DNA of 64,000 nt, taken from an uncultured Methanoregulaceae archaeon. GTDB lineage: Archaea; Halobacteriota; Methanomicrobia; Methanomicrobiales; Methanospirillaceae. The stretch is from the NCBI GenBank assembly GCA_963717525.1, contig OY970343.1, forward strand, positions 1,120,001 to 1,184,000, read 5' to 3'. This document shows positions 1 to 64,000 of the stretch, in pieces (positions within the stretch are counted from its first letter, which is position 1; each line of letters begins with the position of its first letter). A program made the position numbers and the translations under genes. The notes below the pieces were generated by a model that was not told where the DNA came from, searched no databases, and saw only the letters and a program-made list of their open reading frames with translations.

Positions 1-305
1 TGTATTATGGTTATCGAATAAACTAAAGAGAGACAAAGAATAATACGGTTTTCTGTTCTATTTTCCTTTTTTTTACATAAAAGGTAGGGATACACCGTAC
101 CTTAACTTTTTGAGGTCAGTTGTTTACTTCGGAGAAGGAAGGTCTTCTACAAAGCCAATTATTTATTGATTCATGACAAGTGTTTTTGGTCAATTCTGGT
201 TGTATCCATATCGGTACTGTTAGAAGATCCGGTGCGGACATAAAAGTCAGAATCCATATCCTTTGAACCCCCACAACTAACCGGATATTCCGGAACGAGT
301 GCACG

Positions 306-1532
306 ATGAAAACACTGATTGAGCATGCAAGAACAGGGATAATTACCCCACAGGTGCGGCTGGTTGCAGAGAAGGAAGGTGTGAATTCCGCGACCCTCTG
401 CCGGCAGATAGCCGATGGCAGCACGGTGATCATGCAACGCGGTGACCGGCTGGTGGGAATCGGCAGGGGTCTCAGTACCAAGATCAATGTCAATCTCGGT
501 ACTTCTACCGGGAAGGTAAATGTAGGGGATGAGATCAGAAAGGCCCGGATCGCAGAGGAGTTTGGCGCTGACACGATAAGCGATCTCTCGATGGGCGGAG
601 ACATCGATGCAATCCGGGAGGAGATATGTTCTGTTACCACGCTTCCCATTACGACTGTCCCGGTATACCAGGCTGTTGTCGAAAATGGCCTTAAGGAGAT
701 GACTTCCGGCGATATCCTTACGACTCTCCGGAAGCAGGCGGAGACGGGGATAAGTTCAGTTGTTGTCCATTGCGTCAGCAGGGAGATGCTCGACGGATTC
801 CGGAAAAAGAACCGGGTGCTCGGCATGGTATCCAAAGGCGGTTCGATCACCAGCGCATTTATGCTCATTAACCAGTGCGAGAACCCGTTCGTGGAGCATT
901 TTGATGAAGTCCTGTCGATATGCCGGAAGCACGATATTGTCCTTTCACTCGGAAACACCGCACGGAGCGGGTGTATCCATGACCGGAGAGACAAAATGCA
1001 GGTTGCCGAGATCCGCCAGAATATTGTACTCGCACACCGGGCGCTGGAGAGAGGGGTTCAGGTTATCATCGAAGGATGCGGCGGTCATATCCGGAGTGAC
1101 CGTATTCCGTCATATATCAAGTATCAAAAGGGACTTTCCCCATTCCCGCTTTTTGTTGCCGGACCATTGCCCACAGATATTGCCATTGGTTTTGACCATA
1201 TTGCCGGCGCGTGCGGTGGGAGTGCCGCAAGTGCTGCCGGGGCTGATTATCTCTGCTATATTACTCCTGCAGAACACCTCGGCCTTCCCACACCGGCTGC
1301 GGTAAAAGAAGGGCTCATTGCTTTCCGGATTGCAGCCCATATTGGTGATACGGTAAAATACGGCCGTGACGCTCAGGACAAAACCGTCGCTGAACTACGG
1401 GCAGCGCTCGATCGCGAAGGCCAGATCCGGTGTTCCATGGATCCCGGGAGGGCGCGCGAGTTATCTGATGGTGAGGCGGAATGCACAATGTGCGGGGAAT
1501 TCTGTGCGATAAAGATAATGAGGGAGTTCTGA
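306..1532 (+). CDS. thiC: ThiC/BzaF-family radical SAM enzyme (divergent phosphomethylpyrimidine synthase-like)
   Basis: KINVNLGTS, GADTISDLS, LCYITPAEHLGLP and C-terminal CTMCGEFC cluster motif; some active-site motifs altered. Confidence 0.8.
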   Translation: MKTLIEHARTGIITPQVRLVAEKEGVNSATLCRQIADGSTVIMQRGDRLVGIGRGLSTKINVNLGTSTGKVNVGDEIRKARIAEEFGADTISDLSMGGDIDAIREEICSVTTLPITTVPVYQAVVENGLKEMTSGDILTTLRKQAETGISSVVVHCVSREMLDGFRKKNRVLGMVSKGGSITSAFMLINQCENPFVEHFDEVLSICRKHDIVLSLGNTARSGCIHDRRDKMQVAEIRQNIVLAHRALERGVQVIIEGCGGHIRSDRIPSYIKYQKGLSPFPLFVAGPLPTDIAIGFDHIAGACGGSAASAAGADYLCYITPAEHLGLPTPAAVKEGLIAFRIAAHIGDTVKYGRDAQDKTVAELRAALDREGQIRCSMDPGRARELSDGEAECTMCGEFCAIKIMREF

Positions 1533-1788
1533 TAATGCCGCGGATTTCATGACAGGCAGTGGAGTATAAGCCTCAGTTCATCTCTCATTTTTGAAAAGTT
1601 CCATACATCCTAAACCGCGGGAAAAATACAAGCCGCAAACTGGATCCGAGCGATAGGATTTGATAGGTTGAGGGGCTCAATGTCCCGCCCGGTTTCCGGT
1701 TCGATTTTCCAGCGATTCTCTAGGCAGAAATCTCTCTAAAATTTTAGATTTTACATTATTCCTTTAATAGGAATAAAATGAAATTAAG

Positions 1789-1894
1789 GGTTCTGTTACG
1801 TTGTCGGGGCTTCGTCGAGAAAACCCGGGAATATATGAATTTTCACGATGTAAAATTTGTATAAATAATCAAAGTCCCGAGAAGCATCAGGACC
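1789..1894. mobile_element. IS6-end-like palindromic element E1 (MITE-like, degenerate right end)
   Basis: GGTTCTGTTACGTTGTCGGG ... CCCGAGAAGCATCAGGACC. Confidence 0.55.
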
Positions 1895-1924
1895 GGAAAA
1901 AGAATGGAAATTCGGAGGAATGTA

Positions 1925-2479
1925 TTAACTGGAAAAATTCATTTTTTCATAACCGACGAGAGTCAGTTTTTCATTGATTATTTCCTCTTTGAATGGTTTG
2001 TACCCACGCCGGGTATAGAAAGCATTGTTCCTTTTACTTTCCCGACCGGTGAATAATTCAAATCTCTTAACGAGGGGAAAACTTTTTTCAATGCTCGTTA
2101 GAAGTAATGAACCAATCCCACGGTTCTGGTAATCTGGGTGAACTATTAATTTTTTTATTAAGCAGGATCCCTCATGTACTTCCGCTCGAACCGAACCGAC
2201 AATCTGTTTATCGATTTCAGCTTTGAGAAAGTGAGCATGCCGGAATTCATCATGGACTTCAGTAATATCCTGTTTTAACGGAGGAATTGAGTAATCACCG
2301 ATTAGTGCAGCTTCGCTCAGGAATGCAATCTTCTGAAGTTCAAGGATGGATTTGAGGTCGTCGGATACTGCGACAGATATGCAAATATCTTGCACGGTGT
2401 GGATTTTGCTCATGAGGGAACCTGAGGTGAAATTATTTCTTATGTTATCCTGCCATTCATTGATGAAACTATCTGCCAT
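1925..2479 (-). CDS. GNAT family N-acetyltransferase (true start possibly 2413)
   Basis: Acetyl-CoA motif LIVHPDYQNRGIGSLLL; N..FY...GY. Confidence 0.9.
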   Translation of the reverse strand: MADSFINEWQDNIRNNFTSGSLMSKIHTVQDICISVAVSDDLKSILELQKIAFLSEAALIGDYSIPPLKQDITEVHDEFRHAHFLKAEIDKQIVGSVRAEVHEGSCLIKKLIVHPDYQNRGIGSLLLTSIEKSFPLVKRFELFTGRESKRNNAFYTRRGYKPFKEEIINEKLTLVGYEKMNFSS

Positions 2480-2779
2480 GATTTTCTGTTTTTGTAAATT
2501 AAACGAAAACTAGATTTTAGGACGAGAACTATTCGAAATGAATTGGACGACGATCCTTGCATCAGATTTATTCTTATCATTTTACGCGAGGGAGAGTACG
2601 TGTTTTTTACCGACTCTGTTTCAATCGCCATATCCATAATTGCCTTTAATCAACCTGAGGATTAACTCTACTTGGGACGAATAGCAGAGATAAAACCGTA
2701 ATACACATGAATTCGAGTTTTCCCGAAAACTATACGTTATCAAAATATATTATATTTATAATGTACTGGTGGACGTATT

Positions 2780-5345
2780 ATGGTAGAAAAAATTGAAGAT
2801 GGGTCTTTTTCTGAGGAAAATTCAAAATTGAAGCTATTTATTGCATATTCGCATAAAGACAATACCCTTGAAAAAACATTTATTGAAGATTTTAAAACGC
2901 ATATCGCTCCTTTTAAAAACAATTGTTTAGTTGAAGAATGGTACGATCATGAATTATTACCTGGTGATGAATTAGAGAGAATAAATTCCAATTTAGAAAA
3001 TTCGGATATCATTTGTTTATTTCTCTCAGCATATTTTCTGGATTCTCGTGCATGTATGAATGAAAAAAGAAAGGCAATGGAATTTAGAAAAAAGAAGGGC
3101 GTTCAAGTCATGCCAATTATTTTGTCACCATGTGGATGGAAAGAAGATCCTGATATAATCAAATTAAAATCAATGCCAACCGATGGGAAACCAGTCTCAT
3201 CATTTATTGATAAAAATGAAGCTTGGCAGGACGTCTGTGAAGGATTAAAAAAATTGATTGAGCGAGAGACGAGGATAAAGAATCTGACGATAACTGGACA
3301 ATTTAATAAATTTCTATATGATGCAGATTTATTTACAAAAAACCACTCTACTAAAGAAACCGTTTCTTTAAATGACATTTATATTGATACAGAACTTCAG
3401 AAAATTGATAGTTTCAAAAAAATTTCAACTATAATTAATTCTCATGAACTTCTAGATAATCTCTTGTCCGAGAAAAAAATTATTATAGCCGGTGAAAATC
3501 AATCTGGAAAAACAACTCTTTGTAAAAGATTATTTTGCGATTTACGCACTCTAAATTTAATTCCGGTATATGTCTCAGCAGAAAAAATTTCACATCCTGG
3601 TAAGATAGATAATTTTATTGAAAAATCTCTTCATGAACAATATAACAATTTTAACGAGAGTGAACTCAATCGGGAGAAAATAGTTCCAATTATCGATGAC
3701 TTCCATTATGTGGAAGACAAAGAAAAACACATCACGAATTTATTAAAATATTCCTTATGCGTTATCATCGTCGATGAAATTTTCAATATAAATATCAAAG
3801 ATGAAACACTCATCTATTCCTTTACAACTTTCAGAATTAAAGAACTAAAACCGTCAATAAGATATGAGTTGGTAAAAAAATGGGTTGGTTTATCCGATAA
3901 AGGTTTTAGTTACCAAGGTATTGATAATAATGTTGAACTAATAAATAACACTCTAGGAAGAAATATTGGCAAGGGCTTAATACCTGCTTATCCCTTCTTT
4001 ATTTTGTCCACTCTTTTCACCTATGAAACTTTCTTACCGCTTAATCAGGATATTACTTCGCAAGGCCATTGTTATCAAGCGTTCATCTATTATTATTTAG
4101 GAACAAAAAGAGGTGTGAAATTTGATGCAATGGATGTATATTTGAATTTTTTAAGTGAAGTTGCATCTTACATGCATCTAACGAAAAAAAATGAATTGAA
4201 TCCTTATGACTTTTCCAATTTTATGAAAAATTATTCTTCAAAATATAATCTCCCGATTTCACAGGATATTCTTCTTGATAATTTATTCGAAATCTTCTCC
4301 AAAAACAGTTTTAATAATTACAAATTCAAATACCAATGTTTTTATTATTATTTTGTCGCCAAAGCGTTTTCTGATCACGCAGAAGAACCAAAAGAGTGGG
4401 AAAGAATACTAGATATTCTACATAATCTTCAAATTGACGAGAATGCCTATATTACAGTTTTCCTAATTCATCATTCCAAAAAAATCGGAATTTTTGATGA
4501 GATCGAAAGAATTTCATCATCGCTGTTTAGCAATTATCGTCCTGCGACCTTAGATAAAGATGAACTCGGATTTTTCGATGAACAGTCCCACAATATCGTT
4601 AAAGCCGTATTACCTCCGACGAATCATACCCCCGAAATGGAAAGAAATCGAAGATTAAAACTAGAAGATCAAATGGAACAGTCCAGCGATTCCGAAATAG
4701 AACAAGTCAAAGGAAATGGTGCAGCAATCAATGATTTTAGGAAGGCAATAAAAACAGTTGAGGTAATGGGATGCATTATCCGAAACCGTGCAGGTTCTTT
4801 AGAGCGAGATAAGCTGCAAAATATTTTTTTGGACGGTATGAATGTTCATCTTCGATTACTTTCCTCATTTATTAATATAATAAAAGGAGATAATGAGCAA
4901 AAAGAAATTGTTGAATATATCTCAAAAAGATTAAGTCACTTAGATGAGGGGAAGAACCCAAATGAAAAATTAACAGAAGAGAAAAAAAAGAAGTATGCAT
5001 ATAATATTTTTTGGAATGCCAACTTCTTTGTGATTTATGGGATTCTTTATAAAATTGTTCATTCACTTGGTTCTGATAAATTAATTGAAATTTCTAATCA
5101 AATTTGTGAAAATATTGATAATCCTTCATCTATTTTAGTAAAGCATGGAATTCTAATGGGATATGAAAAAAATTTGCAAATTGATGAACTAAATAAACGG
5201 ATTAATGAAAATGATTTTTCAAAGATTCCTAAGAAAGTCGCAGAAATGATTGTAGTAGATTACAGACTCGGTAAATCAGATTACTTATCGTGATAAACAA
5301 CGAATCGAAAATACTTTAAACATATCCAGACATCGATTAAAATAA
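2780..5345 (+). CDS. TIR domain + STAND P-loop NTPase protein, probable antiviral; probable frameshift near 5265
   Basis: TIR: LFIAYSHKD, WYD, LFLSAYFLDSRACMNE; Walker A GENQSGKT; Walker B-like IIDDFH; AT-rich; track ORF ends 5293 but another frame continues NQITYRDKQRIENTLNISRHRLK*. Confidence 0.8.
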
Positions 5346-5411
5346 AAAATTAAAATTACTTTTCCGTCACTTGTTAAAAGATATGTTCGTTTAATTTGCA
5401 TAAAAGAAAAA

Positions 5412-5506
5412 AATTCTGTAGAAAAAAAGTTGTCGTGGCTTTTAGTCCTAGGCAAGTATTGATTACGAAGAGGTCATTTCCGGTTAAGTTCTCGTTAACC
5501 AGAGCT
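5412..5506. mobile_element. IS6-end-like element E2 (degenerate)
   Basis: AATTCTGTAG..GTTGTCG left; TTAAGTTCTCGTTAACCAGAGC right, like the ends of E3/E5/E10. Confidence 0.45.
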
Positions 5507-5514
5507 CATTCAAA

Positions 5515-6477
5515 TCATAATCGTTGAGATCCCTCTATCACATGAACAACAAAGTAAGCCGTATCCCATCCGTTTTCTGCCAGCGTTCGGTTCTGCCGGG
5601 TTACCGATACCATGAAACCATTTATATCACCATACACGCCATTCACCGTCGATATTCCTATTATATTGGGGGACGTATTCACAAAAATCGACCATGTGTT
5701 CACTCCGCAGGAACCCGCTTGAACTTTGGCATCGCTTCCATAAGGATATCCACAGCATCCAAACTGGATGGTCCCCATTTTTCCACAGGGCATCATACAC
5801 ATCGACTCTAAAGAGAGACTGATGTTCTCTCCCGGGGGTATGTTAGTCGTTCCATTGATAAAGAAATCGCCGGTATAACTTTGCACCTCATTCAGGGAAA
5901 TATTTTGATCCGGGAGGGAATCAATCTGAATCCAGGTATTGTTTGTTACGGTTGTAAGATCCTTCGTGTCCTGAACGAGCAGGAGATCAAAACAATCTGT
6001 CCCTGTCGAATATCTGAGGCACACATGGTCATAAGGACTGTCGCCATCCCCATACGGCAAGGTACTGAGATAATTTTCCCAATCCAGCCCTGTCTGGTTT
6101 CCACTGATGGCAACTAAGAACGTTCCGTTTGCATTGACTGGAACTGGCATGGAAGAACCACTTGGGCCCGGCTCCAGTTCAGAATATACAGAAACCTCTA
6201 CTGAAAGATTGGCATTATCGGGAATCGTTCCTTCATAGGTGAATGGGTCACCCTGAATGACACGATATTCCCTGCGTTCGGAGGCCGAGCAAGAAGTCCG
6301 AGCGGGTGACGGTACTGTCGATGTCGTAGTGATTAAAGGTGGGGGTACTGGCGTAGTAACAACCTGTAACGCGTTTGCAGTCGCGTTTTTCATACCCATG
6401 GATGAGATGCAGCCCGATACAAACAAAAATACTGCGAGAATAAGGAAACTCGCATAAAATGTTTGGCGCAAGTGCAT
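5515..6477 (-). CDS. Secreted lipoprotein with S-layer-like Ig repeat
   Basis: Lipobox VSGC, Thr/Pro linker, WIQID...GDFFINGTTNIP motif. Confidence 0.7.
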   Translation of the reverse strand: MHLRQTFYASFLILAVFLFVSGCISSMGMKNATANALQVVTTPVPPPLITTTSTVPSPARTSCSASERREYRVIQGDPFTYEGTIPDNANLSVEVSVYSELEPGPSGSSMPVPVNANGTFLVAISGNQTGLDWENYLSTLPYGDGDSPYDHVCLRYSTGTDCFDLLLVQDTKDLTTVTNNTWIQIDSLPDQNISLNEVQSYTGDFFINGTTNIPPGENISLSLESMCMMPCGKMGTIQFGCCGYPYGSDAKVQAGSCGVNTWSIFVNTSPNIIGISTVNGVYGDINGFMVSVTRQNRTLAENGWDTAYFVVHVIEGSQRL

Positions 6478-6539
6478 AATTTCACCTGGTATATATGAAT
6501 AGTCATTTCTCCCGGTTCTAATAAACTGATTGAATTTTT

Positions 6540-6603
6540 GGCTCTGTAGAATCCTTCACCGAGTTAACAGAGCCTCTTTAAGTCTCGTTAACGCACCAGA
6601 ACC
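6540..6603. mobile_element. IS6-end-like element E3 (35-bp mini palindrome plus an extra end)
   Basis: GGCTCTGT..ACAGAGCC (6540-6574) followed by TTAAGTCTCGTTAACGCACCAGAACC. Confidence 0.6.
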
Positions 6604-6654
6604 TTTGAGAGATAGAAATAAAGATTACCTCGGATATAAACAAAAGTGAATGAT

Positions 6655-7509
6655 ATGAAGTCGAAATTAATATTTTTTGCTTGTTTCGTCCTATTTCTTA
6701 CAGCGATAATAATTGTCCAGTCAGTGAATGCCGATACGATAACCCCCGTTACAACGCCTTATATATCGATCGATCCCATCGGAAACCATACAACTGGCGA
6801 TTCATTCTTTATTAATGGGACAACGAATCTGGCGGCTATCAATGAGTCTCTTGAACTTACAATATTCAATCCTAACCCTGGGGGATATGGATCCTCTTAT
6901 ACGTCTAATGTATCTGTACAACCCGGAGAAAATGGTGTAAATCTTTGGTCTGAGTATATTTCAGCATCTCGATGGACGACTTCCACACGGAGTGGCACCA
7001 GCATTTCTGATTATAATATGCCCGGTCAATATACCGTGCTTGTTCATTCCCCGGATACTATTGCAACAATTTTTTTCTCCATGTTGCCATCAGAAAGCAG
7101 AATCCTTACAAGTTACACGCCACCGGTTGCATCTTTCATAATAACGAATTCCTCCGGAACGGCACCACTGGCAGTCCAATTTACGGATACTTCCGCAAAC
7201 TCCCCGACCTCGTGGCTCTGGTCGTTCGGTGACGGCAGAACATCGAGGTCACAGAACCCCTCACACATCTATACAAATGCCGGGACCTACACGGTAATGC
7301 TTACGGTAACAAATGGGGCAGGCAGCAATACAACCCCCGGGTCCGGCATAATTACGGCGAGCGGAATATCTGCAACAACCACAACGGTATCCCCTGATCA
7401 AGCTCCAATGACCACTCAATCATCTCCGCTTTCTGTGCTGGTATCCATTGCAGCCTTTGTCGGAGTTGTAATCGTTAATGAATGCCTGATAAAAAAGCGA
7501 GGATTATGA
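6655..7509 (+). CDS. Surface protein: S-layer-like Ig domain + PKD domain, C-terminal membrane anchor
   Basis: Signal peptide; PYISIDPIGNHTTGDSFFINGTTNL; PKD motif WLWSFGDG..S..QNPSHIY..AGTYTV; TM + basic tail. Confidence 0.85.
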   Translation: MKSKLIFFACFVLFLTAIIIVQSVNADTITPVTTPYISIDPIGNHTTGDSFFINGTTNLAAINESLELTIFNPNPGGYGSSYTSNVSVQPGENGVNLWSEYISASRWTTSTRSGTSISDYNMPGQYTVLVHSPDTIATIFFSMLPSESRILTSYTPPVASFIITNSSGTAPLAVQFTDTSANSPTSWLWSFGDGRTSRSQNPSHIYTNAGTYTVMLTVTNGAGSNTTPGSGIITASGISATTTTVSPDQAPMTTQSSPLSVLVSIAAFVGVVIVNECLIKKRGL

Positions 7510-8156
7510 TGCCATCAAAAATCAATTCCCTTATTCTTGGTATAATATTGGCCTCGGTAATTATTCCGCTGGTAAGTGCAGAAAATGGAAATGTAACCCT
7601 TGATACAACTCCGTTTATCACAATTGATCCCATCGGGAACCATGCGTTTGACGATGGGTTCTTTATTAACGGAACAACTAACCTGGGGCATTGGGAGAAT
7701 ACGCTTGACCTGGATATCGAATGGTGGGCGTTTAACCCGGCAGGCCGCTGGTCATCCATGTATATTACAAACGCATCCATCCAGTCCGTTGGGAATGGGA
7801 CGGGCATCTGGTCAGCGAAGATCCTACCCGCCCAATGGGAGATGTACACAGATGTGGAGCACCAGACAACCGTATTCCGGGACGTGTACCCGGGTGAATA
7901 CGTAGCGTATGTTTCTTCATCAAGTTCTCTCGGACCTACAGTAATTGCCCAACAGACTTTTTTTATTGTGCCAGATGAAAACAACCGCACTTCCGACACC
8001 TCGTCCACGATACAACCCTCACCTGAAACTGAAGTAGCGAATCCAAGTTTATCACCACTCCGGCAGGACACTCCGCTTCCCGTGACGGTACCGTTTGTTG
8101 CTCTTTTTGCCGTCATAGTCTGCCGGGTCGTGTTGAATGCCAGAAAAAGGAAGTGA
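7482..8156 (+). CDS. Surface protein with S-layer-like Ig domain and C-terminal anchor
   Basis: PFITIDPIGNH..DDGFFINGTTNL; TPLP-TM-RKRK tail. Confidence 0.75.
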   Translation: MPDKKARIMMPSKINSLILGIILASVIIPLVSAENGNVTLDTTPFITIDPIGNHAFDDGFFINGTTNLGHWENTLDLDIEWWAFNPAGRWSSMYITNASIQSVGNGTGIWSAKILPAQWEMYTDVEHQTTVFRDVYPGEYVAYVSSSSSLGPTVIAQQTFFIVPDENNRTSDTSSTIQPSPETEVANPSLSPLRQDTPLPVTVPFVALFAVIVCRVVLNARKRK

Positions 8157-8204
8157 TTTCATGAAGTGCGAAGTAAATCCTCATCTGAAGTCCGAGATCT
8201 GAAC

Positions 8205-8718
8205 ATGATTAACAAAAAATCAGGATTGGTGATTGTCGGAGCGGTCATTCTCATGATGATTCTCGTCAGCCGGCTGTCTCGGGTCCGACACGCAAAATCC
8301 AAAAGCGGGTGCTGGGTCAATACAATGTTCGGAATCGGTGGGATCGGGACAAAATATGATTATTAACGAAACGCAGAGCAACGCCACAATCTGCGCCAAC
8401 CTGAACAGCTCTCTAACAATAAGGTTGACCGATTACACCAGACTCGGATTGAATTGGGCCATAACCGGGACTCCCGGTCTCAAAATAATTGACGATGGTG
8501 TAACCCTTTATTGGTTTGATCAAAACGGCACACCCATGACTGCTTTAGAGGCGAGTAACTATACCGGACCGGGAATGCAAACTGGTGAAAATGTATGGGA
8601 TGTCACCATGGTAAATACCGGCATACAGACCATGAAGGGCGTCCTCATATTTCCAGGAGCACCAGCCGGCGCCCCGGTTAATGATCGGGTGTTTAACTTG
8701 ACAATTGTTGTCGAATAG
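8205..8718 (+). CDS. Chagasin/I42 protease-inhibitor-like lipoprotein, frameshift near 8270
   Basis: Removing one base restores lipobox VSGC in frame with NETQSNATI..LTIRL..G.NW..GLKII..FNLTIVVE. Confidence 0.6.
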
Positions 8719-8915
8719 ATGTTCCCTCATTTTCGTAGTTAGTGAAAACCTTTCTTTTTCGAGTTTTGGTGACGGCTTGCCGGATCGTTAAGTGAAATGA
8801 ATTTTTGCTCCCCAACAGGAAGCACAATCGAACTTTTTCTTATAATAGCCAAAATAATTTTGCATTGTGCCAAAAACTTTATACATTATGCCAAGTATAT
8901 AGTGCATGAGGCCCT

Positions 8916-9773
8916 ATGAAACACAAGACCCTAGTAATGGGCAGCATTGCTGCTGTCGCTATTATTGCCGTCGTTATATGCGTCGGCATGGTTACCGGAT
9001 ATTCGGTATTCAAACAACTCAACACCGTTAAACCGGTAAGCAATGTGAATACTGGAGTCCAGTCAGCCGCTATGGAAAGTACCCCAGTTAATACGCCACC
9101 GTACATCACCATAGATCCCGTTACCGACGAAACAACCGGTGATCTTCTGATTGTTACCGGTTCGACGAATCTTCCGGAAGGAACGGCCCTCATGGTCCAG
9201 ATAAGCGGCACCGGAGGAAATACCGAGGTGAACCAAGGAAGCAACGGGATAAACCGGTATTCGATGCCAATCGACACATCCATCTTAAAACCGGGCACAC
9301 TTAATATCACGGTGTCCCAGATGATCGGTGATCCGGCAAAAGGAAATTATGGGCCGGGGACAGTCAAAGCGACTGCCTCTTTCATGTTGGAAGGTACCTA
9401 CCTTGCAACTGATGCACCAGTCCAGCCGATAATCACCTCAAGTGATTACATCCGATTAAATGCAATCGGCAATCGGTCTGTCGGAGACCAGTTCCTTATT
9501 ACTGGAACTACCAGTCTACCGGTAGGTACCAACATTATGTGGCAGATCATGCCGGATACCGGAACATCCCCCACAGGTGTCAACATGACCGCAAGTGGCG
9601 ACGGTGGAAATAACATGGTAACGAAAGGCAACGGCACCGCAAACCAGGTATCGTTTGCTGCTGACATGAGCCGACAGGTTCCGGGGAAGTGGGTTGTTCT
9701 TGTTGGGGTAGCAAAAGAAGGTGCATTTGCGATGGAAAACCCCATGGCAACCACCTACTTTACTCTGCAATAG
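8916..9773 (+). CDS. Membrane-anchored surface protein, two S-layer-like Ig repeats
   Basis: N-terminal TM; YITIDPV..GD..IVTGSTNLP and IRLNAIG..GDQFLITGTTSLP. Confidence 0.75.
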   Translation: MKHKTLVMGSIAAVAIIAVVICVGMVTGYSVFKQLNTVKPVSNVNTGVQSAAMESTPVNTPPYITIDPVTDETTGDLLIVTGSTNLPEGTALMVQISGTGGNTEVNQGSNGINRYSMPIDTSILKPGTLNITVSQMIGDPAKGNYGPGTVKATASFMLEGTYLATDAPVQPIITSSDYIRLNAIGNRSVGDQFLITGTTSLPVGTNIMWQIMPDTGTSPTGVNMTASGDGGNNMVTKGNGTANQVSFAADMSRQVPGKWVVLVGVAKEGAFAMENPMATTYFTLQ

Positions 9774-9886
9774 GAGGAGGCATGTTAAGGGAACACACCC
9801 ATCCATTTTTTTCGAAAACCGAAATGCTGGATCAAAGATAAAAAATTTTCACTTATTGCACAAAATACGTTACATGTGGCGCGCCT

Positions 9887-10726
9887 ATGAAAAAGAAATA
9901 TCTCACCTATGCCGGTATTGTTTCAGCAATAATACTGGTCGTCATGTTCGCCATTATCCTCCTGACCGGTTTTTTTGCAATCTTCTCAACGGCGACCATC
10001 GATCCCATCCCGGATTATGCTCCAGGAAATCTCGTGGTCATCACAGGGACAACGAATCTCATGGCCGGAACGATGCTGGAATTGGATATTGTTAATCTCT
10101 CATCTTCTTCCGGGACGTACTCCCGTGTCGGGGGAGTGGATGCGTTCATTGTCCGTGGAGGGGGAATCGCGAACAGCTGGTCTGGCGTCCTCGATACCTC
10201 ATCCCTCCCTCCGGGAGAATACCAGGTAAATGCTTACGCGACGAACGGTACCGGTTCCCGGAGTAATCTCCTTGCCACAGCCCGGCTCAGGCTGACAATT
10301 ACCGCCCCAAACCAGAACAAGATCATCTACAATTTTACATCACAAGGACCGGTTGCCGGGCCCTGCAATGTTATCATGATCGATACTTTAGCGGGCACGC
10401 TCACCAACCAGACCTATACGGTCACTGGTACAACCAGCCTCTCCCCTGGTGCACAATTGCTTTTAGAGGTATTTCCCGCAGAGATTGATGTCAACGTGAA
10501 CATGGGAACCGCAGGAATGTCGGGATCCATGTCCGGGGCATCAGATGATGTGGAAGTCGTCCGAGGAACCGGGAACACAAACATCTGGTCCGCAGATCTC
10601 GACCTTTCAAGGTTGCCACCAGATGAATACCTTGTAAATGTTAGCAATGACCGGATCGATAACCGGACCTACTCGAAGATATACGGGGATACCTACTGCT
10701 CACAAAGATTTACCCTTTCAGGTTGA
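9887..10726 (+). CDS. Membrane-anchored surface protein, two S-layer-like Ig repeats
   Basis: N-terminal TM; TIDPIPD..G..VVITGTTNL; LDTSSLPPGEY and LDLSRLPPDEY. Confidence 0.75.
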   Translation: MKKKYLTYAGIVSAIILVVMFAIILLTGFFAIFSTATIDPIPDYAPGNLVVITGTTNLMAGTMLELDIVNLSSSSGTYSRVGGVDAFIVRGGGIANSWSGVLDTSSLPPGEYQVNAYATNGTGSRSNLLATARLRLTITAPNQNKIIYNFTSQGPVAGPCNVIMIDTLAGTLTNQTYTVTGTTSLSPGAQLLLEVFPAEIDVNVNMGTAGMSGSMSGASDDVEVVRGTGNTNIWSADLDLSRLPPDEYLVNVSNDRIDNRTYSKIYGDTYCSQRFTLSG

Positions 10727-10731
10727 TTGTC

Positions 10732-11311
10732 ATGAAACGCCTTACCTATCTTACCTGCACTCTCATCACGGCCTGTATGGTTGCCGCAATGGTCGGGTGG
10801 TCGATGGCAGACCGGTAATTTTCTCGTCACGGTCATCGCCATCCCGCTCGGGATTATCGTTGTCCTCGCCTGCCGTACTCAGGTCGATATCGTTATCGCA
10901 GACGAGCGGGAGAAGAGGATCCGGAGTAAAGCTGCTCTCCGGACACTCGAAGTTGTCATCATCGGAGGGGCGATTGCCGCGATTATTCTGTATTCCTTTG
11001 TGGTGAGTATCCCGCTAACCCCGATAATTACCGGAAAAATATTCATCAATGCCGATGGGACACAATCCATGACAATAGCCGAGTATACGCCGGGGAGTGT
11101 GCCGGGCCCGCAAACCCTTGTCCGACAGACCACCATACAAAACCTGAATGCCATGAATGAGTCCGAGGCAATAACGTACTGTTCCTATGTCCGCGAGGGG
11201 TTTCAGGAAAACGAAAACCGGGGGCTTGTCGGCATGACTATTGGAAGCGTTCTGGTGGTTCTTCTGGCAACATTTGGAGCATTTTATCTCTATTACGATA
11301 AAAAATATTGA
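10732..11311 (+). CDS. DUF2178-like membrane protein, frameshift near 10808
   Basis: MKRLTYLTC start in another frame; DEREKRIRSKAALRTL motif; precedes an XRE regulator. Confidence 0.65.
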
Positions 11312-11327
11312 TTCTCAAAGGCTTGTA

Positions 11328-11552
11328 ATGAAAAACAGGATTAAAGTGCTCCGGGCTGAGCGGGATATGACACAAGAGCAACTCGCAGAGCTCGCCGGAG
11401 TATCACGGAATACCATCATCTCTATGGAGAAGGACAAATATTGCCCCTCGTTAAAACTCGGGTACCGCATTGCCCATGTTTTCGGGGTTGGAATTGATGA
11501 TGTCTTTACCTACGAACCGGATAAGGATGGACCGTCTGGTGATGATGAATAA
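11328..11552 (+). CDS. XRE/Cro family HTH regulator
   Basis: MKNRIKVLRAERDMTQEQLAELAGVSRNTIISME...PSL. Confidence 0.92.
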   Translation: MKNRIKVLRAERDMTQEQLAELAGVSRNTIISMEKDKYCPSLKLGYRIAHVFGVGIDDVFTYEPDKDGPSGDDE

Positions 11553-11559
11553 TCGTTAA

Positions 11560-11637
11560 GGCTCTGTCAAGTCTTCAGTGGTAGCATTAAGCCTTCGTCG
11601 AAGAAAATATGTTGCCATCCGCAGACTTTACAGAGCC
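11560..11637. mobile_element. IS6-end-like palindromic element E4 (78 bp)
   Basis: GGCTCTGTCAAGTCT..TGGTAGCAT / ATGTTGCCA..AGACTTTACAGAGCC. Confidence 0.75.
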
Positions 11638-11653
11638 GGATGGAAGCGTCCGT

Positions 11654-12595
11654 TCAGGGAATCACTTGGACTGTTGTGGAAAAATCAATACTTTGATCCG
11701 GGGCATTGATCACGAGTTCATAGCAGTAGGTTCCCAGCTGTACTTCGGAGGCTACGGAAATTACGACCGGTAATTCGTAGTCCCCATAACTCCTCCCGAT
11801 GAACTGGGCCGGATCGATGGAAAATTCCGGCGAGCCGGGTTTGGATGGCTGCGGGGTATCCAGTGATGAGAAGAACATGGTCCCGCAGTCCAGTTCCTTT
11901 ACCCAGACCTGGACGGGTCCGGTTCCCCGTTCCCCGGGCCGGACCGTGATATTTCCTGTCCATTGCCCGCCACGGTGGATGATGATGTTATGTCCGCTAA
12001 TATCCCCGGTGGTGATGTAACTCTGGTATGTGGTTGGTCGGTCTCCCATTTGGACACGGATCCAATCATCAGCAATGGCATTATTCTCTCCTTCAACACC
12101 GGCATGGACATAGAAGGTCCAGGTCGCCGGTTCCGGGCTGTATCCAATAGGACTGATGTTGACCACGAGCTGCGATATTGTCTCTGTTTCCGGAAAAGCG
12201 ACGAACCGGTCGGGGATCATCCGGGCGGAGATGCCCGGAGAGGGGGTGACAGGTGTGGCATTCAAAGGATTACTCACTTCGTAGACGGTCAGGGTAACGT
12301 TGCCCGGCCCATAATCCCGGGAATAGAACGCATAGTCGAAGGTGACATTGTCCGGGCTGCTTATCCAAGTCTGGGGTCCACGGAATCCCCCGACCGGTTC
12401 GTGAAGGAGAGGAGAGGTGGAGTTCAACCGTTCAGTCAGCGTCAGTGCCGTTTTCGACAAGGAGGGTGGCGGAGATCCTTCCGGTGCTGCAGGGCTTTGG
12501 ATATAAAGGTACTGAGGAATGAACACAAGGACGATCACTACCACTATGACAATGGCGATGAAAGAGCCCAGAATCAGGGTGTACTTTTTGTGCAT
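11654..12595 (-). CDS. Membrane-anchored extracellular protein of unknown function
   Basis: 313-aa ORF, N-terminal TM, beta-rich with N-x-S/T sites. Confidence 0.7.
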   Translation of the reverse strand: MHKKYTLILGSFIAIVIVVVIVLVFIPQYLYIQSPAAPEGSPPPSLSKTALTLTERLNSTSPLLHEPVGGFRGPQTWISSPDNVTFDYAFYSRDYGPGNVTLTVYEVSNPLNATPVTPSPGISARMIPDRFVAFPETETISQLVVNISPIGYSPEPATWTFYVHAGVEGENNAIADDWIRVQMGDRPTTYQSYITTGDISGHNIIIHRGGQWTGNITVRPGERGTGPVQVWVKELDCGTMFFSSLDTPQPSKPGSPEFSIDPAQFIGRSYGDYELPVVISVASEVQLGTYCYELVINAPDQSIDFSTTVQVIP

Positions 12596-12643
12596 GTCTG
12601 CATCCTGTTAAATTATATCCTGTGAATCGTATAAATCTACGGA

Positions 12644-12734
12644 AGTTCTGTTGCGTTAACGGGATTTAAAGAAATAATATCGTTGTAAATCATCAATATT
12701 CACTATTTAACCACTCCGATAACGCATCCGAACC
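12644..12734. mobile_element. IS6-end-like palindromic element E5 (91 bp)
   Basis: AGTTCTGTTGCGTTAACGG ... CCGATAACGCATCCGAACC. Confidence 0.7.
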
Positions 12735-13079
12735 ATAAAAATTATTTATGTTCCTAATTCCTGGAAATTAAGCGAAGTATTACGACTCCAACAATAGCTG
12801 TCATTGGAAACAATCAGAGAAAGAGGAGTGGTAGCGTTGCCGGTTTCATTTCCGGACAATCTGGAACCCGGATGTTTTCAAGGCTCCTTCAGAAATCATC
12901 TCCGTTTAAAATCCCGTTTATTTCCTTTTTTACGAGTAATAGGAGAGAGGAGTCTATTTCGAAGGGAAAAAATACGGTTTCATTTCCTATTTTCTTTTAA
13001 TACAAATAAATGGAAAAAGAGTACAAGAAACAGTATTACCTTCTCTTAATTTTGATTAATGGATTCTGAGCGTGAAAAA

Positions 13080-13247
13080 TTACTTTTCCTTCTTTACACC
13101 CTTAAACGGGGTTCCATTTTCTTTCACGGCCATAAATTGCCCTGTAGTTGTGTCTCTCTTAACATATCGTTCTGTTTTAGGATTGAGAACCTGACTTCGA
13201 TCATCTACCTTTCCTATTCGAAAACCTTTACCGGTATCCTTTGCCAT
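13080..13247 (-). CDS. Small basic 55-aa protein absent from the ORF track
   Basis: Hand translation MAKDTGKGFRIGKVDDRSQVLNPKTERYVKRDTTTGQFMAVKENGTPFKGVKKEK*; GAGGAG RBS upstream. Confidence 0.75.
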   Translation of the reverse strand: MAKDTGKGFRIGKVDDRSQVLNPKTERYVKRDTTTGQFMAVKENGTPFKGVKKEK

Positions 13248-13363
13248 TTCACTTTCTCCTCAGCAACAACTCTTAACGAATTATAAGAAAATTGTTGTCA
13301 AAATCATATAACCAATTAATAAAATAAAAATATTCCCATGAATTTTAATAAAATGACAGGATT

Positions 13364-13455
13364 GGTTCTGGTACGTTGTAGTTACTCTTAAAATACTGCT
13401 CAGATACCACAACGACAAAGCCACTTTCAATGAGGCTCTTTAACGTACCAGAACC
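13364..13455. mobile_element. IS6-end-like palindromic element E6 (92 bp)
   Basis: Perfect 14-bp TIR GGTTCTGGTACGTT / AACGTACCAGAACC. Confidence 0.8.
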
Positions 13456-13619
13456 TTTCTGATACCTTGATAAAACCCCGTCTTCTTTATTATTCAAGGA
13501 GATTTTTTGCATTAGTCAGAGAATGTTGCAGTTTTCTTCGTTTTATAGCAATAAAAAGAATGACCTTGTTTGATTCTAATACGTTGCGCGTTCCTAGAAA
13601 TTAATAGCCCTGATTTATA

Positions 13620-13949
13620 TCAGTCTGATTTTTCATATTGTGGAGTTGCAACTTTTTTAGGTCTGCCGCGTTTGCGTTTTGGGCCATCGGCGGTTTTTGT
13701 CTCATTGTTTTTGACTTTGCGAGGTCTACCCCGGGGTCTCTTCTCTTTTTGTTCGATTTTCTCAGCAGGTTTTACCTTGCGCGGCCTATCCCTTTTTCGG
13801 GTCTCACCGTCGGTGGCGGATTTTAATGATTTCTCATCAGAAATTACTTTGATTTTACCATCGGAGACGAACTTTAACAAAACCTTCTCAATTTCGTTGT
13901 TAATATCACGATTCAATTTAGAAAAATCGCGTGGGGTTATTTGATACAT
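13620..13949 (-). CDS. Small basic AT-hook protein
   Basis: RKRDRPRK, KRPRGRPRK, RKRGRPKK. Confidence 0.65.
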   Translation of the reverse strand: MYQITPRDFSKLNRDINNEIEKVLLKFVSDGKIKVISDEKSLKSATDGETRKRDRPRKVKPAEKIEQKEKRPRGRPRKVKNNETKTADGPKRKRGRPKKVATPQYEKSD

Positions 13950-14053
13950 ACTCTGAAAAAGGCTATATTAATATAAATTATTTTGTAAATTCAGAGTGCT
14001 ACAATTAATTTCGTTTTGCTGACAGGATCTCCCCAATTATCGCTGATTATAAT

Positions 14054-14411
14054 TTATTTCCCTCTGGTCACATTGGCTACCGCACTGGAGATCCCGGCCT
14101 CAACTTGACTGAAGTTTCCCTCAGTGACATTGGCTATCGCACCAGAGATTGCGGTCTGTGCTTGGCTAATGTTCTCTCCGGTTACATTTGCAACTGCACC
14201 GGAGATTGCGGCCTGTACATAGCTGAAGTTCTCCGCCACGAGTGCATACTCCTGCGTTGTATTATGAGAAACATACGAACTTGTGGCCGATTCAACCGCT
14301 CCTACACCCATTTGGAAAACGGCAGATGGCCCGAAGAGGTACTATCGCAATAACAACTATCAAAACCACTGCAACAGCGATCCAGACGATCAATTTCACG
14401 AATATGCCCAT
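14054..14411 (-). CDS. Membrane-anchored protein with three 19-aa repeats, frameshift near 14340
   Basis: MGIFVKLIVWIAVAVVLIVVIA then YLFGPSAVFQMG; repeats (E/G)N(F/I)SxxxxxISxA(V/I)ANVT. Confidence 0.6.
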
Positions 14412-14637
14412 TTTTTCATCCACCCATCTCCCGGCACCGGGTCTTTTGTAGACGGTTCAGAAACCCTCACAGATTGATTCTGTGGGGTTTTCTCTATGCA
14501 GATAGATAAAAGTATTGAGCGAATAAAAGAGGGCTTATTTTTGACTATCGTCTGGGTTTCGCCAGCTGGTGGCAGTGGATCACTTTCACACTGCTCATGG
14601 CCGGATCTTTATCTCCCTCATTGAGTGATCCGGTGCT

Positions 14638-15115
14638 ATGGAGAAAATCCCCGTCCGCAAATACCAGGTAGTCGAGGAAGCAGAGATAAACCTCGTCCTC
14701 CAGTGTAAGGATAGTCATGAATTTTATGAGAGATACCTCAAGGTGTTCCCTGATACCAAAAAAGGTCTCGACAGTATCTCCAAGATCTGGAAACGCAGGA
14801 GTGAATTTGCAAAGAAATGGCCACTGACCACACCTGCAGTGGAAACCGGGACAAAATCCGCACAAGATATCGCGGCTTTAATCGCCGAACAGACAAAGAT
14901 CATGGGCGAGATCTCCGCACTCGTCAAGGAGAGCCTCGAAGTCAACCGGGCAGATCCTTGCAACACTTACACAGCAGAATCAGATCTTAACTGGACATTC
15001 CGAACATACCGCTAGGGAACCGCCAAAAAAATCTTCGCATTACGCCCCTGTGGTACCTCTTCCCATGCAGAAAATAGCGTCTGAGGTACAGACTCCGATC
15101 CTGGTCGGTTCGTAA
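14638..15115 (+). CDS. Hypothetical protein with coiled-coil C-terminus, frameshift near 14949
   Basis: MEKIPVRKYQVVEEAE...; removing one G continues NRQILATLTQQNQ...PILVGS*. Confidence 0.6.
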
Positions 15116-15129
15116 GTGCCTTCCCATTG

Positions 15130-15330
15130 TTAGATCTTTTTTATCTCTGTCACTTTCAGGATATCGGTTCGGGTCACAATCCCGACGATCCGGCCATCTT
15201 GAACTATCGGAATCCTCCCAATGTTTCGGGCCGACATGATCCTGAAGGCGTCCATGACCGGTGCCGATGGCGGGAGGGTGATCGGGTCGTGGGTCATGAT
15301 ATCGCGGACCTGCATCGTCTCGGCATCTTG
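15130..15330 (-). pseudogene. 3' fragment of a CBS-domain gene
   Basis: VRDIMTHDPITL..DAFRIM..NIGRIPIVQDGRIVGIVTRTDIL; homology stops at an abrupt GC drop. Confidence 0.7.
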
Positions 15331-15753
15331 TTGGGTATTCCAATAATGTTGAACAATATTGCTCCAAAAGATGTTCAAAATATTCTAACGATTTATATTA
15401 CAGTCGATATTGCAATAATTGCTTCATCTTTTTCAATACTTACTATAAACCCTAAGGATATTGTCAACTCACTAAAAAAGAACCAATTGGTAAATATTGA
15501 AAGATTTAAAAACTTCATTGTTACTTCAGTGTTCATCCTATTATTATCAATATTTGATTATTTGCTTACTAATTTGAAAATGGGTAATCCATTGACTGTT
15601 ACAATTTTTGGAATTACAGTTTATGCATTTAACACAATTTTTTGGGTTATAACATTTTTTATGTTTATTTTTGTAACTAATTTAATGTTTTATACGTGGG
15701 TAATATTAGAGGAAATTTTTAAAGAAATATCGGTTCTGTCAAGTCTGCGGTAG
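15330..15753 (+). CDS. AT-rich multi-pass membrane protein, probably 5'-truncated
   Basis: Hydrophobic helices; stop codon lies inside element E7. Confidence 0.5.
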
Positions 15754-15811
15754 ATCGTCACTTTTCTTTGGAGTATCGAATTTCAGAAACAGCCAACAAC
15801 TTGACAGAACC
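15732..15811. mobile_element. IS6-end-like palindromic element E7 (80 bp)
   Basis: Perfect 13-bp TIR GGTTCTGTCAAGT / ACTTGACAGAACC; interior similar to E8. Confidence 0.8.
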
Positions 15812-15843
15812 ATAAAAACCACTTCTGTTTATGAGGAAAACGA

Positions 15844-16767
15844 TTAGCTCCTGTTCCTTCGGAAAAGAAAGATCACACCACACACAGCAAGCGCTCCGAG
15901 AACCGGCATTGCATCTAGTCTGGCATTAGGTGTAGGCGTAGCCGAAGGTATCTCTTGGTTCGTTGTCGTATAGGTAAATGATGCAACCGGTGGAGTTTGG
16001 GGAACAGCCTGCGGTGGGGATATCTCCGTGGTCGTAGCAGAAACAGGAATATTGCTTGTTGTAATAAGCCCGACCGCGCTCGTGTTGCTGCCAGCCGGGT
16101 TGGTTGCCGTGAGCGTTACCGTGTAGGTACCAGCACTCGTGTAGGTGTGGAGGGGGTTCTGGGATGTCGATGTACTCCCGTCGCCAAACGTCCAAAGCCA
16201 CGATGTCGGGGTGTTTTCAGACTCGTCTACAAACTGGACGGTCAGCGGTACCATATCGATTGGTTCGGTTGTCCTGTTTCCGTAGTAGTCAATTTCCGCA
16301 ACCGGAACGGTGTAAACCGAAGGGACTCCGGGAAAGATGAGAACTAATTGTTCCGGTGCAGTAGGGCCCGAGGGAGCGTACACATTTACGACATATTCAC
16401 CGGGTACTGCATCAGGAGTGGGGATCCGGTGCGGTTCTATCCCGAACGTTTCCCAGAGAGATGTTGTAGCATTACAGGACAAGGTATTGATCCCGTTTTC
16501 CCCGGGCTGGATGGATACGTTGTTTGACATATATCCTGACCATCCGCCACCTGGGTTAAAACTGGAACTGTAGATTTCAATACTCAGAGATTCGTTGGCC
16601 GGCAGGTTTGTCGTCCCGTTAATGAAGAATACTTCATCGATTGTGTGGTTTCCGACGGGATCGATTGTGATATAAGGGGTTATATTTTCAGCGCTTGCTA
16701 TCGGGACAATTGTCACTGTTAAAAAGAAAAGTGCAAAAAATGTGAGAAACACTATTTTTGATTTCAT
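15844..16767 (-). CDS. Surface protein: S-layer-like Ig + PKD domain, C-terminal anchor; paralog of 6655-7509
   Basis: MKSKIVF signal; PYITIDPVGNH..FFINGTTNLP; WLWTFGDG..QNPLHTY; TM-RRNRS tail. Confidence 0.85.
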   Translation of the reverse strand: MKSKIVFLTFFALFFLTVTIVPIASAENITPYITIDPVGNHTIDEVFFINGTTNLPANESLSIEIYSSSFNPGGGWSGYMSNNVSIQPGENGINTLSCNATTSLWETFGIEPHRIPTPDAVPGEYVVNVYAPSGPTAPEQLVLIFPGVPSVYTVPVAEIDYYGNRTTEPIDMVPLTVQFVDESENTPTSWLWTFGDGSTSTSQNPLHTYTSAGTYTVTLTATNPAGSNTSAVGLITTSNIPVSATTTEISPPQAVPQTPPVASFTYTTTNQEIPSATPTPNARLDAMPVLGALAVCGVIFLFRRNRS

Positions 16768-16835
16768 GTCCTTCACTTTTGTTTTATATTTGAGATTATC
16801 TTCATTTCTCCTTCTCAAATAATGTTATTTAAAAT

Positions 16836-16914
16836 GATTCTATTAAGTTGTCGGCAGGTTGTCACTTTTCTTCGGAGTGTTAACTCTCAGAACTGCCGAC
16901 AACTTAACAGAACC
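16836..16914. mobile_element. IS6-end-like palindromic element E8 (79 bp)
   Basis: GATTCTATTAAGTTGTCGGCAG / CTGCCGACAACTTAACAGAACC (20/22 complementary). Confidence 0.8.
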
Positions 16915-16935
16915 CCGAGGAGTTATCAGCACCAA

Positions 16936-17468
16936 TCAGCCGCAATAGTGGCAATTTACTAAGCAGGAGAACTGAGCTTTTACTCCAAGCTCGCGCATCA
17001 GAGCAAATGTGTCTAAATAGGAAACTCCGACCCCGTTACAAGCATTCGGGATCGGAATTCTTCTTTTAATGTCGGAATTGTACCTTTCATCGGTTACCAC
17101 TGTAAATCCTTTAGCTAGAGCAAAAGCAATTAACCAACCATCAGCGTTGTTAGCGAATTCAGCTTTCGCGCCAGGGATATACTGAGGCTGAACTGAGCCC
17201 AACCCATAACAGTTGCGTAAGCGTCAATCACATCCTGTTGGTTCGTCGAATCGAACCATTGATGAAAATTTCCACCGATCCAAGTCGTGAGATCGTCATT
17301 ACCTCTGTCAATTTCATCCTTGACTTTGTCAATACTCCTAACCAGTCCACCCCTCGCATGCCTGATTAATGCATCCCAAAAGCCTGGGGCTATATCAAAG
17401 GCGTAATACCTCTTTGCTGATTCGATGAACACATTTGCATCGAGAATGAAAATCCTTGCAGGGCTCAT
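16936..17468 (-). CDS. DUF4411-like PIN domain protein, frameshift near 17190
   Basis: FILDANVFIE..RYYAFDIAPGFW; ADGWLIAFA..TVVTDE..IPIPNAC. Confidence 0.8.
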
Positions 17469-18670
17469 TCAGATCCGCCCATACCGAGTCTCTTTGCATA
17501 ATTTTCAAAAGTCTCCCCATAGAGCCCGGTCAGGTTATAGGCATCTCGGTACAGTAGATTTCCTTCTCTTACCGCACTTATAACTGCCATGGCGAAACGA
17601 TGCCCAATACGCAAATTCTGGTTGGCATAGAAGTCACCGCCACCTACCTGCCTGCCAGCATTATCGTGAATTTCACGCTCGTATTCTTGATAAAACCCGG
17701 CAAACTCATCATCCTTAATAAGTCCGAGGTTGAGTGTCCTGTAAGCAGCAACGAGCTTGCTTACTTTGAAATGGAGAGCGACAGACTCAAAACGCTCTGC
17801 ATCATCCTTCACCGAAGGCCAGTAGTCTCGTAGTTGTTTTGCCGGGATGAGAAATTCCGCAGCGATACGATTACTTGCCCTTTCTATTTCGTCATTGGCC
17901 GGCCGGAGTTCCTTCAAATCAAAGACAGCGCTTTTTCCAAACCATATATGGGCCAGTTCATGCGCCAAGGTAAACATCTGCGCCGCCTTTCCATCGGCAT
18001 TATTGATAAAAACGAGCGGAGCATATTCGTCTATGAGGACAAAACCTCGAAATTCAGCAACATCCAGTTTGCGATGCGGATTATTTCCAACAATACCATT
18101 TACGACCAGAAGGATGCCAGCCTCCTCTATTTTAGTCCTTAGCTCCTGCAGCGCCTTGGTCCAGTTGGGTTGTTCAGCCGCCCATCTTTCTGAAAGTCCC
18201 AGAGTACGTCTGATTTCGCTTGCGATGTGTTCCGGTTTATCACCGTGATGTACCGAACGGACAAAACTCAGTGGTTCTTCACCTTGTTCCATCAGGTATT
18301 CACGCATCCAGCCTTGACGTTTCTCCATCATTTGGATAGTCTCAATTAAGTCAGCACTGGGTTGTTGTGAGTGATTACCCAAGGTTCGGAAATGGGGGAT
18401 CGGTAATTGCTCGGACGGAGGTTCTGATAGGAAGAAAAAACCCAATGGTGTCGAAGTTGCTTTTGCAAGTTTCTCGACCTCTGGTAATGTCGGGCGGCTC
18501 TCCCCGTTAAGCCACTTTGATATTTTCGGCAGGCTATGTTGAAGGTCATCTTGCCCCCGTCCTGACCGGGCCATCGCCCAACGAAGGATAGATCCACTTA
18601 TTGGGACATGGGGCTTTGCTGAATGACCGTGGTCTTTCCAAATACTTTCGGTTTTCCCATTATCCGACAT
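17465..18670 (-). CDS. HTH + ImmA/IrrE (COG2856) Zn metallopeptidase
   Basis: N-terminal XRE-like HTH; FTLAHELAH (HExxH); E..SNRIAAEFLIP. Confidence 0.9.
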   Translation of the reverse strand: MSDNGKTESIWKDHGHSAKPHVPISGSILRWAMARSGRGQDDLQHSLPKISKWLNGESRPTLPEVEKLAKATSTPLGFFFLSEPPSEQLPIPHFRTLGNHSQQPSADLIETIQMMEKRQGWMREYLMEQGEEPLSFVRSVHHGDKPEHIASEIRRTLGLSERWAAEQPNWTKALQELRTKIEEAGILLVVNGIVGNNPHRKLDVAEFRGFVLIDEYAPLVFINNADGKAAQMFTLAHELAHIWFGKSAVFDLKELRPANDEIERASNRIAAEFLIPAKQLRDYWPSVKDDAERFESVALHFKVSKLVAAYRTLNLGLIKDDEFAGFYQEYEREIHDNAGRQVGGGDFYANQNLRIGHRFAMAVISAVREGNLLYRDAYNLTGLYGETFENYAKRLGMGGSE

Positions 18671-18789
18671 GTTACGAATCCTAAATTGTGTCTATGCAGT
18701 TATCTATTATTAATTCGACCTTCATATCTTAAGAAGTCTAGTCGGTACCATTTCGTTTGCTTTGCAAATTCCTCCGAAGTGATGTATCC

Positions 18790-18954
18790 GCAACTATAGA
18801 TGGAACAGGACGATACGGCGATCTCCCGGTTACAGACAAAGCAAAGGAGATTCTCGCGAAATACGAAACGGTCATCCAGCCGACTCCCGAAGTGCTGGAG
18901 CTCATGGAGAAAGTGTACAGGCCATATGTTGCTATTCTGCATACCACGTGCTGA
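18790..18954 (+). pseudogene. 3' fragment of an Mth938-like domain gene
   Basis: GTGRYGDLPV..A.EIL...PTPE...AILHTTC; no credible start. Confidence 0.5.
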
Positions 18955-19019
18955 AAATACGGTTGCGGCTATGTATTCTCCTGCCTAGACAATTTCGATC
19001 CCCCTCATTTTTAGAGAAC

Positions 19020-19095
19020 GGCACTGTTGCATCTACGGTTGGTGACCCCTTTTTCACCTCGTTAAATTATTTAATCAACCACTAACGCCTCAACA
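19020..19095. mobile_element. IS6-end-like element E9
   Basis: Left end GGCACTGTTGCATCTACGGTTGG (first 12 nt equal the IS26 TIR start); right end decayed. Confidence 0.6.
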
Positions 19096-19176
19096 CTTGG
19101 TGTTTTTTATTGCAAATAAAAGGAAAAGTGTCCAAGATGATTTTTTAATTTAATTAGAATTAAAATTGTCCTAGCT

Positions 19177-19248
19177 GGTTCGGCTGCGTCAGAGAGACTG
19201 GGTTACGACGATATTATTTTTGTTAAGTCCCGTTACCGCAACAGCACC
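19177..19248. mobile_element. IS6-end-like element E10 (inverted relative of E5)
   Basis: GGTTCGGCTGCGT ... TTAAGTCCCGTTACCGCAACAGCACC. Confidence 0.65.
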
Positions 19249-19262
19249 GATTCACCCTATCT

Positions 19263-19964
19263 TCAAGCTGTTTTGCGAAGGAGTTCTTCGATAAGTTCGA
19301 GCTGGATATTCTGGATTTCCAGGAGGTTATGTCCCTGGTTCGTCATGAGATAATCAATTTTCTTATGGAGCCGGTGAATTTCGGAGTCCGTATGGATACT
19401 TACCTGGAAATCACGTTCTGCATGGAGACGGTCTCTTACCTCCTGGCGGTTCTGGCTCATGATAATGATGGGAGCCTGAACCGCAGCAATTATTGAGAGG
19501 ACGAGGTTAAGCAAGATATAGGGATAGGGATCGTAGGGTCTGGATACTAAAATAAAGGAGTTCAGGAATACCCAAAGGAAAAGCAGGCCGGTAAAAACCC
19601 CGAGAAAAATCCAGCTCCCGGCAAAATCTGCGAATGTGTCAGAAAGGCGTTCGCCAAAGGTCATCCCCTTTTCATATTCGACATTTTCATTTTTCGGGAG
19701 ATGATCCTCCACCTTCATGTCATTATTGACGGTTCCTTGGAGCAAGGCATACGCATTTTTTTCCTTCTCTACTTCATCCCGAACATACTGTATCCTGAAC
19801 CGGTTAAGATCAGTCTGACAGATGTATCCTTCAGATGACCACGCCGGATATTCCTTTGTGATAATATCAACAATCGATGCTGGAACCAGTTCTGCGGGAA
19901 TAAGGTCATTTTTCGTCTTTTGTCCCCTGCAAATCTGGCAGGGAAATGTCTCCTGATCCACCAT
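19263..19964 (-). CDS. DUF1003 membrane protein
   Basis: TFGERLSD..ADFAGSW; DPYPYILLNLVLS..AAVQAPIIIMSQNRQ. Confidence 0.9.
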   Translation of the reverse strand: MVDQETFPCQICRGQKTKNDLIPAELVPASIVDIITKEYPAWSSEGYICQTDLNRFRIQYVRDEVEKEKNAYALLQGTVNNDMKVEDHLPKNENVEYEKGMTFGERLSDTFADFAGSWIFLGVFTGLLFLWVFLNSFILVSRPYDPYPYILLNLVLSIIAAVQAPIIIMSQNRQEVRDRLHAERDFQVSIHTDSEIHRLHKKIDYLMTNQGHNLLEIQNIQLELIEELLRKTA

Positions 19965-20022
19965 TTTATTTTTCCTCTTATCCTTTCAATGGATCTTCGG
20001 GTTCTAATTACTTATCTGGATT

Positions 20023-20118
20023 AATTCTGTTGCGTTGTCGCGCTCTGCTACCTTGTTATGGGATCGTCAACTTTCCCTCTCATGAAAATATACGATCCCT
20101 CAACAAGTTAACAGAACC
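20023..20118. mobile_element. IS6-end-like element E11
   Basis: AATTCTGTTGCGTTGTCG ... CAACAAGTTAACAGAACC. Confidence 0.65.
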
Positions 20119-20147
20119 TCATTTAATAATAATTAACCGAAAATTCA

Positions 20148-20225
20148 GGTTCTGTTATGTTTGCGGGTGATATGTAAATTTATCTGAGGTAGAAAACCAC
20201 TACCAACCGCAGACACAACAGAACC
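20148..20225. mobile_element. IS6-end-like palindromic element E12 (78 bp)
   Basis: GGTTCTGTTATGTTTGCGGGTG / CAACCGCAGACACAACAGAACC. Confidence 0.8.
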
Positions 20226-20277
20226 CCCATTTTCTTGGACAGAAATGACAGGAAAAACAATTTCACTCGTAATAAGG

Positions 20278-20667
20278 TTACACGGTAGAGGATCCCAGGA
20301 TGTGAGGTAGAAGCACGGTTGTGTTATTGAGGACAACAATGGTATACATGATAATTAATGATGCGTAAAGCACCATGCCCGATCCCTTTACCCGGGCCTC
20401 TGCATTGAGAGCGACGGGGATGACACAGATGATAATTCCTATTTTAAGGAGGATATGCAGAAACGGCATGGTGACAACACCAGCCATCATCGGGTTGAGC
20501 TCGGTCCCCCCCATATTGAGAATGAGCTGAGTGGTAAAGATATCAAGAAGGAAAAGATCCGCAAGGATCAGTGAGAGAAGGATGATCCAAACGAAGACCC
20601 CTGTACCGGGACCGACGTTTTTCGGGAAGAGAAGATTTACCGACCGGGCGGTTCCTTCTAAAGCCAT
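20278..20667 (-). CDS. DUF5658-like small membrane protein
   Basis: LDIFTT..IL..GG.ELNPMM; 3-4 TM; VV.NN. Confidence 0.7.
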   Translation of the reverse strand: MALEGTARSVNLLFPKNVGPGTGVFVWIILLSLILADLFLLDIFTTQLILNMGGTELNPMMAGVVTMPFLHILLKIGIIICVIPVALNAEARVKGSGMVLYASLIIMYTIVVLNNTTVLLPHILGSSTV

Positions 20668-20908
20668 ATTCTCCAGTAATCGTTTTTTATTTAAATAATT
20701 TTCTCAAACGATATAATCGATATTAACAGTTTTTACAGGAAATACTTACCATTTTAAGCGTATTTTGTGGAATTTTAGGACAGTTGTTTTGATTGAAATT
20801 ATTGATTTATTAAATAAAATACATTAATTTTCTTGCTTTATCTCCCAGATATCTCCCACATTTTAAGATTTTTATCAGATTATTTGACCGAAGATAATTG
20901 GTTTAAAA

Positions 20909-20988
20909 GATGCTGTTGCATCTACGGTTGGTAGGGGGGATTTTCGCTTCGCAAGAATTCGCATATCAACCGCAGACGCAACAGAAGC
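20909..20988. mobile_element. IS6-end-like palindromic element E13 (80 bp)
   Basis: GATGCTGTTGCATCTACGGTTG / CAACCGCAGACGCAACAGAAGC. Confidence 0.75.
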
Positions 20989-21138
20989 GGATCTTCATGT
21001 TAATTCAGTATAATTAACAAAAATACGTTAACAAATAAACAATGTTAAATATTATGTCTTACAATGGGTATGTTGGCATGATGGTTTGATCTAAAGAAAT
21101 TGATCCATCACTGCACATACATTTCTTAGAGGGAAAAC

Positions 21139-21784
21139 ATGCATTATCTGAAAAGACAGACAGGGAGAGATGGCGAAGAGGCAGTTTCTCCGGTAGTCGG
21201 GGTGATGTTGATGCTGGTGGTCACCATCATCATCGCGGCAGTCGTGAGCGGATTTGCCGGGGGGTTGATTGGCGGGGGGACGCCAGCTGCTCCGACCGTC
21301 AGTATGGACGTGAAGATCGTAAACACGGGCAGCGCTACCGGAAGCGGATTCTTTGCAACCGTGACCGGGGTCAGTGCTCCGGTCCAGACGCATAATCTTG
21401 AGCTGAATTACTGCGTGGACAACGACGAGCAGGACCAACGGTTACACGATGATAAATGGCGGGAACACATCGGTTTACATTAACGGTTCGGCCCTTGCGG
21501 TTCCACCTCTTGGGTACGGGCCCGGCGTGACCTCAGGTGTATTCGGTGACAATTTCGGCAACTACACCCTTGTGTCGGGAACCGGCCTTGCGGCAACACC
21601 CTCTTCGAACTATGGTTCAGTTACTCTATACCAGTACTCTGCTACAACTATGGACAACACCGTGGAGGTACTCGGGAATAACTGGCAGAACCTCAAGCTG
21701 GGGGATACGGTAACGGTCACGCTGGTTGACGTCACTTCTGGGAAGTCGATATACAAGAAGACTGTGCCGGTTACGGAGGGATAA
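21139..21784 (+). CDS. Archaeal type IV pilin (DUF1628), type A; frameshift near 21405
   Basis: AVSPVVGVMLMLVVTIIIAA class III signal; two ORF halves. Confidence 0.85.
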
Positions 21785-21787
21785 GCC

Positions 21788-22312
21788 ATGACTCAAAAAT
21801 ACGGAGAAGCAGTGTCCCCGGTCGTCGGTGTGATGCTGATGCTGGTGGTTACTATCATTATCGCAGCAATCGTTTCAGCGTTTGCCGGGGGGGCGGTGAG
21901 CGGGCAGCAGAAAACGCCACAGGCAACAATCCAGGGAACGTTCAGTGTTACAAACGGTCTCCAGATCATACATGCTGACGGAGATCCCCTACCACTCAGT
22001 GAAGTCCGGTTTGTTATACGCAACGACGACACATTTGGGCCGGGCGCAGTGCAGATATCGGCAAATATCATCAACCTGAACAACCTGACTGGGTCAAACG
22101 GGAATCCGATTGGTACGTCTTTCAACGCCGGGCAAACGCTCTATCTCAACACGACAGACAGTGCCTGCAGCACCCTACAGAACCAGCAGAGCATATCGCG
22201 TCCGGACCTGTGCCTCCAGAACGCAACGAATGTTGGGAAGTCCTTCACCCTTGAAGTCGAGGATCTCAATGGGAAGATGATCTCTCAGAACAGCGTGGAG
22301 ATTAGTCCGTAA
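21788..22312 (+). CDS. Archaeal type IV pilin (DUF1628), type B
   Basis: AVSPVVGVMLMLVVTIIIAA; KTPQATI.G.FS; H.DGD.L. Confidence 0.9.
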   Translation: MTQKYGEAVSPVVGVMLMLVVTIIIAAIVSAFAGGAVSGQQKTPQATIQGTFSVTNGLQIIHADGDPLPLSEVRFVIRNDDTFGPGAVQISANIINLNNLTGSNGNPIGTSFNAGQTLYLNTTDSACSTLQNQQSISRPDLCLQNATNVGKSFTLEVEDLNGKMISQNSVEISP

Positions 22313-22350
22313 CCGGGGCATCGCAGTCTGGACAACCAGATAATAAAAAG

Positions 22351-23266
22351 GTGAACAAGAATATGAAGACAAATGCTGATAGTGCAGTATCCCCAGTCGT
22401 TGGTGTGATGCTGATGCTGGTGGTCACCATCATCATTGCAGCAGTGGTGACCGGGTTCTCCGGAGGGCTGGTGGGAGGCAATAACCAGAAAGCGCCCCAG
22501 CTCACGATGGATGTCAAGATAGAGAACAACGGTTATGTTGACGGGAGTTATTTCGCTGCAACAGTTACCGGTGTTTCCAGCAGTATAAATACCCATAATC
22601 TGGAGATGGTCACGACGTGGACCAAAACCTTTTCCAATGGAACCCAGATTAACGGGGGAGGAAATGCTACACCGGGTGTCATGAACACGTTCCTTGACTG
22701 GCAGCCGAACGGCTGGATAGCAAGTGACTACTGGAACTGGACGTCACCGCAGGGATTCGGCCCGGGTGTTGGTGCGTACTCGGTACTTCTGGCCTGTAGG
22801 AAAGGTCTTGGCTTATCCACAGGGCTCGGGATCAGGGTCAAAAGGATCTTTTACCGTTGCTGATATGATGGCCGGAAAGGTATCTAATGCATCATGGTGG
22901 GGTAATTACAACCTCATGGTTGGGACGACGATGTATGCCCGGCCCTTCGGATCGGCAGGAAACCCTGACCAGGCCGGAGATCCGGGAACGCTCCTGAACT
23001 GGGGGTATGGATGTGGCGGCGTCGGCCCCTATGTCTATTCCTACGGGAGCGGAATGGGTGTTGGCGGATCGAGCGGTCAGGTCAATTTCATCCAGGGCGT
23101 AGAAGTGGATGCCATGCAGGGACTTCTGGGAACGAACTGGAACATCCTCAGGAACGGAGACATAGTCCACGTGAAAGTAATCGACGTTCCTATCGGTAAA
23201 ACAATTTGGCAGAATGATGTTGTTGTAGGAGGGCAGAATTATGTTGGCATGTCAGGATCCAACTGA
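22351..23266 (+). CDS. Archaeal type IV pilin (DUF1628), type A with Gly/aromatic insertion; frameshift near 22783
   Basis: Same signal; APQLTMDVKIEN; two ORF halves. Confidence 0.85.
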
Positions 23267-23796
23267 GAGGGCAGTGTCCCCGGTAGTCGGCGTGATGCTG
23301 ATGCTGGTGGTCACCATCATCATTGCAGCGATCGTTACCGCGTTCGCCGGGGGTATAACCCAGACCGGTGACAAGACTCCACAGGCAACCCTCACGGGAC
23401 AATTCAGCCAGAGCTCCGGTCTCGAAATGGTTCACAGCGGCGGAGATACCCTTACGACGACAAATCTCCAGGTCATTGTCCGTGAAAGTGATAACTTTGG
23501 CAACGCCCGGGGCTATCTTACCCCGTGGGTGATCAACGGGACGTTCATCCAGAACAGCCAGGGGCTATACTGGCAGAACGCGACGGATGGGTCAATTCCG
23601 GGTACTGGCATGGCATCCGGGACAAACCATGTACGTGAATGTTTCCGACTGGAATACCATGTCCACCTTCGAACACCCGACATCGACCGAGACCAGTCTC
23701 TTCTCTACAAGTAACCTCGGGAATAATCTCATTCTCGAAGTCAGCTATGCAGACGGAAAACTGATCTCAAAGAGCACGATACCCATCGTCCCGTAA
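23241..23796 (+). CDS. Archaeal type IV pilin (DUF1628), type B; frameshift near 23601
   Basis: Same signal; KTPQATL.G.FS; HSGGD.L. Confidence 0.85.
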
Positions 23797-23874
23797 ACCT
23801 TGGGTTGAGCGTATCCGGCAGAGGCAGTCTTTACGGACTTCCTCTTTTTTTATCCGGCAGCCGGCTATTCCCGG

Positions 23875-24604
23875 GTGCGGCCGGATGCACAAAGGATTAT
23901 AGCGACTTTCGCTTCTGAACCAGAAAGAATCCTGACGGATGGCATTCTTACGTCACAATACTCGGATCCGTTCTGGAAAACGCCCAGCGTAGCCCGACAG
24001 TACGGTACCTTTGCAAACACAGATTTTGTCCGGATTTACCCGGTCATCGCCAACCAGATCCTCGACCGAACCGGCATCACAGATGGCACCTGCCTTGATA
24101 TCGGCTCGGGGCCGGGTTCCCTCGCCATCGCCCTTGCAACACTCTCGGGACTCAACGTTACTGCTCTTGACAGACTCACCGGAGATGTTCGAACTTGCAC
24201 AAAAAAACATATGTAAATGGGGGATAGAACAACATGTTACACCGGTAATTGGCGATGTCCATGCAATCCCGGCGCCAGACGCCACATTTCATCTCGTAGT
24301 CAGCCGGGGGTCCTATCATTTCTGGAATGATCTTCCGGTTGCGTTTTCAGAAGTTTTCCGGGTTCTTAAACCGGGCGGAATGGCATATATCGGCGGGGGG
24401 TACGGAAGTGCTCGGATACGTGATGAAATTCTTGCCAAGAGAAAAAAACGAGGCATCATAGATAATCCGGAACATCCGACCCGGACACGGTTCCGTAAAT
24501 TCCGGGCCGGAGAGATAGAAGAGTCGATTGAAACAGCCGGGATCACGGATTATCGCATTATCAATGATGATTCCGGGTTCTGGATCATTTTCAGGAAGGT
24601 CTAG
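23875..24604 (+). CDS. Class I SAM-dependent methyltransferase; frameshift near 24172; start uncertain
   Basis: CLDIGSGPG; GDVHAIP; LVVSRGS; RVLKPGG. Confidence 0.85.
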
Positions 24605-24690
24605 TAATTTAATTTTATGTCTCTATTCCTTGTTCCGGGGATCGGCTGCCCCATTTCTGGAAAAGATTTTGCATCGGTGGGTTTTTCTTT

Positions 24691-25557
24691 TTAGATCTGC
24701 CCCACGTTATATTTCCGCTGGTGTTTTCGCAGCGCCGTTTCCATGTCGGGGGCGTTCAGTACATCGTATTCGAACCGGGCCGGGTCGCTGATGGCAATGG
24801 ACATGGCGATGTTAATCCCGTTTTCGAAGAGTACATCAGGAATTAACTGGGCACTTGACCCGTAGAGCGCCCGGATCCTGGCGTGCTTTGCATATCCCAC
24901 CACTTCTTCAAATGTACCATTGACAAGCGTTGAGCCGGTAATGATTGCAACATCAGCGTCCTGCAGGACTTCCTTGTTCTCCTCTGCCGGGTGGACCGTG
25001 ATCCCGGCCGGACCATACCGGATATCATCGCTGACAATTGTTGTCCTGAATGTTTCCGGTGGTCGTTGGTCGGTTACGTGGAGCTCCTTGCACCGGCCGG
25101 CATAACTCTTGACAAGGCCTCCGTATCCCACGATCACCATATAATCATCACTTCTGACCAGGTCTTTTACCTCTAAGCCAACCTCATAACCCTTGGCCTG
25201 CAACACTTCATTGGTGACCAGCGGTTGGGAAAGTGCGTTGAGTGCTGCAAGGGCAATCGAACGACGGCTCAGGCGTTTATCATGGAGATTGTCGGCTGCC
25301 ACATTCAAAAGGGAAGCATCGGTACAGGATTTCAGGTACTCCAGATCCTGAAGTGTCTCTTCAATCCCGTAAAGAGGATTATTTTCCTGGAAACTCATTG
25401 CAACGCCGCAACACCCGTTGGTCCCAATTACAGCATTCCAACCCGGGTTGAGACCGAAACATTTCACATTTGTGTCCGGAATATCGAGCCGCTGGTATTC
25501 GTCGATCAGTTTTTTATATGCTTTCTCTAGAATTGAAGGGGAATTTTTCTGGTTCAT
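24691..25557 (-). CDS. DUF364 / Rossmann-like protein (putative metal chelation)
   Basis: SIALAALNALSQ; IVGY; ADVAIITGSTLVNGT; YGSSA. Confidence 0.8.
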   Translation of the reverse strand: MNQKNSPSILEKAYKKLIDEYQRLDIPDTNVKCFGLNPGWNAVIGTNGCCGVAMSFQENNPLYGIEETLQDLEYLKSCTDASLLNVAADNLHDKRLSRRSIALAALNALSQPLVTNEVLQAKGYEVGLEVKDLVRSDDYMVIVGYGGLVKSYAGRCKELHVTDQRPPETFRTTIVSDDIRYGPAGITVHPAEENKEVLQDADVAIITGSTLVNGTFEEVVGYAKHARIRALYGSSAQLIPDVLFENGINIAMSIAISDPARFEYDVLNAPDMETALRKHQRKYNVGQI

Positions 25558-25685
25558 GGATTTTCACAGCAATCGAATAAAACAATCATCCGGAATCAGG
25601 TATACCTGAATTACTGCTGGGATACGTGAATCGAGGTAAAAAATTCCAAAGCCGGATTATAACAGGAATACTGCTTTCCCCCCCA

Positions 25686-26285
25686 TTATAGTTCACGGTA
25701 ATACGACCCATTGGCACAGTTACCACACAATACCCCGCCGTCAACGGTAACTTCTTTGTCATCAACAATCATTTCGTTGCACCTGCTACAGCGTGCACGC
25801 CGTTTCGGCATGCCGGGCATATCTCCGTCTGGGATATCAACCCTGACCTTTTTGAGCCGGAACAGGTCTGCCTCCGGGGCCTCGAGCAGAATCTTTACTG
25901 CCTCCTTCATTGCCTCCGGCCCGGTCTTGTCCGTCCGTTTCTTCTCGACGACAGAGACCCGCACGGCGTCGCCGTTTTTTATGTTCACATAAGTGGCTGC
26001 AAATTTGCCATAGGGGCGGTACTTTAAGGAACGGTGGCCGAGTGAGCACCCTGTGATGGCTTGGATCGCATCTGCGATACAGCGATCGATCTCTACATAT
26101 ACGATCAGGTCGCGGTTCCGGATTTTCGGATCCATTCCCAGTTCCCTCATTCCGATCACGGTCATCCGCGTCCCCAGCACGATTCCGGCGCACAGGTCCC
26201 CGTGGAACTCTTTTGCCTTTGCAAGGAGGAAATCGCGGTCAGCTATCCCCGCCATTTCTTTTGTGATCTCCTGAACTGGATTCAT
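25686..26285 (-). CDS. fmdE: FmdE family protein with C-terminal zinc finger
   Basis: EFHGDLCAGIVLG; EIDRCIADAIQAITGCSLG; CSRC..CGNC. Confidence 0.88.
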   Translation of the reverse strand: MNPVQEITKEMAGIADRDFLLAKAKEFHGDLCAGIVLGTRMTVIGMRELGMDPKIRNRDLIVYVEIDRCIADAIQAITGCSLGHRSLKYRPYGKFAATYVNIKNGDAVRVSVVEKKRTDKTGPEAMKEAVKILLEAPEADLFRLKKVRVDIPDGDMPGMPKRRARCSRCNEMIVDDKEVTVDGGVLCGNCANGSYYREL

Positions 26286-26450
26286 CCAAGGTATTTTCCC
26301 GCAAGAGGTAAAATATTTAGTTATACTTACTTATAATGTTAAATGATAATACTTATTTGAGAGCATGGATAACTCAATAACGATCCATTGTCCCGCCGGC
26401 AGGTATGCCGTTCAAGATAATCCGGGACAGGTGGGTTTTGAGGATTGAAA

Positions 26451-27407
26451 ATGGCAATAACCGAGGCATCATCTAGTTCGCCAGCGAACAACTGGCTGGA
26501 AAAAATCCGCGGATACTTCACCTGGCAGGATCTGGTCATCATCCTGGTCTTGGCAGTTCTTGCATTCCTGACCGGCAATTTCGGTCTCAATTATGTCCTG
26601 CCGGGCGGACCCGGATCAGGATTTGTCCACGGCTTCCTGAAACTACCCGGGCCTGGCACCGGGATCTTCAATGTGAGCGCATTCACCTGCTTGTGGCTTG
26701 TGCTGGGGCTGCTCATTATTAAAAAACCCGGTACTGCGCTCCTCATAGTAGTCCTGATCATGATATTCGGTCTTGCATTTTCCCTTGCCATGGGAGGACA
26801 CCAAGGCGGATTTTCCTCAATGAACAGATCAATCTCCAACTCAGGATCGGCCGTGCAAGGTCCGGAGGGGGGAGGGGCACCGTCAGGTGGACCTTCTGAG
26901 GGAGCACCGGAAGGCGGGGAGCAGCGCATCCGGCTCGATTACCTCGGCCTTGTTGTCGCCATAATTATTGAGATCTCCGGATTGATTGCGCTGGAGAAGA
27001 AACCCTGGAGGTACATCTTCCCGGCCTTCCTTGCCCTCATGGGGGTCATCACTCTTGCCTTGATGCTCACCGATAATGCGAAGATGGGGGAGAACGGGGC
27101 GGCGGCAACCGTCTTCCCGCTCGGATATGCCGTCACCGGCCTCCTTGCTCTCTGCCTTGCCGTGATATTGTTTATGTACCCGGACGGGAAGTACATCATT
27201 GGCGCCGGTTGTGCGGAGATGTTCTACCTCGCCTTCTGCTGGACTTTCAACGGGACGAGCGGGTTATTCAGCTGGGCACCTGTTGCCTTGGCGATCCCTC
27301 CCCTTCTCACCTTTGCTTTTGTCTTTGGCGCTGTAGCAGCGGCGATCTCGTACGGGGGAATCCTGCTCTGGAATACCTATACCCGGTACGGGATTAATAA
27401 GGCTTAG
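26451..27407 (+). CDS. Multi-pass membrane protein, ECF S-component-like
   Basis: LPGPG.G..LWL.LGL.IIKKPGTA; Gly/Pro-rich loop. Confidence 0.55.
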   Translation: MAITEASSSSPANNWLEKIRGYFTWQDLVIILVLAVLAFLTGNFGLNYVLPGGPGSGFVHGFLKLPGPGTGIFNVSAFTCLWLVLGLLIIKKPGTALLIVVLIMIFGLAFSLAMGGHQGGFSSMNRSISNSGSAVQGPEGGGAPSGGPSEGAPEGGEQRIRLDYLGLVVAIIIEISGLIALEKKPWRYIFPAFLALMGVITLALMLTDNAKMGENGAAATVFPLGYAVTGLLALCLAVILFMYPDGKYIIGAGCAEMFYLAFCWTFNGTSGLFSWAPVALAIPPLLTFAFVFGAVAAAISYGGILLWNTYTRYGINKA

Positions 27408-27418
27408 TCTGGCAATCG

Positions 27419-28285
27419 TTGATGCAGGTTCTCTGGAGGTCAGAAGAAACCTGCGACATTTTTATGGGAAATCCGGTGAGCTTCATGCCAGAAAACGGTT
27501 CGGGGGACGGTATTTATTTCAGCCTCAAGGAGATCGGGCTCATCCTCACCCTTTCAGCGCTGGCCGCACTGACCGGCGCGCTCGTCCCATCGTACTTTTT
27601 CCCGGAGGGCCTACTTTCTGAATATGTTTATGGCATGCTGGAACTCCCGGGACCGGGGGCCGGAGTGCTCGTTTTCGGGAGTATTCTCTGTTTCTGGCTT
27701 CTCCTTGGCCTTATCCTGGTTAAAAAGCCTGGTACTGCTGCGGCTATGGCAATGGTATTGATCGCAATCGATCTCCTTTTCGGAAACCAGGCTGTGATCA
27801 TCCAGTCGCTGGATGTCTTGTTCATCGTAGCGATCATTATTGAAGCAGTTTGCCTTTTCACGGCTGCAGATCCCTCATGGAAATACCTACTGCCGCTGGT
27901 TCTAATAATGCTGAGCCTAGTAACGCTTGGCATTGCCCTGCTTGGCCTTGCAAAACAGGGGGAGAATGATATTCCGCTCGTCCAGTTCCCCACGGTATAT
28001 TACGTCTTTGGCATTCTGGGGTTTTGCTATGCAGTAATATGTTACCGGCATCCAGGAAAGTACTTTGTCGCAGCCGGTCTTGCCAATATGTATTATCTGC
28101 TGCATTTCTGGCTCTTCTGGGGAGATGGTTTTGCATCACGGTTTCCCTCGGATCCCGCCATGTTGTCGGTACTTTTCCTCGTGGCGCTGCTGGGAGGTAT
28201 AATCTCTGCATCGACAGTATATGGCATCGAATTTCTCTGCAAACAATATCGTTTGCATGGCGAACGGAGGCAACGGAGTTCCTGA
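27419..28285 (+). CDS. Paralogous ECF S-component-like membrane protein
   Basis: LPGPGAG..FWLLLGLILVKKPGTA; GEN motif shared with the upstream gene. Confidence 0.55.
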   Translation: MMQVLWRSEETCDIFMGNPVSFMPENGSGDGIYFSLKEIGLILTLSALAALTGALVPSYFFPEGLLSEYVYGMLELPGPGAGVLVFGSILCFWLLLGLILVKKPGTAAAMAMVLIAIDLLFGNQAVIIQSLDVLFIVAIIIEAVCLFTAADPSWKYLLPLVLIMLSLVTLGIALLGLAKQGENDIPLVQFPTVYYVFGILGFCYAVICYRHPGKYFVAAGLANMYYLLHFWLFWGDGFASRFPSDPAMLSVLFLVALLGGIISASTVYGIEFLCKQYRLHGERRQRSS

Positions 28286-28431
28286 TAACCGATGAATAAC
28301 TGCCGGCAAGTGGACGGCGCAGATGGCATTTTTTCACAGGAAAAAGATGCGATCGGATGGAGTCCATTGGAAATGTTTATCTTCATTATAAGATTAACTA
28401 CTAACAATCAACTTCAAGGAGGTGAAAATAC

Positions 28432-28623
28432 ATGTGCACACCAATAGTGCTCCCGGAAGCAGCAATTGGCCTTGCAGCTGCTCATATCCTCGGTGTTGGA
28501 TTGTTCGTCGGAGTCATGGTCTTTAATTCAAATGGAGTACGGAAAAGCATGAGTTACCTCCTGGGATTGCCAGGAACGATCATCCATGCGGGCGAGACCG
28601 AAATGACCCGCATGGTCCGGTAA
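28432..28623 (+). CDS. 63-aa hydrophobic peptide
   Basis: RBS AAGGAGGTG at 28416-28424; 2-nt gap to the radical SAM gene. Confidence 0.65.
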   Translation: MCTPIVLPEAAIGLAAAHILGVGLFVGVMVFNSNGVRKSMSYLLGLPGTIIHAGETEMTRMVR

Positions 28624-28625
28624 GG

Positions 28626-29459
28626 ATGAGAATGTCCATCCTTAATTACGCCATACCTCCGATCCTGCAGCTGGAGACAACGACTGCCTGCAATCTGGCC
28701 TGTCCATTTTGTCTCAGGGCGGAACTCTGCGGATCGGACGAATATCTTTCTTTTGATGCATTTCGTCAGATCATCGATGGTACCCGCTGCCGGTTTGTCA
28801 CCCTCCATGGGTGGGGCGAACCGCTGATGAACCAGGATCTCCCTCGAATGGTCCGGTATGCGGCTGGGCATAGGAAGTCGGTGAATTTTACCACCAACGC
28901 CACGCTTATCCATGAAAAAGTGGACGCTTTGCTAGCATCGGGACTTGATGCGATTGCCTTCAGCCTCCCGGACATCGACCGGTGCACTCCTATTATTGCC
29001 GAAAATATTTCCAGGTTTGTCGCAGAACGCGCAAAACGCGGGCAAAAAAAACCGGAAACCTGTATTAACATTGCAATAATGGAAGAAAATCTCGATCAAC
29101 TGGACAGGATGCTTGCTATGGTCAGGGATTTTGGCGTGGATACGGTTGTATTCGAGAGGTCATTCCCTTGGACAGACTCACTGCAAAAAAAGGAGAGCGA
29201 TATGTTCCAGGGAATCCGGGATACTGCAGGACAATTCGGGCTCAAAGTCAAATTCCCTCCGGATCACACCAGTCCCTGCCCTCTGATGAGGTATACGCTC
29301 TTTGTCCGGTGGAACGGCGATGTTGCCCCCTGCTGTTACCGGGCCAACGTTGCAATCGGGAATATCAATTCGGACTCAATGGTGCGGATCATGCAGAACC
29401 GGGCACGTTTCCTGAAATCCCAGAGATCTGATCCGGTGTGCAATTCGTGCCGGGTGTGA
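28626..29459 (+). CDS. Radical SAM protein with SPASM/twitch domain
   Basis: CNLACPFC; GWGEPL; C...LFVRWNGDVAPCC..GNI..CNSC. Confidence 0.92.
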   Translation: MRMSILNYAIPPILQLETTTACNLACPFCLRAELCGSDEYLSFDAFRQIIDGTRCRFVTLHGWGEPLMNQDLPRMVRYAAGHRKSVNFTTNATLIHEKVDALLASGLDAIAFSLPDIDRCTPIIAENISRFVAERAKRGQKKPETCINIAIMEENLDQLDRMLAMVRDFGVDTVVFERSFPWTDSLQKKESDMFQGIRDTAGQFGLKVKFPPDHTSPCPLMRYTLFVRWNGDVAPCCYRANVAIGNINSDSMVRIMQNRARFLKSQRSDPVCNSCRV

Positions 29460-29686
29460 CAGGATAGACTGTTCTGCGAATATCATAAGGTTATATTTAA
29501 TAATCTTAGAAAGTTAACATAATAATGTAAACAACATCAAAATTAAATGCCGCTCGATCATCATCTCCAGTGGCTATCATTTCCTCCCAAAATCTCGCTT
29601 CATAGAGTGTTGTACTCTGAAAATCGGAGTAAGAGACAGAATACGAATGATCTCAGGATTGGGGAAACTTCCATTGAGGACACCGC

Positions 29687-30526
29687 ATGTGCACAGGGAA
29701 AAAAACGATAATCCCGATACTTATCCCGATCGTACAGGTCATTCTCGTTATTCTCATGGTCAGTTCAGCCGGCTGTATCAAGATGGCTCAGAACGCTCTT
29801 GGGAGCGAAAAGGCAGGAAACACGGACAACTCAGAGGTTTCCACAGGTGTCCCGGCCGGTTCTTTGGCAATCGAACCGCAAAATGCATCCACGCCTCTTG
29901 CGGTTGAAGTACCCTCCCCGACAATAACAGACTCCGTTACAGAGTTTTCACCTCGACCGACACCGGATCCCTATGTCATTCAGCACGGTGCCCGCATCAA
30001 TGGAACCCCCCTTGATTACTTATCCTTCCTCAACAGGCAGCCTGAGTTTACCAAGACGTACATGATGAATGGATATCCGGTTGGTCTTCTGGTGAATGTA
30101 ACGCAAGGCCCTCTTTATGTTGTATTTACCGTCAATCCGGCATATGACTGCCTCAAGGATCCTGATTCCTGCAGGGGATCCGTCACTGTCCCGGTCAGCC
30201 GCCCGTCCATGACTATTACTGTGCGGAACAACCAGACTAACGGGGTTGTTGCTGAAGACGGTTATGGGGGGGAGTTCAGCTCCGATACGGGAACCTACAA
30301 TAATGGATGTAGCAGTGATCAGAGCACGGTCAGTAACAGTAACAGTAACGCCCCCAACGACAATGTCTGTCAGCAACCAGGCCCGCGGTATATCACAGTA
30401 TACGGGAGCGGGCAGTATCAGATCATTTTAGACGGGAGCTATCTTGATGTTACCATTTCTATTATTACCGGCACATCGCCAGCTCCCGTGACGACACCAG
30501 TGACGGCGGGTGACGATGACTCCTGA
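29687..30526 (+). CDS. Lipoprotein of unknown function
   Basis: Lipobox SAGC; upstream of pilus ATPase. Confidence 0.7.
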   Translation: MCTGKKTIIPILIPIVQVILVILMVSSAGCIKMAQNALGSEKAGNTDNSEVSTGVPAGSLAIEPQNASTPLAVEVPSPTITDSVTEFSPRPTPDPYVIQHGARINGTPLDYLSFLNRQPEFTKTYMMNGYPVGLLVNVTQGPLYVVFTVNPAYDCLKDPDSCRGSVTVPVSRPSMTITVRNNQTNGVVAEDGYGGEFSSDTGTYNNGCSSDQSTVSNSNSNAPNDNVCQQPGPRYITVYGSGQYQIILDGSYLDVTISIITGTSPAPVTTPVTAGDDDS

Positions 30527-32609
30527 ATTCCGGTATTCCAAGGAAAGCCTTGGAACCGGGTTCCGGAGAACCATTGCAGCGCTTTCCCGTCGGTCGACAC
30601 AGGGGCATCTCCTGCTTCTGTCAACTGCGATCATGGCTTTAGTAATCGGCATCATCGTGCTTTTTGTCGATATGCCACTTCTCCTGATGGGCATCCTCTC
30701 CGTGGTCTCGCTTGCCACATTGATTATTTTTGTGGGCGGGGCCCGGGCCCGCTTTTTTCCGCCCAGTATGCCCGATGAAGGTGTGCCAGTCCAGTCCGGC
30801 CCGGCTGAGGGATCTTATGCAAAAACCCATAGCCCGCTAAATCTCCCCGGTTTCGTGATACAATTCATTCGGCTCGCCCGGTCGATGGGGAACCGGACAG
30901 ACCGTGGCGATGCGATGATCCTTGCCAGCTGTATCGTGGGGATCCTGGCCGGGTACATCGCGCTTTTTATTGATCTGCCGCTGCCACTCCTTGCACTCTC
31001 CGGTATTGTATCCATTGTTGCACTTGGGAATGCCTGTATTGCAGCGGCGTTCAGATTTGCGCCGGAGCGGATGGCAGTACTGCAGTCAAACCAGCACCAT
31101 GCCACATTTTTCCCCGCTGGGGCTGACCAGCCGGAAGAACCCCACCCCGAACCCGCTCCGGAACCGGTCCCTGCCGAACTCCCGGACAAACCAGGAACCG
31201 AAATACTCGATGTGTACTGGGTCCAACCACCGTTTGCGTACATCAAGCTCGCCCGGCAGGGAAACTTAGGTTTCATCTACACCGTTGTCGAACCGGTGAT
31301 TGCGACCCGGGAGAAGATCATCCTCCAGGAAGCCTACAATTACCTCCGCGATGTCATCATTTTTGACAATCCTGACAAGCCCACGCACGACCTGCTAAGC
31401 CGGGAGAACGTATATCGCATCCTCCGGGAGAACGATCCCACGATCGATCCCGAGCGGCTCCCCATCCTCGAATATTTCCTGCAGCGCGACCTTTCGGGAT
31501 TCGGCCTTCTTGAACCACTCATGCACGATCCAGCACTTGAGGATATCAGTTGTAATGGTGAGGACCTGCCGGTCTTTATCTTCCACCGGACCTATGGCAG
31601 CCTTCGGACGAGCGTGCTCTTCCGCAAGGGGGAACTCAACCAGTTTGTCCTGAAACTTGCCCAGAAAGCCAACAAGCAGATCTCGCTCTCGAACCCCATG
31701 GTCGATGCGGCTCTCCCTGACGGCTCGCGTGTCCAGGTCACCTACAGCAATGTCATCTCCACCCATGGCAGTTCTTTTACAATCCGGAAATTCCGGACCG
31801 AGCCGATGACACCCCTTGACCTGATAAAGTTCGGGACCTATAACAGCGAGATCCTCGCCTTCCTCTGGCTGGTCATCGAACACCGGAAAAGCCTCATTGT
31901 CGCCGGCGGGACAGCAAGCGGCAAAACCTCGACCTTGAACGCGATCTCGCTTTTTATCCCGCTCAACTCGAAGATCGTGTCCCTGGAGGATACCCGGGAG
32001 ATCCAGCTCCCTCACAAGAACTGGCTGGCGACCCAGACACGGGAATTAAATACGCCGGGAGTACAGGGAGATGTCGATCTCTTCTCGCTTTTGAAATCCT
32101 CCATGCGCCAGCGCCCTGAGTACATCATTGTCGGTGAAGTGCGGGGCAGGGAAGCCCAAACCCTTTTCCAAGCCATGAACACCGGCCATGCAACGCTTTC
32201 AACTATCCACTCCGGTAGCGTCCAGGAAGCCATCAACCGGCTGACCCACGAACCAATCAACGTCCCGTCAGTCATGTTCACCGCGCTCGATCTCGTCGTT
32301 AGCCAGGCCGTCTACACCTTCGGCAGCCTCAGGGTACGGCGCTGCTCCGCCATCCACGAGATCTCGGTTGACGATCAGGGAACTATCCTGCCGGTAAAAT
32401 TGTACGAGTGGGATATCAGCAACCAGCGGTTCTGTAAAACTCCTGTGCGGTCAAAGGTGCTCGATGAGATCGCTGCGATGCGGAACTGGTCGATGGAACA
32501 GGTGGCAGACGAGCTGAGGCGGCGGGAAGAGTTCCTGAACATTGCAGTCGATGTCCCCCCGCCGGACATCATCGATCTTGCAAACGCCATCCACGATCTC
32601 GGGGAATGA
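30510..32609 (+). CDS. Type IV pilus / T2SS assembly ATPase (VirB11/ArlI-like) with N-terminal TM segments
   Basis: GGTASGKT; SLEDTRE; RQRPEYIIVGEVRG; MNTGH..STIH. Confidence 0.92.
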   Translation: MTMTPEFRYSKESLGTGFRRTIAALSRRSTQGHLLLLSTAIMALVIGIIVLFVDMPLLLMGILSVVSLATLIIFVGGARARFFPPSMPDEGVPVQSGPAEGSYAKTHSPLNLPGFVIQFIRLARSMGNRTDRGDAMILASCIVGILAGYIALFIDLPLPLLALSGIVSIVALGNACIAAAFRFAPERMAVLQSNQHHATFFPAGADQPEEPHPEPAPEPVPAELPDKPGTEILDVYWVQPPFAYIKLARQGNLGFIYTVVEPVIATREKIILQEAYNYLRDVIIFDNPDKPTHDLLSRENVYRILRENDPTIDPERLPILEYFLQRDLSGFGLLEPLMHDPALEDISCNGEDLPVFIFHRTYGSLRTSVLFRKGELNQFVLKLAQKANKQISLSNPMVDAALPDGSRVQVTYSNVISTHGSSFTIRKFRTEPMTPLDLIKFGTYNSEILAFLWLVIEHRKSLIVAGGTASGKTSTLNAISLFIPLNSKIVSLEDTREIQLPHKNWLATQTRELNTPGVQGDVDLFSLLKSSMRQRPEYIIVGEVRGREAQTLFQAMNTGHATLSTIHSGSVQEAINRLTHEPINVPSVMFTALDLVVSQAVYTFGSLRVRRCSAIHEISVDDQGTILPVKLYEWDISNQRFCKTPVRSKVLDEIAAMRNWSMEQVADELRRREEFLNIAVDVPPPDIIDLANAIHDLGE

Positions 32610-32610
32610 G

Positions 32611-34443
32611 ATGACCGTTCTTTCATCTCTTAAATCCGCGGGTACCTCCCTTGAGAATTTCGAATTCGTTATTCTTGGTACAAATCTCAAGAAGGATCTC
32701 CGCTCCGCCCATCTTCCCTACACTGCTGAGCAGTATCTCCGCACCACACGGATGAACGCCGCTGCGTCAATTGCGTTTTTTTTCGGATTCCTCGCCTTTG
32801 TCCAGATCACCGGATATAATTTTGGGCTCTTTGCGCTGATCCCCCCGGTTTTGTTCTGGATCTTCTTATTTGCCCTGTGTGTGCCGGGAGTGTATCTCTT
32901 CCAGGTCTATTACCCGGTGATGCTTGCCCGGGGGAGGAAGTCAAAGATCGATCTCGACCTGCCCTATGCGGTCTCGTACATGCAGGCCCTCTCCACCACG
33001 ATGTCTCCTTTTGAGGTTGTACAAAAGATTTACGAGGAGAAATCGATGTTTGGTGAGGTCTCACTTGAATTCGGCCAGGTGGTCAGGGATGTTGAACTCT
33101 TCGGAGACGACCTGATAACCGCGCTGCGCAATGTCCAGAAAACCACGCCCTCGCCCCTGTTCCGGGACTTCATCAACGATCTGGGCGTCGTCTACGAGAG
33201 CGGTGGCGATATCACTGCGTACCTCTCCTCAAAAACCGCGTTCTTCCACGAACAGGCGAAAAGGGAACTGGATCTCCTGCTCAAGACCATCGAGATCATG
33301 GCGGAGGTGTATGTCTCTGCATTTGTTGCAGGACCCATTGCTTTGATCATCATGATTGTGGCGCAGGGAATGACCAGCCAGTCGGCGATGACCTGGCTTG
33401 TTCCCTTTATGTACCTGGTCATCCCTGTCGGGGCCATCATCATGATCTGGATGCTCTCGGTCATGCTGCCTCCGGAGAATCTGGAGATCACCCGAAGGGA
33501 GATGGCCGATGCCGGGTTCAGCTCCGGGATATCGAGCAATGATTATCCCTTCAAGGAGGAGGTGGCATTTTTCAAGGCACTTGAGGCCAAGAAAAAAGAG
33601 CGCCGGATTTACAACCTGCTCCGGCACCCGTTCCGTACCTATATCACCAACTATAGCTACGGGCTATTCGCCGGGGCGGTCTGTGCCGGGATCTTCTCCG
33701 TCCTGCTGATGACCGGGGGAATGGATGCCCTTTTTCCCAATAATGCATTTGAAGCCGGCGCCTGCATGATCATGATCGGATTTATGGCGCCGGTCTCCCT
33801 TGCATATGAAGGGCGGCGATGGTATGTTAACAATGTCGAGGCAAACATCCCCGAATTCCTGCGCGAGCTCTCCGATATGATCGAGATCGGCCTGACGCTG
33901 CCGGACGCGATCCAACGGATCTCCAACGCGAAGCTGGGCCTGTTGAGCTCGGAGCTCGCCATCGTCTCCCGGGATGTGAGCACGGGGGCGTACATCAACG
34001 CCGCGTTGGTGCGCATGGAAGAACGGATCGGTCTGGTCTCGGTTAAACGGGCGATTTCCCTGCTGGTCAAAGCAAGTGAAATTACTTCTAACCTTCGGGA
34101 AATTTTTGTTATTGCCATCACTGACTTCGAACATTACCTGAAACTCAGGAGTGAGCGAGCAAACACTGCGATCGTCTATGTGATGATTATCTACCTTTCG
34201 TTTGGGATCTACCTTTACACCGCATACCAGCTCAACGGGCCTTTTATGTCGAGTTTTTCCTCGTTCAACCTCAATTTTAACATTGCAGATAATGTGAGGG
34301 AAATGTTTGACATCGGGGTCATTCTCGGTCTCTTCTCCGGCATCATGGCCGGCCAGTTCAGCTCGAACAGCATCCTTGCCGGGTTCAAGCACAGCATCGC
34401 CCTTCTCGCGGCGGCGGTGGCGATGTTTGTTTTCATTGTTTAA
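32611..34443 (+). CDS. Type II secretion F (TadC/ArlJ-like) platform protein
   Basis: Two T2SSF repeats: IDLDLPYAVSYM, EANIPEFLRELS; SGIMAGQ. Confidence 0.9.
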   Translation: MTVLSSLKSAGTSLENFEFVILGTNLKKDLRSAHLPYTAEQYLRTTRMNAAASIAFFFGFLAFVQITGYNFGLFALIPPVLFWIFLFALCVPGVYLFQVYYPVMLARGRKSKIDLDLPYAVSYMQALSTTMSPFEVVQKIYEEKSMFGEVSLEFGQVVRDVELFGDDLITALRNVQKTTPSPLFRDFINDLGVVYESGGDITAYLSSKTAFFHEQAKRELDLLLKTIEIMAEVYVSAFVAGPIALIIMIVAQGMTSQSAMTWLVPFMYLVIPVGAIIMIWMLSVMLPPENLEITRREMADAGFSSGISSNDYPFKEEVAFFKALEAKKKERRIYNLLRHPFRTYITNYSYGLFAGAVCAGIFSVLLMTGGMDALFPNNAFEAGACMIMIGFMAPVSLAYEGRRWYVNNVEANIPEFLRELSDMIEIGLTLPDAIQRISNAKLGLLSSELAIVSRDVSTGAYINAALVRMEERIGLVSVKRAISLLVKASEITSNLREIFVIAITDFEHYLKLRSERANTAIVYVMIIYLSFGIYLYTAYQLNGPFMSSFSSFNLNFNIADNVREMFDIGVILGLFSGIMAGQFSSNSILAGFKHSIALLAAAVAMFVFIV

Positions 34444-34454
34444 ATGGAGGGCAT

Positions 34455-34904
34455 ATGCGACAAAAAAACAGCAGCAGGAACCAGGCAGTTTCGGAAGTTG
34501 TAGGAGAAATGCTCATGATCGGACTGGTACTGATCCTTGCGGCGGTCTTTACCTCCCAACTCCCAAATTACCTGCCCTCTGAACGAAGTCCTACAGTTAC
34601 GATCATGATGAGCAACGACACCTTGGGAAATGTAACCCTCTGGCACAAAGGCGGCGACTGGGTGAAGGTAGATACACTTAAGGTCATTATCTCGAACCAA
34701 ACTCACACAACAACATTTACTTATTCGGGAACGCCCGGTTTCATCTTTGTGCCCGATCCTACAGAACCCGACAGTTCGGTCTTTGACCTCGGGGGCAATG
34801 TTACTATCATATCCAACGCACCTTTGGCCGGCGACGAGAAAATCGTCCTTGCCACGGATCGTGCGGTACTCTTTTCAGGTGTCATAAGCGGCGGGCAGCC
34901 ATGA
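34455..34904 (+). CDS. Type IV pilin (DUF1628)
   Basis: QAVSEVVGEMLMIGLVLILAA; HKGGD. Confidence 0.85.
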   Translation: MRQKNSSRNQAVSEVVGEMLMIGLVLILAAVFTSQLPNYLPSERSPTVTIMMSNDTLGNVTLWHKGGDWVKVDTLKVIISNQTHTTTFTYSGTPGFIFVPDPTEPDSSVFDLGGNVTIISNAPLAGDEKIVLATDRAVLFSGVISGGQP

Positions 34905-35860
34905 GAGACGATGCGATAGCGCCGGTAATTGCCGCGATGCTGATCCTTGCAGCACTCGTGACATTCTTTTCGATCTGGAATGCAGTCTACGTCCCCTCAA
35001 TGAAAGAATCATCAGAGGTTGGGCACCTCGAGAACGTAGAGTCGGCATTCCAGCATTTTTCATCGGACATCGATTACGCGGCCTCGTCATATCAGAATAA
35101 CCTCATTTTCAGCGAACCGGTCCAGCTTGGTGGAGGGGATGTGATGGTCAACCTGCTCAAATCGAGCGGGACGCTGCAGGTGCAGAATGAAACGGATCCA
35201 ATCTATACATTAATTCTCACGGATGGAGCGGGAAATACTGTTGCCCTCGTGAATAGTTCAATAGTAGATTTCTCATACCAACCCGTGAATAATTTCTGGC
35301 AGAACCAGGGCTACCGGTGGCAGTACGGCTACATCAACGTGACCAAATACGGAGAACTCTCGACACCTCTGGGGTACTACAACATGACCGATGTTGAAAA
35401 CGAAATCAGTACACCCGGTTCGCTTCAGACTTTTGCACAGTCATTTGGGATGGTTTCTGCGACTCCGAACATGACACCACAGGGGTATGGAAACCTCTCC
35501 GACCTCGATCTTTGGGTTGTGAGCATGTATGCCAACCCGGCTCATTCGTTTGTCAGCGGCAATGGATTCGGTTCGCTCAGGCTTACATCTGCCATCAATA
35601 CTACGTCTTATACGAACATCGCGGAAATTTCCATCGGATCAAACGACGCCTTATTCGGGTCCGGGGTTATGGACAATTGGTACTCAGGGTTCAGTAGAAT
35701 AAGTACGACATATTCTCCCTACCCGGCCAACATAATAGTGGATAACAGTCAAGGCGTTGACAACTACCTCTACTACAACGGCTCGACAATCAATCAACCG
35801 ACAGACATGCCGGTGACCGTGAACCTCCACCAAGTAAATATTGAAATCAGCGCGAACTAA
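34901..35860 (+). CDS. Large minor pilin-like protein
   Basis: RDDAIAPVIAAMLILAAL..YVP...E..H class III-like N-terminus. Confidence 0.75.
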   Translation: MRDDAIAPVIAAMLILAALVTFFSIWNAVYVPSMKESSEVGHLENVESAFQHFSSDIDYAASSYQNNLIFSEPVQLGGGDVMVNLLKSSGTLQVQNETDPIYTLILTDGAGNTVALVNSSIVDFSYQPVNNFWQNQGYRWQYGYINVTKYGELSTPLGYYNMTDVENEISTPGSLQTFAQSFGMVSATPNMTPQGYGNLSDLDLWVVSMYANPAHSFVSGNGFGSLRLTSAINTTSYTNIAEISIGSNDALFGSGVMDNWYSGFSRISTTYSPYPANIIVDNSQGVDNYLYYNGSTINQPTDMPVTVNLHQVNIEISAN

Positions 35861-36653
35861 CCTCATGAAAAGCGAGAGCGATAATCAAGACTTTATCCGG
35901 TGGAAATTCTGGAAGAAGAGAAAAGTTCGATAGGATGGATGCAGTTCGGTCAGCCATATTCGGTACGATCACGATATCATAGTCCATCGGAACAATTTCG
36001 TAGAGAAACGGTCAAAGAAGAAATCAAAATAACTCAAGAATCTGTATGGGCATACTCCGTTGGCCAATCATGAACTCGCTTTCCTCAAGAAAGAAAACCC
36101 GAGGTTGCGTATATTGGAACCTGCACATCATGTGCTGAAAAAAGATCCGGATCCCGGGCCGGATTTTCCGGCTATTCCGGAGATTTCTCGAATTTCAGAT
36201 GTCAAGACTTTTCCTTTAATAGGAATTAAAAAATATCCTATAGGATTTTCCTATAGGACACATTTTTCGACACTTCCCGGACATACACCGGAGAAATTCA
36301 CCGGAGATCCGGAGCCGGGCCGGGATCTGAATCCCCGTTCGGGCCGGAACAAAACCAATATTGCCCAATACGACAAATTCAAAAAAAGGAAGATTATGCG
36401 GATAAAGGCAGGGAAATGTTTCCAAAAACTATTTTTTTACTGCATTGAATTTACTAACAAGTGTCAGAGATTTTAAAAATAATTCGCTTGAACGTATCGG
36501 CCTTTTAGAAAAAACCCGGCGCCTTTATTTTCTGCATGTGGGCCCCAGTCAGTTTCACCCTCCGCGCCCGGGGGTTCATATACCGTCGTGCTTCACTCCT
36601 CCTCACACAACGTCAGTGCCCGGGCCGCACATACCTGCCCGGGAGGACTTTTC

Positions 36654-38011
36654 ATGAACGCACCGCAGACATCATCCGCACACACCTCTCCCGGACCACA
36701 GGAAACTCCCCTTACCCTTCTCAGGAAATACTGGGGCTATCCGGGATTCCGCCCGCACCAGGAAGCAATCGTAGCCTCGGTCATTGGCGGAAACGACACG
36801 CTCGCGATCCTGACGACCGGGAGCGGGAAATCGCTCTGCTACCAGCTGCCTGCGGTGTACTTTGGCGGCCTTACCATCGTGATCTCCCCTCTCCTCGCGC
36901 TCATGAAAGACCAGGTGGACGCGCTCAATGACCGGGGCATCATGGCCGCCGCATGGAACAGCATGCTCGATGCGCCCGGGCGCAGCCGGATCGAGACGGC
37001 AATGCGGGACGGCAGGCTCCGGCTCCTGTTTATCTCGCCGGAGAAATGCCTGAAGCCGGGGTTCCTTGAATTCCTGCAGGCCTTCCCGGTCCGGCTTGTC
37101 GCGATTGACGAGGCGCACTGCATTTCTGAATGGGGCCATGATTTCCGGCCCGAGTACCCGTGACCTCGCCCGGCTGCGGAAGTGCTTCCCGTCCGCACCG
37201 GTTATCGCGCTCACGGCAACGGCCGCCCCGGAGGTGCGAAGGGACATCTGCCGGCGAGCTCGGCCTTGTGAACCCCAACGAATTCGTGGGCAGTTTCGAC
37301 CGGGAGAACCTGCAGTACCCGGGTCATCAGAAAGAAGAACCCGGCAATCCAGCTGGCGGAGATCTGTTGCCGGCACAGGAACGAGTCCGGTATCGTGTAC
37401 TGCCTGAGCAAGAAGGAGACCGAGGAGTGCGCAGCCGATCTCAAGAAGCGCGGCTTTACGGCGCTCGCGTACCATTCCGGCCTCTCCGCCCGGTCCGGGA
37501 GGCCGTGCAGGACGCGTTCCTGAAAAATGTCGCCCGGATCGTCTGCGCTACCGTCGCGTTCGGCATGGGGATCGACAAGCCCGACGTGCGCTTTGTCGTC
37601 CACTACGATATCCCGAAATCCGTCGAATCCTATTACCAGGAGACCGGCCGGGCTGGCCGGGACGGGAGGCCTGCAGAGTGCGTCCTCCTCTACAGCCGGG
37701 GGGATGCGATCCGGGTCAGGTTCATGCTCGACCGCGATGGCGCAGGCGAACAGGCAGCCCGGATCGCGCAGCGGAAACTCCGGGACATGACCCGGTACTG
37801 CGAGACGGCCGGCTGCCGGAAAAAATTCCTCTTATTCTATTTTGGCGAACAGCCCGCCGGCACGGGCTGCGGGGACTGCGACACCTGCGCCGGAAAGGTT
37901 CCTGTACCGGGCAGGAGGGCACCGGCCCGGCGCTCCCTAAAGAAGGCCGACCGTACCGCACATGCCGGGATGACGGTGCCCCGGCACGGTTACCCGATCC
38001 CGAGTGTTTAA
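36654..38011 (+). CDS. recQ: RecQ helicase (no HRDC), split by about 4 frameshifts
   Basis: [60 protein letters not shown]. Confidence 0.9.
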
Positions 38012-38041
38012 AAAGCCAGCCTCCGGATAATTCCCTCAGGC

Positions 38042-39595
38042 ATGATCGATACCTCAGGACTTCCCGAAAACCCTGGCTGTTATCTCTATACCGATGCGGC
38101 AGGAACCATCATCTACGTCGGGAAGGCAAAGAACCTCAAAAAAAGGGTATCGAGCTACTTTACCAAGAAAGACCACGACGCGAAGACCCAGAGCCTCGTT
38201 GCCCGGACCGCCGCAGTCGACGTGGTGGTGACGGACACCGAGACCGAGGCGTTCCTTCTTGAAAATACCCTCATCAAAAAACACCAGCCGAAGTACAATA
38301 TCGACCTCAAGGACGCCAAGCGCTACGCGTGGATCGAGCTGACAAAGGAGGAGTACCCGAGGCTGGTGATCGCCCGCCGGGCAACGGGTAATGGCACGTT
38401 TTTCGGGCCTTTTGTCTCCGCTGCCGAGCGCGACCATGTGCTTGCCGTCGCAAAAAAGGTCTTCCACCTGCGGACCTGCAAAAAGCTCCCGAAACGCCCC
38501 TGCCTCAGGCGGCACATGCAATCCTGCAGCGCCCCCTGTACGGGCACCGTGAGCCCTGCGGAGTACGAAGAGAACGTGAAAAAGGCCGCGTTGCTCCTGA
38601 GGGGCCGGCCCACGGAGCTGCTCGATGAACTCCGGCGCGAGATGGTGGCACATTCTGCGGCAGAGGAGTACGAGCGGGCGCTCGTCATGCGAAACGAGAT
38701 TGGGGCGATCGAACACCTTGCCGAGCGACAGCATGTCGAGCGCCGGAGGGAGTACGACCAGGACGTGATCGCGTACCAGGTTACCGAGGGGAAGGTCTAC
38801 CTGACCATTTTCAACGTCGAACGGGGAACGCTCGTGAACAAGCAGGAGTTCACGTTCGATGCCGGTGAAGACTTCTTCGAGGAATTCCTCGTCCAGTACT
38901 ACTCGGAGCGCGAACCCCCGAAGGAGCTGATCCTCAGCCATGAAACGGATCCTGCGCTCGCAGAATTCCTTTCGGCAAAAAAGGGCAGGCAGGTCGATAT
39001 CGTTGTCCCGCAGCGGGGGGAAAAGCGGCAGCTCCTCGACCTTGCACAGAAGAACCTGGAGATCGCGTTCTTCCGCGACACACTCAAGAGCGCCGAACTG
39101 GGCGCAGCCCTGCACCTGCCTCATCCCCCCACCGTCATCGAATGCTTCGATATCTCCCATCTCTCCGGCACCGCGATGGTCGGGTCGATGGTTCAGTTCC
39201 GGGACGGGAGACCGGACAAGAGCAACTACCGGCGCTTCAAAGTGAGGACGGTCGAAGGAATTGACGATTTCGCATCGATTGCAGAGATTGTAACACGGCG
39301 GTACAAGCGCCTGTCAGAAGAGCATGCCCCGTTCCCGGACCTTGTGATTGTTGATGGCGGCAGGGGACAGCTCTCGGCTGCACGCAATGCACTTGCTGCC
39401 CTTGGGGCCGCAAGCCAGCCCGTGATTGCGATCGCAAAGCGGGAGGAGGAAATCTATACACCTGATGAGGATCTCCCGCTCAGGCTCGACAAAAAAAGCA
39501 TAGCGCTCCGGTATGTCCAGGAGATCCGGGATGAAGCGCACCGGTTTGCCATCACCTACAACCGGCTGCTCAGGAAAAAGAAGGTCATCACCTGA
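38042..39595 (+). CDS. uvrC: Excinuclease ABC subunit C
   Basis: GIY-YIG IIYVGKAKNLKKRVSSYF; IECFDISH; PDLVIVDGG; RDEAHRFA. Confidence 0.96.
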   Translation: MIDTSGLPENPGCYLYTDAAGTIIYVGKAKNLKKRVSSYFTKKDHDAKTQSLVARTAAVDVVVTDTETEAFLLENTLIKKHQPKYNIDLKDAKRYAWIELTKEEYPRLVIARRATGNGTFFGPFVSAAERDHVLAVAKKVFHLRTCKKLPKRPCLRRHMQSCSAPCTGTVSPAEYEENVKKAALLLRGRPTELLDELRREMVAHSAAEEYERALVMRNEIGAIEHLAERQHVERRREYDQDVIAYQVTEGKVYLTIFNVERGTLVNKQEFTFDAGEDFFEEFLVQYYSEREPPKELILSHETDPALAEFLSAKKGRQVDIVVPQRGEKRQLLDLAQKNLEIAFFRDTLKSAELGAALHLPHPPTVIECFDISHLSGTAMVGSMVQFRDGRPDKSNYRRFKVRTVEGIDDFASIAEIVTRRYKRLSEEHAPFPDLVIVDGGRGQLSAARNALAALGAASQPVIAIAKREEEIYTPDEDLPLRLDKKSIALRYVQEIRDEAHRFAITYNRLLRKKKVIT

Positions 39596-39689
39596 TTCGC
39601 TCCACGGAGCCCGGAAAAAATCGTGCCAGTAGTCAAACGTTTATATGCTCCGTGATAGAGTATTGACCTAGAGGACAACGGAGGATATC

Positions 39690-40064
39690 ATGCCAGACTT
39701 TTTCAACCCATTCAGTGGCACCGTTCCGGACCGTAAGCTGACAAAGGATGAACTCCTGAGGGCCATCCGGCTCGATATTGCCGGTGAACTCGAAGCGATC
39801 CACGGGTACCTTGCCCACGCGGATGCAACCGACAATGCACTCGCCAGGGCCGTGCTCACCGATATCGCAAACGAGGAGCGTGTCCACGCCGGTGAACTTA
39901 TCCGGCTTCTCGGAATCCTGACAAACGGCGAGGAGGATGGGTATCTCATGAAGGGAAAACTCGAAGTGGATGCCACAGCCGCAGGACTGGCCTCCCCGGC
40001 GCCGGAAGCGGCAGCCGCAAAGGATGAACCGACTATTGGATCACTCAAAACAACTGGGGCGTAA
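39690..40064 (+). CDS. Ferritin-like encapsulin cargo protein
   Basis: ELEAI..Y; DIANEERVHAGE diiron motifs; C-terminal loading peptide PTIGSLK. Confidence 0.88.
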   Translation: MPDFFNPFSGTVPDRKLTKDELLRAIRLDIAGELEAIHGYLAHADATDNALARAVLTDIANEERVHAGELIRLLGILTNGEEDGYLMKGKLEVDATAAGLASPAPEAAAAKDEPTIGSLKTTGA

Positions 40065-40067
40065 ACC

Positions 40068-40856
40068 ATGGCAAATAATTATCTTGGACGTGATGATGCA
40101 CCGATCGAAGCATCCACCTGGAAGCTGATCGACGATATGATGGTACAGGCTGCAAAGAGCCAGATCGCTGGCCGCCGGATCCTCCCCATTGAAGGGCCGT
40201 ACGGCTTTGGCCTCAAGGCCATCCCGATGGGGGACTATGCAGTCGAGGACGGGATCATAGGGAGCACCGCGATCCCCATGACCATGATCCGGACGGAATT
40301 TTCCCTCGCCAAGCGCGACCTTGCTTCCTTTGAACGCGACCACCTCGTCCTTGACACGACGCCGGTGGCATGCGCGGCGATGGACGCGGCGGCAAAAGAG
40401 GACAGGATCGTCTTCTCGGGCCTCGCCGGCATCTCCGGGCTGCTCAACACAGATGGGGCAGGCTCACTTACCCTTGCCAAGTGGGACAAGATCGGGGCAG
40501 CCGCTGACCAGATCATTGATGCGGTGACAAAACTGGATGCGGCAGGGTTCCACGGGCCCTACTCTATGGCCCTTGCCCCGGCCCAGTACAACCTTCTCCT
40601 GCGGCGGTACCCGCAGGGAGATGGTACCGAGCTCGACCACATCAGATCCATTGTAACCGATGGCGTGATCAAGGCCCCGGCGCTCAAGAAGGGAGGGGTG
40701 CTGCTTGCGGCAGGCATCCAGTACTCATCCATCGCGATCGGCCAGGACATGGTGACCGCGTACAACGGGCCGGTAGGGGATCTCCTCGAATTCCAGATCT
40801 ACGAGAGCCTTGCGCTCCTCGTCCGTGCCCCGGAATCGATCCTCGTGCTGAAGTAA
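40068..40856 (+). CDS. Family 1 encapsulin shell (linocin M18-like)
   Basis: YLGRDDAPI...W..ID; GRRILPIEGPYG; AAAKEDRIVF.G; GFHGPY; IGQD. Confidence 0.93.
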   Translation: MANNYLGRDDAPIEASTWKLIDDMMVQAAKSQIAGRRILPIEGPYGFGLKAIPMGDYAVEDGIIGSTAIPMTMIRTEFSLAKRDLASFERDHLVLDTTPVACAAMDAAAKEDRIVFSGLAGISGLLNTDGAGSLTLAKWDKIGAAADQIIDAVTKLDAAGFHGPYSMALAPAQYNLLLRRYPQGDGTELDHIRSIVTDGVIKAPALKKGGVLLAAGIQYSSIAIGQDMVTAYNGPVGDLLEFQIYESLALLVRAPESILVLK

Positions 40857-40905
40857 AAACCATACCTTTTTTTTGGAAGTCCCGCCAGCGTGGAGAAAAC
40901 CGGCC

Positions 40906-41292
40906 ATGTATACCAGAAATATCTGCCTGTGTGCATCTGTTCTTCTGCTCGTCATTACCCTCACCGCCGGTGCCGGCTGCCTGAGCACCATGAATGTAGC
41001 AGATAGCTCGGCCGGTCCTGTCCACGCCCACTTCGAGTACCAGGACTCATGGTCACCGGAATACGGCTGCTATACCCACCTGACCGGGTACGTGTACAAC
41101 GCGGGAAACGTCTCCACGGAAAACCTGAAGCTGGACTTCAACCTGGTGAATACGGGAACCGGTACAATCCGCGATTCACGATCCATTTATATCGGCAGCA
41201 TCGGATCGGGCAGCACTCTGACCTACGAGACGATCCTTGACGGTGAATGTTCGCAGGACTACCGGGTGGACTTTGCATTTGAAAACCCGTAA
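40906..41292 (+). CDS. Small lipoprotein (FxLYD-like Ig fold)
   Basis: Lipobox GAGC; TGYVYNAG. Confidence 0.6.
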   Translation: MYTRNICLCASVLLLVITLTAGAGCLSTMNVADSSAGPVHAHFEYQDSWSPEYGCYTHLTGYVYNAGNVSTENLKLDFNLVNTGTGTIRDSRSIYIGSIGSGSTLTYETILDGECSQDYRVDFAFENP

Positions 41293-41334
41293 GCTTCCCG
41301 CCTGACCGGGGAGATTCTCCCGCACACGGATCCC

Positions 41335-41988
41335 TTACTGTGCGTATTCAAGCGGGTCTGTTGCGCCTGCCTCTCCGAAGGCTTCGAGGCGCTCCGTACA
41401 GGCCCCGCACTTTCCGCAGGGAAGTTCCCCGCCCTTATAGCATGACCAAGTATCCGCATAATCGACGCCAAGAGCGATGCCTTTTTTCACGATATCCCCC
41501 TTAGAGAGCCAGAGGTAAGGCGCATGGAGCACGATGTCATTCCAGTCACAGAGGTGCATCGCCGTCGTCATGGCACTCACGAATGCCGGCCGGCAGTCAG
41601 GATAGATAGCATGGTCTCCCGCGTGCGCCGCGTAACACAGGTGACCGGCGCCGATACCGATGGCATAGGCTGCGGCAAGGCTTAAAAAAACCATGTTCCG
41701 GTTCGGGACGACGGTCTGTTTCATCGTCTCTTCTGCGTAATGGCCTTCGGGAACCTCCCATGCGTCCCTCGTCAGGCTGGACGGGGCGAGATCATTGAGA
41801 ACCGACAGGCCGACAATTTTGTGGGGGATGCGGAGTTTTGCGCAGGTCTTTTGTGCGCACAGGATCTCTTTTTTGTGTTTCTGGCTGTAATCGAACGTTA
41901 CCGTACTGACCTCATATCCCTGATGGATCAGATCATAGAGCAGGGTGGTGCTGTCCAGCCCGCCGGAAAAAATAAGAACCGCCTTCAT
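41335..41988 (-). CDS. queC: 7-cyano-7-deazaguanine synthase
   Basis: FSGGLDSTT; VPNRN; YPDCRP; TWSCY..CGKCGAC.ER. Confidence 0.96.
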   Translation of the reverse strand: MKAVLIFSGGLDSTTLLYDLIHQGYEVSTVTFDYSQKHKKEILCAQKTCAKLRIPHKIVGLSVLNDLAPSSLTRDAWEVPEGHYAEETMKQTVVPNRNMVFLSLAAAYAIGIGAGHLCYAAHAGDHAIYPDCRPAFVSAMTTAMHLCDWNDIVLHAPYLWLSKGDIVKKGIALGVDYADTWSCYKGGELPCGKCGACTERLEAFGEAGATDPLEYAQ

Positions 41989-42205
41989 CCCGGAATCATT
42001 TCCTGTCTCACTGGTATCTTCAGGGTGGTATATCAAGGAAACTCCAGGCACTTTTCCGGGATAGTATCGATAGACGATCCGGTGGCGGGACAGGGATCGA
42101 GGGATCCTGCACGTGGATCGGGGGGACAAAAGGAATCCCTAAAAACAACCACCTAAAAAGCATATCACCACAAACAACGAAAAGAGATCCTGAGAGTTCT
42201 TACCC

Positions 42206-43805
42206 ATGGTTGGCCCGTACATGAAAAGCGGCGAATCCATTGTCCTGACCACGGATCGGGTGCTCATCGACGATATCGAGTACCGACCTGATCCTCACCA
42301 GCCAGCGGCTCGCCCTGGTTGACAGCGGCCATACCAACGACCAGCCACAGGTAGTACCGTTTGCCACCATCCTGTCAGTCAAAGGTGGGACGACTCCGGC
42401 GCGGGAGCCGTGCATCACCCTCACGGTTATCGACCCGGCCGGGTTAGGCGATGCAAAGACCCTTTCCCTGATCTTCACCCAGCAGCCGTACCAGGACCGG
42501 TCCGCGGAATGTGATCTCTGGGTAAAGAAGCTGATAGAGCACATCGTTTCCGTCCGGCAGGAACCGGGGCCGGCCGGAAAACAGCCTGCGGCAGAAAAAC
42601 CCCGGGGCATGCAGCCCACACTCCGGCGGTTTATCGCCCCGGATCTGCCCCTCCCCCACAGCGAGGTACCCCAGAGCTACAGGCCATCAGAGGACCTACT
42701 CTCCGCGATGCAGGGAGCCACGTGGGAGAATCCGGGCGATGGCAGAGAAGAACCGGGGCCAACGGAAAATACAGTTCCCGAAAAAGAAGTCTCACCTGAG
42801 CCTGAAGAGATAGTACCTTCTGTTGCCTCCGTGAGCGCCGGGGATGAATCTGCGGGCACACAGAACACAGGGAAGACCGGCCCTGCAGCAGCTGTGGATC
42901 ATGGGGAAGAAACCCTCATTGAACCGGCTTCGGATAAGGAGGAGAGCACCCCTCCCGAAGAGAGATCGGAACACACAGTCGTTCCGGCAACACCGTTCAG
43001 GGAACTGGTACCGGAGATTACCAAGGGGGGGCAGAACTATCCTGCCCCGGTCCAGCCGGATAACCGCCAGACCGGGCCGGTAGCCGATATCGAGGAACTA
43101 TCCCGGCAGATTGAGGGGGTAGTACCTGTTCAGACCGAAGAGACCGTAACATTCCGGCCTGAAGCCGGGGAACCGACAGGGATACCCGACAGTGTCGTAT
43201 TTCCGGTACTCTCCGGAACTGCACCTGATGCCGTACCAGCATCCGTACCGTCCTCGACCCCCCCGGCAGGAGCGAGGCCTGCTGCCGGGCAGCCCCCTGT
43301 TCCGCAACCGAAAAAGAAGAGGACCGGGATGGTCGTGGCGATCGCCCTCGTGCTCCTCGTCATTATCGGCGTAACGGCCATTATTCTTCTCCCGTCCCTT
43401 TCGGAAAATGCAGGCGGGCCGGGTTCCCCGGCCATTACGCCCAATGTGACACCCCAGCCGGTCACTACGGCAGTCCCGACGGTTACGATCCCTCCTCCCC
43501 TTGGGGTCTGGGTGAAGGTAGCCGATAACGGGACCTATTACGGGAAGTACGGAAATCCGGGAAGCCTCATCGAGGCCCGGGGGACCGGCGTACAGTTCTA
43601 TGCGATAAAGAACAGTAACGGCCTTGTGCAGGTCACGTTCCAGAAGCTGGACTACTCGGGGGACACCCTGACCGTAGAAGTGTACAATAACGGTACCATG
43701 GTCACGCATATCAGTAAAAATACCCCGGGGGGAACGATTGCGCTCCTCGTCGATCCGGTGACCGGGAAAGCCCCGTATGTACCGGTTACGACCGCCAGTG
43801 TGTGA
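42206..43805 (+). CDS. Membrane protein with PH-like N-terminus and acidic/Pro-rich linker; frameshift near 42284
   Basis: MVGPYMKSGESIVLTT..LILTSQRL joins the 42609 ORF; single TM after KKKR. Confidence 0.65.
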
Positions 43806-43967
43806 TGGGAACCGGGCAGGATCCAGCTCTTGGGCGGCCTGACCTCATCCCTGCACCTTTTCACAGCGGTGCGTTCAAACACCGGGAATATTTTCTGCCG
43901 TTGATGCGACAGGCCAAACCCTCTTTTAAGGATAGTATCGGGTAAAAAAAGTACCCGCGGGCCCCAC

Positions 43968-45962
43968 TCAGCCCATGAACAGGCCAAGCAGCCTGAAGGC
44001 GATCCCGCCGATCCCGATAGCGAGGACGACTTCGGTGAAGGAGATCGCAAGCGACCGTTTCCACCCGAATTCCGAGGCGAGGACCAGGATGACCGATATG
44101 CAGGGGATATAGAGCATCGAGACGAGCGCGATGACGATGAGCTGGACGGGGGTGAGGAAGGCCGCGAAGTTGGTTGATCCGAAAAGCACTGCGAGGGTGA
44201 GGATGGTAAGTTCTTTTCTCACGATGCCAAAGATCAGGGTGATCCCGACGATAACCGGCAGACCGAGCCAGAAGACCGTAACGGGTGCGAGGAGGTTGTT
44301 TACCGGGGTGAGCAAGCCGACTGCATAGAAGACCTGGATCAACGCACTCCCCACGATATATGCAGGAAACACAAACCAGATAAGCGACTTTGTCCGCGCC
44401 CATGTCTGTTTTACAACAACGGACGCCGAGGGAACGTGGTAATCCGGCATCTCCATGATCAGCCCGACCGACTCACCCGGAACAACTTTGAAAGCGATCC
44501 TCCCCACGATGATGATCAACACAATATCGAACGCGTAGAGCGCAAGTGCCCACCAGATGCTGACGAATTTCCCGACGAGGCCGAGGATAACAACCGTCCG
44601 GGCCGTGCAGGGAATAAGCGTGACCAGAAATGCCGCGAGCAGTTTCTGCTTGGGCGATTCCATGATCCGGCAGGAGAAGCAGGCCGGGACGTTGCACCCG
44701 TAGCCAAGGATGAGGGGAATAACGGCTTTGCCATGCAGCCCGAGCTTGTGCATGCCCCGATCAAGCATCACCGCAATGCGGGTGAGGTAGCCGGAGTCCT
44801 CCATCACCGCGAGAAGGAGGTAAAACGGCAGGACGTACGGAATGACCAGCGTGACTCCCGCGACCAATCCAGAGAACGCACCATTCCAGAGAATACCGGC
44901 GACCGGGCCGGTGATGACCGGTTCATACGGTTCGATCTGCGAGAGAAATGACTGGATGAGGTCTGAGATACGGGCGCCGACGACAAAAGTCCATACGAGC
45001 AGCCCTCCTATCACGAGTAACACCGCAAAGTACCCGAAAAAGGGGTGAAGAGCGACCTGATCGAGCCTGTCGGTCAGGCTCTTTTTGTGCAGGCCGTCCT
45101 TTGGGGGCCGCACGTTGATCACCTCAGCTGCGATCCGATCGGCGACGTTATACCGCTCCGCGCTCATTACGACGCAGACTGTTTCGCCATGGATCGCCTC
45201 GATCTCGGCCGCGAGCCGGTCCGCTGTCCCGACGATATCAGGGGCCTGTTCCTTTACGATCGTCACCATCGCGGGATCGCGTTCGATGAGTTTGATGGCA
45301 ATGAACCGTACAGGATAAGGAAGGGTCAGCTGCGAGAGCACAGGAACAAGTTTTTCGATCCGTTCCTCGATCTCTTTCCCGTACCGGAGGACCGGGGGGG
45401 TCGGGCGGCGCTGTGCGAGATCGAGGATCGCATCGGTGAGGGTGGCGATACCCTTACCCTTGATCGCGACCGTGGGAATGACAGCGACACCGAGGAGTTC
45501 AGCGAGTTTTTCCGTGTCAACGGTGATCCCCTTTTTTTCAGCGAGGTCGATCTGGTTTACCGAGATGAGGAGGGGCGGGGCAAGTTCGAAGAGCTGGATG
45601 GTGAAAAAGAGGTTCCGCTCCAGAGCGGACGCATCGATGACGTTGACGACAGCATCCGGTCGTTCAAGGGCGATGAAGTCGCGGGAGACAAGCTCCTCCA
45701 TCGAGTACGTGGAGAATGAGTAGATCCCCGGCAGATCGATCACGCGGATCCGTTTGCCTTTGTACTGGAGGAGCCCCTCGGCCCGTTCGACCGTCTTCCC
45801 CGGCCAGTTCCCGATGATCTGGTCGACTCCGGTCAGCTGGTTGAATGTTACGCTCTTACCCACATTGGCATTACCGGCAAGGGCGATGGTGTAATCGACA
45901 TTTTTTATGGTGCTTGCTTGTTTTTTCGGGGTGCACTCCCTGCATCCGCCGCAGCCCGTCAC
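43968..45962 (-). CDS. feoB: Ferrous iron transporter B
   Basis: [38 protein letters not shown]. Confidence 0.96.
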
Positions 45963-46684
45963 GCCTCACCCCCTTTGCGAACATCGACGAAGATCTTTTC
46001 CGCTATGGCATGATCGATAGCAAGTTTTGTCCTGCGCACAAAAACCTCGACCGGCCCGTTCATAGGCGCCCTGCGTGTAACCGATACCGTCGTCCCGAGG
46101 GTAAGCCCGAGATCAGAAAGCCGCTGGACGACCTTGCAGTCTCCCCGGATAAACGCGATAGTCCCGTTCTGCTGTGCAATAAGATCGGTAATCGGGACAA
46201 TGGATCCGGTCCGCAGTTCCTTTGGATCAAGGAGAGCCGCACCGGTTTTGAACTCACATTCGCTGCAGCTCCCGATTCCCTTGGCGCAGGGAGCAATAGG
46301 GCTCCCGTGGGGGCACCGCGCCGGGGCGTTGAGCATCCGGCAGAGTGCGTTCTCGGTGTCTTCCGAGATCGAATGTTCCATCCGGCATGCCTCGTCGTGC
46401 ACCTTTGCCCGGTTGATATGCAGGACATCGGCAAGGAAGACCTCAAGGAGCCGGTGCCGGCGCTTGATCGTCTCTGCGATCTTCTTTCCCTCCCCGGTCA
46501 GGCTCGCACCCCGGTAAGGTTCGTAGTTCACGAGGTTCTTCTCCGCGAGGCTCTGGAGCGCCTCGGTTACGCTCGCCGGTGCAACCTTGAGGCACTTTGC
46601 AATCGCCGTGGTCTTTGCGGAGCCTTCTGTACCGGCGATATCGTAGATCGCTTCGAGATATTCCTCAACCTGTTCCTGCGCCAT
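45959..46684 (-). CDS. DtxR/MntR-family metal-dependent regulator with C-terminal FeoA domain
   Basis: EEYLEAIY; RRHRLLE.FL; EACRMEH; CPHGSPI; RLSDLGL..G..AP..GP. Confidence 0.93.
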   Translation of the reverse strand: MAQEQVEEYLEAIYDIAGTEGSAKTTAIAKCLKVAPASVTEALQSLAEKNLVNYEPYRGASLTGEGKKIAETIKRRHRLLEVFLADVLHINRAKVHDEACRMEHSISEDTENALCRMLNAPARCPHGSPIAPCAKGIGSCSECEFKTGAALLDPKELRTGSIVPITDLIAQQNGTIAFIRGDCKVVQRLSDLGLTLGTTVSVTRRAPMNGPVEVFVRRTKLAIDHAIAEKIFVDVRKGGEA

Positions 46685-46695
46685 CCGGATAATGA

Positions 46696-46734
46696 TTAGG
46701 TTACCCTAAATAAAAATAGTTTCGGTCAACCTAA
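46696..46734. promoter_or_regulatory. Two tandem DtxR/MntR-type operators
   Basis: TTAGGTTACCCTAA (46696-46709) and TTCGGTCAACCTAA (46721-46734) just upstream of the regulator. Confidence 0.75.
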
Positions 46735-46917
46735 AGATATCCCTCATCATCGCATACTCAGCCCGGCGTATCATGACGCCGTATGCCGCGAGTACCTCAA
46801 TCCGGTTCCGGCGCAGGAAAACGTCCGTTCCAGCCACGGGGCCACCGGGCGACCTCGTAGGCTCCAGACCTGAAGATTTTTGAATCATGCATGCATTGGT
46901 AGGTACAGGGAGAAACT

Positions 46918-48210
46918 ATGGCAATTGACTGGTACAACGAGTTTGTCGATACAAAGTACGAACCGGCAAAGGACGACCTTGTCTGTCTTTTTTATTTTGA
47001 ACCGGCTGCCGGGATTACCAATGAAGAGGCTGCGGGGCGTATAGCCTCCGAGAGCTCGACAGGCACATGGACAACTCTTTTTACGATGCCGCCGAGAATG
47101 AAGAAACTTGAGGCCAAGGCATTTGAATTCGACAAGAATTTCGTGAAAGTCGCCTACCCGCTAGCACTCTGGGAGGAGGGGAACGCCGTCCAGCTGATGA
47201 GCGGGATCGCGGGGAACATCTTCGGGATGAAAGCGCTCAGGAACCTACGCCTCATCGACGCATCGCTCCCGGCCGCCTATCTCCGCGGCTTTAAAGGGCC
47301 GCATTTTGGCATGGACGGGATCCGCAAGATGATGAAGGTCCGGGACCGGCCGCTGACGGGAGCCGTACCCAAGCCGAAGATCGGCTTTACGGCAAAAGAG
47401 CATGCCGAGGTAGGGTACGAGACGTGGATGGGCGGCTTTGATTTTGTTAAAGACGATGAGAACCTCACGTCAACCTCATTCAACCGGTTCGAGGACCGGG
47501 TAAAATACATGACAAAACTGCGGGACAAGGCCGAGCAGGAGACCGGTGAGAAGAAATCTGCGTTTTTAAATATCTCCTCCGATGTCGAGACCATGAAGAA
47601 GCGTGCTGACATGCTCGCGGAGTATGGCTGGAACTACGCGATGATCGATGTGGTGGTTGCAGGAAATGCCAGTGTCATGACGATGCGGGACTACTGTTCT
47701 GACCTTGGCCTTGCGATCCATGCGCACCGGGCGTTCCATTCAACCTTCGACCGGAACAAAAAACACGGCATGACGATGTACTTCCTCGCAAAGCTCATGC
47801 GTCTTATTGGCGTTTCCCAGATCCATACCGGTACGGCTGTCGGTAAACTGACCGGCACCAGGACCGAGTCGATCCTCCTTGCGGACCTGTTGAGGAAGAA
47901 AAAGATCGCGGAGGTTCCCCACCAGTGCCTCGAACAGGACTGGGGCACCCTCAAGACCGCATTCCCGGTCTCGTCGGGCGGCCTTCACCCGGGCCTCGTT
48001 CCCGACGTGCTCGATATCTACGGCCGGGACCTCGTGCTGCTCGTATCGGGCGGCATTCACGGTCACCCGAAGGGAACCCGGGCCGGGGCACGGGCAACCA
48101 TGCAGGCAATCGAGGCATGGCAGGATGGTGTAACACTCGACGACAAGGCAAAAACCGCACGGGAACTTCACGAAGCGCTGAAGAAATGGGGATATTACAA
48201 GCCGAAGTGA
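46918..48210 (+). CDS. rbcL: RuBisCO large subunit, archaeal form III
   Basis: ASESSTGTWT; PKPKIG; GGFDFVKDDE; IHAHRA; SSGGLHP; GGIHGHP. Confidence 0.95.
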   Translation: MAIDWYNEFVDTKYEPAKDDLVCLFYFEPAAGITNEEAAGRIASESSTGTWTTLFTMPPRMKKLEAKAFEFDKNFVKVAYPLALWEEGNAVQLMSGIAGNIFGMKALRNLRLIDASLPAAYLRGFKGPHFGMDGIRKMMKVRDRPLTGAVPKPKIGFTAKEHAEVGYETWMGGFDFVKDDENLTSTSFNRFEDRVKYMTKLRDKAEQETGEKKSAFLNISSDVETMKKRADMLAEYGWNYAMIDVVVAGNASVMTMRDYCSDLGLAIHAHRAFHSTFDRNKKHGMTMYFLAKLMRLIGVSQIHTGTAVGKLTGTRTESILLADLLRKKKIAEVPHQCLEQDWGTLKTAFPVSSGGLHPGLVPDVLDIYGRDLVLLVSGGIHGHPKGTRAGARATMQAIEAWQDGVTLDDKAKTARELHEALKKWGYYKPK

Positions 48211-48290
48211 CCGATATCATTCCGGTCGTGCAACAGGTATGCCGCATCAGGAATCCCTTTTTATATCCCGGCCAAAACTCCTAAGCACCG

Positions 48291-50255
48291 TGACCGGATT
48301 CCAGCTTGTCTCTTCCTTCCAGCCGGCGGGCTCGCAGCCGGAGGCAATTGCCCGGATAAATGACGGACTGGCGGACAACGCCCGGTTCCAGACGCTGCTT
48401 GGCGTCACCGGCTCAGGGAAAACATTCACGATTGCAAACGTGATTGCAGCGGCAGATAAACCGACGCTTGTTATCGCCCACAACAAGACACTCGCCGCAC
48501 AGCTGTACCAGGAGTTCTGCGACTTTTTCCCGAAAAACCGGGTCGAGTACTTCGTCTCGTACTACGATTACTACCAGCCGGAGTCCTACATTCCGGCAAA
48601 AGACCAGTACATTGAGAAGGACTCCGCAATCAACCCCAAGATCGAGATGCTCCGGCTCTCCGCCACGGCTTCACTCTCGCACCGGCGCGACGTTATTGTG
48701 GTTGCCTCGGTCTCCTGCATCTTCGGCCTCGGGAACCCGGAAAACTTCCGGAACCTCGGCTTTGATCTCTCGGTCGGCCAGAAGATCTCAAGAAACGAGA
48801 TCATGAGCCGGCTCCTTGACATCCAGTTCGAGCGGAACGACATCGATCTCGCCACGGGCCGGTTCCGGGTCAAGGGAGATACCATCGATATCGTGCCCGG
48901 GTATTTCAACGATATCATCCGGATCGAGCTCTTCGGCGACGAGATCGAACGTATCCGGGAGGTGGATAAAAATACCGGGGCAAAAAAAGAGGAAATGAAG
49001 TATTTCTATGTCTACCCCGCCCGCCACTTTGTCATACCTGATAGTGCCCGGAAATCCGCATTAGCCTCGATACAGGAAGAACTCGACGAAGTGCTCCCCA
49101 CGCTCGGCCTCGTCGAGGCGCACCGGCTCCGGCAGCGGACGAACTTCGATCTCGAAATGATCCGCGAGACCGGCTCCTGCAAGGGAATCGAGAACTATTC
49201 GCGGCACTTCGATGGCAGGAAAACCGGTGAGAAACCGGTACTGCCTGCTCGATTACTTCCCGGACGATTTTTTGTTGATCATCGATGAGAGTCACCAGAC
49301 CGTCCCGCAGCTGCACGGCATGTACAACGGCGACCGTTCGCGCAAGGAAACGCTGGTGAATTACGGGTTCCGGCTCCCCTCCGCGCTCGACAACCGGCCC
49401 CTGAAATTTTTCGAGTTCGAACAGTACATGCGCCAGGTGATCTTTGTCTCGGCAACGCCGGGCCCCTATGAATTAAAACACTCCACGCAGGTGGTCGAGC
49501 AGATTATCCGCCCGACCGGCCTTGTCGACCCGGCGGTCGAGGTCCGGCCCATCGCGGGGCAGACGCTCGATGTGATCGAAGAAGTAAAAAAGACCGTTGC
49601 ACGCGGTGATCGTGTGCTCGTGACCACGCTCACCAAAAAACTCGCTGAGGAACTTTCAGAATACCTCGCCGACCGGGGGATCCGCACCCGGTACCTCCAC
49701 TCGGAGATCCAGACCCTGGAGCGCACCGAGATCATCCGTGAACTGCGGCTGGGCAAATTCGATGTACTGGTCGGGATCAACCTGCTTCGGGAGGGTCTCG
49801 ATATCCCCGAGGTAGGGTTCATCGGCATCCTCGACGCAGACAAGGAAGGGTTTCTCCGCGATGCACGCAGCCTGATCCAGATCATCGGGAGGGCGGCACG
49901 GAACGTGAACGCCAAGGTAGTGCTCTACGCGGACTCCATGACCGATTCGATGAAGGCCGCAATCTCCGAGACACAACGCCGGCGCGAGAGGCAGATCGCG
50001 TACAACGAAGAGCACCATATCGTCCCGCAGACGATCATAAAACCGGTAAAAGAGAGGGAAGTCGAGATCAAGGACACAAAACATCTCCCCAGAGCGGAGA
50101 TCCCCAACGTGGTTATCGAGCTGGAAAAGCAGATGCACGATGCGGCAGACAACCTCGACTTCGAGCGGGCGATTGCGCTCCGTGAGCAAGTAAAAAAACT
50201 CAACGAACGGCTTAGGGAAGCGGGAAAACATCCCATCCATCAAAGAAGCGCTTAA
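48291..50255 (+). CDS. uvrB: Excinuclease ABC subunit B; frameshift near 49238
   Basis: [43 protein letters not shown]. Confidence 0.95.
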
Positions 50256-50453
50256 ACAGGATGTCCCGGGCTGGCTGCCGGATCGGCTCTTCGGGTGCCG
50301 GGGATTCGTACCCTGAAAAAATCAGGGGCGGAACATGATTATTCTGCCAAAAATTACCGGCTGAGGCCGTGTTTTCGGGTAACTCCTGCCCATTTACGAA
50401 AAAGTGGATGTAATGATCTGGAAATTCTTCGTTTTAAAGAATCCTACCACAGG

Positions 50454-51803
50454 CTATCGTGCCACGCTTTCCTGGACTCCCCCGGCTCCACCGGGTTCCT
50501 GGGCACCCACCATGTAGTACCGCTTGATGAATTCCCGCACTTTTTCCGATTCTATCCAGCCCATATCGAGCTGCGTTACGATCCTGTCGATCTCGCGGGC
50601 CTGCAGGATGATCTTGTCAGTCACATCGCCGGGCGCAAGGCTTGAAAGCCCCACGATCACGGCCAGCGGGTTCCTGATATGGTCGCCGAGGATGGCAAAC
50701 TGCTCGATATTCTTCTCTATCTGTTCGAGCGCCTGTCTCTTGATTGTCTCCATCTGCTTCCGGTCGGTGATATCGATAAACGAGGCCATGATGCAGACAG
50801 GGTCATCCATATCGTTTTTCACAAGGTTGATCCAGAGCAGGACATAGAACGGCGTCTGGTCGGCTTTGTAGAGAAGGATCTCCCCCAGCCAGCTCCCTTT
50901 CCTGTGGAGCGCATCTTTTATCGTTTCGATTCCCTGCGGGGACGCGACAAATTTCCAGAGCGTTGTGCCGGAGAACCCCTGCTCGTCGGAGGTTCCCATC
51001 ATCGCCAGCAGCGAATGGTTGACGTAGGTGATCGCAAAGTCGAGGTTCATGATCGCGATTGCATTGAGAGAGGAACTGATCGCGTGATCTTTTATGATCA
51101 ACGATTCCTCAGCCTCTTTCCTCGCCGTGATATCGACAATGGTACAGACAAACTGATCATCCGGAAGCATCCCTGCAGAAAGCAGAACCCATCTGGTGGC
51201 ACCGGCCTTTGTCAAAAAACGCGTCTCAAAATTCTCCACATTTCCCTGGGTGGAAAGGTGCTGGAAAAACGCTTCCCGGTCGGCCGCATCGGCCCACATC
51301 CCGGGGAAGGGTAGGGATTCAACCTCGGCAGAGTCGTAGCCCAGCGTATCAGCGAAACGGCGGTTTACTTCCTTTATGATACGATCTGAGCTGTTCACAA
51401 GGCCGATACCCGCTTCAGAGTAGTTGAAAATGCCATGGTATTTCATTTCGTTCCTGCGCATATGGATAGCGAGATTCGAAACGACAGCGGCAACACCGAT
51501 GACCACGAGGCTGGTAACAAGGGAGGCTACCACCTGATCCAGAGCCCCATCCGTGACAAACGCAACGATCCCGATGTAAAGGGCAGATACTCCGGCGGCA
51601 TAGTAAATTCCAAGGCGGGGATACCAGTACGCCGCGATCACAATCGGGATATAGAAAAGGTTTACGGCGACAGCCGCGGTGCCATAATGGAATGCGAGGA
51701 TATTAATGAGGAACGCAACGATGGTGGTATTGACAATAATAAACAGCCAGAGATCGACGAAACTTTCTTCACGGTCTCCAAAGAGAGGTTGTTGTCCGGT
51801 CAT
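50454..51803 (-). CDS. Membrane PAS-PAS sensor with HisKA-like tail, no HATPase domain
   Basis: 4 TM; two PAS domains ending DIT.RK; DHIRNPL. Confidence 0.8.
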   Translation of the reverse strand: MTGQQPLFGDREESFVDLWLFIIVNTTIVAFLINILAFHYGTAAVAVNLFYIPIVIAAYWYPRLGIYYAAGVSALYIGIVAFVTDGALDQVVASLVTSLVVIGVAAVVSNLAIHMRRNEMKYHGIFNYSEAGIGLVNSSDRIIKEVNRRFADTLGYDSAEVESLPFPGMWADAADREAFFQHLSTQGNVENFETRFLTKAGATRWVLLSAGMLPDDQFVCTIVDITARKEAEESLIIKDHAISSSLNAIAIMNLDFAITYVNHSLLAMMGTSDEQGFSGTTLWKFVASPQGIETIKDALHRKGSWLGEILLYKADQTPFYVLLWINLVKNDMDDPVCIMASFIDITDRKQMETIKRQALEQIEKNIEQFAILGDHIRNPLAVIVGLSSLAPGDVTDKIILQAREIDRIVTQLDMGWIESEKVREFIKRYYMVGAQEPGGAGGVQESVAR

Positions 51804-52108
51804 TAATTCACACCAACGGGTATGAGCCCCTGCCTGAGGAAAGCCCAGGGGACGCTCTCCCTCGCAATTCCCCGTCTATGTTTCCTCATTGCACAAATGG
51901 ACATTAATATTTTTTGGTTCATGAATAACCAAAGACAAATAATGAGAGCAGCATTTAAGCGGGAAGTTCATAAACTAACGTATTTTTGGATATCCGCAAA
52001 ATTAATGGGCGATACGGGGCATTGCACCGGTTCACAGGGCCGGTTGCCATGCTGTACCTGAACAGGATTTCCTGGTATGGGAAAGACCAGTTTCCAGTTT
52101 CTGGATCT

Positions 52109-54574
52109 TTAACCGAAACCCCATTGGGCAAGCGTCGTGTGCGAGGGATCGACATCCTTCCACGTCCAGCCCAGCGCTTCGATGATCCGGGAGATCGGCT
52201 GCTCGATGGTCTTCTCGAGCATCAGTTCCCAGTCGGGAACAAACTCTTTTGGCACCTGGTCGGCATACTCGAAACAGAGCACATCGGTCTTGGGGTACTT
52301 CCCGGTCACGGCTTTTATGTAGATGCGCTTTGGCTTGCTGCCCTTGCCAAACTCAGTATGCAGGTACTTATTTGCGTACCGGGCGCCCCTGACCTGTGCA
52401 TCATCGGTCTCGTAATCGTCAAGTGATTTACCGATCCCACCCGGTATGCCGATCTCATCAAGAGAAAACTTCCCCGCCCGGTACCGGGTAATGATGCCAC
52501 CAAGGTAAGCCTTGATCTCAGCATACTCCACACCATCAAGGATCATCTCCATCACCTTTGACTGGACGACTTTTGTGATCTGCGGCGTATCGCTGCGCCT
52601 TATCTCGAAACCGACAATATCTATCTGGTCTGCGTCTTTTCCCTCCTTCCAAACGAGACGGCCGGCATACCGTTTCTTCTTTCCGGCCTGGAAAAACCGT
52701 GCGTAGATCTTTTCAAACTTGATCGAGAAATAATGGGTGTCCGCGTTCAACTCGCGGCGGGCAAAATCCTGGTAACTGTCGTTGAGCTGTTTTTCAAGCA
52801 TCCGGGCCGTTTCGATAGTTTTCTCCCGATCAAGCGGCGGTATCTGCACCATGCAGGAGTCTGTATCGCCATAGATCACCTTGTATCCCTGCTGCTCAAT
52901 GATCCGCCGGGTATGCTCAATGATCGCCCGGCCAACAGAGGTGACTGCAGCCCCGATCTCCCGGTCGAAGAGCCGGAACCGGGTGTAACCCGAGACACCG
53001 TAGTAGGTGTTCATGATCACCTTGAGCACATTCTGCTGCATATCGTAGAGGACATACTGCGGCGAGCCGTAGGGAAAGGTGTTCCGGAGGTTTTTCCTCG
53101 CATCCCGCTCCTTTAACAGTTCAGAGAGGATACTCCGGGTCAGCCCGTCAGGCTGTTTCCTGAACCGGATGCCGTTTGGCGCCATCAGCTCGCCTTCGGG
53201 ATCTTTTGTTTCAGGTGATGCATTGATCGTCATCATCGCCATCGGGTAGAGCGATTTGAGGTCGAGCACCACCACGTTCTCCCGCACACCTTTGCTCGGC
53301 TCAAAGACCGTGGCGCCTTCAAACTCCTCGGCATTCGCAAAACCTTTTGAGGGGAGGATATATTTTCCGTGCGCCTTCCTGAGGATGTAGACATCGATTA
53401 CACTCGATGAATTCAGCGTCTTGTCCAAGGGGCAGCCGACGTAGCGGGCGATCTCCCGGTAAAATCCGACGATATTGTCCTTCCTGTTGATCGCAACACA
53501 GAGCTCAACATCCTTGTAGTTATATTCGACAAGGAGCGCCGGTTGTTTCTTCCAGAGATCGGAGACCGTGCCGGTATACCGCACCTTGCGCTCCCCGACC
53601 TCCTCTCCGGCTACTGCATCGAGACGGTAGGATTCCTTCAGGGTCGAATGCATCTTCTTGTAGCCGGTGAGGAGATCGAAGAGGGCCCTGCCGCGAAGCG
53701 CGTTTCTCTCGGTCATGCCGGGGAGGCGGGCGAGCATGACCGGTGAGAGCCCCAGTTTCTCCATCCTGCCCGTGATATAGGGCATATCAAATTCGACAAA
53801 GTTCCATCCCGAAAGGATATCGGGATCGCGTTCGGCGATGTACGCGCCAAACGCCCGGAGCATGGACACCTCATCGGCATACGTGCAGATGGTGTGGGTG
53901 CCCTTCCGGAAACAGCCGTTTTTTAAGCCGCCTTCCTCCTCTTTGGCAGTGATCTCTGCCGGTATCGGGACTCCGCCGAACAAGAACGTGGTATAGTCGT
54001 TATCGAACGAATCATGGCAGGTGATACAGATGATCGCGTCCCGCTGGGTATCCGGGAAGCCACGCTCGTCTTCGCATTCGATATCTATCATGCAGACCCG
54101 TGCAGGTGCATCCGACTCTGCGGGAACCAGTGCGTGGTACTCCACCGTTGTTGAGGGTACATTAACCGCCCCGGTGAGCCCGCAATCGATCATGAACCTC
54201 GTCGCAAACGGGATGTCTGCCTCGAAATGCCGGTACCGCTCCCTCATTTCCCGGACATCGCCCGGGCGGACGGTATACAGCCGTTTAAGCTTCTCTCCCC
54301 GGATCGAGCGGTAGATGGTATCCGGCTCGACAGTCACCTGCGGGGGATATGCGTGGCCGATCTGCTCCTCAGGGACATAAAAGTACGGCAGAAAACCGGT
54401 AACATCGATCCGGTGGGCGTCGCCTCCCGAATCCCTCCCGAAGATGTGAATGATCGGCCCGTCTGGGGTGTTGCTGTACTCCACCTGGTTGATCGCGATC
54501 GTCAGGGTGCCGATCTCCTCACCGGTGCGGGAAACCGTGAGTGTCTCCGAGGATCCCATGACCTGTGCGGGCAT
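52109..54574 (-). CDS. polB: Family B DNA polymerase
   Basis: DIEC exonuclease; DLKSLYP; K...NTYYG; YGDTDS; KKRYAG. Confidence 0.96.
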   Translation of the reverse strand: MPAQVMGSSETLTVSRTGEEIGTLTIAINQVEYSNTPDGPIIHIFGRDSGGDAHRIDVTGFLPYFYVPEEQIGHAYPPQVTVEPDTIYRSIRGEKLKRLYTVRPGDVREMRERYRHFEADIPFATRFMIDCGLTGAVNVPSTTVEYHALVPAESDAPARVCMIDIECEDERGFPDTQRDAIICITCHDSFDNDYTTFLFGGVPIPAEITAKEEEGGLKNGCFRKGTHTICTYADEVSMLRAFGAYIAERDPDILSGWNFVEFDMPYITGRMEKLGLSPVMLARLPGMTERNALRGRALFDLLTGYKKMHSTLKESYRLDAVAGEEVGERKVRYTGTVSDLWKKQPALLVEYNYKDVELCVAINRKDNIVGFYREIARYVGCPLDKTLNSSSVIDVYILRKAHGKYILPSKGFANAEEFEGATVFEPSKGVRENVVVLDLKSLYPMAMMTINASPETKDPEGELMAPNGIRFRKQPDGLTRSILSELLKERDARKNLRNTFPYGSPQYVLYDMQQNVLKVIMNTYYGVSGYTRFRLFDREIGAAVTSVGRAIIEHTRRIIEQQGYKVIYGDTDSCMVQIPPLDREKTIETARMLEKQLNDSYQDFARRELNADTHYFSIKFEKIYARFFQAGKKKRYAGRLVWKEGKDADQIDIVGFEIRRSDTPQITKVVQSKVMEMILDGVEYAEIKAYLGGIITRYRAGKFSLDEIGIPGGIGKSLDDYETDDAQVRGARYANKYLHTEFGKGSKPKRIYIKAVTGKYPKTDVLCFEYADQVPKEFVPDWELMLEKTIEQPISRIIEALGWTWKDVDPSHTTLAQWGFG

Positions 54575-54577
54575 GGC

Positions 54578-55444
54578 TTATGCCACCACCGTGCGGCAGA
54601 GATCCCGGACAAATGCCCCGGCCTGCGCCATCCCGGCGTGTTCCCAGGAGTCAAGATCCCACGAGACGATCTCGTGGATACCATCGCGCCCGATCCGGAC
54701 CGGGACACCAAGCGAGCAGTCAGAGTGACCGTACTCCCCTTCCAGCACCGCAGAGCAGGGAACCGTATCCCGTGTATCCGAAAGAAACATTCGAATAAGT
54801 GACACGATATGGTACGCCGGGCCAAAAACCGTTCCGCCTTTGCCTTTGATCACTTCCATGCTTGCACCCCGGAGTTCATGGAGGATCTCAGGACGCCTGC
54901 TCTCATCGATAGGATTGGGGAGCCGGGAAAAGACCGGCACCTGGTACTCACCATGCTCCCCGAGGACAACCGCTGGACCCTCAATGTTTTTCCGCTGAAG
55001 GGCAAGCGCGAACCGTGCGCTGTCAAGCTGCCCGCCAAAACCGATACACCGCTCACGGGGCAGACCGGTGAGGCGGTGCAGAAGGAAATTGTTCACGTCC
55101 ATGGGATTTGTCACGGTGACAAGGAGGCCCGAAAAACCGTCCAGCAGCCCAGCGCACTTCCGGACTACGGGAAGATTGGCCGTGAGGAGATCTGCCCGGG
55201 TCTTTACCTCCGGTGTGCGGGGGGTCCCTGCCGCAAAAATGCAGATGTCGGCGTCCCGTACATCGCGAATGTCGCAGGAGATGGTGATCGGAAGACCGGT
55301 ATGCCGGATATCGAGCGCCTGTGCGTTGAGGAGATTCGTGCTCTGATCGTACAGGACAAGTTCATCCGCGAGCCCCAGGATGGCAGCAAGGGAGGCGACC
55401 TCTCCGCCGATCCTTCCGACACCCAGAACCGCAAGCCGCACCAT
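54578..55444 (-). CDS. mdh: Malate/lactate dehydrogenase family
   Basis: GVGRIG; AG.PR..RADL; VTNPMD; LDSAR; GEHG. Confidence 0.88.
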   Translation of the reverse strand: MVRLAVLGVGRIGGEVASLAAILGLADELVLYDQSTNLLNAQALDIRHTGLPITISCDIRDVRDADICIFAAGTPRTPEVKTRADLLTANLPVVRKCAGLLDGFSGLLVTVTNPMDVNNFLLHRLTGLPRERCIGFGGQLDSARFALALQRKNIEGPAVVLGEHGEYQVPVFSRLPNPIDESRRPEILHELRGASMEVIKGKGGTVFGPAYHIVSLIRMFLSDTRDTVPCSAVLEGEYGHSDCSLGVPVRIGRDGIHEIVSWDLDSWEHAGMAQAGAFVRDLCRTVVA

Positions 55445-55560
55445 ATTTCTCCTTCCTTACTAGGTATTCACCTCATGAAGTTAAGTGACTGTCGACAACG
55501 GGACCGGTAGATCTTAATCAAAGATGTCCTTTATAATACATCACGTCCATTTTTTGATGG

Positions 55561-56448
55561 ATGGTCGTACTCAGGGCGGGACCGGTAACGGTCGGTGGCG
55601 TGACACTCGATAACCACCTCCTTCTTGCCGCCGGGGTTCTCGGGACAACCGGTGCATCCCTCTCAAGGATGCTTGCCCGGGGAGCCGGCGGTGTGGTGAC
55701 GAAGTCAATCGGCCCGCTGCCAAAAGACGGGCACGCCGGCCCCTGCGTTACCCTGCTCGACAACGGTGTCCTGAATGCCATGGGGCTCCCCAACCCTTCC
55801 CGCGAATTTACCGGCGAGCTTTCAGCGCTCGGGAATAAGCCGGTGATCGTGAGCATCTTTGGTGCGAACCCCGGGGAATTTGCCGAAGTCGCGGGGTGGT
55901 TTAAGGGGATGGCGGCCGGTGTTGAACTCAACCTCTCCTGCCCTCATGCAGAGGGCTATGGTGCGGCAATTGGCGTCGATCCCGATCTCGTGGAGAAATG
56001 TACCCGCGCAGTGAGTGCCCTCGGGATGCCCACGTGGGTGAAACTGACACCGAATGTGACCGATATAACCGCGATCGGAAAAGCGGCAGAACGCGGAGGG
56101 GCGTCCGCGATTGTCGCTATAAACACGGTAAAAGCCATGCGCATTTCAACCGGTCTCAGGCGCCCGGTGCTCGGCAACCGGTATGGCGGGCTCTCGGGAG
56201 AGGCGATCTTCCCGGTCGCTGTCCGCTGTGTCTACGAGCTCTACGAGGCCTGCAAAATCCCCATCATCGGGTGCGGGGGAATCTCGACTGCCGACAACGT
56301 GATCGAGATGATGATGGCCGGCGCCCGTGCCGTAGAGATCGGCAGCGCGGTGCAGCGCGATATCGGGGTCTTTGAGTCCATAAAAAACGACCTGTACGCA
56401 AAAAAAGGCGTCGAAACCGAAGAGATCGTGGGGTGCGCCCATGGATGA
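55561..56448 (+). CDS. pyrD: Dihydroorotate dehydrogenase 1B catalytic subunit
   Basis: ELNLSCPH; VKLTPN; INT; GGLSG. Confidence 0.95.
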   Translation: MVVLRAGPVTVGGVTLDNHLLLAAGVLGTTGASLSRMLARGAGGVVTKSIGPLPKDGHAGPCVTLLDNGVLNAMGLPNPSREFTGELSALGNKPVIVSIFGANPGEFAEVAGWFKGMAAGVELNLSCPHAEGYGAAIGVDPDLVEKCTRAVSALGMPTWVKLTPNVTDITAIGKAAERGGASAIVAINTVKAMRISTGLRRPVLGNRYGGLSGEAIFPVAVRCVYELYEACKIPIIGCGGISTADNVIEMMMAGARAVEIGSAVQRDIGVFESIKNDLYAKKGVETEEIVGCAHG

Positions 56449-57205
56449 AAAGCTACCTGTACGGGTGTCCACAACAAAGATAAAAAAAGAGACCCCGTCG
56501 GTAAAAACGTTCTTCTTTGACCGTGAGTTCCCCTTTGAACCCGGACAGTTTGTCATGGTATGGGTCCCGGGTGTGGACGAGATACCCATGGCACTCTCTT
56601 CGGCAAACAGCATCACCGTCCAGAAAGTTGGCGATGCGACCGGTGCAATGTTTGACCTTGAGCCAGATGCACCTCTTGGGATCCGGGGGCCTTTCGGAAA
56701 CGGGTTTACCCGCGGCGAGAAGATGCTTGCTATCGCCGGGGGTGTCGGAGCAGCCCCCATCCTGCCACTCGCCCGTTCTGACTGTGTTATGACGATGCTC
56801 CTTGGCGCACGGACCGAGAAAGAACTGCTCTTTGTCGACCAGCTCGATGAGAGTACTGATGTTATCATCGCTACGGACGACGGGACGCTGGGGCAGCACG
56901 GGTTTGTCACCGATCTCATGAAGGATATCAGCCTTGCCGCCTATGACAGGATCGCGGTCTGCGGGCCGGAGCCGATGATGAGCGCGGTGCTCTCAAAGAT
57001 CGACAGTGTCGGGTTAGCATCGAAAACAGAGTTCTCACTCCACCGGTACATGAAATGCGGGGTGGGGATCTGCGGCTCCTGCTGCATCGACCCGGACGGC
57101 CTCCGGGTCTGTCGTGACGGCCCTATCTTTTCCGGGGAGCTGCTCAGGAAGAGCGAGTTCGGGCACTACTCCCGGGACGCAAGCGGCAGGAAGAAAAATA
57201 TCTGA
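56441..57205 (+). CDS. pyrK: Dihydroorotate dehydrogenase electron transfer subunit
   Basis: PGQFVMVW; GGVGAAP; MKCGVGICGSC; VC.DGP. Confidence 0.95.
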   Translation: MDEKLPVRVSTTKIKKETPSVKTFFFDREFPFEPGQFVMVWVPGVDEIPMALSSANSITVQKVGDATGAMFDLEPDAPLGIRGPFGNGFTRGEKMLAIAGGVGAAPILPLARSDCVMTMLLGARTEKELLFVDQLDESTDVIIATDDGTLGQHGFVTDLMKDISLAAYDRIAVCGPEPMMSAVLSKIDSVGLASKTEFSLHRYMKCGVGICGSCCIDPDGLRVCRDGPIFSGELLRKSEFGHYSRDASGRKKNI

Positions 57206-57280
57206 GTGGGAACGTGGGCCATTTTTAAAAACGATGATATATTTTTAGTTGAGGGAGGTCTCCGGGCTTGTGGCTGAAGA

Positions 57281-58762
57281 TCACTGCCAGCGATCGCTCC
57301 TGTTGATTTTCGTGGGGAACCGGTAACTCCCTTTCGGGACATGGATCTCAAACCGGGCTCCTTTCCCGGGGGTGCCGGTCTCTTTTATAGAAAGCCCGGT
57401 GATACTCAAAATCTCGACGATCAGGAACAGCCCGTATCCCGTGTTGCGGAAATATTCGCGCCGGAATATCCGCTCTTTTGAATCCGCGGGAATACCGACC
57501 CCGTTGTCTTCGCAACAGAGGACGAGACTGTCGTCGGTCTCGTAATAAAAGAAACGGATGAGGGTCACATGCCCGCCATGGACCAGCGAATTGTCGATGA
57601 TGTTGACAAACACCTTGGGAAAACCTGCATCGGCAAAAATCTCCAGATCGTCGACTTGCCGGTCGATCAACACGTCTTTTTGCTCGACCCCGGCTACAGC
57701 CTCGCCGATCACTGCACTGATATTATGCCAACGGGGCTCTCCCGATCCGATGTTCTGATAATCGTGGGTAAACCGGATCTGTTTCTGGATCATGTCGGTG
57801 ACGTCCCCAATCTTGTCAAGATAGCCGGCGACGACGGCATCGGTCTCTGTTTCCCGGATGAGCGAGAGATACATCACGATTGCGGTGATCTGGTTGAGGA
57901 TGTCATGGCGGGTGACGCCGGAGAGGGTGTTGATCTTGTGGTTGGCAAGGCGGATCGCCGCCTCGAACCGTTTGCGTTCCTCGATTTCAGCCGAGAGTTC
58001 CTTGTTGACGCGCAGGAGATCCTCGGTCCGCTCGTTCACCCGCCGCTCCAGGTCATCCCGTGCCCGTTCGATCACCTGTTCAGCCAGTTTGCGGGCTGTA
58101 ATATCGATCGCAGAACAGATCACGATATTACCGGGGGTAACCGAGGCAGAGACAAGAACCTGGCGGACTGTCCCGTCACGGGCAGTGAAGAGCAGTTCGA
58201 GGTCCCCGGTCTCCCATGACATCTTTACCTGTCGGATAAACCGGTCTATGCTTCCTGCATCGGTCATGATGCGCGACAGGTCCGCACCGGCCAGTTCCGT
58301 ACGCTCGTACCTGAGCATCTGCGCACATTTTGCGTTCAGTTCGGTAAGCCGGAGAGTGTTCAGATCGAACGTGAATATCCCGGCCTGGGAGTTCTCAAAT
58401 ATCCCCCGGTATTTCCGCTCCTCCTCGCGCAACCCTTCTGCAAACGATGAGGTGACAACCCCGATGGTGACAAAAACCACAAACCAGGCGGTGGAGATTG
58501 CCACGTCCTGTGGGTTGAAGCCACTGTACAGGTAGACCATCAGGATGTAGACCGTGCTCAGTCCAAGAGAGAAATACACCCCCTTGTTCGGATACAGGTA
58601 GACAAAGAGAATGATGGGCAGGAAATAGATGAAGGGGAAAACCTCGTAAATGCCACGGGAGAGAGAATAGATCGTCGAGGATAGGGTGATGAGAATGGTG
58701 ATGATGATCGTGGCCGTCCAGTAGATCTGGTGCCTTTTTTCCGGGGAAAGACGGACGATCAT
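57281..58762 (-). CDS. PAS sensor histidine kinase
   Basis: RHDILNQ; NIIDNS..HG; DNGVGI; GYGL. Confidence 0.92.
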   Translation of the reverse strand: MIVRLSPEKRHQIYWTATIIITILITLSSTIYSLSRGIYEVFPFIYFLPIILFVYLYPNKGVYFSLGLSTVYILMVYLYSGFNPQDVAISTAWFVVFVTIGVVTSSFAEGLREEERKYRGIFENSQAGIFTFDLNTLRLTELNAKCAQMLRYERTELAGADLSRIMTDAGSIDRFIRQVKMSWETGDLELLFTARDGTVRQVLVSASVTPGNIVICSAIDITARKLAEQVIERARDDLERRVNERTEDLLRVNKELSAEIEERKRFEAAIRLANHKINTLSGVTRHDILNQITAIVMYLSLIRETETDAVVAGYLDKIGDVTDMIQKQIRFTHDYQNIGSGEPRWHNISAVIGEAVAGVEQKDVLIDRQVDDLEIFADAGFPKVFVNIIDNSLVHGGHVTLIRFFYYETDDSLVLCCEDNGVGIPADSKERIFRREYFRNTGYGLFLIVEILSITGLSIKETGTPGKGARFEIHVPKGSYRFPTKINRSDRWQ

Positions 58763-58764
58763 GG

Positions 58765-59616
58765 TTATCTCTCCTTCTCCTTGTCGGATTCGTCTTTGAA
58801 CTCCCCGGAAAGGAGGGTGTTTTCAAGCCTGCGTCGCTCCACGATCTCGGTCCGCAGCTCCTCGTTTATCCGTTCGAGATGTGCGGTACGTTCCCGTACC
58901 TGGCGTTCGAGGTCTTCAAGGGTCTGGCGTATCTCCTCGTCGGCCACCCGGGCATCGGTCACGTTAACTACAGAGCAGAGAACCAGGTCTCGTGTAACGT
59001 AAAGAGGGGAAATGACAAACCTGATGACCCCCCCGCTTTTCTGACGGAAGAGAGCCTCAAACACCACGCCGGTTCTTCGTACTTTTGTCTCATCCATGAA
59101 CCGCTGGTGTGCACCCGCGTCAGTCCAGACCATGCTGACAAAAGCTCCTTTCAGTTCACTCCGTGAATACAAAAGCCACCGGGCGCATTTCTGGTTGACC
59201 TCGCGGATCCGCCATGTACCGGGGTCAAAACAAAAAATCCCTTCGAGGGTATTGTCCATAATATGCCGGATCCGCGCTTTTTCTTCGAGAAGCCCGTTCG
59301 CATAGGAAGACGAAACTACGGCGAGGATAATAAAAACGGCAAACCAACCCGTCGAAACAGCGATGAGGAACGGATTAAACGCCCCCAGGCTGTACACAAG
59401 GCCGATATAGATGATGCTGATACACAGCGCAAAGAGGACGGCACGCCCGGGGTAGAAATAGACAACGCAGATGATGGGAAGAATATAGAGGAACGGGAAG
59501 ACGACAGAGATGCCGTGGGTGAGTGAGAAAAGGGTGCCGAGGATAGCACTGAGCGATGCAACGACCACGATAAAGAGACGGAGAAATGCTTCCCTGTCAA
59601 GTGACTGCGGTCCCAT
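58765..59616 (-). CDS. Membrane PAS-domain protein without kinase domain
   Basis: 4 TM like the neighbour; PAS; LERQVRERT coiled coil. Confidence 0.8.
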   Translation of the reverse strand: MGPQSLDREAFLRLFIVVVASLSAILGTLFSLTHGISVVFPFLYILPIICVVYFYPGRAVLFALCISIIYIGLVYSLGAFNPFLIAVSTGWFAVFIILAVVSSSYANGLLEEKARIRHIMDNTLEGIFCFDPGTWRIREVNQKCARWLLYSRSELKGAFVSMVWTDAGAHQRFMDETKVRRTGVVFEALFRQKSGGVIRFVISPLYVTRDLVLCSVVNVTDARVADEEIRQTLEDLERQVRERTAHLERINEELRTEIVERRRLENTLLSGEFKDESDKEKER

Positions 59617-59768
59617 GTATCTGCATCCTCCTTCAGGACAGGGTTGACGCGCCCCTGTCAGGTATATCTCTTATTCTACAGTTGATTTTAAACCATATAA
59701 TGTTAGAGGACGGATTTAAAAAAAACGCAGGACGTGTAAGGGCTAACCGGGGTTGTATCTGCTGGAAA

Positions 59769-60386
59769 TCACGGGGCCGGTTCCTCAGGCTCTTTTTTTG
59801 TAAAGAGGTTGATATGCTCCAGCTCCTCCAGCTTGTTGATGTTGGTAAATGTCCGTAGCCCGGGATCGTACGCCTTCAGGTCATCCACCGGGATATAGCG
59901 GGCATTTAAGGACTGGATCATGGCCCGCAGCGAGAGGGATGTGTGGCTTTCGAGATATGCCAGCAGGGCTGTCCGCCGGTAGACGGCATGCAGGGGTTCG
60001 ACCATCCGCTCGTTCCACCGTGGAATCACCGCATCGTACGACCCAATCTCCCGGAAGAGGTACGAGACCACGCCAGGATCGATACAGGGCATATCGCAGG
60101 CCGACACAAAGATAAGATCCCCTCCTGCGGCAAGGGAGCCGGCGTGAAGCCCGCCAATGGGGCCAAGGCCCTGCCGGATATCGCTGATACAGGTAACATT
60201 CTTTATCGTCAGGAACCGGGTACACTGCACCGGGCTGCGGGCGACAATGATAATCTCGTCGACGACTCCCGAGAGCGAATCGACGAGCCGCTCGATAAAG
60301 GTCTTTCCTTCATAGGTGAAGAAGTATTTTTCCTGGCCGTTTGCCCGTCGTGCCTCGCCACCGGCAAGCACCACCGCGGATCTCAT
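59769..60386 (-). CDS. mobA: Molybdenum cofactor guanylyltransferase
   Basis: VLAGG.ARR.G.EK; GPIGG; ACDMP; EPLHAVY; NIN. Confidence 0.92.
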   Translation of the reverse strand: MRSAVVLAGGEARRANGQEKYFFTYEGKTFIERLVDSLSGVVDEIIIVARSPVQCTRFLTIKNVTCISDIRQGLGPIGGLHAGSLAAGGDLIFVSACDMPCIDPGVVSYLFREIGSYDAVIPRWNERMVEPLHAVYRRTALLAYLESHTSLSLRAMIQSLNARYIPVDDLKAYDPGLRTFTNINKLEELEHINLFTKKEPEEPAP

Positions 60387-61312
60387 GGCGACACTTCCCT
60401 TGAGGCGAGGGCCTCGCGGAACTTTACCAGATCGGTAATACAGGCATTGACCGGAGTCGGGATGCCATGCACAGCTCCTTTTGCGACAATGGCACCATTG
60501 AGAGAATCGATCTCCGTGGGCCGGCCACGGGTGATATCCTGAAGCATGGAAGAGTGGTGCCGTGCAGTGGCCGGGAGCTGGACATCACGGAGGAACGTGA
60601 GGTAATCATCTGGTGATGTCCACGGGAGGCTAATCCCCTCGGCACGGATGACGGAAAAACCCTCGCGGACGATCTCCGTTATAATCCTCCACGCCGCCGG
60701 CCTTCCGAGTTCCCCATACGGCACCCCCATCACGGCGCCGAGAGGGTTTAGGGCGCAATTATAGAGAGTCTTTCCCCAGAGCTCAGAGCGCACCTCCGCG
60801 GTTCCGCCGACCCGGATCCCCGCATCTCCCATGACATTCACAAGCCGCTGCACCGGCCCATCAAGGCCTGACGGAAACCGGCCGAGTTTTGCCGGCCCGG
60901 CCTCGACTGATACATGCACCCGGTCTTCCCCCTGCCATTCAAAGCCGGTGATGATCATTCCCCCGATCACCTTGTCGGTGTACCGGCTGATGATCTCCTC
61001 GTTTCCTATCCCGTTCTGGAGGCTGACCGTTTCGGTGCCCTGAATGACCTTTGCATACTCCCTGCAGAGGGTTTCGGTATCCCGGGACTTTGCGGCGATA
61101 ATAATGTAATCGTACCGGGCACCCTCCGGGACATGGTCGGAAATGCTGAACCGGAAGGTTCCGGTTCCCCAGATACCGGTCAGATGAAACCCGTTCGCAC
61201 TGATGGCATCAGCGGTTTTTTTCCGGGAGACTGCATGGATATCGCAGACTGATGAGAGTTTTGCAGCAACCGACAAGCCCACCGCACCTGCTCCCAGCAC
61301 CAGTATCTTCAT
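60383..61312 (-). CDS. panE: 2-dehydropantoate 2-reductase
   Basis: LGAGAVG; SLQNGIG; W.K..N...N; SSMLQD..GRPTEID.LNG. Confidence 0.93.
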   Translation of the reverse strand: MKILVLGAGAVGLSVAAKLSSVCDIHAVSRKKTADAISANGFHLTGIWGTGTFRFSISDHVPEGARYDYIIIAAKSRDTETLCREYAKVIQGTETVSLQNGIGNEEIISRYTDKVIGGMIITGFEWQGEDRVHVSVEAGPAKLGRFPSGLDGPVQRLVNVMGDAGIRVGGTAEVRSELWGKTLYNCALNPLGAVMGVPYGELGRPAAWRIITEIVREGFSVIRAEGISLPWTSPDDYLTFLRDVQLPATARHHSSMLQDITRGRPTEIDSLNGAIVAKGAVHGIPTPVNACITDLVKFREALASREVSP

Positions 61313-61397
61313 GGTGACCTCCTGCAACCACTACTGTATTTTCCCGGATGGCAATTAGAGATTCCGAATGGCGTGGGCAGGCGGCAGGACTGCGTGC

Positions 61398-61846
61398 TCA
61401 CGGCACCATCTGTTTCCTGCCCTTCTTTTCAAGCGCAAGAAGCTGTTCTTTGATCTCGAGCGCCGGCGTGAAACCGCCAATTCCTCCCGCTGCAACGATG
61501 CGGTGGCAGGGCACGACAAGCGGCGTCGGGTTGCGCGCCATGGCACGCCCCACGGCCCGGGGAGATGTACCCCCCGCCTTGCAATCTCCCCGTATGTCGC
61601 AGTGCTGCCATACGGCACCTCCCGGACTGCGCGATAGATCCTGGTGGAGACCGAATCGCCTTCACAGGCGACAGTCCATAATCCTGACAGGTCTACAGGA
61701 TGGCCGGCACAATACTTCCGGACCGATGCCGGGACCGGGCCGGGAATTCCCGTGGATGCGAACCGGACGCGATAGATCCTGTCGCCGCTCCACCAGACAT
61801 GGACGTACCAGAGACCCAGCCTGCACGAACCACCGGTTACTTCCAT
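61398..61846 (-). CDS. ogt: Methylated-DNA-protein-cysteine methyltransferase; frameshift near 61572
   Basis: VPYG.TATYGEIA; other frame SPRAVG.AM.RNP.PLVVPCHR. Confidence 0.88.
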
Positions 61847-63843
61847 CGGCCAATTACCTCGCGGAACTTCTGGTAATCGCATTCGATCATCTCCTCCTGG
61901 ATCCACGCAGGCAGAGCCGAACGAACCCTCTTTTCGAGGAAACGCCGTTCGGCAAGTATCAGGACACCACGATCCTCCGGCGTACGCAGCACGCGCCCGA
62001 GGGCCTGGAGCGCCCGGTTAATCGCCGGGAGCGTATAACAGAGGAATTCACCCTCCTCCCCATACTTGTGCCGGAAATATTCGATGATCATCTTCCTGAC
62101 CCGGGTGAACGGTGCAAGCGGCAGGCCCACCACCATCGCCCCCGAGAGCATCTCCCCCCGGTAGTCGAGACCCTCGCTCCACTTCCCCCCGCAGACAGCA
62201 AACATGATCCCCGACTCACCCTGTGAGGGGAGCGCAAGGAACTCGTTGAGCGCGGCACCGGCACCTGCGGCATCCCGGGGCTCGATGTAGACTTTTCTCC
62301 GGCTGATGTGGGATGAGGCGAGCGCTGCATAGGATTCCAGGATCTGGTAACTCGGGAAGTAGATAGCGCGGTTTTTTTTGAGCGCCGCAAAAGCGGTAAT
62401 ATAGTGCACGATTTTATCCGTGTTCTCCTTGTTCTGCCGGAGGGAGTATGCGGTGGTGATGTCGGTCGCACAGCAGATGAGACGGTTCTCTTTGGGGAAC
62501 GAATTGGGCAGGGTAAGGGTTGCAACCTTTGCATCGTTAAAATAGAGCCGGCGGAAACTGTCGACCGGTGAGAGCGTCCCCGAGATCATGATACAGCAGG
62601 CATGGGTTGAACAGATCTCCGAAAGGGGAGCTGATGGATCGATATTTCTGACTTCAAGGACAATTCCCTCGTCGGTCCTTTTGTAGATGGTAAGATATGC
62701 CGGGTTATGGGAAGATTGTGTCAGCCGGTACATAAACGTGGTCAGGCGCTCGATCGCGGTCTCGCGAAACTCGCCGGCCTTCTGGTTCCTGTCCCGGATC
62801 GTCTCGGCAAGGCCCATGAGTTCATCGACAATGTCTCCCATATCCTTCCAGAGAGAACCCCGGACAATCGCCCGGTCGAATATCCCGGGATCGAACCAGT
62901 CTTCGGGTTCGGTCGAATTTGCCAGGCCCGCCATGAATTCCGTAAGCCGGGGAAGTACGTGCTGTACCGCCTCTGCCCCCTTGTGAAGTCGTTTCATTCC
63001 CGAGAGCTCGCGGGTCGCCTGTTCAAGATCCTTCTGGGCGAGCCCGGCGCTCTCGACGGACTGGATGACATCACCGCAGTTGTGGGCCTCGTCGATGAGG
63101 AGCATTACGTCCTGTTCCTCCACGTTAAGATTCGCGTAGAGCTGATCGCGGATCTCGCGGTCAAAGAGGTGGTGATAGTTCAGGATGATCACGTCTGCAT
63201 TCTTGGCGGCGTGCATCACCAGCTCGTACGGGCAGATGTCACCGGCAAATCCCCCAAGTTCCTGCGGGCGGATCGGGTCGGCAAGGACGCGGTCGGCTTT
63301 TGAACGCACTGCAGCAGATGGCACCATCTTGATGCCCCCGCTCTCTCCGGGAACAAACTGCCGGCTCGCGATAAAATAGGGGCAGATAAGCGGGTGTTCG
63401 CGGTCCATCCTGCGGATCTGCTGGACGATGAAGGGGTCTTTTATGGGAATGAGGGCGCCACGTTCGGCCCGCTCGCGCATAAGGGTAGATGAGAACGTCT
63501 TGACACCTTCACAGCGCCGGTAGACATCTCCTTCACCCCCGAGGGGGCAGATGCTTTTTTTCCCGACAAGGTAGACAGTCTTGAGTTCAGGCCGTTTCTT
63601 TTTTATGAGGGCAAGTTCCCGGACAAAGGTGGAGAGCTGGCTGACCGTGCGGACAGCGATCACGATCTTCCTGCCCCTGCGTTCTGATAACAACGAAGCG
63701 ACCACGCTCGATTTCCCGCTGCCGGTTGGCGCATCGATCATACCGATCCCGCCGTCGCGGGCGACCGTGGCCGCAAACTCAAGCATCTGTCGCTGGTTGG
63801 GGCGGTACTCGGTGTACGGGAAGAATGCATCGGGCGTGTCCAT
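61837..63843 (-). CDS. XPD/Rad3/DinG-family Fe-S helicase
   Basis: YRPNQ; APTGSGKS; Cys ligands incl. CPY; IDEAHN; SGTL; SEGLD; QALGRVLR. Confidence 0.92.
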   Translation of the reverse strand: MDTPDAFFPYTEYRPNQRQMLEFAATVARDGGIGMIDAPTGSGKSSVVASLLSERRGRKIVIAVRTVSQLSTFVRELALIKKKRPELKTVYLVGKKSICPLGGEGDVYRRCEGVKTFSSTLMRERAERGALIPIKDPFIVQQIRRMDREHPLICPYFIASRQFVPGESGGIKMVPSAAVRSKADRVLADPIRPQELGGFAGDICPYELVMHAAKNADVIILNYHHLFDREIRDQLYANLNVEEQDVMLLIDEAHNCGDVIQSVESAGLAQKDLEQATRELSGMKRLHKGAEAVQHVLPRLTEFMAGLANSTEPEDWFDPGIFDRAIVRGSLWKDMGDIVDELMGLAETIRDRNQKAGEFRETAIERLTTFMYRLTQSSHNPAYLTIYKRTDEGIVLEVRNIDPSAPLSEICSTHACCIMISGTLSPVDSFRRLYFNDAKVATLTLPNSFPKENRLICCATDITTAYSLRQNKENTDKIVHYITAFAALKKNRAIYFPSYQILESYAALASSHISRRKVYIEPRDAAGAGAALNEFLALPSQGESGIMFAVCGGKWSEGLDYRGEMLSGAMVVGLPLAPFTRVRKMIIEYFRHKYGEEGEFLCYTLPAINRALQALGRVLRTPEDRGVLILAERRFLEKRVRSALPAWIQEEMIECDYQKFREVIGRWK

Positions 63844-64000
63844 GCACCGTACCTGTTTGCGCGGGGAGGTATTATGGGCGTCGGAAATGTACGCGGCTGC
63901 GTTGAGATACAGGCTCAACTCTAATATTCCCGTACAACCCATCTGTTCTCATGGCAGTCCACCCCATCGAGTACCGGTATGGCACACCGGAAATGCGAGC

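Follow-up and report, generated by a model that had tools for sequence, protein, structure and literature searches.

Short palindromes in an archaeal gene array are very probably miniature derivatives of IS6-like transposons

Is the array of short single genes separated by palindromic elements, in a 64,000-nucleotide stretch of DNA from an uncultured Methanoregulaceae archaeon (the window), an integron-like gene capture platform, as an earlier note proposed, or an accumulation of small transposon derivatives? The analysis strongly favors the latter: the palindromes are very probably MITEs, that is, two-end non-coding derivatives of IS6-like transposons, accumulated in low-GC accessory islands. 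The elements were identified by reading of the sequence together with nhmmer and a covariance model. Eleven palindromes of 64-92 nt and two half-elements are located between 1.8 and 21 kb, and all share the end sequences GGTTCTGT...ACAGAACC. The earlier count of about 13 holds, although its members differ: E2 (2122-2197) is a chance match, positioned inside a GNAT ORF and without an nhmmer or covariance-model match at E<=1, and an element at 19020-19097 had not been among those located. The 64-kb window contains 13 instances of the motif GGYTCTGKYR, at positions from 1789 to 20225, versus 1.53 expected and a top value of 6 in 100 shuffles. Motif, nhmmer and covariance model detect no element in the window past 20988, and the PF13610 transposase and PF00589 recombinase domains have no match anywhere in the window, both in agreement with the note. 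The elements indeed sit at gene boundaries, 7-52 nt downstream of stop codons and 18-69 nt upstream of starts, except for the 241 nt that precede gene 20278-20667. The claimed likeness of their ends to IS6 is borne out by the published IS6/IS26 end consensus GGTTCTG TTGCAAA (PMC6807381).

E1 (1789-1827) is a solo left end, hence a half-element, of the subfamily C type. Its end-matrix score of 23.8 is the genome maximum, and it agrees at 22 of 24 nt with the inverted end of the transposon in L087/L132; for the window elements overall, 16-22 of 24 nt match transposon ends. E3 (about 5470-5505), 9 nt past the stop of 5515-6477, is a degenerate half-element that scores below the end-matrix threshold, matches half of a C-type MITE at 34 of 50 aligned positions and has a 4-nt gap in its tip. 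These two C-type halves are inverted relative to each other, 3.7 kb apart and without a target duplication. They enclose genes that Pfam assigns to a GNAT acetyltransferase (1925-2479, minus strand) and a TIR-STAND NTPase (2780-5293, plus strand), and 1925-5293 is possibly the remnant of a cargo unit. The ORF at 5515-6477 (minus strand), without a Pfam match, separates E3 from E4 (6540-6603). The latter is a composite of a 35-nt mini-palindrome (6540-6574), with a weak covariance-model match (E 0.6), and a solo right end (6575-6603); the right-type end at 6574 scores 17.4. A plus-strand block follows (6646-11552), comprising by Pfam a PKD protein, a DUF2178 membrane protein and an HTH_3 regulator, along with several unknown ORFs. 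Positions 8838-11536 are 84% identical to the relative G069, at whose locus the covariance model has no match. Single-nucleotide indels at 8267 and 10811 relative to contigs of other runs suggest that some ORF splits within the block are assembly errors. E5 (11560-11637), a MITE with a covariance-model E of 5.9e-13 and a DNA hairpin z-score of -3.7, lies 7 nt after the stop of the HTH gene and 16 nt after that of 11654-12595, a minus-strand ORF without a Pfam match between E5 and E6. E5 shares 91% identity, ending at the tips, with the copy at C1:510654-510732. E6 (12644-12734) is a 91-nt subfamily C MITE (nhmmer E 6e-6) that resembles two C-type copies, at 509280 and 1708305, and E7 (13364-13455) is a 92-nt MITE with ends placed by motif and reading (nhmmer E 0.02, hairpin z-score -3.6).

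The second half of the array begins with two subfamily A MITEs, E8 (15732-15811, covariance-model E 6.9e-14) and E9 (16836-16914, hairpin z-score -8.1), the latter having the best covariance-model E in the genome, 1.2e-16. E8 is 86% identical over the element to the copy at 1290022, the similarity running 2 and 5 nt past the tips. Between E8 and E9 is a PKD-domain protein gene (15844-16818, minus strand; PKD_4, E 5.4e-19), a paralogue of 6646-7509, and the similarity of the two begins 1 nt past E4 and 17 nt before E9. The minus-strand segment 16936-18670 encodes, according to Pfam, a split DUF4411 protein and an IrrE-type peptidase-HTH pair; contigs of three other runs contain an extra G after 17191, which would fuse the two DUF4411 ORFs. 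The unnumbered MITE at 19020-19097 belongs to subfamily B (nhmmer E 3.6e-4, covariance-model E 4.3e-4). E10 (19177-19248), a decayed MITE recognized by nhmmer whose right end scores 12.9, is 14 nt past the stop of a DUF1003 gene (19263-19964, minus strand; Pfam E 3.8e-34) bounded on its other side by E11. The DUF1003 region 19248-20020 is 86% identical to a locus of G084 without MITEs, and an 82% paralogue at C1:1706584-1707341 adjoins another MITE. E11 (20041-20118; subfamily D, covariance-model E 2.0e-10), whose right end matches an inverted end in L184 at 21 of 24 nt, is followed after 29 nt by E12 (20148-20225; subfamily B, covariance-model E 3.9e-14, hairpin z-score -6.1). A DUF5658 gene (20278-20667, minus strand; Pfam E 1.2e-12) separates E12 from E13 (20909-20988; subfamily B, covariance-model E 1.1e-14), the right end of which matches the inverted end of the same genome's 6.3-kb transposon at 22 of 24 nt.

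These elements are members of a family that extends well beyond the window. The merged list from nhmmer and the covariance model contains ~55 MITE copies spread over some ten regions of the 2.29-Mb genome, including copies that occur singly, and comprises four end variants corresponding to four lineages of parent ends. The boundaries are discrete: for at least eight distant pairs, the similarity begins and stops 0-5 nt from the GG/CC tips. The inverted ends covary, with 84.4% of cells paired versus 73.0% in shuffles, double changes in 13 of 22 pairs, and a covariation of 0.355 versus 0.170 that none of 500 shuffles reached. Copies of the same subfamily are 75-92% identical and the genome contains no identical pair; there is no sign of current MITE activity. 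Crude ORFs, which make up 85% of the genome, exclude 46 of the 55 copies. The flanks have a median GC of 0.47 versus 0.556 for the genome, and 51% of copies reside in DNA of under 47% GC, itself 7.4% of the genome.

Palindromes of this kind could instead be functional sites kept by the host, such as transcription terminators, operators or REP-type small structured RNAs, that merely resemble transposon ends. Such sites would fit the long hairpins (z-scores of -2.0 to -8.1 for eight elements), the stem covariation, the many elements located a few nucleotides past stop codons, and termini that are conserved despite flanks without duplication. However, 3' ends are not favored: MITE-bearing spacers are tandem, convergent and divergent in the proportions 24/12/10, like the 592/256/285 of all spacers >=100 nt. 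An Rfam scan of window positions 1-24000 produced no match at E<=0.1, in 11 other species the orthologous gene lacks one of the elements beside it, and whole genomes lack the family, as described below. Host-kept sites are very improbable also because the ends belong to transposons that carry target duplications.

The parent transposons are 2.6-8.3 kb long and combine inverted ends that match the MITE ends with variable passenger genes and 8-bp target duplications. Their inverted repeats, 22-40 bp in length, open with GGTTCTG. The note's suggestion of non-autonomous IS6 ends served by a transposase elsewhere is thereby supported, the genome containing two cognate transposons with perfect 8-bp duplications, located at distances of 0.7 and 0.95 Mb from the window, of 6325 bp (duplication CCCTTAGT) and 3963 bp (duplication TCTTAAAA). 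The transposase is a DDE enzyme of about 390 aa with an N-terminal SWIM zinc finger and zinc ribbon, in addition to an HTH and a catalytic domain of the IS240/IS6 type. It matches PF13610 at 55 bits (cut-off 27) as well as the SWIM domain, and its best NCBIfam model is IS6. An end-matrix search around the transposase genes of relatives located solo ends of both left and right type and delineated nine units of 2.6-5.1 kb, four of them with perfect 8-bp duplications. Across the archaea, a GGYTCTG end pair surrounds a transposase-relative gene at 44 of 77 loci, 31 of which have a perfect 8-bp duplication; the parent family is widespread in archaea. A literature search found no paper on it.

The cargo observed differs between parent transposons and consists largely of defence-type genes: HNH and methylase, GmrSD with HEPN, a Bpu10I-type nuclease and a dCTP-deaminase-like protein. 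In ISfinder usage, IS ends that enclose passenger genes define transporter insertion sequences and mobile insertion cassettes, whether or not a transposase is present. The present full-length elements likewise join one transposase and unrelated cargo within a single pair of inverted ends, and the 3.7-kb stretch from E1 to E3 may represent such a unit lacking a transposase, but this family is archaeal and IS6-like and its cargo is largely defence-type. As in the IS6/IS26 family (IS26, IS257 and relatives), the full-length form has a PF13610 catalytic domain and the 8-bp duplications published for that family (PMC6807381, PMC7986276); the ends likewise open with GG, carry G as their seventh base and agree with the published consensus GGTTCTGTTGCA over as many as 12 nt. 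The transposase nonetheless falls below the NCBIfam IS6 cut-off (113.6 vs 125), exceeds with its SWIM and zinc ribbon the 220-250 aa given for most family members, and belongs to units of 2.6-8.3 kb with passenger genes. Harmer and Hall advise that even the short archaeal elements be kept outside the IS6/IS26 family. Among IS6-derived MITEs, MITEBth2 and MITEHarch3 of ISfinder (PMC6807381), of 227 and 336 bp (PMC7986276), are similarly non-coding, with IS6-type inverted ends and a transposase encoded elsewhere. The present MITEs are far smaller, and at 64-92 nt consist of almost nothing beyond the two ends. They further differ in having four end variants in one genome, in clustering in islands and in deriving from multi-gene transposons rather than 0.8-kb insertion sequences.

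The distribution in the genus ties the MITEs to this transposase. Among 100 genomes of the genus, MITEs were detected in 48 and are missing from 52, as they are from all 16 genomes examined from the order's other genera. All 15 transposase-bearing genus genomes contain them, compared with 24 of the 65 that lack the enzyme (Fisher p = 3.8e-6, kinship not corrected for), and the median numbers of MITE strand matches are 19 and 4, respectively. The complete genome G020, where about six MITEs occur but the transposase does not, shows that MITEs persist in its absence. By comparison, a site-specific recombinase shows no such tie. The array does resemble integron attC arrays in its imperfect 64-92 nt palindromes with conserved tips and variable centres, positioned without target duplications between mostly single, often promoter-poor genes of variable content, and three related tyrosine recombinase genes adjoin the three largest clusters (C1:1101224-1102690, 153295-154632 and 1271596-1272546). 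An archaeal integron or another recombinase system acting on attC-like sites, with its integrase at the cluster edge, might be envisaged. However, MITEs occur in 18 of 33 recombinase-bearing and 30 of 67 recombinase-free genus genomes (p = 0.40), the recombinase is missing from MITE-rich G044, G015 and G020, and it scores 44-51 bits on the NCBIfam archaeal XerA/integron-integrase model, whose cut-off is 220. The array has no linked integrase, the elements also stand singly elsewhere, and their tips are those of the full-length transposons with 8-bp duplications. We give the integron reading almost no credence.

A harder issue is how the MITEs reached their positions. The lack of 8-bp target duplications noted earlier at a few elements extends to 37 copies in this genome: their flanks match at a mean of 2.2 of 8 positions (maximum 4), and across 49 registers no copy attains 7 of 8. 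Similarly, none of 26 MITEs examined in other sets of loci, two of these MITEs being this genome's own, exceeds 4 of 8. The absence of duplications from all 37+26 copies distinguishes them from MITEBth2 and MITEHarch3 and contrasts with the often perfect duplications of the parents. Copy-in insertion followed by decay fits poorly, because copies of a subfamily are still so alike, yet lack duplications. In addition, several duplicated segments of 82-97% identity stop at element tips. C1:1707514-1708310, with a MITE at each side, is 96% identical to 1107488-1108282; 1117677-1118718 and 1306142-1305094 are 97% identical up to a boundary at an element tip; and a thiC duplication (97%) halts 7 nt short of E1. 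Because homology does not resume past the tips, these segments point to rearrangement at element ends beyond simple insertion. Finally, another copy lies within 3 kb of 39 of the 55 copies, versus 20.2 under GC- and spacer-matched placement (2000 draws, maximum 35), a clustering stronger than habitat alone explains. The absence of target duplications, the segments ending at tips and the excess clustering are left unexplained by the MITE interpretation.

All three are in line with an active IS26-type shuffling platform, in which a trans-acting IS6-like transposase joins MITE-bounded, gene-sized units beside resident MITEs in a targeted, conservative or cointegrate-type reaction without target duplication, thereby collecting and reordering single-gene defence, surface and toxin-antitoxin modules. 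The PKD paralogues at E4/E9, element pairs 24-79 nt apart, a transposon whose 8-bp duplication directly abuts another solo end, the changing cargo of the parents and the recurrence of arrays in G069 and G044 are also in its favor. The resemblance to IS26 translocatable units and pseudo-compound transposons consists of gene-sized segments set between copies that bear IS6-type ends, of segments that stop exactly at element tips and of small elements without target duplications. However, IS26-type units are flanked by identical, directly oriented copies, whereas the elements that bracket a gene here usually differ in subfamily and are at most ~75% alike. Flank 8-mers are shared by 5 pairs of copies, within the 1-11 of displaced controls. 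The array is unchanged in metagenome contigs of four independent runs (two other studies), with no circular or alternative form and no difference in cassette order, though contigs cannot reveal infrequent variants. G041 and G048 have homologous modules in a different order with no MITE end nearby, and homologues of the bracketed genes at 11 loci in other species have no covariance-model match. Homology ending near MITEs is also partly expected, because coding sequence is better conserved than spacers and MITEs lie near gene ends. Such a platform is therefore unlikely, if not negligibly so. From the gene-capture idea, full-length relatives with changing cargo and duplicated segments that end at tips survive; the capture platform itself, with elements also well outside the array and no recombinase tied to them, is not supported.

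If the palindromes are MITEs, their movement, present or past, would occur only via transposase supplied in trans, because they are non-coding and their ends match the parent transposons. Copies would persist solely in non-coding DNA. They have built up in low-GC accessory islands, of which the first 21 kb of the window, a variable and defence-rich part of this Methanoregula genome, is the richest. Their placement just past stop codons and ~50-70 nt ahead of starts may be caused by selection, as nearer insertions would break the promoter. The appearance of a cassette array would then arise because the island consists of short single genes and short spacers, with one element per spacer.

All 13 matches to the motif GGYTCTGKYR in the window fall between 1789 and 20225, compared with 1.5 matches in shuffled sequences. 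Reading of the spacers and pairing of left and right motifs yielded palindromic, non-coding elements of 64–92 nt, within which no ORF fits. Their ends read GGTTCTGT(Y)(R)(M)GT..CGG and its mirror image. The palindromes with inverted ends that the earlier note had described between 1.8 and 21 kb are upheld by an nhmmer profile and a covariance model trained on 22 copies. Eleven elements are confirmed in this way, at 6540–6603, 11560–11637 (E5 in that note's numbering), 12644–12734, 13364–13455, 15732–15811 (E8), 16836–16914 (E9), 19020–19097, 19177–19248, 20041–20118, 20148–20225 and 20909–20988, together with half-elements at 1789–1827 (E1) and about 5470–5505 (E3). The proposed E2 (2122–2197) was taken as a chance match: neither model recovers it, and a GNAT gene encloses it.

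The first 21 kb of the window have a GC content of 33–51%, versus 54.5% for the genome, and carry accessory genes: GNAT, a TIR-STAND NTPase, two PKD proteins, an HTH regulator, a DUF4411/IrrE-HTH pair, DUF1003, DUF5658 and several family-less ORFs. Relative to contigs from two to four other sequencing runs each, the window contains single-base indels at 5266, 8267, 10811, 14338, 16978 and 17191. Errors in the assembly of the window are the probable cause, so some ORFs that look split may be intact genes; an additional G after 17191 would fuse both DUF4411 ORFs. About 190 nt at 15131–15322, part of a wider stretch at 14580–15322, recur with 76–80% identity in the majority of 100 genus genomes. 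Further copies within this genome are at C1:1291666–1292407 (91%, 743 nt; C1 denotes coordinates on the whole contig) and C1:2156348–2156543. The overlapping ORFs have no Pfam match. Directly after the last element, at 21174–23366, four direct repeats of 103 nt, 73–78% identical to the first and spaced 575–887 nt apart, sit within a run of plus-strand ORFs and look like a repeated-domain gene or gene family.

The elements do not form the local array that had been envisaged; the merged nhmmer and covariance-model list contains 55 copies dispersed over the 2.29-Mb genome. Copies are located near 17, 53, 96, 137–152, 484–527, 793–798, 1017–1019, 1104–1141, 1267–1306, 1648 and 1692–1733 kb, of which the 1104–1141 kb region comprises part of the window and the preceding 16 kb. 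Four variants, A to D, are distinguished by stem sequence. The similarity between distant copies stops 0–5 nt from the GG/CC tips: copies at C1:1277162 and C1:798079 are 89% alike over 81 nt with tip offsets of 0/0, and E5 and the copy at C1:510654 are 91% alike with offsets of 2/0. Over the 22-bp stem of 22 copies, 84.4% of cells are paired versus 73.0% after shuffling, and the arms covary, with double changes in 13 of the 22 pairs. All eight elements tested form long hairpins (z-scores −2.0 to −8.1). An Rfam search of window positions 1–24000 at E ≤ 0.1 returned no family.

An intrinsic terminator or a REP-like host element would require a bias towards gene 3′ ends. A total of 46 of the 55 copies fall outside a crude longest-ORF tiling that covers 85% of the genome. 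The spacers containing elements are tandem, convergent and divergent in 24, 12 and 10 cases, which mirrors the 592, 256 and 285 of all spacers of at least 100 nt. There is thus no preference for gene 3′ ends, which counts against a host element of this kind. The copies favor low-GC surroundings: the median flank GC is 0.47 versus 0.556 for the genome, and 51% of copies fall in the 7.4% of the genome with GC below 47%.

Two genes in the genome, encoding 394 and 398 amino acids, match the IS240/IS6-type DDE domain PF13610 with scores of 55.4 and 50.4 bits (cut-off 27). The 394-residue protein is encoded at C1:2074187–2075371. At the N-terminus, both proteins combine a SWIM finger with a zinc ribbon. 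Among NCBIfam models, IS6 ranks first (113.6 bits, under the cut-off of 125), followed by IS1 (72.5 bits). No matching ends were detected within 0.85–1.5 kb of the transposase genes, a misleading result because the true ends lie partly farther out. A position matrix trained on the 16 outermost nt of 26 MITEs located, in relatives, single left- and right-type ends 0.9–2.9 kb upstream and 0.3–1.7 kb downstream of the transposase gene. Nine such units of 2.6–5.1 kb have inverted ends of 22–40 nt, and four of the nine are flanked by perfect 8-bp direct repeats. The earlier note had proposed to look for an IS6 DDE transposase with matching terminal repeats; in this genome an IS6-like one is encoded by two cognate transposons, both with 8-bp duplications, at C1:2070743–2077067 (6325 bp, repeat CCCTTAGT) and C1:1834962–1838924 (3963 bp, repeat TCTTAAAA). 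The GG tip, the G at position 7 and the GGTTCTG start all occur on transposase-encoding transposons, in line with ends of the IS6 type. Transposon end variants correspond to MITE variants, and the ends of the window elements match transposon ends at 16–22 of 24 nt.

At C1:1838924–1838933 the right end of the 3963-bp transposon faces a solo left end of another variant, and the gap between both ends is exactly the 8-bp duplicated target, so the transposon must have landed directly beside an end that was already there. A short divergent ORF beginning MPKNPR or MSKNPR, immediately upstream of the start of the transposase gene, is conserved between the genome's two transposase copies (loci L001, about 517–852, and L002).

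Species-representative genomes contain 585 tblastn-confirmed stretches coding for relatives of the transposase, under record titles that include Methanoregula, Methanolinea, Methanothrix relatives, Methanoperedens, Bathyarchaeia, Nitrososphaeria, Thermoplasmatota and others. At 44 of the 77 loci kept from the archaeal scan, a GGYTCTG end pair encloses the gene, and 31 of these 44 pairs are bordered by a perfect 8-bp duplication. The units span 2.6–8.3 kb and hold 2–7 ORFs, the transposase comprising 346–425 amino acids; the ends start GGTTCTG(T/G/A), many continuing with TTGC. The cargo varies by unit and includes an HNH nuclease with an N6/N4 methylase, GmrSD with a HEPN protein, a Bpu10I-type nuclease, a dCTP-deaminase-like protein, a ClpP-like protease and many family-less ORFs. 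In three Methanoperedens records (L157, L161 and L183) the transposon flanks match only after a one-base shift, with 7 common letters and 1 extra; in this lineage the position of the cut, or of the true tip, may be displaced by one base.

The covariance model detected elements in 9 of 24 genomes of the same genus and in none of 16 genomes of other genera in the order; in a wider draw, 48 of 100 genus genomes contain them. The transposase was found in 15 of 80 genus genomes. MITEs are present in all 15 transposase-bearing genomes versus 24 of the 65 that lack the gene (Fisher p = 3.8e-6, a value that, like the other co-occurrence p-value below, overstates significance because kin are not independent), with a median of 19 strand matches versus 4. 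MITEs also persist where the gene is absent: the genome G020, a single contig with 99% completeness, lacks the transposase but yields 12 strand matches. The element at C1:1647961 is missing beside the orthologous gene in 11 other species, with flanks too diverged to define an exact empty site. Two loci from genomes filed as different species (L023 in G015 and L099 in G044) have in common a 3.1-kb region that includes two MITEs; its identity is 98.5% overall and reaches 100% over the last 1.7 kb and around the MITEs. The loci are too close for a rate comparison, and the identity suggests a recent exchange of the island. Taken together, the elements are very probably MITEs of an IS6-like, cargo-carrying transposon family.

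The parent transposons share several features with the IS6/IS26 family. Passages of the paper by Harmer and Hall (PMC6807381) give GGTTCTG followed by TTGCAAA as the end consensus and describe archaeal ends as longer, often with GG and G7; the GG tip, the G at position 7 and the consensus GGTTCTGTTGCAAA are all common to the parents. Also shared is the 8-bp duplication, seen at the 31 of 44 end pairs and at both transposons here and noted for the family in passages of Varani and co-workers (PMC7986276), which list only two IS6-family MITEs. On the transposase itself the models are divided, PF13610 scoring above its cut-off and the NCBIfam IS6 equivalog below. Members of the IS6/IS26 family typically measure 0.7–0.9 kb and contain one gene of 220–250 amino acids; the parents are several times as long, with multiple ORFs and a larger transposase with added SWIM and zinc-ribbon domains. 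Full-text searches and database names, a coverage that excludes ISfinder, revealed no description of the MITE family or the parent family, and both are absent from passages of PMC7986276, PMC6807381, PMC6563490, PMC13343696 and PMC11602168. The passages of the MITE census PMC11602168 do not mention Methanoregula, and its supplementary lists may contain these elements. The parent protein is named in databases merely 'DDE-type integrase/transposase/recombinase' or 'transposase-like protein'. In passages of a 2019 survey (PMC6563490), passenger-carrying DNA transposons are reported as undetected in archaea.

Some observations are left unexplained by simple MITE insertion. The lack of 8-bp target duplications noticed earlier at a few elements extends to 37 copies: across 49 registers, no copy attains 7 of 8 matches. 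The mean flank match is 2.2 of 8, both in this genome's copies and in 26 further copies (two of them its own), which likewise show no duplication. Decay alone is an unconvincing cause because copies within subfamilies are still 75–92% alike, so that it would require constrained elements with unconstrained flanks. Scrambled duplications, scored as 8-mers matching at 7 or more positions across the flanks of different copies, gave no signal (5 pairs versus 1–11 in displaced controls). Several duplicated segments end at element tips. A 1721-nt copy at window 62–1782, which contains thiC (306–1532), is 97% identical to C1:121527–123247 and ends 7 nt short of the solo end E1; sensitive blastn found no match at the paralogous thiC locus past the unit starting at E1. 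The segment C1:1707514–1708310 is bounded exactly by two MITEs and is 96% identical to C1:1107488–1108282, and C1:1117677–1118718 is 97% identical to C1:1306142–1305094 and ends at a solo tip. Beyond the elements, the homology of these segments does not restart. The copies are also clustered: 39 of 55 have a neighbor within 3 kb, whereas 20.2 would be expected from placement matched for GC and spacer, and none of 2000 such draws exceeds 35.

Missing duplications, tip-ended segments, clustering and end-to-end insertion are the traces to be expected of an IS26-like reaction, whether end-targeted or intramolecular, though they do not prove one. In such a scheme the IS6-like transposase, acting in trans, would shift MITE-bounded, gene-sized units next to other MITEs by a joining reaction that leaves no target duplication, and the same enzyme would also insert full-length cargo transposons with the ordinary 8-bp duplication. 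That the MITEs actively serve as joints in an archaeal equivalent of IS26 arrays is improbable, and so is an active capture platform. IS26-type translocatable units are flanked by identical, directly oriented copies, whereas neighboring elements here are usually of different subfamilies, and identity between E8 and E9 is 75%. The cassette-like look comes from MITEs that have accumulated in an accessory island whose genes are densely packed and whose spacers are short.

The integron-like platform proposed in the earlier note is not supported. Integrons have attC sites with a conserved core pair and extrahelical bases; the tips here are DDE-transposon ends. The genome has nine PF00589 matches, and three related tyrosine recombinase genes (C1:1101224–1102690, C1:153295–154632 and C1:1271596–1272546) adjoin the three largest MITE clusters, the nearest starting about 19 kb before the first base of the window. 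Two of the three are near-identical over 272 amino acids, one of these being broken; the third locus also holds BREX BrxC/D ATPase and DEAD helicase genes, and the three loci probably mark integrated islands. Their NCBIfam integron/XerA score is far under the cut-off. Of 100 genus genomes, 33 carry the recombinase family and 67 lack it; MITEs are present in 18 of the former and 30 of the latter (p = 0.40), and the MITE-rich G044, G015 and G020 have no member. On the distance, the low score and the missing co-occurrence, an integron with a tied tyrosine recombinase was rejected.

The island is whole in none of the genus genomes searched, which contain only gene-sized pieces of 67–97% identity, and the covariance model has no match at the 11 best homologous loci. 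The relative G093 has a C-type element 3′ of the HTH gene, the site of E5 in this genome. Homologous modules of a G044 array are ordered differently in G041 and G048, with no MITE end nearby; against five genomes this array shows only gene-sized, paralogue-rich matches. Twelve runs from four studies each contain at least half of the sampled words of window 11400–21300. Contigs from four runs of two other studies match the window array with few differences; a 9578-nt contig covers 5070–14651 and differs at two places, and a 3794-nt contig covers 15677–19470. Contig joints occur only at 11637/16883, 15732/20085 and 20118/20986 and have sides of 33–34 nt on MITE copies; they were read as repeat crossings of the assembly graph and rejected as rearrangements. 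The array is thus constant in four runs of the same strain, as judged from contigs, which cannot reveal rare circles.

The striking pattern of this methanogen island is explained as transposon debris and not as a new recombination system. That the MITEs lack target duplications and the parents have them poses a mechanistic question, and if the MITEs did act as working joints, they would build and reshuffle islands of defense and surface genes in methanogens. What emerges is an IS6-like family that combines a transposase of SWIM-zinc-ribbon-DDE architecture with GGTTCTG ends, 8-bp duplications and variable cargo. Much of this cargo consists of restriction or defense genes and, if confirmed, the parent family would be a route by which defense genes move within archaeal genomes.
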